Shown in pieces: positions 1-64,000 of a stretch of 64,000 nt of DNA. Both the position numbers and the translations under genes were made by a program. The first letter of the stretch is position 1, and the number at the start of each line of letters is the position of its first letter. The notes beneath the pieces are model-generated. The model did not search any database. It was not told where the DNA came from and was given only the letters and a program-made list of their open reading frames with translations. This DNA comes from Candidatus Porifericomitales bacterium (GTDB taxonomy: Bacteria; Pseudomonadota; Gammaproteobacteria; CBDEFV01), in contig CBDEFV010000003.1 in the NCBI GenBank assembly GCA_965237735.1, positions 157,169 through 221,168 on the forward strand. Direction: 5' to 3'.

Positions 1-297
1 GGCCCACTGGTAGTAGAGCAGGGCCGGGGCCACGCCGAAGCACAGCAGGTCGGACAGGGAGTCGTAGTGGGCGCCGAAGTCGCTGCTCGTCTTGGTCATG
101 CGGGCGACGCGGCCGTCGATGTTGTCGAAGAAAGCCGCCAGGAAGATGGCGATGACGGCCGCCGCGAAATCGCCGCGGATCGAGGAGATGATCGAGAAGA
201 AGCCGCAGAGGAAGCCGAGGGCCGTCAGCAGGTTCGGTACCAGGTAGATGATGCGCCGCCGTCGCGGCGGGGCGGCGCTGGAGTGGAAGCCGCTCAT
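1..297 (-). CDS. pssA: CDP-alcohol phosphatidyltransferase family protein (phosphatidylserine synthase-like), N-terminal part. The gene continues beyond the window start.
   Basis: Reverse-complement translation from ATG at 297: MSGFHSSAAPPRRRRIIYLVPNLLTALGFLCGFFSIISSIRGDFAAAVIAIFLAAFFDNIDGRVARMTKTSSDFGAHYDSLSDLL. It carries the D-G-x-x-A-R...G...D...D signature of CDP-alcohol phosphatidyltransferases. The plus-strand ORF 67..588 is its antisense shadow. Confidence 0.55.
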   Translation of the reverse strand, partial: MSGFHSSAAPPRRRRIIYLVPNLLTALGFLCGFFSIISSIRGDFAAAVIAIFLAAFFDNIDGRVARMTKTSSDFGAHYDSLSDLLCFGVAPALLYYQWA

Positions 298-472
298 GCC
301 GGCGACCCGCTCTTAAGGCCTGTCGCCGGCCGCCGGTGTCCCGGTTGCGGATTCGGGCCCGGATCTCTGTCGGGCGGATTCTGCATCGGCTGGAGTCGGG
401 CGGCTACCCCCGGGGTCCCCTGCTTCCGCCGCCGGACTGACATCGGTCTCTTCGGTCGGAGCTGGGCCCGGT

Positions 473-1489
473 TCAGTTGCGGGCCTTGTCAACGAGGCGG
501 CCGGCGGACAGCCAGGGCATCATGTTGCGCAGCCTGGAGCCGACCTCTTCCAGCTGGTCGCCGCCGACCCGTCGCCGACTGGCCTTGAGCACGGGGGCTC
601 CGGTGCGGTGCTCGCCGATGAATTCGCGGGCGAAGACGCCGCTCTGAATCTCGGCCAGAATCTTTTTCATCTCGGCCCGCGCCCTCTTGTTGACGAGGCG
701 CGGCCCGCGGCTGACGCTGCCGTATTCGGCCGTGTTCGAAATCGAGTAGTAGAGGTTGGAGACGCCGCCTTCATAGAGCAGGTCGACGATCAGCTTGAGT
801 TCGTGGAGGCACTCGAAATAGGCCATCTCCGGGGCATAGCCGCCCTCGACCAAGGTGTCGAAACCGGCCTCGACCAGAGACACCAGGCCGCCGCAGAGCA
901 CGCACTGCTCGCCGAAGAGATCGGTCTCGGTCTCCTCGCGGAAGCTCGTGGCGATGATGCCGGCGCGGCCGCCGCCGATGGCGGAGGCGTAGGCCAGGGC
1001 GAGATCGCGAGCCTGACCGCTCTCATCCTGGTGGGTGGCGATCAGGCAGGGCACGCCGCCGCCCTCGACATAGGTCGAGCGCACCAGATGTCCCGGGCCC
1101 TTGGGGGCGACCATGAAGACGTCGAGGTCCGGCCTCGGTTCGAGCACGCCGAAATGGATGTTGAAGCCGTGGGCAAACACCAGGGCGCCGCCCTTCTTCA
1201 GCTTGCCGGCGATGCTCTCGCTGTAGATGTCGGCCTGGAGCTCGTCGGGCGCCAGCATCATGACGAGGTCGCAGGACGAGCTGGCCTCATCGACGGAGGC
1301 GACCTTGAGGCCGGCGGTCTCGACCTTGGCGCGGGTGCGCGAGCCCGGCGCCAGGCCGACGGTGACGTCAACTCCGGATTCCTTGAGGTTGTTGGCGTGG
1401 GCGTGGCCCTGAGAGCCGTAGCCGATGACGGCGACTTTTTTTGCCTGAATCAGAGCCAGATCGGCATCCTTGTCGTAGAAGACCTGCAT
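473..1489 (-). CDS. ilvC: ketol-acid reductoisomerase (class I, 338 aa)
   Basis: The tracker ORF 473..2026(-) contains a full KARI sequence starting at internal ATG 1489 ([39 protein letters not shown]...). The 5' extension of that ORF overlaps ilvH and is spurious. Confidence 0.92.
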
Positions 1490-1551
1490 GAATTTGCTCC
1501 CTGGTGGAATGAAGGGGTGAATTGAATGGAAACTTTGGCCGGGCCGGAGAA

Positions 1552-2049
1552 TCAACGGCCGCCGAGGGCGCGGTCGCCGCGGGAGATGCCGACGACGCCG
1601 GAGCGCACCACCTCGAGCACCGGCAGGTCGGTCAGGGCGCCCAGAAGGGCGTCGAGCTTGCCGCTGGTGCCGGTGGCTTCGATGACATAGGTCGAGGGCG
1701 TCATGTCGATGATGCGGGCGCGGAAGATGTCGCTGATGCGCTTGATTTCCTGGCGCCCCTCGCCGAGGGCGCGGATTTTGATGAAGGCCATTTCCCGCAG
1801 CACCGTGTTCTCCGAAGTCAGGTCCAGCACCTTGAGGATATCGATGAGCTTGTTCAGTTGCTTGATGATCTGCTCGACGATCTCGTCGTCGCCGTGGGTG
1901 ACGATGGTCATGCGCGACAGCGAGGGGTCGTGGGTCGGGGCGACCGTCAGCGAATCGACGTTGTAGCCGCGGGCGGAGAGCAGGCCGGCGACGCGGCTCA
2001 GGGCGCCGGGCTGGTTTTCCATCCACAGCGAGATGACGCGCCTGCTCAT
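1552..2049 (-). CDS. ilvH: acetolactate synthase small (regulatory) subunit
   Basis: 165-aa ORF whose ACT-domain sequence ([39 protein letters not shown]...) is typical of IlvH/IlvN. Its start overlaps the ilvB stop by 4 nt (ATGA), indicating translational coupling. Confidence 0.9.
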
Positions 2050-3794
2050 GCCAGTTCGCAGTCGAGCAGCGGGCTCATCTTCATCTCGTGGTGCCCCTTG
2101 CCGGACTGAATCATGGGGTAGACATTCTCGCCCGGGTCAATGATGCAGTCGAGGAAGACCGAGTGGTCGCGGATGCGGATCGACTCCTTGATGGCATCGT
2201 CAACTTCGCTCTGTTTCGTGATCTGCATGCCGACATGGCCAAAGCTCTCCATGAGCTTGACGAAGTCGGGGATGCAGTCGACATAGGACTGGGAGTAGCG
2301 GCTCTCGTAGTCAAACTCCTGCCACTGCCGCACCATGCCCATATAGCGGTTGTTGAGATTGATGATCTTGACCGGGCAGTTGTACTGCTTCAGGGTCGAC
2401 AACTCCTGGATGCACATGAGGATGCTGGCCTCGCCGGTGACGCAGAACACATCGGCCTCGGGGTGGGCCAGCTGTACGCCGAGGGCGGCCGGCAGGCCGA
2501 AGCCCATGGTGCCGAGGCCGCCGGAGTTGATCCAGCGCCGCGGCTCGTCGAACTTGTAGAACTGGGCCGCCCACATCTGGTGCTGGCCGACGTCCGAGGT
2601 GACAAAGGCCTTGCCGCCCGTCAGTTGCCACAGGCGCTCGAGCACGTACTGCGGCTTCAGCAGCTTGCCCCTGCGGTCGTAGCGCAGGCAGTCGGCGCGG
2701 CGCCACTCCTCGATCTGCGCCCACCACTTGCCGAGGTCGGGCCGGCCCTGCTCCTTCAGCTTCGGCCCCACATAGTCGAGCAACTGCTGCAGCACCTTGG
2801 CGGCGTCGCCGACGATGGGCACATGGACGCGCACATTCTTCGAGATCGAGGACGGGTCTATGTCGATGTGGATGATTTTGCTTTTGGGGCAGAAGTACTT
2901 GATTTCGCCGGTGACGCGGTCATCGAAGCGGGCGCCGACCGCCAGCAGCACATCGCAGTGGTGCATGGCCAGGTTGGCCTCGCTGGTGCCGTGCATGCCG
3001 AGCATGCCGAGAAACTGCCCGTCGGTGGCCGGGTAGCAGCCCAGGCCCATGAGGGTGTTGGTAATCGGCGCCCCGAGGGCCTGGGTCAACTCCGTCAGCT
3101 CTTTGTGCGCCTGACTCCAGATGATGCCGCCGCCGCTGTAGATCATGGGTCTTTCGGCCCTGAGCAGCATGTCGCCGGCCTGCCTGATCTGCTTGTGGTG
3201 GCCGCTCAGGGTCGGCTTGTAGGAGCGCATCTCGATCTCCTTCGGGTAGTGATAGGCCGCTTTGGCGTCGGCGCCGGCCCCCCCCGTGATGTCCTTGGGA
3301 ATGTCGACGACCACGGGCCCGGGACGCCCCGTCGAGGCGATGTAGAAGGCCTTGCGCAGGGTCGGGGCGATGTCCTCGGCCGCCTGTACCAGGAAGCTGT
3401 GCTTGACGCAGGGGCGCGTGATGCCGAGGGTGTCGACCTCCTGAAAGGCGTCGCTGCCGACGAAACGCCGCGGCACCTGACCGGTCAGCACCACCAGAGG
3501 CGCCGAATCCATGTGGGCCGTGGCAATGCCGGTGACGACATTGGTCGCCCCCGGCCCCGAGGTGACCAGCACCACCCCGACCTTGCCGGTCGAGCGGGCG
3601 TAGCCGTCGGCCGCGTGAATCGCTCCCTGCTCGTGCCGCGCCAGCACGTGCTTGAGCTTCTTTTCCTTGTAGAGGGCGTCGTAGATATGGAGCACCGCCC
3701 CCCCGGGATAGCCGAAGATATATTCAACGCCCTCTTCGACCAGGGCCTGCATGATGATTTCGCCTCCGGACAGGCGGGGGGCAGACACAGACAA
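2046..3794 (-). CDS. ilvB: acetolactate synthase large (catalytic) subunit, ThDP-dependent
   Basis: 582-aa ORF containing [34 protein letters not shown] and ThDP/FAD-binding motifs. The codon at 3794 is TTG; a GTG at 3788 with GGAG eight nt upstream, or ATG 3752, are alternative starts. Confidence 0.88.
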
Positions 3795-3893
3795 AACTCC
3801 AGTTTAATAGATGGGTGAACGCAATAAGAAGACGACAGGGAAAGGCGCGGCTGCAGCTGACCGCTCTGGCCCCATTCCTCTGCTGAATATTCA

Positions 3894-3899
3894 ATTATA
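3894..3899 (-). promoter_or_regulatory. candidate -10 hexamer (TATAAT on minus strand) for the ilvBHC operon
   Basis: Perfect TATAAT ~100 nt upstream of the ilvB start in an AT-richer patch. No convincing -35 was seen. Confidence 0.2.
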
Positions 3900-4012
3900 A
3901 CCGCGGGAGCGGCTGGAGGCCAGAGGGACGGCGAGTCTCGCCGTTCGCATCGCCCGGGAGGGGCGCTGCGCTCTCGGCCAGCGACTCCTCGGCGCGCTAT
4001 GCCCTGCAGCGG

Positions 4013-4045
4013 CGGCAGATATATTCAACGCCCTCTTCGACCAGG
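4013..4045 (+). repeat. 33-bp duplicate of the ilvB 5' coding segment (identical to 3715..3747), at the left edge of the large repeat unit
   Basis: agatatattcaacgccctcttcgaccagggcct occurs at both 3715 and 4013. The sequence continues differently after agggcct at each site. Confidence 0.5.
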
Positions 4046-4711
4046 GCCTCAGCATTCGTCAGCCGCCGCCGGGCCTGAATCGGCGGCAGAAGGAGCCTCG
4101 AAAAAAGCCCCCCGCTAAACCCTGGGTCCGGCCGGCGGATTCCGCAGCTGCGCCTCCTCCAGTTTGCTGGCTTCTTCTACAGCCAAGGGCGCCCCCGGAC
4201 CCCGCCGGCCAGAGGGGAGGGCACGCCGCCCCTGACAATCTTCTCCCGCCCCGTCCGCTGAGCTCAGGTTGCGCCCTTCATTTTCGCTCAACTGCGCCCC
4301 TTCGCCCCGGCTTTCAGGGGTCGGCAGCTGTTGTTGCAGGATTGCTCCGGCGGCCGGGGACTTCGACATCGAAGCCGTAACCGGGGGGGTGCCGGCGACG
4401 GCTTCAGTCCTGGCTCTGCTGACCCAGCTGCTGCAGGATTTCGCCGGCGGCGTCGAGGGCGACGGCGCCCGGGGCGAAGAAGCCGCTGCAACTTCCGCAA
4501 TTGTTCGGCGCGCACAGCCTGATTGTCGACCTTCAGTGTCCGCGACTCGTCGTCGCCGCCCTGGACACAACAAGTTGACGCCGCCCATTGCCTGCCCGCC
4601 GCTGTCGGTGCGGGCCGCGGCCTTCTCGATGGGCATCAAAGAGATCTGAGCCCCCCGCTGCATCGAAGAAGGACGCGATGAAAGTAGCGGCGATGCCAGC
4701 GCCGGCTCCCT

Positions 4712-4983
4712 GGACCCATGGGCGCCGATTCTCCTTCTGCCTCCCCTGTTCGGCGGGCGGCGGCAGGCGCTCGTCCGTTCGGCCCGCTGCACTGCTGGCG
4801 CCGCTGGAAATGGCGTCCTGGTCCCGGGGTTGCCGGCAGGTTTAAAACCTCAGGTTTTTTGTTTTTTCATGCAAAAGATCCACCCAAACAGCAAAACATG
4901 TGATACACTTTTATCCTCTATAGTTTTATTAAATTTCTTGGATATTAATTCAGTTACCGTTTTTTAAATGGAGGTGTTCCATT
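4712..4983 (+). promoter_or_regulatory. conserved giant-gene leader element, copy 1 (upstream of pseudogene fragment)
   Basis: Shared sequence ggacccatgggcgccgattctccttctgcctcccctgttcggcgggcggcgg...ggaaatggcgtcctggtcccc-ggttgccggcaggtttaaaacctcaggttttttgtttttt..agatccacccaaacagcaaaac, then an A/T-rich ~100 nt, an RBS and the start codon. Confidence 0.5.
4838..4867 (+). terminator. terminator/attenuator-like hairpin (AAAACC-tca-GGTTTT) followed by TTGTTTTTT inside the leader element
   Basis: Read directly from sequence. An overlapping alternative stem GGTT-taaa-AACC shares the AAAACC arm. The same structure occurs at 6157..6186, 40359..40389, 61706..61735 and 63025..63054. Confidence 0.3.
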
Positions 4984-5978
4984 GTGATTAAGGAGAGTTA
5001 TGGGTTTGGCGAGCCCACAGGTGGCGAATCGACGGGGGGTTCTGAAGGCACTCCCAAGCCCCCTGGGGTGTCCGGCGCGGCTGATCTGACCGCAGCCAAT
5101 GCCGGAACCTCCTGGAATGCGGCCGCCAGCCACACCCCCGGCACTTGGGACTTCGGCTCCGATGCCCAGACTCCGGCACTGAACAATGCCGATTACGACG
5201 GCTCTGGCGACGCCTTCAATTGTGACCGGTTGCCAACCGATAGCGGCGACCCGCTGTTGTCGGGTCAAAGGAGCGGTGAAAGTGGCGGCGATGGCGGCGG
5301 CTCCTTGGGCGCTGGCTCTCCTTCTGCCTCCCCTGTTCGGCGGGCGGCGGCGCTTGTCTGTTCGGTCCGCTGCGCTGCTGGGAAGGGCATCTTGCCCCCC
5401 CCCCCCCCCCGAAGGGCAGGCTTGCCCCCGAGGGCTGGAGGCCGGTCGGCCGGCCGGGCGCTCGCTGCCGCTTCCTTGGAGGGAGCTCCGTTCAACGCTC
5501 AGGTCTGCTTTGGGCAAGACCCTTGTGATGACATGCAAGATCGTTTCCGCGACCTCGAGAACAGCGGGCTGCCGGCGCCATTTTGCCGGCGGAGTCGCCT
5601 CCGCCCTGCTCTGCGCCCTGGTCGGGGTCTCCTGGCGCAAACGACAACGGCCGACAGCAATGGCAATGGCCTGATCGAGAGCACCAGCCTCGGGCAACTG
5701 AACGCCCTGCGCCATGAACGGCGAGCTATGCCACGGGCCATACCGAGGTGGCGCCTGGAAGTTCTGACTGTGCCGGCGGCCTGGTGGGCAGGCAGGAAGG
5801 CGGTTCAATCACGGCGAGCTACGCCACGGGTGCGGCCAATGGTGGGGATGGATATTATGACTCTGTCGGCGGGCTGGTGGGCTGGCAGGTTGACGCCGCC
5901 CATTGCCTGCTCACCGCTGTCGATACGCGCCTGGGTGCGGGCCGCGCGGCCTTCTCGATGGGCCTCAAAGAGATCTGA
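4984..5978 (+). pseudogene. degenerate mosaic fragment of the giant repeat-protein family
   Basis: GTG 4984 with GGAGG nine nt upstream. It encodes, in order: the SYGFG..NADYDG..NC inter-unit segment, a Gly/Ser linker, a C16 homopolymer (5395..5410), a compressed dockerin-like motif (DSNGNGLIE) and one or two GLUG repeats ending GLKEI* at 5978. It has no full unit and shows internal frame changes. The tracker ORF 4984..6240 reads through the downstream leader only because stop codons are absent there. Confidence 0.55.
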
Positions 5979-6040
5979 GCCCCCCGCTGCAACGAAGAAG
6001 GACGCGATGAAAGTAGCGGCGATGCCAGCACCGGCTCCCT

Positions 6041-6278
6041 GGACCCATGAGCGCCGATTCTCCTTCTGCCTCCCCTGTTCGGCGGGCGGCGGCGGCGCTC
6101 GTCTGTTCGGCCCGCTGCGCCGCTGGAAATGGCGTCCTGGTCCCCGGATTGCCGGCAGGTTTAAAACCTCAGGTTTTTTGTTTTTTATGCAAATGTGCAA
6201 AAAAGATCCACAACAGCAAAACCATGTGGTCCCATCTTAGTGTCTGGGAATTTTTTAAAAATCTGAAGGTGTTCTATT
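6041..6278 (+). promoter_or_regulatory. conserved giant-gene leader element, copy 2 (upstream of gene 1)
   Basis: Same conserved boxes. RBS gaagg lies before ATG 6279. Confidence 0.5.
6157..6186 (+). terminator. leader hairpin plus U-tract, copy upstream of gene 1
   Basis: Same motif as at 4838..4867. Confidence 0.3.
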
Positions 6279-9200
6279 ATGATTGTATGGCATGAATATC
6301 TTGCATTCTGGCGAGTATCATTAAAAGGCAGTGCCTTCGCCCTGCTCTGCGCCCTGCCATGGGTCGGGCAGGCGGAGGATGCTGACCGCGATGGAGACGG
6401 GCTGATCGAAATCGACAATCTGACCATGCTGCACAACATGCGCCACGACCGGAGGGGCTGGAGCTACAAGACCAGTTGGGAGGATGGGGGAAACAGAGAC
6501 GGCTGTCCTCTTCATTCTTGGCTAGTCAACGATGACCACGAGCAGGGCTCGAAAGACACTGTACGGACCCAGCACAACAGATGCCACGGCTATGAGTTGA
6601 CCCGGGACCTGGACTTTGATGCCGATGGTGATGGAAGTACCTGGTCGCGCGACAGCAGCGGGAACTACAGTTTGGATGAGGATGACAGCGTGAGTCCTTA
6701 CTTTGTGGTGAGCAACGGTGCCGGCGGCTGGATTCCGATCGGTGGAAGTGAGGGCTTTCGGGCTGACTTTGAAGGCAACGGCTACACCATCAGCAACCTC
6801 GCCATTCGCAGAGGTGGTGGTAACCTTGTGGGGTTCTTCACCGTGACTGATAGAACAAACTACGATGCCGTCGTAGAATCCTCTAATAACAATATAACGA
6901 ACAGGCCTATCTACAGGGATGGGATCATCCGCAATATCGGTTTGATCAACAACCTGGCGGATTATACCGGCACCGACAATTATGTCGCTGTCGGCGGGCT
7001 GGTGGGGCGGCAGAACCGTAGTAGAATCATCGCCAGCTACGCCACGGGCCATGTCAATGGCGGGGGTTCCCGGGGCAACATTGTCGGCGGGCTGGTGGGA
7101 GGGCTGTGGAGCGGCGAAATCCACGCGAGCCACGCCAGGGGCGCTGTCACTGGCGGGAATGGAATCTCTAGCCGTGTCGGCGGGCTGGTGGGAGAGGTGA
7201 AAAGAGAGGGTGGAAGATCATCGCATATCCTGGCGAGCTACGCCAAAGGCAATGTCGATAGCGGGGGCCACTATAGTTGGGTCGGCGGGCTGGTGGGCTG
7301 GAATGAGGCCGGCTGGATCCGGTCGAGCTATGCCACCGGCCGTGTCACTAGCGGGGACGGAGTTTATAGCCATAACCAGGCCGGCGGGCTGGTGGGCCAC
7401 CAGGCTGGTGGCAAAATCTTTGCGAGCTATGCCACGGGCGATGTCGATGGCGGTGCCGGCGACGGTGATCATGCCGGTAGGCTGGTGGGCCGGAAGGCAG
7501 GCGGCTTGATCGAGCAGAGCTATGGCTTTGGCGGGCTCATGGGCGGGGAGTCCGCGGGGGTGGACGGCGATCCCCCCGTGTTCCATGCCGCCGACTTGAC
7601 CAGAGGCAATGTCGGATCCTCCTGGGATTCAGCCGACAGAGTAACCTTGGGCGCCTGGGATTTCGGCACCAATGAGCAGGTCCCGCTGCTGAACTATGCC
7701 GACTATGACGGCGGGAGTGGCTCCAACTACTGCAGCCAGTTCCCTTCCGGCAGCTGCGGCACCCTGTTGCCGGGCCAGGCGGGCGTGAGCGCCGGCGACT
7801 CTTTTTCAGTGCAGTTCGGCACCGTCGCTACCCTGAACGGTTCGCTTGCATCCGACCGCGGCGTCGAATTCCTCTCCTGGCATTGGCGGCAATTGCAGGG
7901 TCCCCCCGTCGACCTGAGGGGCGCCGACAGCCACGAACCAGTCTTCGTGGTGCCGGGTATCCCGGCCCCCCTGTTGTTCATGCTGACCGCCATCGATAGC
8001 GAAGGCTGGGTATACAGCGACCACGTCACCGTCCTCACTGTGCCTGAGGCCGTCGATGAGGATGGAGATGGCCTGATCGAGATTCACGACCTGACCATGC
8101 TGCACAACATGCGCTACGACCTGGCGGGCCTGAGCTACAGAACCAGTCCCGCCTCGGCCGGGGACAGCTCGGGCTGTCCCTTCTCGCGCTGCATCGGCTA
8201 TGAGTTGGTGCAGCCCCTTAACTTTGATACCGATGGTGACGGAACCTGGTCGGGCGACAGCAGTCAGGGGTACAGTTTGGATGAGGATGACAGCAGGGCG
8301 CCGTATTTTGTGGTGGATTCCGCTGCCGGCGGCTGGCAGCCGATCGGCGACGGAGCCCATCCTTTTATCGCCGTCTTTGAAGGCAACGGCCACAGTGTCG
8401 GCGACCTCGCCATCCGCCGCGATCAAGCCTCCGTCGGGCTCTTTGGCGTGATCGGAGAGGGTGCGGCCATCCGCAACTTCGGCCTGGTCGGCAACCTGGC
8501 GGATTATACCGGCTCCAGCAGTGGTAGGATTTACATTGGCGGCTTGGTGGGGCGGCAGAAGGGTGGTGCAATCAGCGCGGGCTACGCTACCGGCGTCGCC
8601 GATGGTGGCTCCGGCAGCGCTGATCGGGTCGGCGGGCTGGTGGGCTGGCAGGAAGGCGGCTTGATCCTGGCGAGCTATGCCAGGGGAGATGTCGATGGCG
8701 GAGGCGGTTGGTATGATCATGTCGGCGGGCTGGTGGGCCAGCAGGAGAACGGTTCGATCACGGCGAGTTACGCTACGGCAGCTGTCGCTGGCGGAAGCGG
8801 CGCCTATGATCGGACTGGCGGGCTGGTGGGAGAGCAGGACGGCGGCTCGATCACGGCGAGCTATGCCACGGGCGCTGCCGATGGTGGCCCCGGCAAGGGT
8901 GATTTTGTCGGCGGGCTGGTGGGCTGGCAGGACGGCGGCTCGATCGCGGCGGGCTATGCCACCGGCGATGTCGATGGCGGGGATGGATCTGGTGACTGGG
9001 TCGGCGGGCTGGTGGGACGGCGGACATCCGGCTCGATTAGGCAGAGCTATGGCTTTGGCGGGCTCATGGGCGGGGAGTCCGTGGGGGTGGATGGCGATCC
9101 CCCCGTGTCCAGAGCCGTCGACTTGACCGCAACCCATGCCGCATCCTCCTGGAATGCAGCCGCCAACAACACCTTGGGCGCCTGGGATTTCGGCAGCGAT

Positions 9201-12200
9201 GAGCAGGTCCCGGCGCTGAAGTATGCCGACTATGACGGCGAGGGTGCGGCCTTCAACTGCAATCAGTTCCTTCCCGGCGCCTGCGGCACCCTCTTTCCGG
9301 GCCAGGATGAGGTGAGTGCAGGCGACTCTTCTGAAGTGCGGTTCGGCGCCGCCACTACCCTGATCGGCTCGCTTGCATTCGACCGCGTCGCCATCGGCTC
9401 CTGGCATTGGCGGCAACTGCAGGGTCCCCCCGTCCCCCTGAGGGACGCCGACAGCCGCGAAGCAACCTTCTGGGCGCCGAATATCGTGGCCACCCTGGTG
9501 TTCATGCTGACTGCTATCGATAGCGAAGGCTGGGTATACAGCGACCGCGTCACCCTTACTGTGGATGAGATCGTCGATGAGGATGGAGATGGCCTGATCG
9601 AGATTTACAACCTGACCATGCTGCACAACATGCGCTACGACCTGGCGGGCAGGAGCTACAAAACCAGTGTCGCCTCGGTCGGGGCCAGCTTGGGTTGTCC
9701 CGACCAGGGCTGCATCGGCTATGAGTTGGTGCAGCCCCTCGACTTTGATACGGATGCTGATGGAACCTGGTCAGGCGACAGCAGTGAGGGGTACAGTTTG
9801 GATGTGAATGACAGCAGGGCGCCGTACTTTGAGGTGAATGGAGACGGCGAAGGCGGCTGGCTGCCGATCGGCGATGGCGTCGCTCCCTTTGTCGCTGTCT
9901 TTGAGGGCAACGGTCACCGCATCGGCAACCTCGCCATCCGCCGCGATCAATCTCATCTCGGGCTCTTTGGCGCCCTGGGAGAGGGTGCGGCCATCCGCAA
10001 TCTCGGCCTGGTCGGCAACCTGGCGGATTACACCGGTGCCAGCGATGAGCAGACGTTCATTGGCGGCCTGGCGGGCCGGCAGCAGATGGGCACAATCAGC
10101 GCCAGCTACGCCACCGGCGCTGCCGATGGCGGGGATGGCGACGGCGATGTCACCGGCGGGCTGGTGGGCTTGCAGGAAGGCGGCTCGATCGTGGCGAGCT
10201 ACGCCAGAGGCAATGTCGATGGCGGGGGCGGCTATGATTGGGTCGGCGGGCTGGTGGGCCGGCAGCAGATGGGCACAATCAGCGCCAGCTACGCCACCGG
10301 CGATGCCGATGGCGGGGATGGCGACGGCGATGTCACCGGCGGGCTGGTGGGCTTGCAGGAAGGCGGCTCGATCGTGGCGAGCTACGCCAGAGGCAATGTC
10401 GATGGCGGGGGCGGCTATGATTGGGTCGGCGGGCTGGTGGGCCGGCAGGAAGGCGGCTTGATCATGGCGAGCCATGCTGCGGCAGCTGTCGATGGCGGAA
10501 TGGGCTGGTCTGATCGGGTTGGCGGGCTGGTGGGCTTGCAGAGAAGTGGTTTGATCATAGCGAGCTATGCTACGGGAGACGTCGATGGCGGAGCCGGCTG
10601 GTCTGATCAGGTTGGCGGGCTGGTGGGCCGGCAGGAAGGCGGCTCGATCGTGGCGAGCTATGCCACCGGCGAGGTCGCGGGCGGGGACGGAGATGAAGAC
10701 AAGGCCGGCGGGCTGGTAGGCTATCAGGAGAACGGCTCGATCACGGCGAGCTATGCCACGGGCGCTGCCGATGGCGGGAGCGGCAATGGAGACGAAGTTG
10801 GCAGGCTGATCGGCTTGCAGGGAGACGGCTCGATCTGGCAGAGTTATGGCTTTGGCGGGTTCATGGGCGGGGAGTCCGCGGGGGCGGATGGCGCTCCCCC
10901 CGTATCCGGTGCCGCCGACTTGACCGCAACCCATGCCGCATCCTCCTGGAATGCGGCCGGCAGCAACACCTTGGGCGCCTGGGATTTCGGCACCAATGAG
11001 CAGTTCCCGGTGCTGAACTATGCCGACTATGATGGCGAGGGTGCGGCCTTCAACTGCAACCAGTTCCTTCCCGGCGCCTGCGGCACCCTGTTGCCGGGCC
11101 AGGGGGACCTGAGCGCCGGCGACGCTTCGGAAGTGCTGTTCGGCGCCGCCGCCACCCTGACCGGTTCGCTCAGATTCGGTCGCGTCGCCATCAGTTCCTG
11201 GCATTGGCGGCAACTGCAGGGTCCCCCCGTCCCCCTGAGGGGCGCCGACAGCCGCGAAGCAACCTTCTGGGCGCCGGAGAATTCTGCCACTCTGGTATTC
11301 ATGCTGACTGCTATCGATGGCAAAGGCCAGGCGTACAGCGACCGCGTCACCCTCTTCGTCAGGCCTGAGTTCGCCGATGAGGATGGAGATGGCCTGATCG
11401 AGATTGACGACCTGACCATGCTGCACGACATGCGCTACGACTTGGCGGGCAGAAGCTACAAAAGCAGTGCCGCCTCGGTCGGGAACAGCACAGGCTGTCC
11501 CGTTTTGGGCTGCTTCGGCTATGAGTTGGTGCAGCCCCTCGACTTTGATACGGATGATGATGGAACCTGGTCGGGCGGCAGCGGTGAGGGGTACAGTTTG
11601 GATGGAGATGACAGCATGGCGCCGTACTTTGAGGTGAATGTAGACGGCGAAGGCGGCTGGCGGCCGATCGGCGACGAAGCCAACCCTTTTGCCGCCGTCT
11701 TTGACGGCAACGGCCACCGCATCGGCAACCTCGCCATCCGTCGCAATCAAGCCTCCATCGGGCTCTTTGGCGTGATCGGAGAGGGAGCGGCCATCCGCAA
11801 TCTCGGCCTGGTCGGCAACCTGGCGGATTACACCGGCTCCAGCGATGGTGAGATTTCCATTGGCGGCTTGGTGGGGCGGCAGAGCAGTGGTGCAATCAGC
11901 GCCAGCTCCGCCAGCGGCACCGCTGATGGCGGGAGCGGATCTCGTGATCGGGTCGGCGGGCTGGTGGGCTTGCAGGAAGGCGGCTCGATCACGGCGAGCT
12001 ATGCCAGGGGCAATGTCGATGGCGGGGTCGGCAACGGGGACAGTGCCGGCGGACTGGTGGGTTTGCAGGTTGATGGCTCGATCACGGCGAGCTATGCCAT
12101 GGGCGATGCCGCGGACGGGGACGGAAATGGAGACAATGCTGGCGGGCTGGTAGGCTATCAGAAGGGCGGCTCGATCACGGCGAGCTATGCCACCGGCGAT

Positions 12201-15200
12201 GCTGCGGGCGGGGACGGAAATGGAGACAATGCCGGCGGGCTGGTAGGCTATCAGAAGGGCGGCTCGATCACGGCGAGCTATGCCAGGGGCTCTGCCGATG
12301 GCGGGAGCGGCGGTGAAGACGAAGTTGGCAGGCTGATCGGCTTGCAGGGAGACGGTTCGATCTGGCAGAGTTATGGCTTTGGCGGGCTCATGGGCGGGGA
12401 GTCCGCGGGGGCGGATGGCGCTCCCCCCGTGTCCAGTGCCGCTGACTTGACCGCAACCCATGCCGGATCCTTCTGGAATACAGCCGGCAGCAACACCTTG
12501 GGCGCCTGGGATTTCGGCAGCGATGAGCAGTTCCCGGTGCTGAACTATGCCGACTATGACGGCGGGGGTGCGGCCTTCAACTGCAATCAGTTCCTTCCCG
12601 GCGCCTGCGGCACCCTCTTGCCGGGCCAGGCGGGCGTGAGCGCAGACGGCTCTTCGGCAGTGCCGGTCGGCGGCGCCGCTACCCTGAGCGGCTTGCTGTT
12701 CAGCCGCGTCGCCATCAGTTCCTGGCATTGGCGGCAACTGCAGGGTGCCACCGTCACCCTGAGGGGCGCCGACAGCCGCGAAGCAACCTTCTGGGCGCCG
12801 GAGAATCCTGCCACCCTGGTGTTCATGCTGACTGCTATCGATGGCGAAGGCCAGGTATACAGCGACCGTGTCACCCTCTTCGTCAGGGCTGAGTTCGCCG
12901 ATGAGGATGGAGATGGCCTGATCGAGATTCACGACCTGACCATGCTGCACAACATGCGCTACGACTTGGCGGGCCTGAGCTACAAAAGCAGTCCCGCCTC
13001 GGACGGGGACAGCTCGGGCTGTCCCTCCCTGCGCTGCATCGGCTATGAGTTAATGCAGCCCCTGGACTTTGATACCGATGGTGATGGAACCTGGTCGGGC
13101 GACAGCAGTGGGGGGTACAGTTTGGATGGGGCTGACAGCAGGGCGCCATACTTTGTGGTCAATTCCGCTGCCGGCGGCTGGCAGCCGATCGGCGACCGTG
13201 CCCATCCCTTTGCCGCCGTCTTTGACGGCAACGGCCACAGCATCGGCAACCTCGCCATCCGTCGTGATCAAGCCTCCGTCGGGCTCTTTGGCGTGATCGG
13301 AGAGGGAGCGGCCATCCGCAATCTCGGCCTGGTTGACAACCTGGCGGATTACACCGGCTCCGGAGATGTTGAGACTTTCATTGGCGGCTTGGTGGGGTGG
13401 CAGAACAGCGGTTCGATCACGGCGAGCTATGCCACGGGCGTGGCCGCTGGCGGGAGCGGAACTCGTGATTGGGTCGGCGGGCTGGTGGGCTTTCAGGAGG
13501 GCGGTTCGATCACGGCGAGCTATGCCACGGGAGCTGCCGATGGCGGGGGCAGCTACTTTGATCATGTCGGCGGGCTGGTGGGCTTGCAGGAGGGCGGTTC
13601 GATCAGGGCGAGCTATGCCACGGGAGCTGCCGATGGCGGGGATGGAGATTCTGACTCTGTCGGCGGGCTGGTGGGCTCTCAGAGGGGCGGTTCGATCACG
13701 GCGAGCTATGCCACGGGAGCTGCCGATGGCGGGGATGGAGTTAATGATCAGGTCGGCGGGCTGGTGGGCAGCAACCAGAGGGACCAGAGGGGTGGTTCGA
13801 TCACGGCGAGCTACGGTTTTGGCGTAGCGGCAGGCCGCGAAAGAGGCGGATCGGATGGCTCCAGGAAACCTCGAGGAGTCAGTACAGCGGCCCAGTTGAC
13901 CACGGCCAATGTCGGGGTGTCCTGGAATGCGGTCGCCAACAACACTTGGGGCGCCTGGGATTTCGGCAGCGATGAGCAGGTCCCGCTGCTGAACTATGCC
14001 GACTATGACGGCGGGGGTGCGGCCTTCAGCTGCAATCAGTTCCCTCCCGGCGCCTGCGGCACCCTCTTGCCGGGCCAGGCGGGCGTGAGCGCAGACGGCT
14101 CTTCGGCAGTGCCGGTCGGCGCCGCCGCTACCCTGAGCGGCTTGCTATTCGGCCGCGTCGCCATCAGTTCCTGGCATTGGCTCCAACTGCAGGGTCCCCC
14201 CGTCACCCTGAGGGACGCTGACAGCCGCGAAGCAACGTTCCTGGCGCCGGATCTTCCTGCCACCCTGGTATTCGTGCTGACCGCTATCGATGGCGAAGGC
14301 CAGGTATACAGCGACCGCGTCACCCTCTTCGTCAGGCTTGGGTTCGCCGATGAGGATGGAGATGGCCTGATCGAGATTCACGACCTGACCATGCTGCACA
14401 ACATGCGCTACGACCTGGCGGGCCTGAGCTACAAAAGCAGTCCCGCCTCGGTCGGGGACAGCTCGGGCTGTCCCTCCCCGCGCTGCATCGGCTATGAGTT
14501 AATGCAGCCCCTGGACTTTGATACCGATGGTGATGGAACCTGGTCGGGCGACAGCAGTGGGGGGTACAGTTTGGATGGGGATGACAGCAGGGCGCCATAC
14601 TTTGTGGTCAATTCCGCTGCCGGCGGCTGGCAGCCGATCGGCGACCGTGCCCATCCCTTTGCCGCCGTCTTTGACGGCAACGGCCACAGCATCGGCAACC
14701 TCGCCATCCGTCGTGATCAAGCCTCCGTCGGGCTCTTTGGCGTGATCGGAGAGGGAGCGGCCATCCGCAATCTCGGCCTGGTTGGCAACCTGGCGGATTA
14801 CACCGGCTCCAGCGATAATGAGATTTCCATTGGCGGCTTGGTGGGGAGGCAGAACAACAGTTCGATCACGGCGAGCTACGCCACGGGCGTGGCCGATGGT
14901 GGCCCCGGCAACAGTGATATTGTCGGCGGGCTGGTGGGCTATGCTGCTTACAGTTCAATCACGGCGAGCTATACCAAGGGAGACGTCGATGGCGGAATCG
15001 GCGACTATGATCGGGCTGGCGGGCTGGTGGGCTATGCTGCTTACAGTTCAATCACGGCGAGCTATGCCAGGGGCTCTGCCGATGGCGGGGTCGGCAACAG
15101 GGACAGTGTCGGCGGACTGGTGGGCAGGCAGGTGCATGGCTCGATCACGGCGAGTTACGCTACGGGAGTTGTCGATGGCGGGGTCGGCAACAGGGACATT

Positions 15201-18200
15201 GTCGGCGGACTGGTGGGCGTGAGGGCATTCAACTTGATCCGGCAGAGTTATGGCTTTGGCGGGCTCATGGGCGGGGAGATCGCGGGGGCGGATGGCGCTC
15301 CCCCCGTGCCCCGTGCCGCCGACTTGACCGCAACCCATGCCGGATCCTTCTGGAATGCAGCCGCCAACAACACCTTGGGGGCCTGGGATTTCGGCAGCGA
15401 TGAGCAGGTCCCGGTGCTGAACTATGCCGACTATGACGGCGGGGGTGCGGCCTTCAACTGCAAGCAGTTCCTTCCCGGCGCCTGCGGCACCCTGTTGCCG
15501 GGCCAGGGGGACCTGAGTGTGGGTGGCCCCCTGCAGTTCGGCGCAACCGCCACCCTGAGCGGCTCGCTCAGATTCGGCCGCGTCTCCATCAGCTCCTGGC
15601 ATTGGCGGCAACTGCAGGGTCCGACGGTGGCCCTGACAGAGGCGGACACGGCCACCCCGACCTTCAGAGTGCCGGCTCCCGGCGTCCCCCTGGTATTTGA
15701 GCTGACCGCCAGCGCCAGCGACGGCCGTGAATACAGGGATCGCATCACTTTGGTTGTCCTGTCTGACAGCGATGGAGATGGCCTGATCGAGATTCAGGAC
15801 CTGACCATGCTGCACAACATGCGCTACGACCTGGCGGGCACCAGCTACAGGACCAGCGCCGCGGCTGAGGGAAACCCCCTCGGCTGTCCTCAGGCGGGTT
15901 GTCACGGTTATGAATTGAACCGGGATCTGGACTTTGATACGGATGATGATGGAACCTGGTCAGGCGACAGCAGTGAGGGGTACAGTTTGGATGTGGAGGA
16001 CAGCAGGGCGCCGTACTTTGAGGTGAATGGCAACGGCGAAGGCGGCTGGCAGCCGATCGGCGAGGGTGTCGCTCCCTTTGTCGCTGTCTTTGAGGGCAAC
16101 GGCCACAGCATCGGCAACCTTGCCATCCGCCGCGATCAGACTCGTGTAGGGCTCTTTGGCGTGATCGGAGAGGGTGCGGCCATCCGCAATCTCGGCCTGG
16201 TTGACAACCTGGCGGATTACACCGGCTCCAGCGATGATGAGATTTCCATTGGCGGCTTGGTGGGCTGGCAGGGGAGCGGTTTGATCACGGCGAGCTATGC
16301 CACGGGCGTGGCCGATGGCGGCGATGGAAATGTTGACAGTGTCGGCGGGCTGGTGGGCCGGCAGGAGAGCGGTTTGATCACGGCGAGCTATGCCACGGGC
16401 GTGGCCGATGGCGGCGATGGAAATGTTGACAGTGTCGGCGGGCTGGTGGGCAACCAGAGGGGCGGTTCGATCACGGCGAGTTATGCCACGGGCGCTGCCG
16501 ATGGCGGGGATGGAGGTTTTGACAAGGTCGGCGGGCTGGTGGGCGAGCAGAGGGAGGGCGGTTCGATCACGGCGAGTTATGCCACGGGCGCTGCCGATGG
16601 CGGGGATGGAGATTTTGACAAGGTCGGCGGGCTGGTGGGCGAGCAGAGGGAGGGCGGTTCGATCACGGCGAGCTATGCCACGGGCGCTGCCGGTGGCGGG
16701 GGCGGAGGTGGTGATCGGGTCGGCGGCCTGGTGGGCCGGCAGGGGCAGGGCGGCGGCTCGATCACGGCGAGCTACGCCACAGGCGATGCCGACGGCGGGA
16801 AAGGAGGGGATGATGCGGCTGGCGGGCTGGTGGGTGAGCGGGGCACTGGGACGATCACGGTGAGTTATGGTTTTGGCGAGGCGATGGGCGAAGGGAATCA
16901 GGGGTCGGATGGCTCCCCCAAGCCCGCCGTACCCGGCGGGAGCGAGACGATCACGAGTGCGGCTCAGCTGACCGCAGAGGTGGCCGGCTCGGCCTGGAAC
17001 GCGGCCGACAGCTACACCCTCGGTGCTTGGGATTTCAGCGACGAGGGCCAGATTCCGGTGTTGAACTATGCCGACTATGATGGCGGGGATGCTGCTTTCA
17101 ACTGCAAGCAGTTTCTTCCCGGCGCCTGCGGCACCCTCTTGCCGGGCCAGGCTGATGTGAGCGTGGGGGCCCCACCGGCCCTGCAGTTCGGCGCAACCGC
17201 CACCCTGACCGGCTCGCTTGCATTTGGCCGCGTCTCCATCAGCTCCTGGCATTGGCGACAACTGCAGGGTCCGACGGTGGCCCTGACAGAGGCGGACACG
17301 GCCACCCCGACCTTCAGAGTGCCGGCTCCCGGCGTCCCTCTGGTATTTGAGCTGACCGCCAGCGCCAGCGATGGCCATGAATACAGGGAGCGCATCACTT
17401 TGGTTGTCCTGTCTGACAGCGATGGAGATGGCCTGATCGAGATTCAGGACCTGACCATGCTGCACAACATGCGCTACGACCTGGCGGGCACCAGTTACAG
17501 GACCAGCGCCACGGCTGAGGGAAACCCCCTCGGCTGTCCTCAGGCGGGTTGCCACGGTTATGAATTGATCCGGGACCTGAATTTTGATAGCGATGGCGAT
17601 GGAACCTGGTCAGGCGACAGCAGTGAGGGGTACAGTTTGGATGTGGAGGACAGCAGGGCGCCGTACTTTGAGGTGAATGGCAACGGCGAAGGCGGCTGGC
17701 AGCCGATCGGCGATTCCAGCCATCCCTTTGTCGCTGTCTTTGAGGGCAACGGCCACAGCATCGGCAACCTCGCCATCCGCCGCGATCAGATTCATGTAGG
17801 GCTCTTCGGTCGGATTGGAGAGGGTGCGGCCATCCGCAATCTCGGCCTGGTTGACAACCTGGCGGATTACACCGGCTCCAGCGATGATGAGATTTTCATT
17901 GGCGGCTTGGTGGGCTGGCAGGAGGTCGGTTTGATCACGGCGAGCTACGCCACGGGCGCTGCCGATGGCGGCGGCGGTAGAGACAGTGTCGGCGGACTGG
18001 TGGGCCTTCAGCGGGGCGGTATGATCACGGCGAGCTATGCCACGGGCGTGGCCGATGGCGGGGATGGCGCCTTTGATTGGGTCGGCGGACTGGTGGGCCT
18101 TCAGCGGGGCGGTATGATCACGGCGAGCTATGCCAGGGGCGCTGCCGGGGGCGGGGATGGATCGGGTGACCGGGTCGGCGGGCTGGTGGGCCAGCAGGAG

Positions 18201-21200
18201 AGAGGCTCGATCACGGCGAGCTACGCCACGGGCGCTGCCGATGGCGGCGGCGGCGATAGAGACAATGTCGGTGGGCTGGTGGGCCGGCAGACAGGCGGCT
18301 TGATCACGGCGAGCTATGCCACGGGCTCTGCCGGGGGCGGGGATGGATCGGGTGACCGGGTCGGCGGGCTGGTGGGCTTTAAGGAGAGCGGCTCGATCAC
18401 GGCGAGCTATGCCACGGGTGCTGCCGATGGCGGTATCGGCGGCGGTGATTATGCCGGTGGGCTGCTGGGACAGCGGACAGGCGGTTCGAGTATGCAGAGC
18501 TATGGCTATGGCGTGGCGACAGGCGAGTATGCCGGGTCGGATGGCCTTGCCAAACTTCGAGAAGTCAGCACAGCGGCTGCTCTGACTGCAGCCAATGCCG
18601 GGGCCTCCTGGAACAACGCCAGCAACAACACCTTGGGCGCCTGGGATTTCGGCACCGATGAGCAGGTTCCGGCGCTGAACTATGCCGACTATGACGGCCT
18701 TGGCGCCGTCTTCAACTGTGACCAGTTTCCCACCGGTGTCTGCGCCGCCGCCGCCCTGTTGCCGGGGCAGGCTGAGCTGAGCGCAGGCGACTCTTCCAGA
18801 GTGCTGTTCGGCGCCGCCGCCACCCTGACCGGCTCGCTTGCATTTGGCCGCGTCGCCATCAGGTCCTGGCATTGGCGGCAACTGCAGGGTCCCCCTGTCA
18901 CCCTGAGGAACGCCGACAGCCGCGAAGCAACCTTCTGGGCGCCGAATATCCCTGCCGCCCTGGTGTTCGTGCTGACTGCTATCGATGGCGAAGGCCAGGT
19001 ATACAGCGACCGCGTCATCCTCTTCACCGGTGCGGCTGAGTTCGCCGATGAGGATGGAAATGGCCTGATCGAGATCCACGACCTGACCATGCTGCACAAC
19101 ATGCGCTACGACCTGGCGGGCACCAGCTACAGGATCAGCGCCGAGGCTGGGGGAAACACCCTCGGCTGTCCTCAGGCGGGTTGCCACGGCTATGAATTGA
19201 ACCGGGACCTGGACTTTGATATCGATGACGATGGAACCTGGTCGGGCAACAGCAATGGGGTCTACAGCTTGGATGAGGATGACAGCAGGGCGCCATACTT
19301 TGTGGTCAATTCCGCTGCCGGCGGCTGGCAGCCGATTGGCGACAGCGCAAATCCCTTTGCCGCCGTCTTTGACGGCAACGGTTACAGCATCGGCAACCTC
19401 GCCATTCGCCGCGATCAACCTTATGTCGGGCTCTTTGGCGTGACTGGGGAGGGTGTGGCCATCCGCAACCTCGGCCTGGTTGACAACCTGGCGGATTACA
19501 CCGGCTCCAGCGATGGTGGGGTTTCCATTGGCGGGCTGGTGGGTTTTCAGAACAGCGGTTTGATCACGGCGAGCTACGCCACGGGCCCTGTCGATGGCGG
19601 GGTCGGCGATGATAATGTCGGCGGACTGGTGGGCCGGCAGGCAGGCGGTTTGATCACGGCGAGCTACGCCACGGGCCCTGTCGATGGCGGGGTCGGCGAT
19701 GATAATGTCGGCGGACTGGTGGGCCGGCAGGCAGGCGGCTTGATCACGGCGAGCTACGCCACGGGCCCTGTCGATGGCGGGGGCGGGGTCGGCGATGATA
19801 ATGTCGGCGGGCTGGTGGGCCTGGCAGAATTCGGTTCGATCACGGCGAGCTACGCCACGGGCCCTGTCGATGGCGGGGGCGGGGTCGGCGATGATAATGT
19901 CGGCGGGCTGGTGGGCTGGCAGGAGGAAGGCGGCTCGATCACGGCGAGCTACGCCACGGGCGAGGTCGATGGCGGGGATGGTTCTGACAACGTCGGCGGG
20001 CTGGTGGGTTTTCAGTATGGTTCGATCACGGCGAGCTATGCCAGGGGAGACGTCGATGGCGGGGATGGAGCTGGTGACTGGGTCGGCAGGCTGGTGGGCT
20101 TGCGGTCTGACGGTTCTCTGATCACGGAGAGCTACGGTTTTGGCGTGGTGGCAGGCGAAAGAGTCGGATCGGATGGCTCCAGGAAACCTCGAGGAGCCCG
20201 TGCAGCGGCCCAGTTGACCACGGCCAATGTCGGGGCGTCCTGGAATGCGGCCGCCAACAACACCTTGGGCGCCTGGGATTTCGGCACCGATGAGCAGGTC
20301 CCGGCGTTGAACTATGCCGACTATGACGGCCCTGGCGCCGTCTTCAACTGTGGCCGGTTCCCCACCGCTGTTTGCGACCGTGCCACTCTGTTGCCGGGCC
20401 AGGCCGACCAGGCCGACCTGAGCGCAGGCGCCGCTTCCAGAGTGCAGTTCGGCGCCGCCGCCACCCTGACCGGTTCGCTTGCATTTGGCCGCGTCGCCAT
20501 CAGTTCCTGGTATTGGCGGCAACTGCAGGGTCCCCCCGTCATTCTGAGGGGCGCCGACCGCCGCGAAGCAACCTTCCTGGCGCCGGAGAGCCCTGCCGCC
20601 CTGGAGTTCGTGCTGACCGCTGTCGATGACGGAGGCCAGCAATACAGCGACCGCGTCACCCTGTTGGTTGTGGCTGAGATCGTCGATGAGGATGGAGATG
20701 GCCTGATCGAGATTGACGATCTCACCATGCTGCACAACATGCGCTTCAACATGAAAGGGACGAGCTACAAAACCAGCGCCGCCTCGGCCGGGAACAGCTC
20801 GGGCTGTCCCGCCGGGCACTGCGTCGGCTATGAGTTGGTGCAGCACCTCAACTTTGATACTGATGGCGGTGGAACCTGGTCGGGCACCAGCAGTGAGGGG
20901 TACATTTTGGATGTGCATGACAGCAGGGCGCCATACTTTGTGGTCAATTCCGCTGCCGGCGGCTGGCAGCCGATCGGCGACCGTGCCAATCCTTTTGCCG
21001 CCGTCTTTGACGGCAACGGCTACAGCATCGGCAACCTCGCCATCCGTCGTGATCAAGCCTCCATCGGGTTCTTTGGCGTGATCGGAGAGGGTGCGGCCAT
21101 CCGCAATCTCGGCCTGGTTGACAACCTGGCGGATTACACCGGCTCCAGCGATGGTGAGATTTCCATTGGCGGCTTGGTGGGGCGGCAGAGCAGTGGTGCA

Positions 21201-24200
21201 ATCAGCGCGAGCTACGCCAGCGGCGCCGCCGTTGGCGGGAGCGGATCTCGTGATCGGGTCGGCGGGCTGGTGGGCTGGCAGGCAGGCGGATCGATCACGG
21301 AGCAGAGCTACGCCACGGGCACTGCCGATGGCGGCGGCGGCATCTATGATGAGGTCGGCGGGCTGGTGGGACGGCAGTCAGGCGGCTTGATCACGGCGAG
21401 CTATGCCAGGGGCACTGCCGATGGCGGGGATGGCTATCGAGATTTTGTCGGCGGGCTGGTGGGCCGGCAGTGGGATGGCTCGATCGTGGCGAGCTACGCA
21501 ACGGGCGCTGCCGATGGCGGGGGCGGAACTCATGATGAAGTCGGCGGGCTGGTGGGCCGGCAGGAAGGCGGCTCGATCACGGCGAGCTATGCCAAGGGCG
21601 ATGCCGATGGCGGGGACGACGCCTATGATAGTGTCGGCGGGCTGGTGGGCGTGCAGGAAGGCGGCTCGATCACGGCGAGCTATGCCACGGGCGCTGCCGA
21701 TGGCGGGGTCGGCAACGGGGACAGCGCCGGCGGACTGGTGGGCTGGCAGTTGGATGGCTCGATCACGGCGAGCCATGCCACGGGCGATGCCAATGGCGGG
21801 GGCGGAAGCGAGGACCATGCCAGCAGGCTGGTGGGACAGCAGACAGGCGGCTCGATCTTGCAGAGCTATGGCTTTGGCGGGCTGATCGGCTGGGAGTTCA
21901 CGGTGGCGGAGCGCCCTCCCCCCGTGTCCGATGCCGCCGAGTTGACCGCAACCCATGCCGGATATTCCTGGAATGCAGCCGCCAACAACACCTTGGGCGC
22001 CTGGGATTTTGGTAGAGCCCAGTTTCCGCTACTGAGCAGAGCCCAGGTTCCGGTACTGAACTATGCCGACTATGATGGTGAGGGTGCTGCCTTCAACTGC
22101 AACCAGTTCCTTCCCGGCGCCTGCGGCACCCTGTTGCCGGGCCAGGCTGGCGTGAGCGCGGACGGCTCTTCTGCAGTGCAGGTCAACGCCTACGTTACCC
22201 TGAGCGGCTTGCTGTTCGGCCTCGGCCGCGGCCGCGTTGCCATCAGCTCCTGGCATTGGCGGCAACTGCAGGGTCCCACCGTCGTCCTGGGGAATGCCGA
22301 CAGACGCCAAGCAGTCTTCCGGGCGCCGTCGATCTCTACCATCCTGGTGTTCATGGTGACCGCGATCGATGACGAAGGCCAGCAATACAGCGACCGCGTC
22401 ACCCTCTTCGTTGAGGAGACTGAGATCGTCGATGAGGATGGAGATGGCCTGATCGAGATTCACGACCTGGCCATGCTGCACAACATGCGCTACGATCTGG
22501 CGGGCGGAAGCTACAAAACCAGTGCCGCCGCGGTCGGGAACAGCTCGGGCTGTCCCGCCCTGCGCTGCATCGGCTATGAGTTGGTGCAGCCCCTCGACTT
22601 TGATACGGATGATGATGGAACCTGGTCGGGCGGCAGCAGTGAGGGGTACAGTTTGGATGGGGATGACAGCATGGCGCCGTACTTTGAGGTGAATGGAGAC
22701 GGCGAAGGCGGCTGGCTGCCGATCGGCGATGGCGTCGCTCCCTTTGTCGCTGTCTTTGAGGGCAACGGTCACCGCATCGGCAACCTCGCCATCCGCCGCG
22801 ATCAATCTCATCTCGGGCTCTTTGGCGCCTTGGGAGAGGGTGCGGCCATCCGCAATCTCGGCCTGGTCGGCAACCTGGCGGATTACACCGGTGCCAGCGA
22901 TGAGCAGACGTTCATTGGCGGCTTGGCGGGCGGGCAGCAGATGGGCACAATCAGCGCCAGCTACGCCACGGGCCCTGTCGTTGGCGGGGATGGCCGCTCT
23001 TCTGATAGTGTCGGCGGGCTGGTGGGCCGGCAGCAGATGGGCACAATCAGCGCCAGCTACGCCACGGGCCCTGTCGTTGGCGGGGATGGTTCTGACAGCG
23101 TCGGCGGGCTGGTGGGCCGGCAGGAAGGCGGCTCGATCACGGAGAGCTACGCCACGGGCGAGGTCGATGGCGGGGATGGTTCTGACAGCGTCGGCGGGCT
23201 GGTGGGCTGGCAGGAGGAAGGCGGCTCGATCACGGCGAGCTATGCCAGGGGAGACGTCGATGGCGGAATTGGCGACGATGATCGGGTCGGCGGGCTGGTG
23301 GGCTTGCAGTATGGCTCGATCACGGCGAGCTATGCCAGGGGAGACGTCGATGGCGGAATTGGCGACAATGATCGGGTCGGCGGGCTGGTGGGCTTTCAGT
23401 ATGGCTCGATCACGGCGAGCTATGCCAGGGGCGAGGTCGATGGCGGAATTGGCGACAATGATCGGGTCGGCGGGCTGGTGGGCTTTCAGTATGGCTCGAT
23501 CACGGCGAGCTATGCCAGGGGCGAGGTCGATGGGGGGGACGGCGGTGGAGACACAATTGGCAGGCTGATCGGCTTGCAGGGAGGCCGCTCGATCTGGCAG
23601 AGTTATGGCTTTGGCGGGCTCATGGGCGGGGAGTCCGCGGGGGTGGATGGCGTTCCCCCCGTGTCCAGTGCCGCCGACTTGACCGCAACCCATGCCGGAT
23701 CCTCTTGGAATGCAGCCGCCAACAACACCTTGGGCGCCTGGGATTTCGGCAGCGATGAGCAGGTCCCGGTGCTGAACTATGCCGACTATGACGGCGAGGG
23801 TGCGGCCTTCAACTGCAACCAGTTCCTTCCCGGCGCCTGCGGCACCCTGTTGCCGGGCCAGGATGAGGTGAGCGCAGGCGACTCTTCTACATTGCTGTTC
23901 GGCGCCGCCGCCACCCTGACCGGTTCGCTCAGATTTGGCCGCGTCGCCATCAGCTCCTGGCATTGGCGGCAACTGCAGGGTCCGACGGTGGCCCTGACAG
24001 ACGCGGACACGGCCACCCCGACCTTCAGAGTGCCGGCTTCCGACGTCCCTCTGGTATTTGAGCTGACCGCCACCGCCGGCGACGGCCGTGAATACAGGGC
24101 TCGCATCACTTTGGTTGTCCTGTCTGACAGCGATGGAGATGGCCTGATCGAGATTCACGACCTGACCATGCTGCACAACATGCGCTACGATCTGGCGGGC

Positions 24201-27200
24201 AGAAGCTACAAAACCAGTGCCGCCTCGGTCGGGAACAGCTCGGGTTGTCCCGACCGGGGCTGCATCGGCTATGAGTTGGTGCAGCCCCTCGACTTTGATA
24301 CGGATGCTGATGGAACCTGGTCGGGCGACAGCAGTGAGGGGTACAGTTTGGATGTGAATGACAGCAGGGCGCCGTACTTTGTGGTGGATTCCGCTGCCGG
24401 CGGCTGGCTGCCGATCGGCGACGGAGCCCATCCTTTTGTCGCCGTCTTTGACGGCAACGGCTACAGCATCGGCAACCTCGCCATCCGCCGCGATCAATCT
24501 CATATCGGGCTCTTTGGCGCCTTGGGAGGGGGTGCGGCCATCCGCAATCTCGGCCTGGTCGGCAACCTGTCGGATTACACCGGCTCCAGCGCTGATGGGA
24601 CTTTTATTGGCGGCTTGGCGGGCGGGCAGCAGAGGGGCACAATCAGCGCCAGCTACGCCACGGGTCCTACCGCTGGCGGGGATGGCGGCTCTGATCGGGT
24701 CGGCGGGCTGGTGGGCCGGCAGGCGGACGGATCGATCACGGAGAGCTACGCCACCGGCCATGCCGATGGCGGGGGCGGAGAGAATGACCTCGTTGGCGGG
24801 CTGGTGGGCTTGCAGGAAGGCGGCTCGATTACGGCGAGCTACGCCACCGGCGATGCCGATGGCGGGGGCGAAGGGAATGACTTTGTTGGCGGGCTGGTGG
24901 GCCGGCAGGAAGGCGGCTCGATTACGGCGAGCTACGCCACCGGCGATGCCGATGGCGGGGGCGAAGGGAATGACTTTGTTGGCGGGCTGGTGGGCCGGCA
25001 GGAAGGCGGCTCGATTACGGCGAGCTACGCCACCGGCGATGCCGATGGCGGGGATGGCGACGGCGATGTCACCGGCGGGCTGGTGGGCTTGCAGGAAGGC
25101 GGCTCGATCGTGGCGAGCTACGCCAGAGGCAATGTCGATGGCGGGGGCGGCTATGATTGGGTCGGCGGGCTGGTGGGCCGGCAGGAAGGCGGCTTGATCA
25201 TGGCGAGCCATGCTGCGGCAGCTGTCGATGGCGGAATGGGCTGGTCTGATCGGGTTGGCGGGCTGGTGGGCTTGCAGAGAAGTGGTTTGATCATAGCGAG
25301 CTATGCTACGGGAGACGTCGATGGCGGAGCCGGCTGGTCTGATCAGGTTGGCGGGCTGGTGGGCCGGCAGGAAGGCGGCTCGATCGTGGCGAGCTATGCC
25401 ACCGGCGAGGTCGCGGGCGGGGACGGAGATGAAGACAAGGCCGGCGGGCTGGTAGGCTATCAGGAGAACGGCTCGATCACGGCGAGCTATGCCACGGGCG
25501 CTGCCGATGGCGGGAGCGGCAATGGAGACGAAGTTGGCAGGCTGATCGGCTTGCAGGGAGGCGGCTCGATCTGGCAGAGTTATGGCTTTGGCGGGTTCAT
25601 GGGCGGGGAGTCCGCGGGGGCGGATGGCGCTCCCCCCGTGTCCGGTGCCGCCGACTTGACCGCAACCCATGCCGCATCCTCCTGGAATGCGGCCGGCAGC
25701 AACACCTTGGGCGCCTGGGATTTCGGCACCAATGAGCAGTTCCCGGTGCTGAACTATGCCGACTATGACGGCGAGGGTGCGGCCTTCAACTGCAACCAGT
25801 TCCTTCCCGGCGCCTGCGGCACCCTGTTGCCGGGCCAGGGGGACCTGAGCGCCGGCGACTCTTCTACATTGCTGTTCGGCGCCGCCGCCACCCTGACCGG
25901 TTCGTTCAGGTTCGGCCGCGTCGCCGTCAGCTCCTGGCATTGGCGGCAACTGCAGGGTCCCCCCGTCACCCTGAGGGACGCCGACAGCCGCGAAGCAACC
26001 TTCTGGGTGCCGAATATCCTGGCCACCCTGGTGTTCATGCTGACTGCTGTCGATGGCGAAGGCCAGGTATACAGCGCCCGCGTCACCCTCTTCGTCAGGC
26101 CTGAGTTCGCCGATGAGGATGGAGATGGCCTGATCGAGATTCACAACCTGACCATGCTGCACAACATGCGCTACGATCTGGCGGGCAGAAGCTACAAAAG
26201 CAGTGCCGCCTCGGTCGGGGACAGCTCGGGCTGTCCCGCCTTGGGTTGCTTCGGCTATGAGTTGGTGCAGCCCCTCGACTTTGATACGGATGATGATGGA
26301 ACCTGGTCGGGCGGCAGCAGTGAGGGGTACAGTTTGGATGGAGATGACAGCATGGCGCCGTACTTTGAGGTGAATGGAGACGGCGAAGGCGGCTGGCGGC
26401 CGATCGGCGACGAAGCCAACCCTTTTGCCGCCGTCTTTGAGGGCAACGGCCACCGCATCGGCAACCTCGCCATCCGCCGTGATCAAGCCTCCATCGGGCT
26501 CTTTGGCGTGATCGGAGAGGGTGCGGCCATCGGCAACCTCGGCCTGGTCGACAACCTGGCGGATTACACCGGCTCCAGCGATGGTGAGATTTCCATTGGC
26601 GGCTTGGTGGGGCGGCAGAACAGCGGTTTGATCACGGCGAGCTATGCCACGGGCGCTGCCGATGGCGGGAGCGGATCTCGTGATCGGGTCGGCGGGCTGG
26701 TGGGCTGGCAGGCAGGCGGATCGATCACGGAGCAGAGCTACGCCACGGGCACTGCCGATGGCGGGGACGGCTTCTATGATGAGGTCGGCGGGCTGGTGGG
26801 CCGGAAGGCAGGCGGCTTGATCACGGCGAGCTATGCCAGGGGCGATGCCGATGGCGGGGATGGCTATCAAGACTTTGTCGGCGGGCTGGTGGGCCGGCAG
26901 TGGGATGGCTCGATCGTGGCGAGCTACGCAACGGGCGCTGCCGCTGGCGGGGGCGGAGCTCATGATGAAGTCGGCGGGCTGGTGGGCTCGCAGGTTGAGG
27001 GATCGATCGTGGCGAGCTACGCTACGGGCACTGCCGATGGCGGGGACGGCTTCTATGATGAGGTCGGCGGGCTGGTGGGCTCTCAGGAGGGCGGTTCGAT
27101 CACGGCGAGCTATGCCAGGGGCGATGCCGATGGCGGGGTCGACAACGGGGACAGCGCCGGCGGACTGGTGGGCTTGCAGTTGGATGGCTCGATCACGGCG

Positions 27201-30200
27201 AGCTATGCCATGGGCGATGCCGATGGCGGGGGCGGAAGAGAGGACCATGCCAGCAGGCTGGTGGGACAGCAGACGGGCGGCTCGATCCGGCAGAGCTATG
27301 GCTTTGGCGGGCTGATCGGCGGGGAGTTCACGATGGCGGAGCGCCCTCCCCCCGTGTCCGGTGCCGCCGAATTGACCGCAACCCATGCCGCATCCTTTTG
27401 GAATACAGCCGCCAGCAACACCTTGGGCGCCTGGGATTTCGGCAGCGATGAGCAGGTCCCGGTGCTGAGCTATGCCGACTATGACGGCGAGGGTGCGGCC
27501 TTCAACTGCGATCAGTTCCCTCCTGGCGTTTGCGGCACCCTGTTGCCGGGCCAGGTCGACGTGAGCGCAGACGGCTCTTCCAGAGTGAAGTTCGGCGCCG
27601 CCGCTACCCTGACCGGTTCGCTCAGGTTCAGCCGCCGCGTCGTCATCAGCTCCTGGCATTGGCTCCAACTGCAGGGTCCCCCCGTCGCCCTGAGGGACGC
27701 CGACAGCCGCGAAGCAACGTTCCTGGCGCCGAGTATTCCTGCCACCCTGGTATTCATGCTGACCGTTATCGATGGCGAAGGCCAGGCATACAGCGACCGC
27801 GTCACCCTCTTCGTCAGGCTTGGGTTCGCCGATGAGGATGGAGATGGCCTGATCGAGATTTACAGCCTGACCATGCTGCACAACATGCGCTACGACCTGG
27901 CGGGCCTGAGCTACAAAACCAGTACCACCTCGGTCGGGGACAGCTCGGGCTGTCCCGCCTCGGGCTGCTTCGGCTATGAGTTGGTGCAGCCTCTTGACTT
28001 TGATACGGATGCTGATGGAACCTGGTCGGGCGACAGCAGTGGGGGGTACAGTTTGGATGGGGATGACAGCAGTGCGCCTTACTTTGAGGTGTCCGGAGGC
28101 GAGGGCGGCTGGCAGCCGATTGGCGACCGTGCAGATCCCTTTGCCGCCGTCTTTGACGGCAACGGCCACAGCATCGGCAACCTCGCCATTCGCCGCGATC
28201 AAACTGATGTAGGGCTCTTCGGTCGGATTGGAGAGGGTGCAGCCATCCGCAATCTCGGCCTGGTTGACAACCTGGCGGATTACACCGGCCCCAGCGGTGG
28301 TCAGAATTTCATTGGCGGCTTGGTGGGGAGGCAGAGCAGTGGTGCAATCAGCGCGAGCTACGCGACCGGCGTCGCCGATGGTGGCCTCGGCAACTATGAT
28401 AGTGTCGGCGGGCTGGTGGGCTATCTGAGAGGCGGCTCGATCACGGCGAGCCATGCCAGGGGCGATGTCGATGGCGGAATCGGCGACTATGATCAGGTTG
28501 GCGGGCTGGTGGGCCGGCAGGACGGCGGCTCGATCACGGCGAGCTATGCCAGGGGCTCTGCCGATGGCGGGGGCGGCAACGAGGACTCTGCCGGCGGGCT
28601 GGTGGGCTGGCAGCAAGGCGGCTCGATCACGGCGAGCTATGCCTGGGGAGATGTCAATGGTGGAAGCGGCTACGATGATCGGGCCGGCGGGCTGGTGGGC
28701 TGGCAGGGCCGCGGCTCGATGATCGTGGCGAGTTACGCTACGGGCGCTGCCGATGGCGGGGATGGCGAGCGAGACTTTGCCGGCGGACTGGTGGGCTTCG
28801 GACGCGGATGGATCCGGCGGAGTTATGGCTTTGGCGGGCTCATGGGCGGGGAGTTCGCGGCGGGGGCGGATGGCGATCCCCCCGTGCCCGGTGCCGCCGA
28901 ATTGACCGCAACCCATGCCGGATCCTTCTGGAATACAGCCGCCAAAAACACCTTGGGGGCCTGGGATTTCGGCAGCGATGAGCAGGTCCCGGTGCTGAAC
29001 TATGCCGACTATGATGGCGAGGGTGCGGCCTTCAACTGCAACCAGTTCCTTCCCGGCGCCTGCGGCACCCTCTTGCCGGGCCAGGGGGAGTTGAGCGCAG
29101 TAGGCGACCCTGACTCCCCGATCCTCCTGCAGTTCGACACAACCGCCACCCTGACCGGCTCGCATGCACTTCGCGTCCCCATCATATCCTGGCGCTGGCG
29201 GCAACTGCAGGGTCCGATAGTCGCCCTGGCAGACGCAGACACGGCCACCCCGACCTTCAGAGTGCCGGCTCCCGGCGTCCCTCTGGTATTTGAGCTGACC
29301 GCCGTCGACAGCAACGACCATGAATACAGGGATCGCATCACGTTGGTTGTCGTGTCTGACAGCGATGGAGATGGCCTGATCGAGATCTACGACCTGACCA
29401 TGCTGCACAACATGCGCTACGACTTGGCGGGCACCAGCTACAGGACCAGCGCCGCGGCTGAGGGAAACCCCTTCGGCTGTCCTCAGGCGGGTTGCCACGG
29501 CTATGAATTGAACCGGGACCTGGACTTTGATAGCGATGGCGATGGAACCTGGTCGGGCGACAGCAAGGGGGGCTACAGCTTGGATGTGAATGACAGCAGG
29601 GCGCCATACTTTGTGGTCAATTCCGCTGCCGGCGGCTGGCAGCCGATTGGCGACAGTGTCAATCCCTTTGCCGCCGTCTTTGACGGCACCGGCCACAGCA
29701 TCGGCAACCTCGCCATCCGCCGCGATCAAGCCTCCGTCGGGCTCTTTGGCGTGATCGGAGAGGGTGCGACCATCCGCAACCTCGGCCTGGTTGACAACCT
29801 GGCGGATTACACCGGCTCCAGCGATGATGGGATTTCCATTGGCGGCTTGGTGGGGCGGCAGAGGAGTGGTGCAATCAGCGCCATCTCCGCCACCGGCACC
29901 GCCGATGGCGGAGATGGCGGCAAGGATTGGGTCGGCGGGCTGGTGGGCTTGCAGGAGGGGGGCTTGATCATGGCGAGCTATGCCAGGGGCACTGCCGATG
30001 GCGGGGTCGGCAACGGGGACAGTGTCGGCGGACTGGTGGGTGTGCAGGTTGATGGCTCGATCACGGCGAGTTACGCTACGGGAGCTGTCGATGGCGGAAT
30101 CGGCGACGATGATCGGGCTGGCGGGCTGGTGGGCCGGCAGCAAGGCGGTTCGATCACGGCGAGCTATGCCAGGGGCTCTGCCGATGGCGGGGTCGGCAAC

Positions 30201-33200
30201 GGGGACAGTGCCGGCGGACTGGTGGGTGTGCAGGTTGATGGCTCGATCACGGCGAGTTACGCTACGGGAGCTGTCGATGGCGGAATCGGCGACAATGATC
30301 GGGCTGGCGGACTGGTGGGTATACAGTTAGATGGCGGGATCACGGCGAGCTATGCCAGGGGCGATGTCGATGGCGGCGGCGGCGGCGGTACTCGGGTCGG
30401 CGGGCTGGTGGGCTGGCAGGGAGGCGGCTCGATCGGGCAGAGTTATGGCTTTGGCGTGCTGATGGGCGGGGGGGAGTCCGCGGGGACGGATGGCGCTCCC
30501 CCTGTGCCCAGTGCCGCCGAATTGACCGCAACCCATGCCGGATCCTCTTGGAATGCGGCCGCCAGCAACACCTTGGGCGCCTGGGATTTCGGCAGCGATG
30601 AGCAGGTCCCGGTGCTGAACTATGCCGACTATGACGGCTCTGGTAGCGTCTTCCACTGTGCCCAGTTCCCCCCCGGCGTTTGCGCCGCCGCCGCCCTGTT
30701 GCCGGGCCAGGATGAGGTGAGCGCGGGCGACTCTTCCAGAGTGCAGTTCGGCGCCGCCGCTACCCTGACCGGCTCGGTTGCATTCGGCCGCGTCGCCATC
30801 AGCTCCTGGCATTGGCGGCAACTGCAGGGTCCCCCCGTCCCCCTGAGGGGCGCCGACAGCCGGGAAGCAACCTTCCTGGCGCCGGAGATCCTGGCCACCC
30901 TGGTGTTCATGCTGACTGCTGTCGATGGTGAAGGCCAGGTATACAGCGACCGCGTCACCCTCTTCACCGCTGCGGCTGAGTTTGCCGATGAGGATGGAAA
31001 TGGCCTGATCGAGATTCACAACCTGACCATGCTGCACAACATGCGCTACGACCTGGCGGGCAGAAGCTACAAAACCAGTGCCGCCTTGGTCGGGGACAGC
31101 AGGGGCTGTCCCGCCCGGGGCTGCTTTGGCTATGAGTTGGTGCAGCCCCTCGACTTTGATACGGATGCTGATGGAACCTGGTCGGGCAACAGCAGTGAGG
31201 GGTACAGTTTGGATGGGGATGACAGCATGGCGCCATACTTTGTGGTGGATTCCGCTGCCGGCGGCTGGCAGCCGATCGGCGACCGTGCCCATCCCTTTGC
31301 CGCCGTCTTTGACGGCAACGGCCACAGCATCGGCAACCTCGCCGTCCGTCGCAGTCAGACTGCCTACGTCGGGTTCTTCGGCGCGATGGGAGGGAGTGCG
31401 GTCATCCGCAACCTCGGCCTGGTTGACAACCTGGCGGATTATACCGGCTCCAGCGATGGTGAGATTTCCATTGGCGGCTTGGTGGGGCGGCAGAGGGGAG
31501 GTGCAATCAGCGCCAGCTACGCCACCGGCACCGCCGATGGCGGGAGCGGCGGCAATGATCGGGCTGGCGGCCTGGTGGGCTGGCAGGACGGCGGTTCAAT
31601 CATCCTGAGCTATGCCACGGGCAATGCCGCTGGCGGGGGCGGCGACGATGATGGGGTCGGCGGGCTGGTGGGCCGGCAGGAAGGCGGCGGTTCAATCATC
31701 CTGAGCTATGCTACGGGCACTGCCGATGGCGGGAGCGGAATTGAGGATCAGGTCGGCGGGCTGGTGGGCTTGCAGTTGGATGGCTCGATCACGGCGAGCT
31801 ACGCCACAGGCAATGTCGATGGCGGGGGCGGCAACACCGACTATGTCGGCGGGCTGGTGGGCCGGCAGTCCAGGGGCTCGATCACGGCGGGCTACGCCAC
31901 AGGCAATGTCGATGGCGGGGGCGGCAACACCGACTATGTCGGCGGGCTGGTGGGCAGGCAGTCCAGGGGCTCGATCACGGCGAGCTACGCCACAGGCGAT
32001 GTCGATGGCGGGGTTGGCAACACCGACTATGTCGGCAGGCTGATCGGCTTTCAGGGAGACGACTCGATGATCTGGCAGAGCTATGGCTTTGGCGGGCTCA
32101 TGGGCGGAGATTTCACGGGGCCGGATGGCACTCCCCCCGTGCCCAGTGCCGCCGAATTGACCGCAACCCATGCCGGATCCTCCTGGAATGCAGCCGACAG
32201 CAACACCTTGGGCGCCTGGGATTTCGGCAGCGATGAGCAGATCCCGGTGCTGAACTATGCCGACTATGACGGCTCTGGTAGCGTCTTCCACTGTGCCCAT
32301 TTCCCTCCCGGTGCCTGCGGCACCTTTTTGCCGGGCCAAGTGCCGCCGGCGGCGCTGAAGGCACTGCAATTGAGCGCCGGCGTTGTTTTGCATCCAGCCT
32401 TCACCCGGGCGACCCTGACTTATACCGCCTCGGTCGTCAACGACATCGAATTCATCACCATCGCAACAATGCCAGCCCATCTCAATGCCCTGGCTGAAAT
32501 CACGCCGGCGGATGCCGACGGCACTGGAGACGGCCACCAGGTGAATCTCGCCGTGGGTGAAAACTTCATCGCCATAGAGGTGACGGCGGCGGACGGCATG
32601 AATGTGCAGAGGTACACCCTGACGCTGACCCGCGCTCCCTCCACCGATGCGACCCTGGGTGCGCTGGAACTGAGCGGCGGCGTCGCTCTGCGGCCCATCT
32701 TTGCTGCGGCGGTGCGGAGCTACACGGTCTCGGTGGCCAACGACATCGAAACCATTACCCTCACGGCGACGCCGACCCATGCCAACGCCTGGGCCGGGAT
32801 CACGCCGGCAGATGCCGACCTCAATGCAGCGGGTTATCAGCTGGCTCTCGATGTGGGTCCAAACCTCATCACCATGGAGGTGACGGCAGAGGACGGCATG
32901 AATGTGCAGAGGTACACCCTGACGCTGACCCGCGCTCCCTCCACCGATGCGACCCTGGGTGCGCTGGAACTGAGCGGCGGCGTCGCTCTGCGGCCCATCT
33001 TTGCTGCGGCGGTGCGGAGCTACACGGTCTCGGTGGCCAACGACATCGAAACCATTACCCTCACGGCGACGCCGACCCATGCCAACGCCTGGGCCGGGAT
33101 CACGCCGGCAGATGCCGACCTCAATGCAGCGGGTTATCAGCTGGCTCTCGATGTGGGTCCAAACCTCATCACCATGGAGGTGACGGCAGAGGACGGCATG

Positions 33201-35285
33201 AATGTGCAGAGGTACACCCTGACGCTGACCCGCGCTCCCTCCACCGATGCGACCCTGGGTGCGCTGGAACTGAGCGGCAGCGTCGCTCTGCGGCCCATCT
33301 TTGCTGCGGCGGTGCGGAGCTACACGGTCTCGGTGGCCAACGACATCGAAACCATTACCCTCACGGCGACGCCGACCCACGCCAACGCCTGGGCCGGGAT
33401 CACGCCGGCAGATGCCGACCTCAATGCAGCGGGTTATCAGCTGGCTCTCGATGTGGGTCCAAACCTCATCACCATGGAGGTGACGGCAGAGGACGGCATG
33501 AATGTGCAGAGGTACACCCTGACGCTGACCCGCGCTCCCTCCGCCGATGCGACCCTGGGTGCGCTGGAACTGAGCGGCGGCGTCGCTCTGCGGCCCATCT
33601 TTGCTGCGGCGGTGCGGAGCTACACGGCCTCGGTGGCCAACGACATCGAAACCATTACCCTCACGGCAGTGCCGACCCATGCCCGTGCTTCGGTTGCGAT
33701 CACGCCGGCAGATGCCGACCTCACGGCAGCGGGTTATCAGCTGGCTCTCGATGTGGGTCCGAACCTCATCACCATGGAGGTGACGGCAGAGGACGGCATG
33801 AATGTGCAGAGGTACACCCTGACGCTGACCCGCGCTCCCTCCGCCGATGCGACCCTGGGTGCGCTGGAACTGAGCGGCGGCGTCGCTCTGCGGCCCATCT
33901 TTGCTGCGGCGGTGCGGAGCTACACGGCCTCGGTGGCCAACGACATCGAAACCATTACCCTCACGGCAGTGCCGACCCATGCCCGTGCTTCGGTTGCGAT
34001 CACGCCGGCAGATGCCGACCTCACGGCAGAGGGTTATCAGCTGGCTCTCAATGTGGGTCCAAACCTCATCGCCATAGAGGTGACGGCAGAGGACGGCATG
34101 AATGTGCAGAGGTACACCCTGACGCTGACCCGTGCCCCTTCCACCGATGCGACCCTGGGTGCGCTGGAACTGAGCGGCGGCGTCGCTCTGCGGCCCATCT
34201 TTGCTGCGGCGGTGCGGAGCTACACGGCCTCGGTGGCCAACGACATCGAAACGATTACCCTCACGGCGACGCCGACCCACGCCAACGCCTGGGCCGGGAT
34301 CACGCCGGCAGATGCCGACCTCACGGCAGAGGGTTATCAGCTGGCTCTCAATGTGGGTCCAAACCTCATCACCATGGAGGTGACGGCAGAGGACGGCATG
34401 AATGTGCAGAGGTACACCCTGACTCTGACCCGCCGCGCTCCCTCCGCCGATGCGACCCTGGGTGCGCTGGAACTGAGCGGCGGCGTCGCTCTGCGGCCCA
34501 TCTTTGCTGCGGCGGTGCGGAGCTACACGGCCTCGGTGGCCAACGACATCGAAACCATTACCCTCACGGCGACGCCGACCCACGCCAACGCCTGGGCCGG
34601 GATCACGCCGGCAGATGCCGACCTCACGGCAGAGGGTTATCAGCTGGCTCTCAATGTGGGTCCAAACCTCATCGCCATGGAGGTGACGGCAGAGGACGGC
34701 ATGAATGTGCAGAGGTACACCCTGACTCTGACCCGCCGCGCTCCCTCCGCCGATGCGACCCTGGGTGCGCTGGAACTGAGCGGCGGCGTCGCTCTGCGGC
34801 CCATCTTTGCTGCGGCGGTGCGGAGCTACACGGCCTCGGTGGCCAACGACATCGAAACGATAGTCGTCACAGCGACGCCGACCCATGCCAACGCCTGGGC
34901 CGGGATCACGCCGGCAGATGCCGACCTCACGGCAGCGGGTTATCAGCTGGCTCTCAATGTGGGTCCAAACCTCATCACCATGGAGGTGACGGCAGAGGAC
35001 GGCATGAATGTGCAGAGGTACACCCTGACGCTGACCCGCGCTCCCTCCGCCGATGCGACCCTGGGTGTGCTGGAACTGAGCGGCGGCGTCGCTCTGCGGC
35101 CCATCTTTGCTGCGGCGGTGCGGAGCTACACGGCCTCGGTGGCCAACGACATCGAAACGATAGTCGTCACGGCGACACCCATGCCAACGCCTGGGCCGGG
35201 ATCACGCCGGCAGATGCCGACCTCACGGCAGCGGGTTATCAGCTGGCTCTCAATGTGGGTCCAAACCTCATCACCATGGAGGTGA
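6279..35285 (+). CDS. giant secreted repeat protein, gene 1 (9668 aa up to a frameshift). It has 16 dockerin-like/GLUG/Ig-like units followed by cadherin-like beta-sandwich repeats.
   Basis: Single ORF with RBS gaagg before ATG. The N-terminus MIVWHEYLAFWRVSLKGSAFALLCALPWVGQA is signal-peptide-like. Units repeat every ~1.5-1.7 kb, each starting DEDGDGLIEIHDLTMLHNMRYDLAG. GLUG-like GGLVG..SITASYATG repeats are present. From ~32340 there are 300-bp tandem repeats encoding L.LSGGVALRPIFAAAVRSYT.SVANDIETITLTATP...LNVGPNLITMEVTAEDGMNVQRYTLTLTR, a cadherin-like beta-sandwich signature. The frame ends at 35285 because of a 4-nt deletion at ~35176. Confidence 0.85.
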   Translation: MIVWHEYLAFWRVSLKGSAFALLCALPWVGQAEDADRDGDGLIEIDNLTMLHNMRHDRRGWSYKTSWEDGGNRDGCPLHSWLVNDDHEQGSKDTVRTQHNRCHGYELTRDLDFDADGDGSTWSRDSSGNYSLDEDDSVSPYFVVSNGAGGWIPIGGSEGFRADFEGNGYTISNLAIRRGGGNLVGFFTVTDRTNYDAVVESSNNNITNRPIYRDGIIRNIGLINNLADYTGTDNYVAVGGLVGRQNRSRIIASYATGHVNGGGSRGNIVGGLVGGLWSGEIHASHARGAVTGGNGISSRVGGLVGEVKREGGRSSHILASYAKGNVDSGGHYSWVGGLVGWNEAGWIRSSYATGRVTSGDGVYSHNQAGGLVGHQAGGKIFASYATGDVDGGAGDGDHAGRLVGRKAGGLIEQSYGFGGLMGGESAGVDGDPPVFHAADLTRGNVGSSWDSADRVTLGAWDFGTNEQVPLLNYADYDGGSGSNYCSQFPSGSCGTLLPGQAGVSAGDSFSVQFGTVATLNGSLASDRGVEFLSWHWRQLQGPPVDLRGADSHEPVFVVPGIPAPLLFMLTAIDSEGWVYSDHVTVLTVPEAVDEDGDGLIEIHDLTMLHNMRYDLAGLSYRTSPASAGDSSGCPFSRCIGYELVQPLNFDTDGDGTWSGDSSQGYSLDEDDSRAPYFVVDSAAGGWQPIGDGAHPFIAVFEGNGHSVGDLAIRRDQASVGLFGVIGEGAAIRNFGLVGNLADYTGSSSGRIYIGGLVGRQKGGAISAGYATGVADGGSGSADRVGGLVGWQEGGLILASYARGDVDGGGGWYDHVGGLVGQQENGSITASYATAAVAGGSGAYDRTGGLVGEQDGGSITASYATGAADGGPGKGDFVGGLVGWQDGGSIAAGYATGDVDGGDGSGDWVGGLVGRRTSGSIRQSYGFGGLMGGESVGVDGDPPVSRAVDLTATHAASSWNAAANNTLGAWDFGSDEQVPALKYADYDGEGAAFNCNQFLPGACGTLFPGQDEVSAGDSSEVRFGAATTLIGSLAFDRVAIGSWHWRQLQGPPVPLRDADSREATFWAPNIVATLVFMLTAIDSEGWVYSDRVTLTVDEIVDEDGDGLIEIYNLTMLHNMRYDLAGRSYKTSVASVGASLGCPDQGCIGYELVQPLDFDTDADGTWSGDSSEGYSLDVNDSRAPYFEVNGDGEGGWLPIGDGVAPFVAVFEGNGHRIGNLAIRRDQSHLGLFGALGEGAAIRNLGLVGNLADYTGASDEQTFIGGLAGRQQMGTISASYATGAADGGDGDGDVTGGLVGLQEGGSIVASYARGNVDGGGGYDWVGGLVGRQQMGTISASYATGDADGGDGDGDVTGGLVGLQEGGSIVASYARGNVDGGGGYDWVGGLVGRQEGGLIMASHAAAAVDGGMGWSDRVGGLVGLQRSGLIIASYATGDVDGGAGWSDQVGGLVGRQEGGSIVASYATGEVAGGDGDEDKAGGLVGYQENGSITASYATGAADGGSGNGDEVGRLIGLQGDGSIWQSYGFGGFMGGESAGADGAPPVSGAADLTATHAASSWNAAGSNTLGAWDFGTNEQFPVLNYADYDGEGAAFNCNQFLPGACGTLLPGQGDLSAGDASEVLFGAAATLTGSLRFGRVAISSWHWRQLQGPPVPLRGADSREATFWAPENSATLVFMLTAIDGKGQAYSDRVTLFVRPEFADEDGDGLIEIDDLTMLHDMRYDLAGRSYKSSAASVGNSTGCPVLGCFGYELVQPLDFDTDDDGTWSGGSGEGYSLDGDDSMAPYFEVNVDGEGGWRPIGDEANPFAAVFDGNGHRIGNLAIRRNQASIGLFGVIGEGAAIRNLGLVGNLADYTGSSDGEISIGGLVGRQSSGAISASSASGTADGGSGSRDRVGGLVGLQEGGSITASYARGNVDGGVGNGDSAGGLVGLQVDGSITASYAMGDAADGDGNGDNAGGLVGYQKGGSITASYATGDAAGGDGNGDNAGGLVGYQKGGSITASYARGSADGGSGGEDEVGRLIGLQGDGSIWQSYGFGGLMGGESAGADGAPPVSSAADLTATHAGSFWNTAGSNTLGAWDFGSDEQFPVLNYADYDGGGAAFNCNQFLPGACGTLLPGQAGVSADGSSAVPVGGAATLSGLLFSRVAISSWHWRQLQGATVTLRGADSREATFWAPENPATLVFMLTAIDGEGQVYSDRVTLFVRAEFADEDGDGLIEIHDLTMLHNMRYDLAGLSYKSSPASDGDSSGCPSLRCIGYELMQPLDFDTDGDGTWSGDSSGGYSLDGADSRAPYFVVNSAAGGWQPIGDRAHPFAAVFDGNGHSIGNLAIRRDQASVGLFGVIGEGAAIRNLGLVDNLADYTGSGDVETFIGGLVGWQNSGSITASYATGVAAGGSGTRDWVGGLVGFQEGGSITASYATGAADGGGSYFDHVGGLVGLQEGGSIRASYATGAADGGDGDSDSVGGLVGSQRGGSITASYATGAADGGDGVNDQVGGLVGSNQRDQRGGSITASYGFGVAAGRERGGSDGSRKPRGVSTAAQLTTANVGVSWNAVANNTWGAWDFGSDEQVPLLNYADYDGGGAAFSCNQFPPGACGTLLPGQAGVSADGSSAVPVGAAATLSGLLFGRVAISSWHWLQLQGPPVTLRDADSREATFLAPDLPATLVFVLTAIDGEGQVYSDRVTLFVRLGFADEDGDGLIEIHDLTMLHNMRYDLAGLSYKSSPASVGDSSGCPSPRCIGYELMQPLDFDTDGDGTWSGDSSGGYSLDGDDSRAPYFVVNSAAGGWQPIGDRAHPFAAVFDGNGHSIGNLAIRRDQASVGLFGVIGEGAAIRNLGLVGNLADYTGSSDNEISIGGLVGRQNNSSITASYATGVADGGPGNSDIVGGLVGYAAYSSITASYTKGDVDGGIGDYDRAGGLVGYAAYSSITASYARGSADGGVGNRDSVGGLVGRQVHGSITASYATGVVDGGVGNRDIVGGLVGVRAFNLIRQSYGFGGLMGGEIAGADGAPPVPRAADLTATHAGSFWNAAANNTLGAWDFGSDEQVPVLNYADYDGGGAAFNCKQFLPGACGTLLPGQGDLSVGGPLQFGATATLSGSLRFGRVSISSWHWRQLQGPTVALTEADTATPTFRVPAPGVPLVFELTASASDGREYRDRITLVVLSDSDGDGLIEIQDLTMLHNMRYDLAGTSYRTSAAAEGNPLGCPQAGCHGYELNRDLDFDTDDDGTWSGDSSEGYSLDVEDSRAPYFEVNGNGEGGWQPIGEGVAPFVAVFEGNGHSIGNLAIRRDQTRVGLFGVIGEGAAIRNLGLVDNLADYTGSSDDEISIGGLVGWQGSGLITASYATGVADGGDGNVDSVGGLVGRQESGLITASYATGVADGGDGNVDSVGGLVGNQRGGSITASYATGAADGGDGGFDKVGGLVGEQREGGSITASYATGAADGGDGDFDKVGGLVGEQREGGSITASYATGAAGGGGGGGDRVGGLVGRQGQGGGSITASYATGDADGGKGGDDAAGGLVGERGTGTITVSYGFGEAMGEGNQGSDGSPKPAVPGGSETITSAAQLTAEVAGSAWNAADSYTLGAWDFSDEGQIPVLNYADYDGGDAAFNCKQFLPGACGTLLPGQADVSVGAPPALQFGATATLTGSLAFGRVSISSWHWRQLQGPTVALTEADTATPTFRVPAPGVPLVFELTASASDGHEYRERITLVVLSDSDGDGLIEIQDLTMLHNMRYDLAGTSYRTSATAEGNPLGCPQAGCHGYELIRDLNFDSDGDGTWSGDSSEGYSLDVEDSRAPYFEVNGNGEGGWQPIGDSSHPFVAVFEGNGHSIGNLAIRRDQIHVGLFGRIGEGAAIRNLGLVDNLADYTGSSDDEIFIGGLVGWQEVGLITASYATGAADGGGGRDSVGGLVGLQRGGMITASYATGVADGGDGAFDWVGGLVGLQRGGMITASYARGAAGGGDGSGDRVGGLVGQQERGSITASYATGAADGGGGDRDNVGGLVGRQTGGLITASYATGSAGGGDGSGDRVGGLVGFKESGSITASYATGAADGGIGGGDYAGGLLGQRTGGSSMQSYGYGVATGEYAGSDGLAKLREVSTAAALTAANAGASWNNASNNTLGAWDFGTDEQVPALNYADYDGLGAVFNCDQFPTGVCAAAALLPGQAELSAGDSSRVLFGAAATLTGSLAFGRVAIRSWHWRQLQGPPVTLRNADSREATFWAPNIPAALVFVLTAIDGEGQVYSDRVILFTGAAEFADEDGNGLIEIHDLTMLHNMRYDLAGTSYRISAEAGGNTLGCPQAGCHGYELNRDLDFDIDDDGTWSGNSNGVYSLDEDDSRAPYFVVNSAAGGWQPIGDSANPFAAVFDGNGYSIGNLAIRRDQPYVGLFGVTGEGVAIRNLGLVDNLADYTGSSDGGVSIGGLVGFQNSGLITASYATGPVDGGVGDDNVGGLVGRQAGGLITASYATGPVDGGVGDDNVGGLVGRQAGGLITASYATGPVDGGGGVGDDNVGGLVGLAEFGSITASYATGPVDGGGGVGDDNVGGLVGWQEEGGSITASYATGEVDGGDGSDNVGGLVGFQYGSITASYARGDVDGGDGAGDWVGRLVGLRSDGSLITESYGFGVVAGERVGSDGSRKPRGARAAAQLTTANVGASWNAAANNTLGAWDFGTDEQVPALNYADYDGPGAVFNCGRFPTAVCDRATLLPGQADQADLSAGAASRVQFGAAATLTGSLAFGRVAISSWYWRQLQGPPVILRGADRREATFLAPESPAALEFVLTAVDDGGQQYSDRVTLLVVAEIVDEDGDGLIEIDDLTMLHNMRFNMKGTSYKTSAASAGNSSGCPAGHCVGYELVQHLNFDTDGGGTWSGTSSEGYILDVHDSRAPYFVVNSAAGGWQPIGDRANPFAAVFDGNGYSIGNLAIRRDQASIGFFGVIGEGAAIRNLGLVDNLADYTGSSDGEISIGGLVGRQSSGAISASYASGAAVGGSGSRDRVGGLVGWQAGGSITEQSYATGTADGGGGIYDEVGGLVGRQSGGLITASYARGTADGGDGYRDFVGGLVGRQWDGSIVASYATGAADGGGGTHDEVGGLVGRQEGGSITASYAKGDADGGDDAYDSVGGLVGVQEGGSITASYATGAADGGVGNGDSAGGLVGWQLDGSITASHATGDANGGGGSEDHASRLVGQQTGGSILQSYGFGGLIGWEFTVAERPPPVSDAAELTATHAGYSWNAAANNTLGAWDFGRAQFPLLSRAQVPVLNYADYDGEGAAFNCNQFLPGACGTLLPGQAGVSADGSSAVQVNAYVTLSGLLFGLGRGRVAISSWHWRQLQGPTVVLGNADRRQAVFRAPSISTILVFMVTAIDDEGQQYSDRVTLFVEETEIVDEDGDGLIEIHDLAMLHNMRYDLAGGSYKTSAAAVGNSSGCPALRCIGYELVQPLDFDTDDDGTWSGGSSEGYSLDGDDSMAPYFEVNGDGEGGWLPIGDGVAPFVAVFEGNGHRIGNLAIRRDQSHLGLFGALGEGAAIRNLGLVGNLADYTGASDEQTFIGGLAGGQQMGTISASYATGPVVGGDGRSSDSVGGLVGRQQMGTISASYATGPVVGGDGSDSVGGLVGRQEGGSITESYATGEVDGGDGSDSVGGLVGWQEEGGSITASYARGDVDGGIGDDDRVGGLVGLQYGSITASYARGDVDGGIGDNDRVGGLVGFQYGSITASYARGEVDGGIGDNDRVGGLVGFQYGSITASYARGEVDGGDGGGDTIGRLIGLQGGRSIWQSYGFGGLMGGESAGVDGVPPVSSAADLTATHAGSSWNAAANNTLGAWDFGSDEQVPVLNYADYDGEGAAFNCNQFLPGACGTLLPGQDEVSAGDSSTLLFGAAATLTGSLRFGRVAISSWHWRQLQGPTVALTDADTATPTFRVPASDVPLVFELTATAGDGREYRARITLVVLSDSDGDGLIEIHDLTMLHNMRYDLAGRSYKTSAASVGNSSGCPDRGCIGYELVQPLDFDTDADGTWSGDSSEGYSLDVNDSRAPYFVVDSAAGGWLPIGDGAHPFVAVFDGNGYSIGNLAIRRDQSHIGLFGALGGGAAIRNLGLVGNLSDYTGSSADGTFIGGLAGGQQRGTISASYATGPTAGGDGGSDRVGGLVGRQADGSITESYATGHADGGGGENDLVGGLVGLQEGGSITASYATGDADGGGEGNDFVGGLVGRQEGGSITASYATGDADGGGEGNDFVGGLVGRQEGGSITASYATGDADGGDGDGDVTGGLVGLQEGGSIVASYARGNVDGGGGYDWVGGLVGRQEGGLIMASHAAAAVDGGMGWSDRVGGLVGLQRSGLIIASYATGDVDGGAGWSDQVGGLVGRQEGGSIVASYATGEVAGGDGDEDKAGGLVGYQENGSITASYATGAADGGSGNGDEVGRLIGLQGGGSIWQSYGFGGFMGGESAGADGAPPVSGAADLTATHAASSWNAAGSNTLGAWDFGTNEQFPVLNYADYDGEGAAFNCNQFLPGACGTLLPGQGDLSAGDSSTLLFGAAATLTGSFRFGRVAVSSWHWRQLQGPPVTLRDADSREATFWVPNILATLVFMLTAVDGEGQVYSARVTLFVRPEFADEDGDGLIEIHNLTMLHNMRYDLAGRSYKSSAASVGDSSGCPALGCFGYELVQPLDFDTDDDGTWSGGSSEGYSLDGDDSMAPYFEVNGDGEGGWRPIGDEANPFAAVFEGNGHRIGNLAIRRDQASIGLFGVIGEGAAIGNLGLVDNLADYTGSSDGEISIGGLVGRQNSGLITASYATGAADGGSGSRDRVGGLVGWQAGGSITEQSYATGTADGGDGFYDEVGGLVGRKAGGLITASYARGDADGGDGYQDFVGGLVGRQWDGSIVASYATGAAAGGGGAHDEVGGLVGSQVEGSIVASYATGTADGGDGFYDEVGGLVGSQEGGSITASYARGDADGGVDNGDSAGGLVGLQLDGSITASYAMGDADGGGGREDHASRLVGQQTGGSIRQSYGFGGLIGGEFTMAERPPPVSGAAELTATHAASFWNTAASNTLGAWDFGSDEQVPVLSYADYDGEGAAFNCDQFPPGVCGTLLPGQVDVSADGSSRVKFGAAATLTGSLRFSRRVVISSWHWLQLQGPPVALRDADSREATFLAPSIPATLVFMLTVIDGEGQAYSDRVTLFVRLGFADEDGDGLIEIYSLTMLHNMRYDLAGLSYKTSTTSVGDSSGCPASGCFGYELVQPLDFDTDADGTWSGDSSGGYSLDGDDSSAPYFEVSGGEGGWQPIGDRADPFAAVFDGNGHSIGNLAIRRDQTDVGLFGRIGEGAAIRNLGLVDNLADYTGPSGGQNFIGGLVGRQSSGAISASYATGVADGGLGNYDSVGGLVGYLRGGSITASHARGDVDGGIGDYDQVGGLVGRQDGGSITASYARGSADGGGGNEDSAGGLVGWQQGGSITASYAWGDVNGGSGYDDRAGGLVGWQGRGSMIVASYATGAADGGDGERDFAGGLVGFGRGWIRRSYGFGGLMGGEFAAGADGDPPVPGAAELTATHAGSFWNTAAKNTLGAWDFGSDEQVPVLNYADYDGEGAAFNCNQFLPGACGTLLPGQGELSAVGDPDSPILLQFDTTATLTGSHALRVPIISWRWRQLQGPIVALADADTATPTFRVPAPGVPLVFELTAVDSNDHEYRDRITLVVVSDSDGDGLIEIYDLTMLHNMRYDLAGTSYRTSAAAEGNPFGCPQAGCHGYELNRDLDFDSDGDGTWSGDSKGGYSLDVNDSRAPYFVVNSAAGGWQPIGDSVNPFAAVFDGTGHSIGNLAIRRDQASVGLFGVIGEGATIRNLGLVDNLADYTGSSDDGISIGGLVGRQRSGAISAISATGTADGGDGGKDWVGGLVGLQEGGLIMASYARGTADGGVGNGDSVGGLVGVQVDGSITASYATGAVDGGIGDDDRAGGLVGRQQGGSITASYARGSADGGVGNGDSAGGLVGVQVDGSITASYATGAVDGGIGDNDRAGGLVGIQLDGGITASYARGDVDGGGGGGTRVGGLVGWQGGGSIGQSYGFGVLMGGGESAGTDGAPPVPSAAELTATHAGSSWNAAASNTLGAWDFGSDEQVPVLNYADYDGSGSVFHCAQFPPGVCAAAALLPGQDEVSAGDSSRVQFGAAATLTGSVAFGRVAISSWHWRQLQGPPVPLRGADSREATFLAPEILATLVFMLTAVDGEGQVYSDRVTLFTAAAEFADEDGNGLIEIHNLTMLHNMRYDLAGRSYKTSAALVGDSRGCPARGCFGYELVQPLDFDTDADGTWSGNSSEGYSLDGDDSMAPYFVVDSAAGGWQPIGDRAHPFAAVFDGNGHSIGNLAVRRSQTAYVGFFGAMGGSAVIRNLGLVDNLADYTGSSDGEISIGGLVGRQRGGAISASYATGTADGGSGGNDRAGGLVGWQDGGSIILSYATGNAAGGGGDDDGVGGLVGRQEGGGSIILSYATGTADGGSGIEDQVGGLVGLQLDGSITASYATGNVDGGGGNTDYVGGLVGRQSRGSITAGYATGNVDGGGGNTDYVGGLVGRQSRGSITASYATGDVDGGVGNTDYVGRLIGFQGDDSMIWQSYGFGGLMGGDFTGPDGTPPVPSAAELTATHAGSSWNAADSNTLGAWDFGSDEQIPVLNYADYDGSGSVFHCAHFPPGACGTFLPGQVPPAALKALQLSAGVVLHPAFTRATLTYTASVVNDIEFITIATMPAHLNALAEITPADADGTGDGHQVNLAVGENFIAIEVTAADGMNVQRYTLTLTRAPSTDATLGALELSGGVALRPIFAAAVRSYTVSVANDIETITLTATPTHANAWAGITPADADLNAAGYQLALDVGPNLITMEVTAEDGMNVQRYTLTLTRAPSTDATLGALELSGGVALRPIFAAAVRSYTVSVANDIETITLTATPTHANAWAGITPADADLNAAGYQLALDVGPNLITMEVTAEDGMNVQRYTLTLTRAPSTDATLGALELSGSVALRPIFAAAVRSYTVSVANDIETITLTATPTHANAWAGITPADADLNAAGYQLALDVGPNLITMEVTAEDGMNVQRYTLTLTRAPSADATLGALELSGGVALRPIFAAAVRSYTASVANDIETITLTAVPTHARASVAITPADADLTAAGYQLALDVGPNLITMEVTAEDGMNVQRYTLTLTRAPSADATLGALELSGGVALRPIFAAAVRSYTASVANDIETITLTAVPTHARASVAITPADADLTAEGYQLALNVGPNLIAIEVTAEDGMNVQRYTLTLTRAPSTDATLGALELSGGVALRPIFAAAVRSYTASVANDIETITLTATPTHANAWAGITPADADLTAEGYQLALNVGPNLITMEVTAEDGMNVQRYTLTLTRRAPSADATLGALELSGGVALRPIFAAAVRSYTASVANDIETITLTATPTHANAWAGITPADADLTAEGYQLALNVGPNLIAMEVTAEDGMNVQRYTLTLTRRAPSADATLGALELSGGVALRPIFAAAVRSYTASVANDIETIVVTATPTHANAWAGITPADADLTAAGYQLALNVGPNLITMEVTAEDGMNVQRYTLTLTRAPSADATLGVLELSGGVALRPIFAAAVRSYTASVANDIETIVVTATPMPTPGPGSRRQMPTSRQRVISWLSMWVQTSSPWR

Positions 35286-35940
35286 CGGCAGAGGACGGCA
35301 TGAATGTGCAGAGGTACACCCTGACGCTGACCCGCGCTCCCTCCACCGATGCGACCCTGGGTGCGCTGGAACTGAGCGGCGGCGTCGCTCTGCGGCCCAT
35401 CTTTGCTGCGGCGGTGCGGAGCTACACGGCCTCGGTGGCCAACGACATCGAAACGATAGTCGTCACAGCGACGCCGACCCATGCCAACGCCTGGGCCGGG
35501 ATCACGCCGGCAGATGCCGACCTCACGGCAGAGGGTTATCAGCTGGCTCTCAATGTGGGTCCAAACCTCATCGCCATAGAGGTGACGGCAGAGGACGGCA
35601 TGAATGTGCAGAGGTACACCCTGACGCTGACCCGCGCCGCCTCTCCCGACGACGCGACCCTGGGTGCGCTGGAGTTGAGCGGCGGCGTCGCTCTGCGGCC
35701 CATCTTTGCTGCGGCGGTGCGGAGCTACACGGCCTCGGTGGCCAACGACATCGAAACGATAGTCGTCACGGCGACGCCGACCCATGCCCGTGCTTCGGTT
35801 GCGATCACGTCGGAGGATACAGACGGCACGGCCACGGGCCCTCAGGTGGCTCTCAATGTGGGTTCAAACCTCATCACCATAGAGGTGACGGCGGCGGACG
35901 GAGACACGACGCAGCAATACACCCTGACGCTGATTCGCCG
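32340..35940 (+). repeat. array of about 12 near-identical 300-bp tandem repeats (cadherin-like beta-sandwich domains) in gene 1
   Basis: Tracker ORFs in an alternative frame recur at exactly 300-bp spacing (32701, 33001, 33301, 33601...). Two units contain an extra cgc-cgc (303 bp). Confidence 0.85.
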
Positions 35941-37726
35941 TGCCGCCGCTGATCGCGATGGCAATGGCCTGATTGAGATCGACGATCTGACCATGCTCCA
36001 CAACATGCGCTACAACCTGGCAGGCACCAGCTACAAAACCACCGACACCAACTCGGCCGGCAACAGTTCAGGCTGTCCCGTCACAGGCTGCCGCGGCTAT
36101 GAGTTGACCCGGGACCTGGACTTGGACGCCAACAGCGACGGCGGTTCCTGGTCGGGCAGTGCCGAGGAGGGCTACGTTCTGCATGCGGACGACAGCCAGA
36201 CCCCTTATTTTGTGGTGGATCAGGACGGTTCCGGCGGTTGGTTGCCCATTGGTGATTTGTTCAATCCCTTTGTCGCCGTCCTTGACGGCAACGGCCACAG
36301 TATCAGCCACCTCGCCATCCGCCGCGATCAAGATGAAATCGGGCTCTTTGGTGTGATTGGAGAGGGTGCGGCCATCCGCAACCTCGGTTTGATCGATAAT
36401 CTGGCAAATGACACCGGTTCCGACGGTGCTTCCATTGGCGGCTTGGTGGGCAGGCAGAATGGCGGTTCAATCATCGCCAGCTATGCCGAGGGCCCGGCCG
36501 ACGGCGGGGACGGGGAAGGTGATCAGGTCGGCGGGCTGGTGGGCGCTCAGTTCAGTGGTTCAATCCTCGTGAGCTATGCCGAGGGCCCGACCGACGGCGG
36601 GGACGGGGAAGGTGATCAGGTCGGCGGGTTGGTGGGCGCTCAGTTCAGTGGCTCAATCACCGCAAGCTATGCCAAGGGCGATGTCGCTGGCGGGGGCAAC
36701 CCTGGCGGGTCGGCGAGCGTTCAGCAGGGCAGGTCGATCAGCGGGGGCTATATCGCCGGCGCTGCTGCTGGCGGGGACAATCTCGGCGGGCTGGTGGGCT
36801 TTCAGGAGGGCGGTTCGATCAGGACGAGCTACGCCGAGGGCGAAGTCGCGGGTGGAGACGGCGACGATGTGGTCGGCGGGCTGGTAGGCGTCCAGTCCGG
36901 CACGATCAGGGCGAGCTACGCCGAGGGCGATGCCAGCGGCGGCGCCGGCGATGATGTGGTCGGTGCGCTGGTGGGCGAGATGACCGGCGGGCACGGCACG
37001 GGCTCGATCATCGCCAGCTACGCCACGGGCGATGCCGACGGCGGCGGGGGCGACAATGACGTTGTCGGCACCCTGGTGGGCAAACGGGTGGGCGCCGGGC
37101 GGATCACGGAATCGATCACCGCGAGCTACAGCTTTGGCCAGGGAATCAACGGCAACGGGGAGGGGTCCCCCGGGTCGGCGGGCACGCCCTGGCCTGAGGG
37201 GGTGGATCAGGCGACTGATCTGAGCGCAGAAAATGCTGGACCAAGCTGGCTGAACGGGGATTGGGATTTCGGTACCGGCGATCAACTCCCAGCGGTGCAA
37301 TACAACAACAGGCTCATACCGGGCCAAAGGAGCGAGGAAGGGGGCGGTGGCGGCGGTGACTCCGGCGGCGATGGCTCCGGCGGCGATGGCTCCGGCGGCG
37401 ATGGCTCTGTCAGCGATGTCTCTGGCGGCAATGGTTCCGGCGGCGGTTCTCTGAGCCCCTGGGCGCTGTTGGCCTGGGTGCTGCTGCTGACCGGCGCGGC
37501 ATGCGGGCGGCGGCTGACCCGGAGCGGCAGGGCGTCGGCAGCGACGGCAGCTGCTCCCCCTGCCGTCCGGCCTGCCGCTTCCAATTCCGCCCGGTCGGCG
37601 GGGCGGGCCGGCGGATTTTGTGGCGGCGGCGTCAAGGGCCAGGCCGCGGGTTCTCGGGATTTGACGGCGGCCCTCGGCCCCTCCCTCTTCGGCTGGGACA
37701 GAGCGCCGCGGCGCCCCTTCGGCTGA
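35255..37726 (+). CDS. C-terminal continuation of gene 1 in the -1 frame: remaining cadherin-like repeats, a 17th unit, a Gly/Ser linker and a C-terminal membrane-anchor/sorting-like tail
   Basis: Translation continues the same repeat (MGPNLITMEVTAEDGMNVQRYTLTLTR...). The C-terminus matches that of gene 2: ...GGDGSGG..GGGSLSPWALLAWVLLLTGAACGRRLTRSGR... Comparing 35171..35180 (ggcgacaccc) with the other repeats (ggcgacgccgaccc) shows the 4-nt loss. Confidence 0.75.
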   Translation: MGPNLITMEVTAEDGMNVQRYTLTLTRAPSTDATLGALELSGGVALRPIFAAAVRSYTASVANDIETIVVTATPTHANAWAGITPADADLTAEGYQLALNVGPNLIAIEVTAEDGMNVQRYTLTLTRAASPDDATLGALELSGGVALRPIFAAAVRSYTASVANDIETIVVTATPTHARASVAITSEDTDGTATGPQVALNVGSNLITIEVTAADGDTTQQYTLTLIRRAAADRDGNGLIEIDDLTMLHNMRYNLAGTSYKTTDTNSAGNSSGCPVTGCRGYELTRDLDLDANSDGGSWSGSAEEGYVLHADDSQTPYFVVDQDGSGGWLPIGDLFNPFVAVLDGNGHSISHLAIRRDQDEIGLFGVIGEGAAIRNLGLIDNLANDTGSDGASIGGLVGRQNGGSIIASYAEGPADGGDGEGDQVGGLVGAQFSGSILVSYAEGPTDGGDGEGDQVGGLVGAQFSGSITASYAKGDVAGGGNPGGSASVQQGRSISGGYIAGAAAGGDNLGGLVGFQEGGSIRTSYAEGEVAGGDGDDVVGGLVGVQSGTIRASYAEGDASGGAGDDVVGALVGEMTGGHGTGSIIASYATGDADGGGGDNDVVGTLVGKRVGAGRITESITASYSFGQGINGNGEGSPGSAGTPWPEGVDQATDLSAENAGPSWLNGDWDFGTGDQLPAVQYNNRLIPGQRSEEGGGGGGDSGGDGSGGDGSGGDGSVSDVSGGNGSGGGSLSPWALLAWVLLLTGAACGRRLTRSGRASAATAAAPPAVRPAASNSARSAGRAGGFCGGGVKGQAAGSRDLTAALGPSLFGWDRAPRRPFG

Positions 37727-38004
37727 GGCGGGGCGGGGCGGGCATCCGGGCGCGGACCAGCCGGCCTTCCTCGAGCCGCGGACGGGGCTTGCTCCGGTTC
37801 TTACATGTCCGTTTGGCGCGGACAGAAAAAGAGAGCCGATTGAGGCGCAGAAATTTCCCCGATCGGGGTTCGTGGTTTATAATGGTTCACCCATTCCTGA
37901 TTTCTGCGAGGTCGCTCTTTGCGCCTTGCGGGCGCTGGACTTTTGCCGCCGGCTCAGGTCCCCGGCCTCTATCTGGGGCCCTTTCCCCAGCCCTGTCCCA
38001 TGGG

Positions 38005-38770
38005 TCAGGTCGCGGCTCTGTTGCGCCGGTTGAACGCGCCGCTGCCGATGATGACGCCGGTCGCCACCAGCACGATCAGCACTGTGCAGATGGCGTTGAT
38101 CTCGGGCGTCACTCCGAGCCGCACCTGGCTGTAGATGACGATCGGCAGCGTCGGGGAGCCGGGGCCGCTGGTGAAACTGGCGATCACCAGATCGTCGAGC
38201 GACAGGGTGAAGGCGAGGAGCCAGCCGGAGATGACGGCCGGCAGGATGAGCGGCAGGGTGACTTTCCAGAACACTTTCAGTGGCGTCGCCCCGAGGTCGG
38301 GCGCGGCCTCTTCAAGCGAGCGGTCAAAATCGGGCATGCGGGCGCGGACGATGACGGCGACATAGCACAGCGAGAAGGTCGCGTGCGCCAGGGTGATGGT
38401 GAGGATGCCGCGGGCGAGGCCGATGGCGGTGAAGGTCAGCAGCAGCGACAGGCCGGTGATGACCTCGGGCATGACGAGGGGGGCGTAGACCATGGAAGCG
38501 GCCGAAGCGCACCAGGGCGATGCCGGCCAGCGCCCCCATGATGGAGGCGAGGGTGGCCGATACCAGGCCGACTCTGAGGGTCACGCTGGCGGCCTGAAGG
38601 ATGGCGTCGTTCTGCAGCAGCTCGCCGTACCAGCGGGTCGAGAACCCGCCCCAGACGGTGACGAGGCGCGATCTGTTGAAACTGAAGATGATCAGAAGCG
38701 CGATCGGCAGATAGAGAAACCCCATGCCGATGACGACCGACGACTTGTTGAACAGGCTGAGCCGTTTCAT
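38005..38770 (-). pseudogene. potC: spermidine/putrescine ABC transporter permease PotC, frameshifted near 38495
   Basis: The N-terminal part (MKRLSLFNKSSVVIGMGFLYLPIALLIIFSFNRS...LVRFGRF) is in one frame and MVYAPLVMPEVITGLSLLLTF...DDLVIASFTSGPG...NRRNRAAT in another. ATG 38770 overlaps the potB stop (ATGA). Confidence 0.7.
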
Positions 38771-39731
38771 CGGGCCCTGTCCAGGCGCATCTGCACCCGC
38801 TGGAACCAGATGATGGGCGCGAGCAGCAGCGTCAGCAGGATGACGGCCGCCGCCGAGGCCAGCGGCCAGTCGCGGTTGTTGAAGAACTCGGTCCACAGCA
38901 CCTTGCCGATCATGAGGGTGTCGGCGCCGCCGAGCAGATCGGGAATGACGAACTCGCCGACCGCCGGGATGAACACCAGCAGGCAGCCGGCGACGACCCC
39001 GGGCAGGGACAGCGGGAAGGTCACGCGCCAGAACACCTGGAAGCCGCGGGCGCCGAGATCGGCGGCGGCCTCGCTGAGGCTGTCGTCGAGCTTGATCAGG
39101 ATGGCATAGATCGGCAGCAGCATGAACGGCAGGTAGGAGTAGACGATGCCGAGGACGACGGCGATGTTGCTGTGGAGGATGTGCAGCGGCTCGCTGATGA
39201 TGCCGGGGCTGCTCAGCAGCAGGTTCAGCAGGCCCTCGTCCTTGAGGATGCCGATCCAGGCGTAGACGCGGATCAGGAAGGAGGTCCAGAACGGCAGAAT
39301 CACCATAATCAGCAGCCGCCCCTGCCACGCCGGCGAGGCCCGGGCCATGCCGTAGGCGATGGGGTAGGCGACGATCAGCGCCACCAGGGTCGAGAATGCA
39401 GCCAGGGAGACGCTGCTGATCCAGGCGAAGAAGTAGAGGTCGTCGCTGAAGAGCAGCAGATAGTTTTCCAGATTGAGGAACATCCGCAGCGCATAGCCTT
39501 CGGTCCCATCGGCGGCCAGGGTCCACAGGGGCGCGTAGGGGGGATGGAGATCTGCGTTTCCGAAAAACTCATCTTGAAGACGATGAGGAACGGAACCAGG
39601 AAGAAGATCAGCAGCCAGGTGTACGGCAGCGCCAGCACCAGGGCGCGGCTCAGGCGGCGCCAGCGCTCGATTGCATGGACCAGCCGCCGCAGCAGCGCCA
39701 GGGGGGAGAGGGACGGCGCCGGCATGTTCAC
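38767..39731 (-). pseudogene. potB: spermidine/putrescine ABC transporter permease PotB, frameshifted at a G6/C6 run (~39535..39543)
   Basis: MNMPAPSLSPLALLRR...FLVPFLIVFKMSFSETQISIPP switches frame to YAPLW...MFLNLENYLLLFSDDLYFFAWISS...EAAADLGARGFQVFWRVTFPLSLPGVVAG. Seven C residues in place of six would restore the frame. Confidence 0.7.
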
Positions 39732-39750
39732 AACTTCCCCCGACTGCGCC

Positions 39751-40233
39751 TCAGTGGGTCAGGACGAGGGCGCTGTCGATATGCCAGGAGGCGCAGACTT
39801 CGTCCTCCCAGGTCACGAGCTTTTTGGTTTCGCGGCGGCTGTTCATGGTGGCCACGGTCAGGGACACGGCCTTCTCCCCCTCGGGTCCCACCCGCAGGTG
39901 ATAGATCGACAGGTTGCCGAGATAGCCGATCTCCTCGACCCGCGCCCTGATGTGGTTCCACTCCTTGTCTTTCGGCGGCTCCTTGCTGATCTGGATCTTT
40001 TCCGGCCGCAGGGCGAGCCACACGGGGGCGTCGGCGACGACGCCGGTGACTTCGCGCGCCTTCAGGTCGGCTCCCAACTGCTCGCTGCGGACGCTGCCCT
40101 CGGCCTTCCAGTGTTCGGGCAGGATATTGATCTCGCCGATGAATTCAGCGACATGGCGGGACAGCGGATTTTCGTAGATCTCGGCCGGCGGGGCGTTCTG
40201 CTCGATATGGCCCTGTTTCATGACGGCGATGCG
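39751..40233 (-). pseudogene. potA: PotA ABC-transporter ATPase, C-terminal ~160 aa only. It is 5'-truncated at the boundary of the gene-2 leader element.
   Basis: ...[42 protein letters not shown]... covers the end of the ABC domain and the TOBE domain. Upstream of ~40233 the sequence becomes the conserved leader element; the Walker A/B region is absent. Confidence 0.65.
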
Positions 40234-40236
40234 GCT

Positions 40237-40496
40237 GGACCCATGGGCGTGGGCGCCGATTCTTCTTCTGCCTCCCCTGTTCGGCTTGCGGCGGCGGCGC
40301 TCGTCCGTTCGGCCCGCTGCGCTGCTGGAAATGGCGTCCTGGTCCCCGGGTTGCCGGCAGGTTTAAAACCTCAGGTTTTTTGTTTTTTTATACAGAAGAT
40401 CCACCCAAACAGCAAAACATGATGGTATACTTTAACTCCCTAAAGAAATATTTTTGGGTATATTTTCAGTTACCATTTTAATGTAGGTATTCTATT
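40237..40496 (+). promoter_or_regulatory. conserved giant-gene leader element, copy 3 (upstream of gene 2). Its 5' edge abuts truncated potA.
   Basis: Same conserved boxes. Homology to the other copies starts at ggacccatgggcg (~40237). Confidence 0.5.
40359..40389 (+). terminator. leader hairpin plus U-tract, copy upstream of gene 2
   Basis: Same motif as at 4838..4867. Confidence 0.3.
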
Positions 40497-43400
40497 GTGG
40501 TTGTGTGGCATGAAAGAGATAGCATACTTGCGAGAGTTATTAAAAGGCAGTGCCTTCGTCCTGCTCTGGGTCATACAGACGCAAGCCCCCCTCACTCGGC
40601 AAGGATGAAACGCTCTCAATCCCGGGCATCAGTGCGCAGCACCGCCTTCCGGGCGCTGGGCTTGGCCGCCCTGTTGTTGTCGTGCCTCGCCCTGCCGTGG
40701 GTCGTGCAGGCGCAGGGGTCCGTCATGGCCGACCGCGATGGAGACGGACTGATCGAAATCGACAATCTGACCATGCTGCACAACATGCGCTACGACTTGG
40801 CGGGCGGAAGCTACAAAACCAGTACCGCCTCGGTCGGGGACAGTTCGGGCTGTCCCGCCCTGCGCTGCATCGGCTATGAGTTGGCGCAGCCCCTCGACTT
40901 TGATACGGATGATGATGGAACCTGGTCGGGCGACAGCAGTCAGGGGTACAGTTTGGATGAGAATGACAGCATGGCGCCATACTTTGTGGTGGATTCCGCT
41001 GCCGGCGGCTGGCAGCCGATTGGCGACCGTGCCAATCCCTTTGCCGCCGTCTTTGACGGCAACGGCCACAGTATCGGCAACCTCGCCATCCGCCGCGCTC
41101 AAGCCTTCGTCGGGCTCTTTGGCGTGATCGGAGAGGGAGCGGCCATCCGCAATCTCGGCCTGGTCGGCAACCTGGCGGATTACACCGGCTTCAGCGATGG
41201 TGAGATTTACATTGGCGGCTTGGTGGGGTTGCAGAGGGGAGGTGCAATCAGCACGAGCTATGCCACGGGCGATGCCGATGGCGGGAGCGGAGCTCGTGAT
41301 CATGTCGGCGGGCTGGTGGGCCAGCAGGAGAACGGTTCGATCACGGCGAGCTATGCCACGGGCGCTGCCGATGGCGGAGCCGGCGACTTTGATCAGGTCG
41401 GCGGGCTGGTGGGCTGGCAGGGCGGCGGTTCAATCATCCTGAGCTATGCCAGGGGCGCTGCCGATGGCGGGGGCGGAGATGGTGATCGGGTCGGCGGGCT
41501 GGTGGGCAGGCAGGACGGCGGTTCAATCATCCTGAGCTATGCCAGGGGCGATGTCGATGGCGGAAGCGGTTTGTATGATCGGGTCGGCGGGCTGGTGGGC
41601 TATCAGTTTAATGGCTCGATCACGGCGAGCTATGCCACGGGCGATGCCGATGGCGGAATCGGCGACGATGATCGGGTCGGCGGGCTGGTGGGCAGGCAGG
41701 ACGGCGGTTCAATCACGGCGAGCTATGCCACGGGCGATGCCGATGGCGGGAGCGGCAATGAAGACAATGCCGGCAGGCTGGTAGGCAATCAGCAGAACGG
41801 CTCGATCTGGCAGAGCTATGGCTTTGGCGGGCTCATGGGCGGAGATTTCACGGGGCCGGATGGCACTCCCCCCGTGTCCAGTGCCGCCGAATTGACCGCA
41901 ACCCATGCCGGATCCTCCTGGAATGCAGCCGACAGCAACACCTTGGGCGCCTGGGATTTTGGTGACAGCACCCAGGTTCCGGCGTTGAACTATGCCGACT
42001 ATGATGGTCAGGGTATGACCTTCAGTTGCGGCCAGTTCCCTCCCGGTGTTTGCGACCCCGCCACCCTGTTGCCGGGCCAGGGGGACCTGAGTGCAGGCGA
42101 CTCTTCTACAGTGCTGTTCGGCGCCGCCGCTACCCTGACCGGCTCGATCAGATTCGGCCGCGTTGCCATCAGCTCCTGGCATTGGCGGCAACTGCGGGGT
42201 CCCACCGTCACCCTGAGGGGCGCCGACAGCCGCGAAGCAACCTTCCTGGTACCGAATATCATGGCCACTCTGGTGTTCGGATTGACCGCTATCGATGGCG
42301 AAGGCCAAGAATACAGCGACCGCGTCACCCTCCTCACTGTGGCTGATATCGTCGATGAGGATGGAGATGGCCTGATCGAGATTCACGACTTGGCCATGCT
42401 GCACAACATGCGCTACGACTTGGCGGGCGGAAGCTACAAAACCAGTACCGCCTCGGTCGGGGACAGTTCGGGCTGTCCCGCCCTGCGCTGCATCGGCTAT
42501 GAGTTGGCGCAGCCCCTCGACTTTGATACGGATGATGATGGAACCTGGTCGGGCAACAGCAGTCAGGGGTACAGTTTGGATGAGAATGACAGCATGGCGC
42601 CGTACTTTGAGGTGAATGGAGACGGCGAAGGCGGCTGGCAGCCGATCGGCGACGAAGCAGACCCTTTTGCCGCCGTCTTTGACGGCAACGGCCACAGTAT
42701 CGGCAACCTCGCCATCCGCCGCGATCAATCTCATATCGGGCTCTTTGGCGCCATGGGAGAGGGAGCGGCCATCCGCAATCTCGGCCTGGTCGGCAACCTG
42801 GCGGATTACACCGGCTCCAGCAATGGTGAGATTTCCATTGGCGGCTTGGTGGGGCGGCAGATCAGCAGTTCGATCACGGCGAGCTATGCCACGGGCGATG
42901 CCGCTGGCGGGAGCGGATCTGGTGATCATGTCGGCGGGCTGGTGGGCTGGCAGGGCGGCGGTTCAATCACGGCGAGCTATGCCAGGGGCGATGCCGATGG
43001 CGGGGGCGGCTACTTTAATCAGATCGGCGGGCTGGTGGGCACTCAGTTCAGTGGCTCAATCACCGCAAGCTATGCCATGGGCAATGCCGCTGGCGGGAGC
43101 GGATCTGGTGATCAGGTCGGCGGGCTGGTGGGCTGGCAGGGCGGCGGTTCAATCATCCTGAGCTATGCCAGGGGCGCTGCCGATGGCGGGGGCGGAGATC
43201 GTGATCGGGTCGGCGGGCTGGTGGGCAGGCAGGACGGCGGTTCAATCATCCTGAGCTATGCCATGGGCAATGCCGCTGGCGGGAGCGGACCTAAGGATCA
43301 GGTCGGCGGGCTGGTGGGCTATCAGTTTAATGGCTCGATCACGGCGAGCTATGCCAGGGGCGATGCCGCTGGCGGGAGCGGAGATAGTGATTTTGTCGGC

Positions 43401-46400
43401 GGGCTGGTGGGCTTGCGGTCTCGTCGCAGTTCAATCACGGCGAGCTATGCCAGGGGCGATGCCGATGGCGGGGTTGGCAACACCGACTATGTCGGCAGGC
43501 TGATCGGCTTGCAGGGAGACGGCTCGATGATCTGGCAGAGCTATGGCTTTGGCGGGCTCATGGGCGGAGATTTCACGGGGCCGGATGGCACTCCCCCCGT
43601 GTCCAGTGCCGCCGAATTGACCGCAACCCATGCCGGATCCTCTTGGAATGCAGCCGACAGCAACACCTTGGGCGCCTGGAATTTTGGTGACAGCACCCAG
43701 GTTCCGGCGCTGAACTATGCCGACTATGATGGTCGGGGTATGACCTTCAGTTGCGGCCAGTTCCCTCCCGGTGTTTGCGACCCCACCACCCTGTTGCCGG
43801 GCCAGGGGGACCTGAGCGCAGGCGACTTTTCTGTAGTGTCGTTCGGCGCCGTCGCCACCCTGACCGGCTCGATCAGATTCAGCCGCGTTGCCATCAGCTC
43901 CTGGCATTGGCGGCAACTGCGGGGTCCCACCGTCACCCTGAGGGGCGCCGACAGCCGCGAAGCAACCTTTCTGGCGCCGGAGAGCCCGGCCACCCTGGTG
44001 TTCGGACTGACCGCTATCGATGACGAAGGCCAGCGATACAGCGACCGCGTCACCCTCCTCGCTGTGGCTGATATCGTCGATGAGGATGAAGATGGCCTGA
44101 TCGAGATTCATGACTTGGCCATGCTGCACAACATGCGCTACGACCTGGCGGGCGGAAGCTACAAAACCAGTACCGCCTCGGTCGGGAACAGCTCGGGCTG
44201 TCCCGCCCTGCGCTGCATCGGCTATGAGTTGGCGCAGCCCCTCGACTTTGATACGGATGATGATGGAACCTGGTCGGGCGACAGCAGCGGGGGGTACAGT
44301 TTGGATGAGAATGACAGCATGGCGCCATACTTTGTGGTGGATTCCGCTGCCGGCGGCTGGCAGCCGATTGGCGACCGTGCCAATCCCTTTGCCGCCGTCT
44401 TTGACGGCAACGGCCACAGCATCGGCAACCTCGCCATCCGCCGCGATCAAGCCTGGGTCGGGCTCTTTGGCGTGATCGGAGGGAGAGCGGCCATCCGCAA
44501 TCTCGGCCTGGTCGACAACTTGGCGGATTACACCGGCTCCAGCGATCGTAATATTTACATTGGCGGCTTGGTGGGGTTGCAGAGGGGAGGTGCAATCAGC
44601 ACGAGCTATGCCAGGGGCGATGCCGCTGGCGGGAGCGGAGCTCGTGATCATGTCGGCGGGCTGGTGGGCTTGCAGGACGGCGGTTCAATCACGGCGAGCT
44701 ATGCCACGGGCGATGCCGCTGGCGGAATCGGCGACGTTGATTTTGTCGGCGGGCTGGTGGGCTTGCAGGACGGTGGTTCAATCACGGCGAGCTATGCCAG
44801 GGGCGATGCCGATGGCGGAGTCGGCGACTATGATTTTGTCGGCGGGCTGGTGGGCTTTCAGGAGGGCGGTTCAATTATCCTGAGCTATGCCAGGGGCGAT
44901 GCCGATGGCGGGAGCGGAATTGAGGATCAGGTCGGCGGGCTGGTGGGCAGGCAGGAAGGCGGTTTGATCACGGCGAGCTATGCCACGGGCGATGCCGATG
45001 GCGGGCACGGCGACTCTGATTTTGTCGGCGGGCTGGTGGGCTATCAGTGGGATCGCGACTCGATCTTGCAGAGCTATGGCTTTGGCGGGCTCATGGGCGG
45101 AGATTTCACGGGGTCGGATGGCACTCCCCCCGTGTCCAGTGCCGCCGAATTGACCGCAACCCATGCCGGATCCTCCTGGAATGCAGCCGACAGCAACACC
45201 TTGGGCGCCTGGGATTTTGGTGACAGCACCCAGGTTCCGGCGCTGAACTATGCCGACTATGATGGTCAGGGTATGACCTTCAGTTGCGGCCAGTTCCCTC
45301 CCGGTGTTTGCGACCCCGCCACCCTGTTGCCGGGCCAGGCTGACGTGAGCGCAGGCGACTCTTCTGCAGTGCTGTTCGGCACAACCGCCATCCTGACCGG
45401 CTCGATCAGATTCGGCCGCGTTGCCATCAGCTCCTGGCATTGGCGGCAACTGCGGGGTCCCACCGTCACCCTGAGGGGCGCCGACAGCCGCGAAGCAACC
45501 TTTCTGGCGCCGGAGAGCCCGGCCACCCTGGTGTTCAGACTGACCGCTATCGATGGCGAAGGCCGAGAATACAGCGACCGCGTCACCTTTACTGTGGCTG
45601 ATATCGTCGATGAGGATGGAGATGGCCTGATCGAGATTCACGACTTGGCCATGCTGCACAACATGCGCTACGACTTGGCGGGCGGAAGCTACAAAACCAG
45701 TACCGCCGCGGTCGGGTACATCGGGGGCTGTCCCGACCAGGGCTGCTTCGGCTATGAGTTGGTGCAGCCCCTCGACTTTGATACGGATGATGATGGAACC
45801 TGGTCGGGCGGCAGCAGTGAGGGGTACAGTTTGGATGGGGATGACAGCATGGCGCCGTACTTTGAGGTGAATGGAGACGGCGAAGGCGGCTGGCTACCGA
45901 TCGGCGATGGCGTCGCTCCCTTTGTCGCTGTCTTTGAGGGCAACGGCCACAGCATCGGCAACCTCGCCATCCGCCGCGATCAATCTCATATCGGGCTCTT
46001 TGGCGCCATGGGAGAGGGAGCGGCCATCCGCAATCTCGGCCTGGTCGACAACCTGGCGGATTACACCGGCTCCAGCGATGATCAGATTTTCATTGGCGGC
46101 TTGGTGGGGCGGCAGATCAGCAGTTCGATCACGGCGAGCTATGCCACGGGCGATGCCGCTGGCGGGAGCGGAGGACTTGATTTTGTCGGCGGGCTGGTGG
46201 GCGTGCAGTTTCGTCGCGGTTCAATCATCCTGAGCTATGCCACGGGCGCTGCCGATGGCGGGGGCGGCGACGATGATCGGGTCGGCGGGCTGGTGGGCTA
46301 TCAGTTGGATGGCTCGATCACGGCGAGCTACGCCACCGGTGATGCCGATGGCGGGCTTGGCAACGATGATCGGGTCGGCGGGCTGGTGGGCTGGCAGGAA

Positions 46401-49400
46401 GGCGGTTTGATCACGGCGAGCTATGCCACAGGCGCTGCCGATGGCGGGGTTGGCAACAGAGACTATGTCGGCAGGCTGCTCGGCTTTCAGGGAGAGGACT
46501 CGATGATCTGGCAGAGCTATGGCTTTGGCGGGCTCATGGGCGGAGATTTCACGGGGCCGGATGGCGCTCCCCCCGTGCCCCGTGCCACCGAATTGACCGC
46601 AACCCATGCCGGATCCTCCTGGAATGCAGCCGACAGCAACACCTTGGGCGCCTGGGATTTCGGCAGCGATGAGCAGATCCCGGTGCTGAACTATGCCGAC
46701 TATGACGGCGAGGGTGCGGCCTTCAACTGCAACCAGTTCCCTCCCGGTGCCTGCGGCACCTTTTTGCCGGGCCAGGTGCCGCCGGCGGCGCTGAAGGCAC
46801 TGGAATTGAGCGCCGGCGTTGTTTTGCATCCAGCCTTCACCCGGGCGACCCTGACTTATACCGCCTCGGTCGTCAACGACATCGAATTCATCACCATCGC
46901 AACAATGCCAGCCCATCTCAATGCCTTGGCTGAAATCACGCCGGCGGATGCCGACGGCACTGGAGACGGCCACCAGGTGAATCTCGCCGTGGGTGAAAAC
47001 TTCATCGCCATAGAGGTGACGGCGGCGGACGGCATGAATGTGCAGAGGTACACCCTGACGCTGACCCGCGCTCCCTCCACCGATGCGACCCTGGGTGCGC
47101 TGGAACTGAGCGGCGGCGTCGCTCTGCGGCCCATCTTTGCTGCGGCGGTGCGGAGCTACACGGCCTCGGTGGCCAACGACATCGCATCCATTACCCTCAC
47201 GGCAGTGCCGACCCATGCCCGTGCTTCGGTTGCGATCACGCCGGCAGATGCCGACCTCACGGCAGAGGGTTATCAGCTGGCTCTCAATATGGGTCCAAAC
47301 CTCATCGTCATAGAGGTGACGGCGGCGGACGGCATGAATGTGCAGAGGTACACCCTGACGCTGACCCGCGCTCCCTCCACCGATGCGACCCTGGGTGCGC
47401 TGGAACTGAGCGGCGGCGTCGCTCTGCGGCCCATCTTTGCTGCGGCGGTGCGGAGCTACACGGCCTCGGTGGCCAACGACATCGCATCCATTACCCTCAC
47501 GGCAGTGCCGACCCATGCCCGTGCTTCGGTTGCGATCACGCCGGCAGATGCCGACCTCACGGCAGAGGGTTATCAGCTGGCTCTCAATATGGGTCCAAAC
47601 CTCATCGTCATAGAGGTGACGGCGGAGGACGGCATGAATGTGCAGAGGTACACCCTGACTCTGACCCGCGCTCCCTCCACCGATGATGCGACCCTGGGTG
47701 CGCTGGAACTGAGCGGCGGCGTCGATCTGCGGCTGCGGCCCATCTTTGCTGCGGCGGTGCGGAGCTACACGGTCTCGGTGGCCAACGACATCGAAACGAT
47801 TACCCTCACGGCGGCGCCGACCCATGCCCGTGCTTCGGTTGCGATCACGCCGGCAGATGCCGACCTCACTGCAGAGGGTTATCAGCTGGCTCTCAATGAG
47901 GGTTCAAACCTCATCAGCATCACCATAGAGGTGACGGCGGCGGACGGAGATACGACGCAGCAATACACCCTGACCCTGATTCGCCGTGCCGCCGCTGATC
48001 GCGATGGCAATGGCCTGATTGAGATCGACAATCCGACCATGCTGCACAACATGCGCTACGACTTGGCGGGCAGAAGCTACAAAACCAGTCCCGTCTCGGT
48101 CGGGGACAGCAGTGGCTGTCCCGCCATGCGCTGCATCGGCTATGAGTTGGAGCAGGACTTGGACTTTGATACGGATGCTGATGGAACCTGGTCGGGCAAC
48201 AGCAGTGAGGGGTACAGTTTGGATGGGGATGACAGCATGGCGCCGTACTTTGTGGTGAATGGAGACGGCGAAGGCGGCTGGCAGCCGATTGGCGACGGTG
48301 CCAATCCCTTTGTCGCCGTCTTTGACGGCAACGGCCACAGCATCGGCAACCTCGCCGTCCGTCGCGCTCAAGCCTTCGTCGGGCTCTTTGGCGTGATCAG
48401 AGAGGGTGCGGCCATCCGCAATCTCGGCTTGGTTGACAGCCTGGCGGATTACACCGGCTCCAGCCTTGTTGAGACTTCCATTGGCGGCTTGGTGGGGTGG
48501 CAGAGGGGAGGTGCAATCAGCGCCAGCTACGCCACCGGCACCGCCAATGGCGGGAGCGGAAATCGTAATTATGTCGGCGGGCTGGTGGGCTGGCAGTGGA
48601 CTGGCTCGATCACGGCGAGCTACGCCACAGGCAATGTCGATGGCGGGGGCGGCAACTATGATAGGGTTGGCGGGCTGGTGGGCTTGCAGGGGGGCGGTTC
48701 AATCATCCTGAGCTATGCCAAGGGCGCTGCCGATGGCGGGAGCGGAGTTCGTGATCGGGTCGGCGGGCTGGTGGGCAGTCAGGGCAACGGCTCGATCACG
48801 GCGAGCTACGCCACCGGCGATGCCGCTGGCGGGGGCGGCAACACAGATTTTGTCGGCGGGCTGGTGGGCTATCAGGACTATGGTCCGATCACGGCGAGCT
48901 ACGCCACCGGCGATGCCGCTGGCGGGGGCGGCAACACAGATTTTGTCGGCGGGCTGGTGGGCAGGCAGTTTGATGGCTCGATCACGGCGAGCTATGCCAC
49001 GGGCGATGCCGATGGCGGCGATGGAAATATTGACGGTGTCGGCAGGCTGGTAGGCAATCAGCAGAACGGCTCGATCTGGCAGAGCTATGGCTTTGGCGGG
49101 CTCATGGGCGGGGATCCCTCGGGGGCGGATGGCGCTCCCCCCGTGTCCAGTGCCGCCGAATTGACCGCAACCCATGCCGGATCCTCTTGGAATGCAGCCG
49201 ACAGCAACACCTTGGGCGCCTGGAATTTTGGTGACAGCACCCAGGTTCCGGCGCTGAACTATGCCGACTATGATGGTCAGGGTATGACCTTCAGTTGCGG
49301 CCAGTTCCCTCCCGGTGTTTGCGACCCCGCCACCCTGTTGCCGGGCCAGGATGTCGTGAGCGCAGGCGACTCTTCTTTAGTGCCGTTCGGCGCCGCCGCC

Positions 49401-52400
49401 ACCCTGACCGGCTCGATCAGATTCGGCCGCGTTGCCATCAGCTCCTGGCATTGGCGGCAACTGCGGGGTCCCACCGTCACCCTGAGGGGCGCCGACCGCC
49501 GCGAAGCAACCTTCCTGGTACCGAATATCATGGCCACCCTGGTGTTCGGACTGACCGCTATCGATGACGAAGGCCAGCGATACAGCGACCGCGTCACCCT
49601 CCTCACTGTGGTTGATCCCGTCGATGAGGATGGAGATGGCCTGATCGAGATTCACGACTTGGCCATGCTGCACAACATGCGCTACGACCTGGCGGGCGGA
49701 AGCTACAAAACCAGTATCGCCTCGGTCGGGGACAGTTCGGGCTGTCCCGCCCTGCGCTGCATCGGCTATGAGTTGATGCAGCACCTGGACTTTGATACGG
49801 ATGATGATGGAACCTGGTCGGGCGACAGCAGTGAGGGGTACAGTTTGGATGGGGATGACAGCATGGCGCCGTACTTTGAGGTGAATGGAGACGGCGAAGG
49901 CGGCTGGCAGCCGATCGGCGACGAAGTAGAGCCTTTTACCGCCGTCTTTGACGGCAACGGCCACAGCATCGGCCACCTCGCCATCCGTCGCGATCAAGCC
50001 TTCGTCGGGCTCTTTGGCGTGATCGGAGAGGGTGCGGCCATCCGCAATCTCGGCCTGGTCGACAACTTGGCGGATTACACCGGCTCCAGCGGTGGTCGGA
50101 TTTCCATTGGCGGCTTGGTGGGGTGGCAGAAGAGAGGTGCAATCAGCACGAGCTACGCCAAGGGCACCGCCGCTGGCGGGCTTGGCAACGGTGATCGGGT
50201 CGGCGGGCTGGTGGGCTGGCAGGACGGCGGTTCAATCATCCTGAGCTATGCCACGGGCAATGCCGATGGCGGAGCCGGCGGCTATGATAATGTCGGCGGG
50301 CTGGTGGGCTGGCAGGACGGCGGTTCAATCACGGCGAGCTACGCCACGGGCAATGCCGATGGCGGAGCCGGCGACTATGATCGGGTCGGCGGGCTGGTGG
50401 GCTTGCAGAACGGCGGTTCAATCACGGCGAGCTATGCCACGGGCGCTGCCGATGGCGGGGTGGGCCACACAGACTATGTCGGCGGGCTGGTAGGACAGCA
50501 GAGAGTCAGCTCGATCATGCAGAGCTATGGCTTTGGCGGGCTCATGGGCGGGGAGTCCGCGGGGGCGGATGGCGCTCCCCCCGTGTCCAGTGCCGCCGAC
50601 TTGACCGCAACCCATGCCGGATCCTCCTGGAATGCAGCCGACAGCAACACCTTGGGCGCTTGGGATTTTGGTGACAGCACTCAGGTTCCGGTGCTGAACT
50701 ATGCCGACTATGATGGTCAGGGTATGACCTTCAGTTGCGGCCAGTTCCCTCCCGGTGTTTGCGACCCCGCCACCCTGTTGCCGGGCCAGGGGGGCCTGAG
50801 CGCAGGCGACTCTTCTACAGTGCTGTTCGGCACAACCGCCACCCTGACCGGCCTGATCAGATTAGGTCGCGTTGCCATCAGCTCCTGGCATTGGCGGCAA
50901 CTGCAGGGTCCCACCGTCACCCTGAGGGGCGCCGACAGCCGCGAAGCAACCTTCCTGGTACCGAATATCATGGCCACCCTGGTGTTCAGACTGACCGCTA
51001 TCGATGACGAAGGCCAAGAATACAGCGACCGCGTCACCCTCCTCACTGTGGCTGATATCGTCGATGAGGATGGAGATGGCCTGATCGAGATTCACGACTT
51101 GGCCATGCTGCACAACATGCGCTACGACCTGGCGGGCGGAAGCTACAAAACCAGTACCGCCTCGGTCGGGAACAGTTCGGGCTGTCCCGCCCTGCGCTGC
51201 ATCGGCTATGAGTTGGTGCAGCCCCTCGACTTTGATACGGATAATGATGGAACCTGGTCGGGTGGCAGCAGCGGGGGGTACAGCTTGGATAAGGATGACA
51301 GCATGGCGCCATACTTTGTGGTGGATTCCGCTGCCGGCGGCTGGCAGCCGATCGGCGACGAAGCAGAGCCTTTTGCCGCCGTCTTTGACGGCAACGGCCA
51401 CAGCATCGGCAACCTCGCCGTCCGTCGCAGTCAGACTGTCTACGTCGGGTTCTTCGGCGCGATAGGAGGGAGTGCGGTCATCCGCAACCTCGGCCTGGTC
51501 GACAACCTGGCGGATTACACCGGCTCCAGCGATAATAAGATTTCCATTGGCGGTTTGGTGGGGTTGCAGAGGGGAGGTGCAATCAGCACGAGCTACGCCA
51601 CCGGCGATGCCGATGGCGGGGGCGGCAGCCTTGATGAGGTTGGCGGGCTGGTGGGCAGGCAGTTTGATGGCTCGATCACGGCGAGCTATGCCACGGGCAA
51701 TGCCGATGGCGGGGGCGGCGGCTATGATAGGGTCGGCGGGCTGGTGGGCTTTCAGGAGGGCGGTTCAATCATCCAGAGCTATGCCATGGGCAATGCCGAT
51801 GGCGGCGGGGAGAGCACTCGGGTCGGCGGGCTGGTGGGCTTTCAGGAGGGCGGTTCAATCATCGTGAGCTTTGCCACGGGCAATGCCGCTGGCGGGAGCA
51901 GAGCTGGTGATCATGTCGGCGGGCTGGTGGGCCATCAGTTTGGTGGCTCGATCACGGCGAGCTATGCCACGGGCGATGCCACTGGCGGTCGCGGAAATCG
52001 TGATCGGGTCGGCGGGCTGGTGGGCTATCAGGTTCGTAGCGATGCATCAATCACGGCGAGCTATGCCACGGGCGATGCCGATGGCGGGGGCGGCAATGAA
52101 GACAATGCCGGCAGGCTGGTAGGCAATCAGCTGAACGGCTCGATCTGGCAGAGCTATGGCTTTGGCGGGCTCATGGGCGGAGATTTCACGGGGCCGGATG
52201 ACACTCCCCCCGTGTCCAGTGCCGCCGAATTGACCGCAACCCATGCCGGATCCTCCTGGAATGCAGCCGACAGCAACACCTTGGGCGCCTGGGATTTTGG
52301 TGACAGCACCCAGGTTCCGGCGCTGAGCTATGCCGACTATGATGGTAAGGGTACGACCTTCAGTTGCGGCCAGTTCCCTCCCGGTGTTTGCGACCCCGCC

Positions 52401-55400
52401 ACCCTGTTGCCGGGCCAGGATGACGTGAGCGCAGGCGACTCTTCTGCAGTGCTGTTCGGCGCCGTCGCCACCCTGACCGGCTCGATCAGATTCGGCCGCG
52501 TTGTCATCAGCTCTTGGCATTGGCGGCAACTGCGGGGTCCCACCGTCATCCTGGCGGGTGCCGGCAGCCGCGAAGCAACCTTCCTGGTACCGAATATCAT
52601 GGCCACCCTGGTGTTCAGACTGACCGCTATCGATGACGAAGGCCAAGAATACAGCGACCGCGTCACCCTCCTCACTGTGGCTGATATCGTCGATGAGGAT
52701 GGAGATGGCCTGATCGAGATTCATGACTTGGCCATGCTGCACAACATGCGCTACGACTTGGCGGGCGGAAGCTACAAAACCAGTATCGCCTCGGTCGGGG
52801 ACAGCTTGGGCTGTCCCGCCCGGGGCTGCATCGGCTATGAGTTGATGCGGGACCTGGACTTTGATAAGGATGATAATGGAACCTGGTCGGGCGACAGCAG
52901 TGAGGGGTACAGTTTGGATGGGGATGACAGCATGGCGCCATACTTTGTGGTGGATTCCGCTGCCGGCGGCTGGCAGCCGATTGGCGACCGTGCCAATCCC
53001 TTTGCCGCCGTCTTTGACGGCAACGGCCACAGCATCGGCAACCTCGCCGTCCGTCGCAGTCAGACTGCCTACGTCGGGCTCTTTGGCGTGATCGGAGAGG
53101 GTGCGGCCATCCGCAATCTCGGCCTGGTCGACAACCTGGCGGATTATACCGGCTCCAGCGGTGGTAGGATTTCCATTGGCGGCTTGGTGGGCTTGCAGGA
53201 AGGCGGCTCGATCGCGGCGAGCTACGCCACAGGCAATGTCGATGGCGGGAGCGGAAGTTATGATTATGTCGGCGGTTTGGTGGGGTTGCAGAGGGGAGGT
53301 GCAATCAGCACGAGCTACGCCACAGGCAATGTCGATGGCGGAGCCGGCAGCTTTGATGCGGTCGGCGGGCTGGTGGGCAGGCAGAACGGCGGTTCAATCA
53401 TCCTGAGCTATGCCACGGGCAATGCCGCTGGCGGGTACGGAAATAGGGATGAGGTCGGCGGGCTGGTGGGCTATCAGTTGGATGGCTCGATCACGGAGAG
53501 CTACGCCACCGGCGATGCCGCTGCCGGGGTTAGCAACAATGCTCGGATCGGCGGGCTGGTGGGCCGGCAGGCCGGCGGTTCAATCATCCTGAGCTATGCC
53601 ACGGGCGATGCCGATAGCGGGGGCGGAGTTGGGGTTCAGGTCGGCGGGCTGGTGGGCTTGCAGGAAGGCGGCTCGATCACGGCGAGCTATGCCACGGGCG
53701 ATGCCGATGGCGGGCGCGGCAACTCTGATTTTGTCGGCGGGCTGGTGGGCTATCAGTTTGATGGCTCGATCACGGCGAGCTATGCCACGGGCGATGCCGA
53801 TGGCGGGAGCGGAATTGAGGATCATGTCGGCGGGCTGGTGGGCTATCAGTTTGATGGCTCGATCACGGCGAGCTATGCCACGGGCGATGCCGATGGCGGG
53901 CGCGGCAACTCTGATTTTGTCGGCGGGCTGGTGGGCTATCAGTTTGATGGCTCGATCACGGCGAGCTATGCCACGGGCGATGCCGATGGCGGGCACGGCG
54001 ACTCTGATTTTGTCGGCGGGCTGGTGGGCTATCAGTGGGATCGCGACTCGATCTTGCAGAGCTATGGCTTTGGCGGGCTCATGGGCGGAGATTTCACGGG
54101 GTCGGATGGCACTCCCCCCGTGTCCAGTGCCGCCGAATTGACCGCAACCCATGCCGGATCCTCCTGGAATGCAGCCGACAGCAACACCTTGGGCGCCTGG
54201 GATTTTGGTGACAGCACCCAGGTTCCGGCGCTGAACTATGCCGACTATGATGGTCAGGGTATGACCTTCAGTTGCGGCCAGTTCCCTCCCGGTGTTTGCG
54301 ACCCCGCCACCCTGTTGCCGGGCCAGGCTGACGTGAGCGCAGGCGACTCTTCTGCAGTGCTGTTCGGCACAACCGCCATCCTGACCGGCTCGATCAGATT
54401 CGGCCGCGTTGCCATCAGCTCCTGGCATTGGCGGCAACTGCGGGGTCCCACCGTCACCCTGAGGGGCGCCGACAGCCGCGAAGCAACCTTTCTGGCGCCG
54501 GAGAGCCCGGCCACCCTGGTGTTCAGACTGACCGCTATCGATGGCGAAGGCCGAGAATACAGCGACCGCGTCACCTTTACTGTGGCTGATATCGTCGATG
54601 AGGATGGAGATGGCCTGATCGAGATTCACGACTTGGCCATGCTGCACAACATGCGCTACGACTTGGCGGGCGGAAGCTACAAAACCAGTACCGCCGCGGT
54701 CGGGTACATCGGGGGCTGTCCCGACCAGGGCTGCTTCGGCTATGAGTTGGTGCAGCCCCTCGACTTTGATACGGATGATGATGGAACCTGGTCGGGCGGC
54801 AGCAGTGAGGGGTACAGTTTGGATGGGGATGACAGCATGGCGCCGTACTTTGAGGTGAATGGAGACGGCGAAGGCGGCTGGCTACCGATCGGCGATAGCG
54901 TCGCTCCCTTTGTCGCTGTCTTTGAGGGCAACGGCCACAGCATCGGCAACCTCGCCATTCGCCGCGATCAAGCCTCCGTCGGGCTCTTTGGCGTGATCGG
55001 AGAGGGTGCGGCCATCCGCAATCTCGGCCTGGTCGACAACTTGGCGGATTACACCGGCTCCAGCGATAGTGGGATTTCCATTGGCGGCTTGGTGGGCTTG
55101 CAGGAAGGCGGCTTGATCACGGCGAGCTATGCCACGGGCGATGCCGATGGCGGGGGCGGCCACTTTGATGGGGTCGGCGGGCTGGTGGGCCGGCAGGACG
55201 GCGGTTCAATCATCCTGAGCTATGCCACGGGCAATGCCGATGGCGGGAGCGGAGTTGGGGATGAGGTCGGCGGGCTGGTGGGCTATCAGTTGGATGGCTC
55301 GATCACGGCGAGCTACGCCACCGGTGATGCCGATGGCGGGCTTGGCAACGATGATGGGGTCGGCGGGCTGGTGGGCTATCAGTTGGATGGCTCGATCACG

Positions 55401-58400
55401 GCGAGCTACGCCACCGGTGATGCCGATGGCGGGCTTGGCAACGATGATCGGGTCGGCGGGCTGGTGGGCTGGCAGGAAGGCGGTTTGATCACGGCGAGCT
55501 ATGCCACAGGCGCTGCCGATGGCGGGGTTGGCAACAGAGACTATGTCGGCAGGCTGCTCGGCTTTCAGGGAGAGGACTCGATGATCTGGCAGAGCTATGG
55601 CTTTGGCGGGCTCATGGGCGGAGATTTCACGGGGCCGGATGGCGCTCCCCCCGTGCCCCGTGCCACCGAATTGACCGCAACCCATGCCGGATCCTCCTGG
55701 AATGCAGCCGACAGCAACACCTTGGGCGCCTGGGATTTCGGCAGCGATGAGCAGATCCCGGTGCTGAACTATGCCGACTATGACGGCGAGGGTGCGGCCT
55801 TCAACTGCAACCAGTTCCCTCCCGGTGCCTGCGGCACCTTTTTGCCGGGCCAGGTGCCGCCGGCGGCGCTGAAGGCACTGGAATTGAGCGCCGGCGTTGT
55901 TTTGCATCCAGCCTTCACCCGGGCGACCCTGACTTATACCGCCTCGGTCGTCAACGACATCGAATTCATCACCATCGCAACAATGCCAGCCCATCTCAAT
56001 GCCTTGGCTGAAATCACGCCGGCGGATGCCGACGGCACTGGAGACGGCCACCAGGTGAATCTCGCCGTGGGTGAAAACTTCATCGCCATAGAGGTGACGG
56101 CGGCGGACGGCATGAATGTGCAGAGGTACACCCTGACGCTGACCCGCGCTCCCTCCACCGATGCGACCCTGGGTGCGCTGGAACTGAGCGGCGGCGTCGC
56201 TCTGCGGCCCATCTTTGCTGCGGCGGTGCGGAGCTACACGGCCTCGGTGGCCAACGACATCGCATCCATTACCCTCACGGCAGTGCCGACCCATGCCCGT
56301 GCTTCGGTTGCGATCACGCCGGCAGATGCCGACCTCACGGCAGAGGGTTATCAGCTGGCTCTCAATATGGGTCCAAACCTCATCGTCATAGAGGTGACGG
56401 CGGCGGACGGCATGAATGTGCAGAGGTACACCCTGACGCTGACCCGCGCTCCCTCCACCGATGCGACCCTGGGTGCGCTGGAACTGAGCGGCGGCGTCGC
56501 TCTGCGGCCCATCTTTGCTGCGGCGGTGCGGAGCTACACGGCCTCGGTGGCCAACGACATCGCATCCATTACCCTCACGGCAGTGCCGACCCATGCCCGT
56601 GCTTCGGTTGCGATCACGCCGGCAGATGCCGACCTCACGGCAGAGGGTTATCAGCTGGCTCTCAATATGGGTCCAAACCTCATCGTCATAGAGGTGACGG
56701 CGGAGGACGGCATGAATGTGCAGAGGTACACCCTGACTCTGACCCGCGCTCCCTCCACCGATGATGCGACCCTGGGTGCGCTGGAACTGAGCGGCGGCGT
56801 CGATCTGCGGCTGCGGCCCATCTTTGCTGCGGCGGTGCGGAGCTACACGGTCTCGGTGGCCAACGACATCGAAACGATTACCCTCACGGCGGCGCCGACC
56901 CATGCCCGTGCTTCGGTTGCGATCACGCCGGCAGATGCCGACCTCACTGCAGAGGGTTATCAGCTGGCTCTCAATGAGGGTTCAAACCTCATCACCATCA
57001 CCATAGAGGTGACGGCAGAGGACGGCATGAATGTGCAGACGTACATCCTGACTCTGACCCGTGCCCCCCCTTCCATCGATGCGACCCTGGATGCGTTGGA
57101 ACTGAGCGGCGTCGTCGCTCTGCGGCCCATCTTTGCTGCGGCGGTGCGGAGCTACACGGTCTCGGTGGCCAACGGCATCGAAACGATTACCCTCATGGTG
57201 GTGCCGACCCATGCCCGTGCTTCGGTTGCGATCACGCCGGCAGATGCCGACCTCACTGCAGAGGGTTATCAGCTGGCTCTCGATGTGGGTCCGAACCTCA
57301 TCACCATGGAGGTGACGGCAGAGGACGGCATGAATGTGCAGACGTACACCCTGACTCTGACCCGTGCCCCCCCTTCCATCGATGCGACCCTGGATGCGTT
57401 GGAACTGAGCGGCGGCGTCGCTCTGCGGCCCATCTTTGCTGCGGCGGTGCGGAGCTACACGGCCTCGGTGGCCAACGACATCGAAACCATTACCCTCACG
57501 GCAGTGCCGACCCATGCCCGTGCTTCGGTTGCGATCACGCCGGCAGATGCCGACCTCACTGCAGAGGGTTATCAGCTGGCTCTCAATGTGGGTTCAAACC
57601 TCATCACCATCACCATAGAGGTGACGGCGGCGGACGGAGACACGACGCAGCAATACACCCTGCTGACCCTGACCCTGATTCGCCGTGCCGCCGCTGATCG
57701 CGATGGCAATGGCCTGATTGAGATCGACAATCCGACCATGCTGCACAACATGCGCTACAACCTGGCAGGCACCAGCTACAAAACCACCGACACCAACTCG
57801 GCCGGCGACAGTTCAGGCTGTCCCGCTTCGGGCTGCTTCGGCTATGAGTTGGAGCAGGACCTGGACTTTGATACGGATGATGATGATGATGCAACCTGGT
57901 CGGGCAACAGCAGTGAGGGGTACAGTTTGGATAGGGATGACAGCATGGCGCCTTACTTTAAGGTGGATAGTGACAGCGCCGGTGGCTGGCAGCCCATTGG
58001 TGATAACAACAATCCCTTTGACACTGTTTTCGACGGCAACAGCCATACCATCAGCAATCTCGCCATCCGCCGTGCTCAAGCGACGATAGGGCTCTTTGGC
58101 GCGATAGGAGAGGGTGCGGCCATCCGCAATCTTGGCCTGGTCAACAACCTGGCGGACTATACGGGTTCTGACAACGGCGGCATTCGTATTGGCGGCTTGG
58201 TGGGACTTCAGGACGGTGGTATGATCACGACGAGCTACACCACGGGCAATGCCGATGGCGGGAATGGCGACGCTGCTCAGGTCGGCGGGCTGGTGGGCGC
58301 TCAGTTCAGTGGCTCAATCACCGCAAGCTATGCCAAGGGCGATGTCGCTGGCGGGGACGGGGAAGGGGAAGGTGCTCAGGTCGGCGGGCTGGTGGGCTTT

Positions 58401-59270
58401 CAGGAGGGCGGTTCGATCAGGACGAGCTACGCCGAGGGCGAAGTCGCGGGTGGAGACGGCGACGATGTGGTCGGCGGGCTGGTAGGTGTCCAGTCCGGCA
58501 CGATCAGGGCGAGCTACGCCGCGGGCGATGCCAGCGGCGGCGCCGGCGATGATGTGGTCGGTGCGCTGGTGGGCGAGATGACCGGCGGGCACGGCACGGG
58601 TTCAATCGTCGCCAGCTACGCCACGGGCGATGCCGATGGCGGCGGGGGCGACAATGATCTCGTCGGCACCTTGGTGGGCAAACGGGTGGGCGCCGGGCGG
58701 ATAACGGAATCGATCACCGCGAGCTACAGCTTTGGCCAGGGAATCAACGGCAACGGGGAGGGGTCCCCCGGGTCGGCGGGCACGCCCTGGCCTGAGGGGG
58801 TGGATCAGGCGACTGATCTGAGCGCAGAAAATGCTGGACCAAGCTGGCTGAACGGGGATTGGGATTTCGCTACCGGCGATCAACCCCCAGCGGTGCAATA
58901 CAACAACAGGCTCATACCGGGCCAAAGGAGCGAGGAAGGGGGCGGTGACTCCGGCGGCGATGTCTCTGGCGGCAATGGTTCCGGCGGCGGTTCTCTGAGC
59001 CCTTGGGCGCTGTTGGCCTGGGTGCTGCTGCTGACCGGCGCGGCATGCGGGCGGCGGCTGACCCGGAGCGGCAGGGCGACGGCAGCGACGGCAGCTGCTC
59101 CCCCTGCCGTCCGGCCTGCCGCTTCCAATTCCGCCCGGTCGGCGGGGCGGGCCGGCGGATTTTGTGGCGGCGGCGTCAAGGGCCAGGCCGCGGGTTCTCG
59201 GGATTTGACGGCGGCCCTCGGCCCCTCCCTCTTCGGCTGGGACAGAGCGCCGCGGCGCCCCTTCGGCTGA
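40497..59270 (+). CDS. giant secreted repeat protein, gene 2 (6257 aa). It has 10 dockerin-like/GLUG units and two cadherin-like repeat arrays, and ends in a C-terminal anchor/sorting-like tail.
   Basis: GTG 40497 aligns with the start of gene 1 (MVVWHE versus MIVWHE). An alternative ATG 40605 (MKRSQSRASVRSTAFRALGLAALLLSCLALPWVVQA) gives a classical Sec signal peptide. Unit architecture matches gene 1. The C-terminus reads GGGSLSPWALLAWVLLLTGAACGRRLTRSGR... The ORF is intact. Confidence 0.88.
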   Translation: MVVWHERDSILARVIKRQCLRPALGHTDASPPHSARMKRSQSRASVRSTAFRALGLAALLLSCLALPWVVQAQGSVMADRDGDGLIEIDNLTMLHNMRYDLAGGSYKTSTASVGDSSGCPALRCIGYELAQPLDFDTDDDGTWSGDSSQGYSLDENDSMAPYFVVDSAAGGWQPIGDRANPFAAVFDGNGHSIGNLAIRRAQAFVGLFGVIGEGAAIRNLGLVGNLADYTGFSDGEIYIGGLVGLQRGGAISTSYATGDADGGSGARDHVGGLVGQQENGSITASYATGAADGGAGDFDQVGGLVGWQGGGSIILSYARGAADGGGGDGDRVGGLVGRQDGGSIILSYARGDVDGGSGLYDRVGGLVGYQFNGSITASYATGDADGGIGDDDRVGGLVGRQDGGSITASYATGDADGGSGNEDNAGRLVGNQQNGSIWQSYGFGGLMGGDFTGPDGTPPVSSAAELTATHAGSSWNAADSNTLGAWDFGDSTQVPALNYADYDGQGMTFSCGQFPPGVCDPATLLPGQGDLSAGDSSTVLFGAAATLTGSIRFGRVAISSWHWRQLRGPTVTLRGADSREATFLVPNIMATLVFGLTAIDGEGQEYSDRVTLLTVADIVDEDGDGLIEIHDLAMLHNMRYDLAGGSYKTSTASVGDSSGCPALRCIGYELAQPLDFDTDDDGTWSGNSSQGYSLDENDSMAPYFEVNGDGEGGWQPIGDEADPFAAVFDGNGHSIGNLAIRRDQSHIGLFGAMGEGAAIRNLGLVGNLADYTGSSNGEISIGGLVGRQISSSITASYATGDAAGGSGSGDHVGGLVGWQGGGSITASYARGDADGGGGYFNQIGGLVGTQFSGSITASYAMGNAAGGSGSGDQVGGLVGWQGGGSIILSYARGAADGGGGDRDRVGGLVGRQDGGSIILSYAMGNAAGGSGPKDQVGGLVGYQFNGSITASYARGDAAGGSGDSDFVGGLVGLRSRRSSITASYARGDADGGVGNTDYVGRLIGLQGDGSMIWQSYGFGGLMGGDFTGPDGTPPVSSAAELTATHAGSSWNAADSNTLGAWNFGDSTQVPALNYADYDGRGMTFSCGQFPPGVCDPTTLLPGQGDLSAGDFSVVSFGAVATLTGSIRFSRVAISSWHWRQLRGPTVTLRGADSREATFLAPESPATLVFGLTAIDDEGQRYSDRVTLLAVADIVDEDEDGLIEIHDLAMLHNMRYDLAGGSYKTSTASVGNSSGCPALRCIGYELAQPLDFDTDDDGTWSGDSSGGYSLDENDSMAPYFVVDSAAGGWQPIGDRANPFAAVFDGNGHSIGNLAIRRDQAWVGLFGVIGGRAAIRNLGLVDNLADYTGSSDRNIYIGGLVGLQRGGAISTSYARGDAAGGSGARDHVGGLVGLQDGGSITASYATGDAAGGIGDVDFVGGLVGLQDGGSITASYARGDADGGVGDYDFVGGLVGFQEGGSIILSYARGDADGGSGIEDQVGGLVGRQEGGLITASYATGDADGGHGDSDFVGGLVGYQWDRDSILQSYGFGGLMGGDFTGSDGTPPVSSAAELTATHAGSSWNAADSNTLGAWDFGDSTQVPALNYADYDGQGMTFSCGQFPPGVCDPATLLPGQADVSAGDSSAVLFGTTAILTGSIRFGRVAISSWHWRQLRGPTVTLRGADSREATFLAPESPATLVFRLTAIDGEGREYSDRVTFTVADIVDEDGDGLIEIHDLAMLHNMRYDLAGGSYKTSTAAVGYIGGCPDQGCFGYELVQPLDFDTDDDGTWSGGSSEGYSLDGDDSMAPYFEVNGDGEGGWLPIGDGVAPFVAVFEGNGHSIGNLAIRRDQSHIGLFGAMGEGAAIRNLGLVDNLADYTGSSDDQIFIGGLVGRQISSSITASYATGDAAGGSGGLDFVGGLVGVQFRRGSIILSYATGAADGGGGDDDRVGGLVGYQLDGSITASYATGDADGGLGNDDRVGGLVGWQEGGLITASYATGAADGGVGNRDYVGRLLGFQGEDSMIWQSYGFGGLMGGDFTGPDGAPPVPRATELTATHAGSSWNAADSNTLGAWDFGSDEQIPVLNYADYDGEGAAFNCNQFPPGACGTFLPGQVPPAALKALELSAGVVLHPAFTRATLTYTASVVNDIEFITIATMPAHLNALAEITPADADGTGDGHQVNLAVGENFIAIEVTAADGMNVQRYTLTLTRAPSTDATLGALELSGGVALRPIFAAAVRSYTASVANDIASITLTAVPTHARASVAITPADADLTAEGYQLALNMGPNLIVIEVTAADGMNVQRYTLTLTRAPSTDATLGALELSGGVALRPIFAAAVRSYTASVANDIASITLTAVPTHARASVAITPADADLTAEGYQLALNMGPNLIVIEVTAEDGMNVQRYTLTLTRAPSTDDATLGALELSGGVDLRLRPIFAAAVRSYTVSVANDIETITLTAAPTHARASVAITPADADLTAEGYQLALNEGSNLISITIEVTAADGDTTQQYTLTLIRRAAADRDGNGLIEIDNPTMLHNMRYDLAGRSYKTSPVSVGDSSGCPAMRCIGYELEQDLDFDTDADGTWSGNSSEGYSLDGDDSMAPYFVVNGDGEGGWQPIGDGANPFVAVFDGNGHSIGNLAVRRAQAFVGLFGVIREGAAIRNLGLVDSLADYTGSSLVETSIGGLVGWQRGGAISASYATGTANGGSGNRNYVGGLVGWQWTGSITASYATGNVDGGGGNYDRVGGLVGLQGGGSIILSYAKGAADGGSGVRDRVGGLVGSQGNGSITASYATGDAAGGGGNTDFVGGLVGYQDYGPITASYATGDAAGGGGNTDFVGGLVGRQFDGSITASYATGDADGGDGNIDGVGRLVGNQQNGSIWQSYGFGGLMGGDPSGADGAPPVSSAAELTATHAGSSWNAADSNTLGAWNFGDSTQVPALNYADYDGQGMTFSCGQFPPGVCDPATLLPGQDVVSAGDSSLVPFGAAATLTGSIRFGRVAISSWHWRQLRGPTVTLRGADRREATFLVPNIMATLVFGLTAIDDEGQRYSDRVTLLTVVDPVDEDGDGLIEIHDLAMLHNMRYDLAGGSYKTSIASVGDSSGCPALRCIGYELMQHLDFDTDDDGTWSGDSSEGYSLDGDDSMAPYFEVNGDGEGGWQPIGDEVEPFTAVFDGNGHSIGHLAIRRDQAFVGLFGVIGEGAAIRNLGLVDNLADYTGSSGGRISIGGLVGWQKRGAISTSYAKGTAAGGLGNGDRVGGLVGWQDGGSIILSYATGNADGGAGGYDNVGGLVGWQDGGSITASYATGNADGGAGDYDRVGGLVGLQNGGSITASYATGAADGGVGHTDYVGGLVGQQRVSSIMQSYGFGGLMGGESAGADGAPPVSSAADLTATHAGSSWNAADSNTLGAWDFGDSTQVPVLNYADYDGQGMTFSCGQFPPGVCDPATLLPGQGGLSAGDSSTVLFGTTATLTGLIRLGRVAISSWHWRQLQGPTVTLRGADSREATFLVPNIMATLVFRLTAIDDEGQEYSDRVTLLTVADIVDEDGDGLIEIHDLAMLHNMRYDLAGGSYKTSTASVGNSSGCPALRCIGYELVQPLDFDTDNDGTWSGGSSGGYSLDKDDSMAPYFVVDSAAGGWQPIGDEAEPFAAVFDGNGHSIGNLAVRRSQTVYVGFFGAIGGSAVIRNLGLVDNLADYTGSSDNKISIGGLVGLQRGGAISTSYATGDADGGGGSLDEVGGLVGRQFDGSITASYATGNADGGGGGYDRVGGLVGFQEGGSIIQSYAMGNADGGGESTRVGGLVGFQEGGSIIVSFATGNAAGGSRAGDHVGGLVGHQFGGSITASYATGDATGGRGNRDRVGGLVGYQVRSDASITASYATGDADGGGGNEDNAGRLVGNQLNGSIWQSYGFGGLMGGDFTGPDDTPPVSSAAELTATHAGSSWNAADSNTLGAWDFGDSTQVPALSYADYDGKGTTFSCGQFPPGVCDPATLLPGQDDVSAGDSSAVLFGAVATLTGSIRFGRVVISSWHWRQLRGPTVILAGAGSREATFLVPNIMATLVFRLTAIDDEGQEYSDRVTLLTVADIVDEDGDGLIEIHDLAMLHNMRYDLAGGSYKTSIASVGDSLGCPARGCIGYELMRDLDFDKDDNGTWSGDSSEGYSLDGDDSMAPYFVVDSAAGGWQPIGDRANPFAAVFDGNGHSIGNLAVRRSQTAYVGLFGVIGEGAAIRNLGLVDNLADYTGSSGGRISIGGLVGLQEGGSIAASYATGNVDGGSGSYDYVGGLVGLQRGGAISTSYATGNVDGGAGSFDAVGGLVGRQNGGSIILSYATGNAAGGYGNRDEVGGLVGYQLDGSITESYATGDAAAGVSNNARIGGLVGRQAGGSIILSYATGDADSGGGVGVQVGGLVGLQEGGSITASYATGDADGGRGNSDFVGGLVGYQFDGSITASYATGDADGGSGIEDHVGGLVGYQFDGSITASYATGDADGGRGNSDFVGGLVGYQFDGSITASYATGDADGGHGDSDFVGGLVGYQWDRDSILQSYGFGGLMGGDFTGSDGTPPVSSAAELTATHAGSSWNAADSNTLGAWDFGDSTQVPALNYADYDGQGMTFSCGQFPPGVCDPATLLPGQADVSAGDSSAVLFGTTAILTGSIRFGRVAISSWHWRQLRGPTVTLRGADSREATFLAPESPATLVFRLTAIDGEGREYSDRVTFTVADIVDEDGDGLIEIHDLAMLHNMRYDLAGGSYKTSTAAVGYIGGCPDQGCFGYELVQPLDFDTDDDGTWSGGSSEGYSLDGDDSMAPYFEVNGDGEGGWLPIGDSVAPFVAVFEGNGHSIGNLAIRRDQASVGLFGVIGEGAAIRNLGLVDNLADYTGSSDSGISIGGLVGLQEGGLITASYATGDADGGGGHFDGVGGLVGRQDGGSIILSYATGNADGGSGVGDEVGGLVGYQLDGSITASYATGDADGGLGNDDGVGGLVGYQLDGSITASYATGDADGGLGNDDRVGGLVGWQEGGLITASYATGAADGGVGNRDYVGRLLGFQGEDSMIWQSYGFGGLMGGDFTGPDGAPPVPRATELTATHAGSSWNAADSNTLGAWDFGSDEQIPVLNYADYDGEGAAFNCNQFPPGACGTFLPGQVPPAALKALELSAGVVLHPAFTRATLTYTASVVNDIEFITIATMPAHLNALAEITPADADGTGDGHQVNLAVGENFIAIEVTAADGMNVQRYTLTLTRAPSTDATLGALELSGGVALRPIFAAAVRSYTASVANDIASITLTAVPTHARASVAITPADADLTAEGYQLALNMGPNLIVIEVTAADGMNVQRYTLTLTRAPSTDATLGALELSGGVALRPIFAAAVRSYTASVANDIASITLTAVPTHARASVAITPADADLTAEGYQLALNMGPNLIVIEVTAEDGMNVQRYTLTLTRAPSTDDATLGALELSGGVDLRLRPIFAAAVRSYTVSVANDIETITLTAAPTHARASVAITPADADLTAEGYQLALNEGSNLITITIEVTAEDGMNVQTYILTLTRAPPSIDATLDALELSGVVALRPIFAAAVRSYTVSVANGIETITLMVVPTHARASVAITPADADLTAEGYQLALDVGPNLITMEVTAEDGMNVQTYTLTLTRAPPSIDATLDALELSGGVALRPIFAAAVRSYTASVANDIETITLTAVPTHARASVAITPADADLTAEGYQLALNVGSNLITITIEVTAADGDTTQQYTLLTLTLIRRAAADRDGNGLIEIDNPTMLHNMRYNLAGTSYKTTDTNSAGDSSGCPASGCFGYELEQDLDFDTDDDDDATWSGNSSEGYSLDRDDSMAPYFKVDSDSAGGWQPIGDNNNPFDTVFDGNSHTISNLAIRRAQATIGLFGAIGEGAAIRNLGLVNNLADYTGSDNGGIRIGGLVGLQDGGMITTSYTTGNADGGNGDAAQVGGLVGAQFSGSITASYAKGDVAGGDGEGEGAQVGGLVGFQEGGSIRTSYAEGEVAGGDGDDVVGGLVGVQSGTIRASYAAGDASGGAGDDVVGALVGEMTGGHGTGSIVASYATGDADGGGGDNDLVGTLVGKRVGAGRITESITASYSFGQGINGNGEGSPGSAGTPWPEGVDQATDLSAENAGPSWLNGDWDFATGDQPPAVQYNNRLIPGQRSEEGGGDSGGDVSGGNGSGGGSLSPWALLAWVLLLTGAACGRRLTRSGRATAATAAAPPAVRPAASNSARSAGRAGGFCGGGVKGQAAGSRDLTAALGPSLFGWDRAPRRPFG
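46777..47990 (+). repeat. about 4 cadherin-like 300-bp tandem repeats in gene 2 (array 1)
   Basis: Same repeat as in gene 1, with near-identical nucleotides. Confidence 0.8.
55853..57690 (+). repeat. about 6 cadherin-like 300-bp tandem repeats in gene 2 (array 2)
   Basis: Same repeat. Its first ~1.2 kb is identical to array 1. Confidence 0.8.
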
Positions 59271-59339
59271 GGCGGGGCGGGGCGGGCATCCGGGCGCGGA
59301 CCAGCCGGCCTTCATCGAGCTGCGGACGGGGCTTGCTCC

Positions 59340-59480
59340 GGTTCTTATCTGAGTGCAGAAAATGCTGGATCAAGCTGGCTGAACGGCGATTGGAATTTCG
59401 CTACCGGCGATCACCCCCCAGCGGTGCAACACAACAACAGGCTCATACCGGACCAAAGGAGCGAGGAAGGGGGCGGTGGC
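59340..59480 (+). pseudogene. remnant of a giant-gene 3' end (duplicate of ~58811..58940)
   Basis: Reads atctgagtgcagaaaatgctggatcaagctggctgaacggcgattggaatttcgctaccggcgatcacc...ggctcataccggaccaaaggagcgaggaaggggg, about 90% identical to the gene-2 tail. Confidence 0.55.
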
Positions 59481-59879
59481 AGCAGTGGCGGCGGTAGGCG
59501 GCTCTGGGCCCTTGGGCGCTGGCTCTCCTTCTGCTTTCCCTGTTCGGCTGGCGGCGAAGGTGGCGGCGATTGAATTGGCGGCTGGACAGGAGCCGGGCAG
59601 CCGGCAGGAAATAAGGCAGCGGAAAAAACCCTTCTCCCCAACTTCCGCTCAGCCGTGCCTTGCAGCTTCTGTGGCTTCCGCAGACGGCCAGTCGCCAGTT
59701 GAGTCGGCAGTGCGCCCTCCTCAGCCCGGGCTTTCATCGCAGGCCAGCAGTTGCTGCAGGACTTCACGAGCAGCCTCGAGGACGGCGGTGCCGGAGGTGA
59801 AGACGCCGATGACGCCCTGGGCTTTGAGAATTTCTTTGTGTCCTCGGGCGGCAGGGCGCCGGCGGCGGCGGCTCAGGCG

Positions 59880-60135
59880 GCGATGGTTCTATCGGCAATG
59901 GTTCCGGCGGCGGTTCTCTGAGCCCTTGGGCGCTGTTGGCTTGGGCACTGCTGCTGACCGGCGCGGCATGCGGGCGGCGGCTGACCCGGAGCGGCAGGGC
60001 GACGGCAGCTGCTCCCTCTGCCGTCCGGTCTGCCGCTTCCGCCCCGCCCGGTCGGCGGGCCGGGCCGGCGGATTCTGTGGCGGCGGCGTCAAGGGCCAGG
60101 CCGCGGGTTCGGGATTTGACGGCGGCCCTCGGCCC
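59880..60135 (+). pseudogene. second remnant of a giant-gene C-terminal anchor region (duplicate of ~58960..59200)
   Basis: ggttctctgagcccttgggcgctgttggcttgggcactgctgctgaccggcgcggcatgcgggcggcggctgacccggagcggcagg... encodes SLSPWALLAWALLLTGAACGRRLTRSGR. Confidence 0.55.
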
Positions 60136-60639
60136 CTCCCTCTTCGTCCGGGACAGAGCGTCGCGTCGCCGGCGGCGAGGGCCTCAGCATTCGTCAGCCG
60201 CCGCCGGGCCTGAATCGGCGGCAGAAGGAGCCTCGAAAAAAGCCCCCCGCTAAACCCTGGTTCCGGCCGGAGTCCGGCCGGCGGATTCCGCAGCTGCGCC
60301 TCCTCCAGTTTGCTGGCTTCTTCTACAGCCAAGGGCGCCCCCGGACCCCGCCGGCCAGAGGGGAGGGCACGCCGCCCCTGACAATCTTCTCCCGCCCCGT
60401 CCGCTGAGCTCAGGTTGCGCCCTTCATTTTCGCTCAACTGCGCCCCTTCGCCCCGGCTTTCAGGGGTCGGCAGTTGTTGTTGCAGGATTGCTCCGGCGGC
60501 CGGGGACTTCGACATCGAAGCCGTAACCGGGGGGGTGCCGGCGACGGCTTCAGTCCTGGCTCTGCTGACCCAGCTGCTGCAGGATTTCGCCGGCGGCGTC
60601 GAGGGCGACGGCGCCCGGGGCGAAGAAGCCGCTGCAACT

Positions 60640-61530
60640 TCCGCAATTGTTCGGCGCGCACAGCCTGATTGTCGACCTTCAGTGTCCGCGACTCGTCGTC
60701 GCCGCCCTGGACACAACAGTTGACGCCGCCCATTGCCTGCCCGCCGCTGTCGATGCGCGCCTGGGTGCGGGCTGCGGCCTTCTCGATGGGCATCAAAGAG
60801 ATCTGAGCCCCCCGCTGCAACTTCCGCAATTGTTCGGTACGCACAGCCTGATTGTCAACCTTCAGTGTCCGCGACTCGTCGCCGCCGCCCTGGACACAAC
60901 AGTTGACGCCGCCCATTGCCTGCCCGCCGCTGTCGATGCACGCCTGGGTGCGGGCTGCGGCCTTCTCGATGGGCATCAAAGAGATCTGAGCCCCCCGCTG
61001 CAACTTCCGCAATTGTTCGGTATGCACAGCCTGATTGTCGACCTTCAGTGTCCGCGACTCGTCGTCGCCGCCCTGGACACAACAGTTGACGCCGCCCATT
61101 GCCTGCCCGCCGCTGTCGGTGCGCGCCTGGGTGCGGGCTGCGGCCTTCTCGATGGGCATCAAAGAGATCTGAGCCCCCCGCTGCAACTTCCGCAATTGTT
61201 CGGCGCGCACAGCCTGATTGTCGACCTTCAGTGTCCGCGACTCGTCGTCGCCGCCCTGGACACAACAGTTGACGCCGCCCATTGCCTGCCCGCCGCTGTC
61301 GGTGCGGGCCGCGCGGCCTTCTCGATGGGCATCAAAGAGATCTGAGCCCCCCGCTGCAACTTCCGCAATTGTTCGGTATGCACAGCCTGATTGTCGACCT
61401 TCAGTGTCCGCGACTCGTCGTCGCCGCCCTGGACACAACAAGTTGACGCCGCCCATTGCCTGCCCGCCGCTGTCGGTGCGGGCCGCGGCCTTCTCGATGG
61501 GCATCAAAGAGATCTGAGCCCCCCGCTGCA
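60640..61530. repeat. tandem array of about 5 copies of a 172-183-bp repeat. Copy A holds a single unit at ~4490..4660.
   Basis: The motif catcaaagagatctgagccccccgctgcaacttccgcaattgttcgg recurs at 60791, 60974, 61157, 61330 and 61502. Copy A has it once (4634). Confidence 0.75.
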
Positions 61531-61579
61531 TCGAAGAAGGACGCGATGAAAGTAGCGGCGATGCCAGCGCCGGCTCCCT

Positions 61580-61851
61580 GGACCCATGGGCGCCGATTCT
61601 CCTTCTGCCTCCCCTGTTCGGCGGGCGGCGGCAGGCGCTCGTCCGTTCGGCCCGCTGCACTGCTGGCGCCGCTGGAAATGGCGTCCTGGTCCCGGGGTTG
61701 CCGGCAGGTTTAAAACCTCAGGTTTTTTGTTTTTTCATGCAAAAGATCCACCCAAACAGCAAAACATGTGATACACTTTTATCCTCTATAGTTTTATTAA
61801 ATTTCTTGGATATTAATTCAGTTACCGTTTTTTAAATGGAGGTGTTCCATT
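61580..61851 (+). promoter_or_regulatory. leader element, copy-B duplicate of 4712..4983
   Basis: Lies at offset 56,868 from 4712..4983, with identical flanking ORFs on both sides. Confidence 0.5.
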
Positions 61852-62846
61852 GTGATTAAGGAGAGTTATGGGTTTGGCGAGCCCACAGGTGGCGAATCGA
61901 CGGGGGGTTCTGAAGGCACTCCCAAGCCCCCTGGGGTGTCCGGCGCGGCTGATCTGACCGCAGCCAATGCCGGAACCTCCTGGAATGCGGCCGCCAGCCA
62001 CACCCCCGGCACTTGGGACTTCGGCTCCGATGCCCAGACTCCGGCACTGAACAATGCCGATTACGACGGCTCTGGCGACGCCTTCAATTGTGACCGGTTG
62101 CCAACCGATAGCGGCGACCCGCTGTTGTCGGGTCAAAGGAGCGGTGAAAGTGGCGGCGATGGCGGCGGCTCCTTGGGCGCTGGCTCTCCTTCTGCCTCCC
62201 CTGTTCGGCGGGCGGCGGCGCTTGTCTGTTCGGTCCGCTGCGCTGCTGGGAAGGGCATCTTGCCCCCCCCCCCCCCCCGAAGGGCAGGCTTGCCCCCGAG
62301 GGCTGGAGGCCGGTCGGCCGGCCGGGCGCTCGCTGCCGCTTCCTTGGAGGGAGCTCCGTTCAACGCTCAGGTCTGCTTTGGGCAAGACCCTTGTGATGAC
62401 ATGCAAGATCGTTTCCGCGACCTCGAGAACAGCGGGCTGCCGGCGCCATTTTGCCGGCGGAGTCGCCTCCGCCCTGCTCTGCGCCCTGGTCGGGGTCTCC
62501 TGGCGCAAACGACAACGGCCGACAGCAATGGCAATGGCCTGATCGAGAGCACCAGCCTCGGGCAACTGAACGCCCTGCGCCATGAACGGCGAGCTATGCC
62601 ACGGGCCATACCGAGGTGGCGCCTGGAAGTTCTGACTGTGCCGGCGGCCTGGTGGGCAGGCAGGAAGGCGGTTCAATCACGGCGAGCTACGCCACGGGTG
62701 CGGCCAATGGTGGGGATGGATATTATGACTCTGTCGGCGGGCTGGTGGGCTGGCAGGTTGACGCCGCCCATTGCCTGCTCACCGCTGTCGATACGCGCCT
62801 GGGTGCGGGCCGCGCGGCCTTCTCGATGGGCCTCAAAGAGATCTGA
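61852..62846 (+). pseudogene. copy-B duplicate of the mosaic pseudogene fragment
   Basis: Tracker translation identical to that of 4984..6240. Confidence 0.55.
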
Positions 62847-62908
62847 GCCCCCCGCTGCAACGAAGAAGGACGCGATGAAAGTAGCGGCGATGCCAGCACC
62901 GGCTCCCT

Positions 62909-63146
62909 GGACCCATGAGCGCCGATTCTCCTTCTGCCTCCCCTGTTCGGCGGGCGGCGGCGGCGCTCGTCTGTTCGGCCCGCTGCGCCGCTGGAAATGG
63001 CGTCCTGGTCCCCGGATTGCCGGCAGGTTTAAAACCTCAGGTTTTTTGTTTTTTATGCAAATGTGCAAAAAAGATCCACAACAGCAAAACCATGTGGTCC
63101 CATCTTAGTGTCTGGGAATTTTTTAAAAATCTGAAGGTGTTCTATT
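62909..63146 (+). promoter_or_regulatory. leader element, copy-B duplicate of 6041..6278, upstream of the third giant gene
   Basis: Lies at offset 56,868 from 6041..6278. Confidence 0.5.
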
Positions 63147-64000
63147 ATGATTGTATGGCATGAATATCTTGCATTCTGGCGAGTATCATTAAAAGGCAGT
63201 GCCTTCGCCCTGCTCTGCGCCCTGCCATGGGTCGGGCAGGCGGAGGATGCTGACCGCGATGGAGACGGGCTGATCGAAATCGACAATCTGACCATGCTGC
63301 ACAACATGCGCCACGACCGGAGGGGCTGGAGCTACAAGACCAGTTGGGAGGATGGGGGAAACAGAGACGGCTGTCCTCTTCATTCTTGGCTAGTCAACGA
63401 TGACCACGAGCAGGGCTCGAAAGACACTGTACGGACCCAGCACAACAGATGCCACGGCTATGAGTTGACCCGGGACCTGGACTTTGATGCCGATGGTGAT
63501 GGAAGTACCTGGTCGCGCGACAGCAGCGGGAACTACAGTTTGGATGAGGATGACAGCGTGAGTCCTTACTTTGTGGTGAGCAACGGTGCCGGCGGCTGGA
63601 TTCCGATCGGTGGAAGTGAGGGCTTTCGGGCTGACTTTGAAGGCAACGGCTACACCATCAGCAACCTCGCCATTCGCAGAGGTGGTGGTAACCTTGTGGG
63701 GTTCTTCACCGTGACTGATAGAACAAACTACGATGCCGTCGTAGAATCCTCTAATAACAATATAACGAACAGGCCTATCTACAGGGATGGGATCATCCGC
63801 AATATCGGTTTGATCAACAACCTGGCGGATTATACCGGCACCGACAATTATGTCGCTGTCGGCGGGCTGGTGGGGCGGCAGAACCGTAGTAGAATCATCG
63901 CCAGCTACGCCACGGGCCATGTCAATGGCGGGGGTTCCCGGGGCAACATTGTCGGCGGGCTGGTGGGAGGGCTGTGGAGCGGCGAAATCCACGCGAGCCA
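63147..64000 (+). CDS. start of a third giant repeat-protein gene (partial; 5' end identical to gene 1)
   Basis: ATG 63147 gives MIVWHEYLAFWRVSLKGSAFALLCALPWVGQAEDADRDGDGLIEIDNLTMLHNM..., identical to 6279.. at offset 56,868. Confidence 0.8.
   Translation, partial: MIVWHEYLAFWRVSLKGSAFALLCALPWVGQAEDADRDGDGLIEIDNLTMLHNMRHDRRGWSYKTSWEDGGNRDGCPLHSWLVNDDHEQGSKDTVRTQHNRCHGYELTRDLDFDADGDGSTWSRDSSGNYSLDEDDSVSPYFVVSNGAGGWIPIGGSEGFRADFEGNGYTISNLAIRRGGGNLVGFFTVTDRTNYDAVVESSNNNITNRPIYRDGIIRNIGLINNLADYTGTDNYVAVGGLVGRQNRSRIIASYATGHVNGGGSRGNIVGGLVGGLWSGEIHAS

Follow-up and report, generated by a model that had tools for sequence, protein, structure and literature searches.

The GLUG-type beta-helix domain is known from M26 IgA1 metalloproteases (IgA1P of S. 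pneumoniae and G. haemolysans; PDB 7uvk/7jgj) and from BACOVA_03286 (3n6z), where it occurs once per protein. Giant Gram-negative adhesins exported by T1SS, such as SiiE, LapA and MpIBP/RTX (PMC6272769, PMC5550230, PMC7493085), reach the megadalton range, are acidic, build their shaft from tandem beta-sandwich repeats with single Ig-like domains as the repeating unit, and use Ca2+ to stiffen inter-domain junctions; they carry a C-terminal RTX/T1SS signal and an N-terminal retention module, and they serve to attach the bacterium to a host or surface. In sponge-derived MAGs, cadherin-domain genes are reported to be enriched and laterally transferred, and eukaryote-like gene motifs of the symbionts have been linked to the upkeep of host association (PMC8163846).

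Here we describe a locus of giant genes in a 64,000-nucleotide stretch of bacterial DNA, called the window below, and compare it with these systems. The two giant proteins of the locus, A and B, resemble SiiE, LapA and MpIBP in their megadalton range, their tandem beta-sandwich repeats and their acidity (pI 4.1-4.2, D+E 11.7%), and by analogy we propose for them the same Ca2+-dependent stiffening of junctions and the same role in attachment. In contrast to the T1SS adhesins, however, they have a putative Sec-type leader and a C-terminal hydrophobic anchor, and their repeating unit is a 550-aa beta-helix supermodule. We rejected the T1SS RTX adhesin class for A and B because leaders are present, no RTX family appears among the Pfam matches and no T1SS genes lie nearby. 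Unlike in IgA1P and 3n6z, the helix occurs 10-17 times per protein, carries its own EF-hand-type N-cap, is followed by PKD domains and is found without a protease domain, in a Gram-negative bacterium that is probably marine. An identity as M26 IgA1 metalloprotease was also discarded, since there is no Zn-metalloprotease domain and the mapped parts fill the whole length; Pfam gave no match to peptidase families, and ZmpA scored 10.3 bits against a cut-off of 3000. As in the eukaryote-like-domain proteins of sponge symbionts (PMC8163846), cadherin-like domains and animal-type PKD domains are found across unrelated symbiont phyla, and host attachment has been proposed for both; that study, however, gives domain counts and describes neither the beta-helix supermodule nor megadalton multi-module genes.

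A preliminary description of the window had claimed a periodic locus encoding two giant proteins, of 10.5 and 6.3 kaa, and the start of a third. The locus proved to be real, as judged from the ORFs, the motifs and a 99.9% match of the third start. The smaller size agrees with B (6,257 aa), whereas the larger one holds for A only when a frameshift in its gene is repaired. Gene A comprises the following features.

6279-35285, + strand: gene A as assembled, an ORF of 9,668 aa
6279-6374, + strand: signal-peptide-like N-terminus of A, MIVWHEYLAFWRVSLKGSAFALLCALPWVGQA, judged by sequence
6384-30986, + strand: 15 complete modules of A, each with N-cap, GLUG rungs, C-cap and PKD
6384-8054, + strand: unit 1 of A, the most divergent, with two ~21-aa insertions
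30987-32345, + strand: module 16 of A, a doubly capped beta-helix that lacks PKD and abuts the cadherin-like array
32346-35950, + strand: cadherin-like beta-sandwich array of A, 12 repeats
35166-35185, + strand: region of the 4-nt deletion, by which gene A is broken into two ORFs
35255-37726, + strand: ORF A2, 823 aa, gene A continued in another frame
35951-37327, + strand: terminal beta-helix module of A (in A2)
37445-37516, + strand: C-terminal anchor of A, GSLSPWALLAWVLLLTGAACGRRL

The assembled ORF of gene A runs from the putative signal peptide through 15 beta-helix plus PKD modules and module 16, a beta-helix without PKD, to the first 9.5 cadherin-like repeats in its C-terminal part. ORF A2 picks up the same cadherin-like repeat where gene A breaks off, and contains the last 2.5 repeats and the terminal beta-helix module, followed by a Gly/Ser spacer and then by anchor and tail. 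The array has a period of 300-303 bp (95% matches) and the frameshift lies in its repeat 10; by repeat comparison, GACGCCGACCC of the sister repeats reads GACACCC at the break, the missing 4 nt being GCCG, between ~35176 and 35177. After repair, A has ~10,483 aa and ~1,057 kDa. Since gene A is frameshifted as assembled, its anchor would be lost; beyond the anchor, ~70 more residues form an Ala/Arg/Pro-rich tail before the stop. The corresponding features of gene B are these.

40497-59270, + strand: gene B, 6,257 aa counted from GTG
40605-40712, + strand: putative signal peptide of B, MKRSQSRASVRSTAFRALGLAALLLSCLALPWVVQA
46782-47996, + strand: first cadherin-like array of B, 4 repeats
55860-57695, + strand: second cadherin-like array of B, 6 repeats
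57696-58925, + strand: terminal beta-helix of B
58989-59060, + strand: C-terminal anchor of B, sequence equal to that of A

The true start of gene B is likely the ATG at 40605. From there, the protein runs through the putative signal peptide, three beta-helix plus PKD modules, a beta-helix and 4 cadherin-like repeats, and then through four beta-helix plus PKD modules, a beta-helix, 6 cadherin-like repeats and the terminal beta-helix, followed by spacer, anchor and tail. Further giant-gene DNA flanks A and B.

4984-6240, + strand: decayed giant-gene relics upstream of A
59340-60170, + strand: frameshifted giant-gene relics downstream of B (C-cap, spacer, anchor, tail)
63147-64000, + strand: third giant gene, start only because the window ends within it, matching the start of A

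A C-cap and a tail can be recognised in the upstream relics, as can 'NGNGLIEST', a degenerate N-cap, and, at 5748-5978, GLUG rungs. Together with the start of A, these relics have a duplicate copy at 61351-64000: the ~2.65-kb segments 4483-7132 and 61351-64000 are 99.9% identical (blastn), and the repeat extends to the window end. Flanking IS elements had been suspected from identical 418-aa ORFs at 4984 and 61852, but this reading was dropped, as the ORFs are giant-gene relics within the duplication and have no transposase family. The neighbours of the locus are ilvIHC, pot relics and a mutase fragment; no gene for secretion, T1SS, or sortase-like or other sorting enzymes was found within the 64-kb window, nor did Rfam match any RNA element there.

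A, A2 and B together contain 27 copies of one ~550-residue module, up to 17 per protein. Counts of the motif D.[DN]G[DN]GLIEI or LIEI are 16 for A, 1 for A2 and 10 for B, which reproduces the 27 copies counted earlier, and a further copy lies in the third gene; all these motifs fall within coding frames, and the opposite strand has none. Without a following cadherin array a unit measures 472-662 aa, and units are 60-74% identical in protein and 80-95% in DNA. Caps, GLUG rungs, PKD, cadherin-like repeats, spacer and anchor cover the whole length of A, A2 and B in a map made with our own HMMs. The Pfam searches proposed beforehand placed the GLUG and Cadherin-like matches far above their gathering scores: GLUG PF07581 reached 162.7 bits (E 2.5e-49, gathering score 20.5 bits) on residues 1-1700 of A and matched 5/5 scanned segments, and Cadherin-like PF12733 reached 432 bits (E 2.3e-132, gathering score 24.2 bits). 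The fold is a right-handed beta-helix, as in 3n6z and the N-terminal domain of IgA1P. Thus the GLUG-type beta-helix of the preliminary description stands, but its 5-8 repeats per unit do not, since we counted 4-10 GGLVG-type rungs. The helix closes with the C-cap consensus SYGFG...WDFG..VP.LNYADYDG. What had been called an Ig-like module turned out to be a K319L-type PKD domain (PF22352, 105 bits, E 2.2e-30, gathering score 27 bits) of the animal KIAA0319L/AAVR type, present in 22 of the 27 modules (own HMM map); its beta-sandwich matches 2yrl in Foldseek (E 3.5e-4, TMt 0.76) and in a PDB profile search (5.2e-5). The cadherin-like arrays, also claimed before, hold 22 copies in all by the same map, in arrays of 12, 4 and 6. 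In the 10 units that were aligned, two CxxxxC-type pairs supply four invariant cysteines, in keeping with an oxidising environment outside the cytoplasm. Finally, dN/dS between paralogous modules is 0.5-0.8, indicating that the modules are constrained yet fast-evolving.

The N-cap motif is a single EF-hand-type 12-residue loop (canonical DxDxDG..I...D/E). A PROSITE-type regex matched 19/27 caps, or 26/27 if Asn was allowed at position 12, against 0.15 matches expected from shuffles, and the loop is at least 90% conserved among 40 family members. EF-hand HMMs stayed below threshold (EF-hand_1 13.6 bits versus 25.4; EF-hand_7 17.2 versus 30). In an AF2 model, which begins at the loop and has no entering helix or paired EF-hand partner, the loop is followed by a short strand (8-10) and a helix (13-21) at the N-terminal end of the beta-helix. 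Since in this model the loop runs straight into these N-terminal elements, it belongs to the helix domain and does not form a module of its own. The dockerin-like unit delimiter of the preliminary description was therefore abandoned: isolated cap peptides did not match Dockerin type I PF00404 with the E limit relaxed to 10, a dockerin repeat pattern had 0 matches, and each module has one loop-plus-helix, in contrast to the duplicated 22-residue segment that a dockerin requires. With neither HMM nor pattern support, an assembly of the dockerin/cohesin type was rejected.

Both A and B begin with what resembles a Sec-type signal peptide, and the leader of A is kept in the homologues P0015, P0021 and P0034 (RWRVLLKFGAFVLLCSLPWTAQA), which supports an N-terminal export signal as expected of secreted proteins. 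The C-terminal anchor, also predicted earlier, was recovered as a hydrophobic segment in A (via A2) and in B: in the end region of both proteins a Gly-rich spacer leads into a hydrophobic helix with RR after it, and the DNA of the region is 99% identical between B (58957-59347) and A (37413-37803). NCBIfam had no match on the C-terminal 270-290 aa, and isolated peptides gave sub-threshold sorting-signal matches. For GlyGly-CTERM (TIGR03501) the window anchor peptide scored 14.2 bits (E 0.058), below the cut-off of 15.5, and relatives score 13.1; the peptide is sub-threshold for every curated sorting signal and, with ~70 residues beyond RR, does not form the extreme C-terminus. P0381, the protein of the syntenic relative, however, ends in GGGGGSLGPWALAALMLPLLLGRRRRRR and scores 22.4 bits for MYXO-CTERM (TIGR03901) against a 20-bit cut-off, and other family members end directly with GGG, a hydrophobic stretch and RR. 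A further difference from the GlyGly-CTERM/rhombosortase and MYXO-CTERM systems is that the 64-kb window holds no sorting enzyme. Known substrates of these systems are far smaller than the giant proteins here.

By their sequences, A and B belong to a large unnamed family that is already present in public metagenome data. The module family has 1,285 representatives at E<=1e-30, mainly multi-module proteins of 2-8 kaa; of the homologues with at most 950 aa from the first search, many are frameshift fragments of larger genes, whose lengths are uninformative on true size. Among 185,579 species-representative genomes we confirmed 161 relatives, all of them in MAGs, which come mostly from sponge-symbiont lineages of several phyla. 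Among them are Ca. Porisulfidus and Oxydemutatoraceae, both from groups known as sponge symbionts (PMC12988363, PMC11685487), as well as Dehalococcoidia, Latescibacterota, spirochaetes and Gemmatimonadaceae, and the module recurs in Gammaproteobacteria, Chloroflexota, Spirochaetota, Latescibacterota, Gemmatimonadota and other MAG lineages. Judged from these relatives, the source organism probably lives as a symbiont of marine sponges. A 2.29-Mb metagenome contig encodes an IlvC with 93% identity to that of the window; at the corresponding locus of this contig a divergently oriented GLUG/PKD giant gene adjoins ilvI-H-C, and further tandem genes of 5,807, 716 and 6,206 aa also occur on it. In DNA, the ilv genes of the two are ~88% identical while the giant gene is just 65-75% identical. 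Copy numbers change fast. The literature on GLUG proteins, sponge symbionts and giant adhesins yielded no description or name of the family. In this respect the earlier view that the combination fits no described family agrees with ours, but every single part is a known Pfam family.

Taken in general terms, domains, leader and anchor support reading the proteins as surface fibres or adhesins, as had been suggested. On balance we favour the view that the locus encodes paralogous megadalton cell-surface fibres that are C-terminally anchored, adhesive and possibly Ca-stabilised. Each protein would leave the cytoplasm by Sec through its N-terminal signal peptide and would be attached to the cell by the sorting-signal-like segment of Gly-rich spacer, hydrophobic helix and RR; with C-terminal anchoring, we propose, the N-terminus points outward. 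Its shaft would be a string of rigid modules, each a short right-handed GLUG-type beta-helix followed by a PKD beta-sandwich, with the cadherin-like arrays as extra spacers. The EF-hand-type loop of each helix cap may bind seawater Ca2+ and stiffen the PKD-to-helix junction. Many similar but non-identical helix faces, together with the divergent unit 1 of A, could let the fibre bind host matrix or other cells multivalently. From the domain counts, we estimate that such a filament would be about 0.1-0.2 um long. To our knowledge, there is no established system for passing a C-terminally anchored protein of 0.6-1 MDa across a Gram-negative outer membrane, which A and B would have to cross.

Instead of adhering, the proteins could form a protective or camouflage coat in the manner of an S-layer or glycocalyx, or a decoy released from the cell, whose eukaryote-like PKD and cadherin-like display would prevent recognition or phagocytosis by sponge cells; we consider this unlikely. 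It would suit the animal KIAA0319L/AAVR type of the PKD domains, the occurrence of the family in many unrelated sponge-symbiont lineages and the tie between eukaryote-like motifs of sponge symbionts and host association (PMC8163846), and A as assembled has no anchor and hence would be released. B, however, has an intact anchor, as A would after repair, and no sequence feature distinguishes a coat from adhesion. Known S-layer subunits are small, abundant and self-assembling, and one or few giant filaments per locus are unlike them. Even less probable is that the extreme sizes are partly an artefact or decay, by repeat-driven misassembly or pseudogenisation of smaller genes like the 2-3 kaa versions among relatives. 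The single frameshift in A, the 2.65-kb repeat reaching the window end, the 92-95% self-identity of the cadherin-like arrays, intergenic DNA strewn with giant-gene relics and the closest public homologue of B, P0247, with only 2,226 aa, all point that way, but modules differing by 5-20% in DNA are resolvable by accurate long reads, chance does not yield open frames as long as 29 kb and 18.8 kb in DNA of 65% G+C, dN/dS is below 1, and in independent assemblies members of the family measure 4-7.8 kaa and have as many as 18 modules. That the modules are enzymes instead of binders, polysaccharide lyases or hydrolases of the pectate-lyase fold, strung together and either displayed by the cell or released to degrade sponge glycosaminoglycans or other matrix glycans, seems to us similarly improbable.

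Beyond the fibre reading of this locus, we put forward only tentatively, and with some doubt, that the EF-hand-capped GLUG-helix module defines a rapidly expanding and contracting, sponge-symbiont-specific family of megadalton fibres in at least five bacterial phyla, a shared symbiosis factor with an undescribed export route; such a factor might serve attachment to host matrix or escape from phagocytosis, and the export route would concern its Gram-negative members. If the fibre reading is true, a symbiont with a small genome devotes at least 50 kb to proteins of ~1 MDa, in which the repeating brick is a beta-helix supermodule instead of a single Ig-like domain, and the question is raised how a diderm cell exports a C-terminally anchored megadalton protein. 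With its ~550 aa and high predicted fold confidence, the module should be tractable for studies of Ca2+ binding and structure and for ligand screens. Moreover, the spread of this brick over MAG lineages, mostly sponge-typical ones, would offer research on sponges and their microbes a concrete candidate for an attachment factor, one that is easy to recognise.

Open reading frames (ORFs), Pfam matches and a domain map bore out the periodic giant proteins reported in the preliminary description and refined their anatomy. The two complete genes, A and B, are arranged as follows.

6279-35285, forward strand: ORF of gene A, 9,668 codons
35166-35185: loss of 4 nt from a single repeat among twelve near-identical ones, which cuts A off from its anchor-bearing end
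35255-37726, forward strand: ORF A2, 823 codons, in another frame and overlapping the 3' end of the A ORF
40497-59270, forward strand: ORF of gene B, 6,257 codons
32553-35901, 46990-47947 and 56013-57637: 300-bp repeat arrays (Tandem Repeats Finder)

Cadherin-like repeat 10 of A reads GACACCC where every sister repeat reads GACGCCGACCC, a 4-nt deletion. Since the repeat, the last module and the C-terminal end all continue intact 3' of it, the ORFs at 6279-35285 and 35255-37726 are a single gene A. Repaired for the frameshift, A encodes about 10,483 aa (about 1,057 kDa), and B, counted from Met37, 6,221 aa (about 629 kDa); both proteins are acidic, with a pI of about 4.1-4.2, 11.7% D+E and 18% Gly. 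If the deletion is real and not an assembly error, the A protein would be released instead of being tethered.

Pfam gave strong matches to GLUG (E 2.5e-49), K319L-like PKD (E 2.2e-30) and Cadherin-like (E 2.3e-132) models, and HMMs made from the window's own sub-alignments tiled A, A2 and B completely, in the following order.

A, N-terminal part: leader, 15 x (N-cap, GLUG rungs, C-cap, PKD), 1 x (helix without PKD)
A, C-terminal part: 12 cadherin-like repeats, terminal helix, Gly/Ser spacer, hydrophobic helix plus RR, tail
B, first half: leader, 3 x (helix-PKD), helix, 4 cadherin-like
B, second half: 4 x (helix-PKD), helix, 6 cadherin-like, terminal helix, C-terminal end as in A

The motif D.[DN]G[DN]GLIEI, or its core LIEI, occurs 16 times in A, once in A2 and 10 times in B, in coding frames only, and Tandem Repeats Finder detected GLUG rungs of 93 bp (31 aa) in nearly all units. 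Ten aligned units share 60-74% protein identity; at the DNA level each unit shares 80-95% identity with its closest paralogue, with dN/dS between paralogous modules of 0.5-0.8. Each module in this ten-unit alignment has four invariant cysteines, as two close pairs, which fits an extracytoplasmic protein. Module 1 of A (6384-8054), the distal one, is the most divergent (about 60% identity), carries two insertions of about 21 aa each and is lower in G+C (0.60 vs 0.65); it is a candidate for a specialised tip.

The motif opening each unit had been labelled dockerin-like, an identity that we rejected: Dockerin_1 gave zero matches to isolated cap peptides even at E<=10, and a dockerin-repeat regular expression matched 0 of the 27 caps. 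EF-hand models stayed sub-threshold (EF-hand_1, 13.6 bits vs 25.4), while an EF-hand loop expression matched 19 of the 27 caps vs 0.15 in shuffles, and the loop residues were at least 90% conserved in a family alignment of 40 sequences. Thus, the motif is a single EF-hand-type loop at the start of the beta-helix cap, and its predicted binding of Ca2+ is plausible in a protein exposed to seawater. Unit 9 of A was modelled with AF2 from a 40-row alignment that combined window units with homologues from databases (pLDDT 87.3, pTM 0.81), and the model has the following elements.

Residues 1-12: acidic loop
Residues 8-10: short strand
Residues 13-21: cap helix
Residues about 92-375: beta-helix rungs
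Residues 376-456: C-cap region, including a low-confidence Cys-containing loop
Residues 458-542: beta-sandwich

The N-terminus of A is MIVWHEYLAFWRVSLKGSAFALLCALPWVGQA, and its leader is kept in homologues (for example ..RWRVLLKFGAFVLLCSLPWTAQA). The leader region of B has about 100 extra nucleotides, and the ATG at 40605 is the preferred start codon, giving the N-terminus MKRSQSRASVRSTAFRALGLAALLLSCLALPWVVQA. The C-terminal part of A and B alike carries ..SGGGSLSPWALLAWVLLLTGAACGRRL, and about 70 predicted residues rich in Ala, Arg and Pro come after it. Since the A/B peptide scores below the GlyGly-CTERM cut-off (14.2 bits, cut-off 15.5), proteins elsewhere in the family finish with GGG, then a hydrophobic stretch, then RR (at the very C-terminus in some), and P0381, a protein of the syntenic relative, exceeds the MYXO-CTERM cut-off (22.4 vs 20), we call this segment a putative sorting-signal-like anchor, below the GlyGly-CTERM cut-off.

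Around these genes the window holds the following features.

473-3794, reverse strand: ilvC, ilvH, ilvI
38005-40221, reverse strand: decayed polyamine-type ABC transporter operon, between A and B
38767-39483, reverse strand: one permease of this operon
39751-40221, reverse strand: PotA-like TOBE domain alone, without the ATPase part
60629-61530, reverse strand (ORF 60434-61660): five tandem copies of a 183-bp unit, 94% matches

A third giant gene starts at 63147 and opens exactly like A, because 4483-7132 matches 61351-64000 at 99.9% (blastn), base for base nearly throughout and up to the window end. This repeat of at least 2.65 kb, with copies 56,868 bp apart, takes in the first 850 bp of gene A together with the relic-rich DNA 5' of it; it reflects a segmental duplication of the giant-gene locus that happened very recently, or else a fault in the assembly. 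To either side of the giant genes, at 4984-6240 and 59340-60170, the intergenic DNA is made up of frameshifted remnants of caps, GLUG rungs, spacers and anchors, evidence of repeated recombination and decay. An element of about 270 bp (40250-40499, 4719-4986 and 5934-6193; 84-93% identical) lies just 5' of each giant gene, twice 5' of A, and ends in an A+T-rich stretch ahead of the start codon; it had no Rfam match and may serve these genes as a common promoter or leader. In the transporter operon the second permease is broken by a frameshift near 38490 (reverse strand), and the 5' part of potA appears to have been replaced by sequence upstream of B. The translated 183-bp units match an internal methylmalonyl-CoA mutase fragment (NCBIfam PRK09426, four stretches); the array is the product of tandem amplification of part of a gene, and a single further copy of the unit lies at 4483-4662.

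One rival explanation takes the sizes of A and B for assembly inflation. The window IlvC is 93% identical to that of a 2.29-Mb ENA metagenome contig and at most 72% to all others, the named matches being Chromatiales- and Ectothiorhodospira-like Gammaproteobacteria. In this relative, too, ilvI-H-C has a divergently oriented GLUG/PKD giant gene beside it (at least 2,982 aa), and because of this synteny the giant-gene locus is real and orthologous across relatives; DNA identity is about 88% in the ilv genes and 65-75% in the giant gene. Another locus of the same contig has genes of 5,807, 716 and 6,206 aa. The closest public homologue of B, P0247, is 77-85% identical at both ends and has 2,226 aa only; module number at the locus changes quickly. 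Two variant contigs of one metagenome (L079 and L078, ENA ERZ25072076) share the syntenic ilvIHC locus and differ in their giant-gene fragments, with called genes of 2,982 aa and 943 aa that are each truncated where the locus ends, which suggests strain-level variation inside one sample.

A profile of the window's 27 N-caps, searched against 1.84 billion proteins, matched 26,255 cluster representatives with E<=0.001, of which 1,285 had E<=1e-30; the best 150 matches are mostly of 2-7.8 kaa with 2-18 caps each. Among the database proteins P0001-P0120, many of at most 950 aa end in out-of-frame GLUG-rung translation (..RRFDHGQLRHR..), and are therefore fragments of longer genes, frameshifted in the source assemblies. 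Surveying GTDB with cap peptide patterns, one genome per species, gave 161 confirmed relatives, MAGs in every case, including spirochaetes, the sponge-symbiont Gammaproteobacteria Ca. Porisulfidus and Oxydemutatoraceae (PMC12988363, PMC11685487), many Dehalococcoidia, Latescibacterota, Gemmatimonadaceae and others. Several of these phyla have multi-cap ORFs of 3-7 kaa, and multi-cap ORF G+C runs from 34% to 72%, tracking the host genome. Our literature search found the module family described in no paper; GLUG proteins have been noted as possible adhesins in a gut archaeon (PMC9723798), and cadherin-domain genes have been reported to be enriched in sponge MAGs and to move laterally among them (PMC8163846).

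As further rivals, A and B could be an enzyme array or a protective or decoy coat. The best-supported model is a surface fibre, tethered C-terminally with its N-terminus out. Its beta-helix/PKD modules would form a stiff shaft, possibly stabilised by Ca2+, and would present many related binding faces, and the divergent first module of A would lie at the tip; from domain counts the fibre would be roughly 0.1-0.2 um long. The domain types and the relatives' habitat point to adhesion to sponge matrix or cells. A and B thus represent no new kind of system but a distinctive variant, so far undescribed, of the giant surface proteins of bacteria; they rank among the largest in a big family whose members are already in public data, without a name there.
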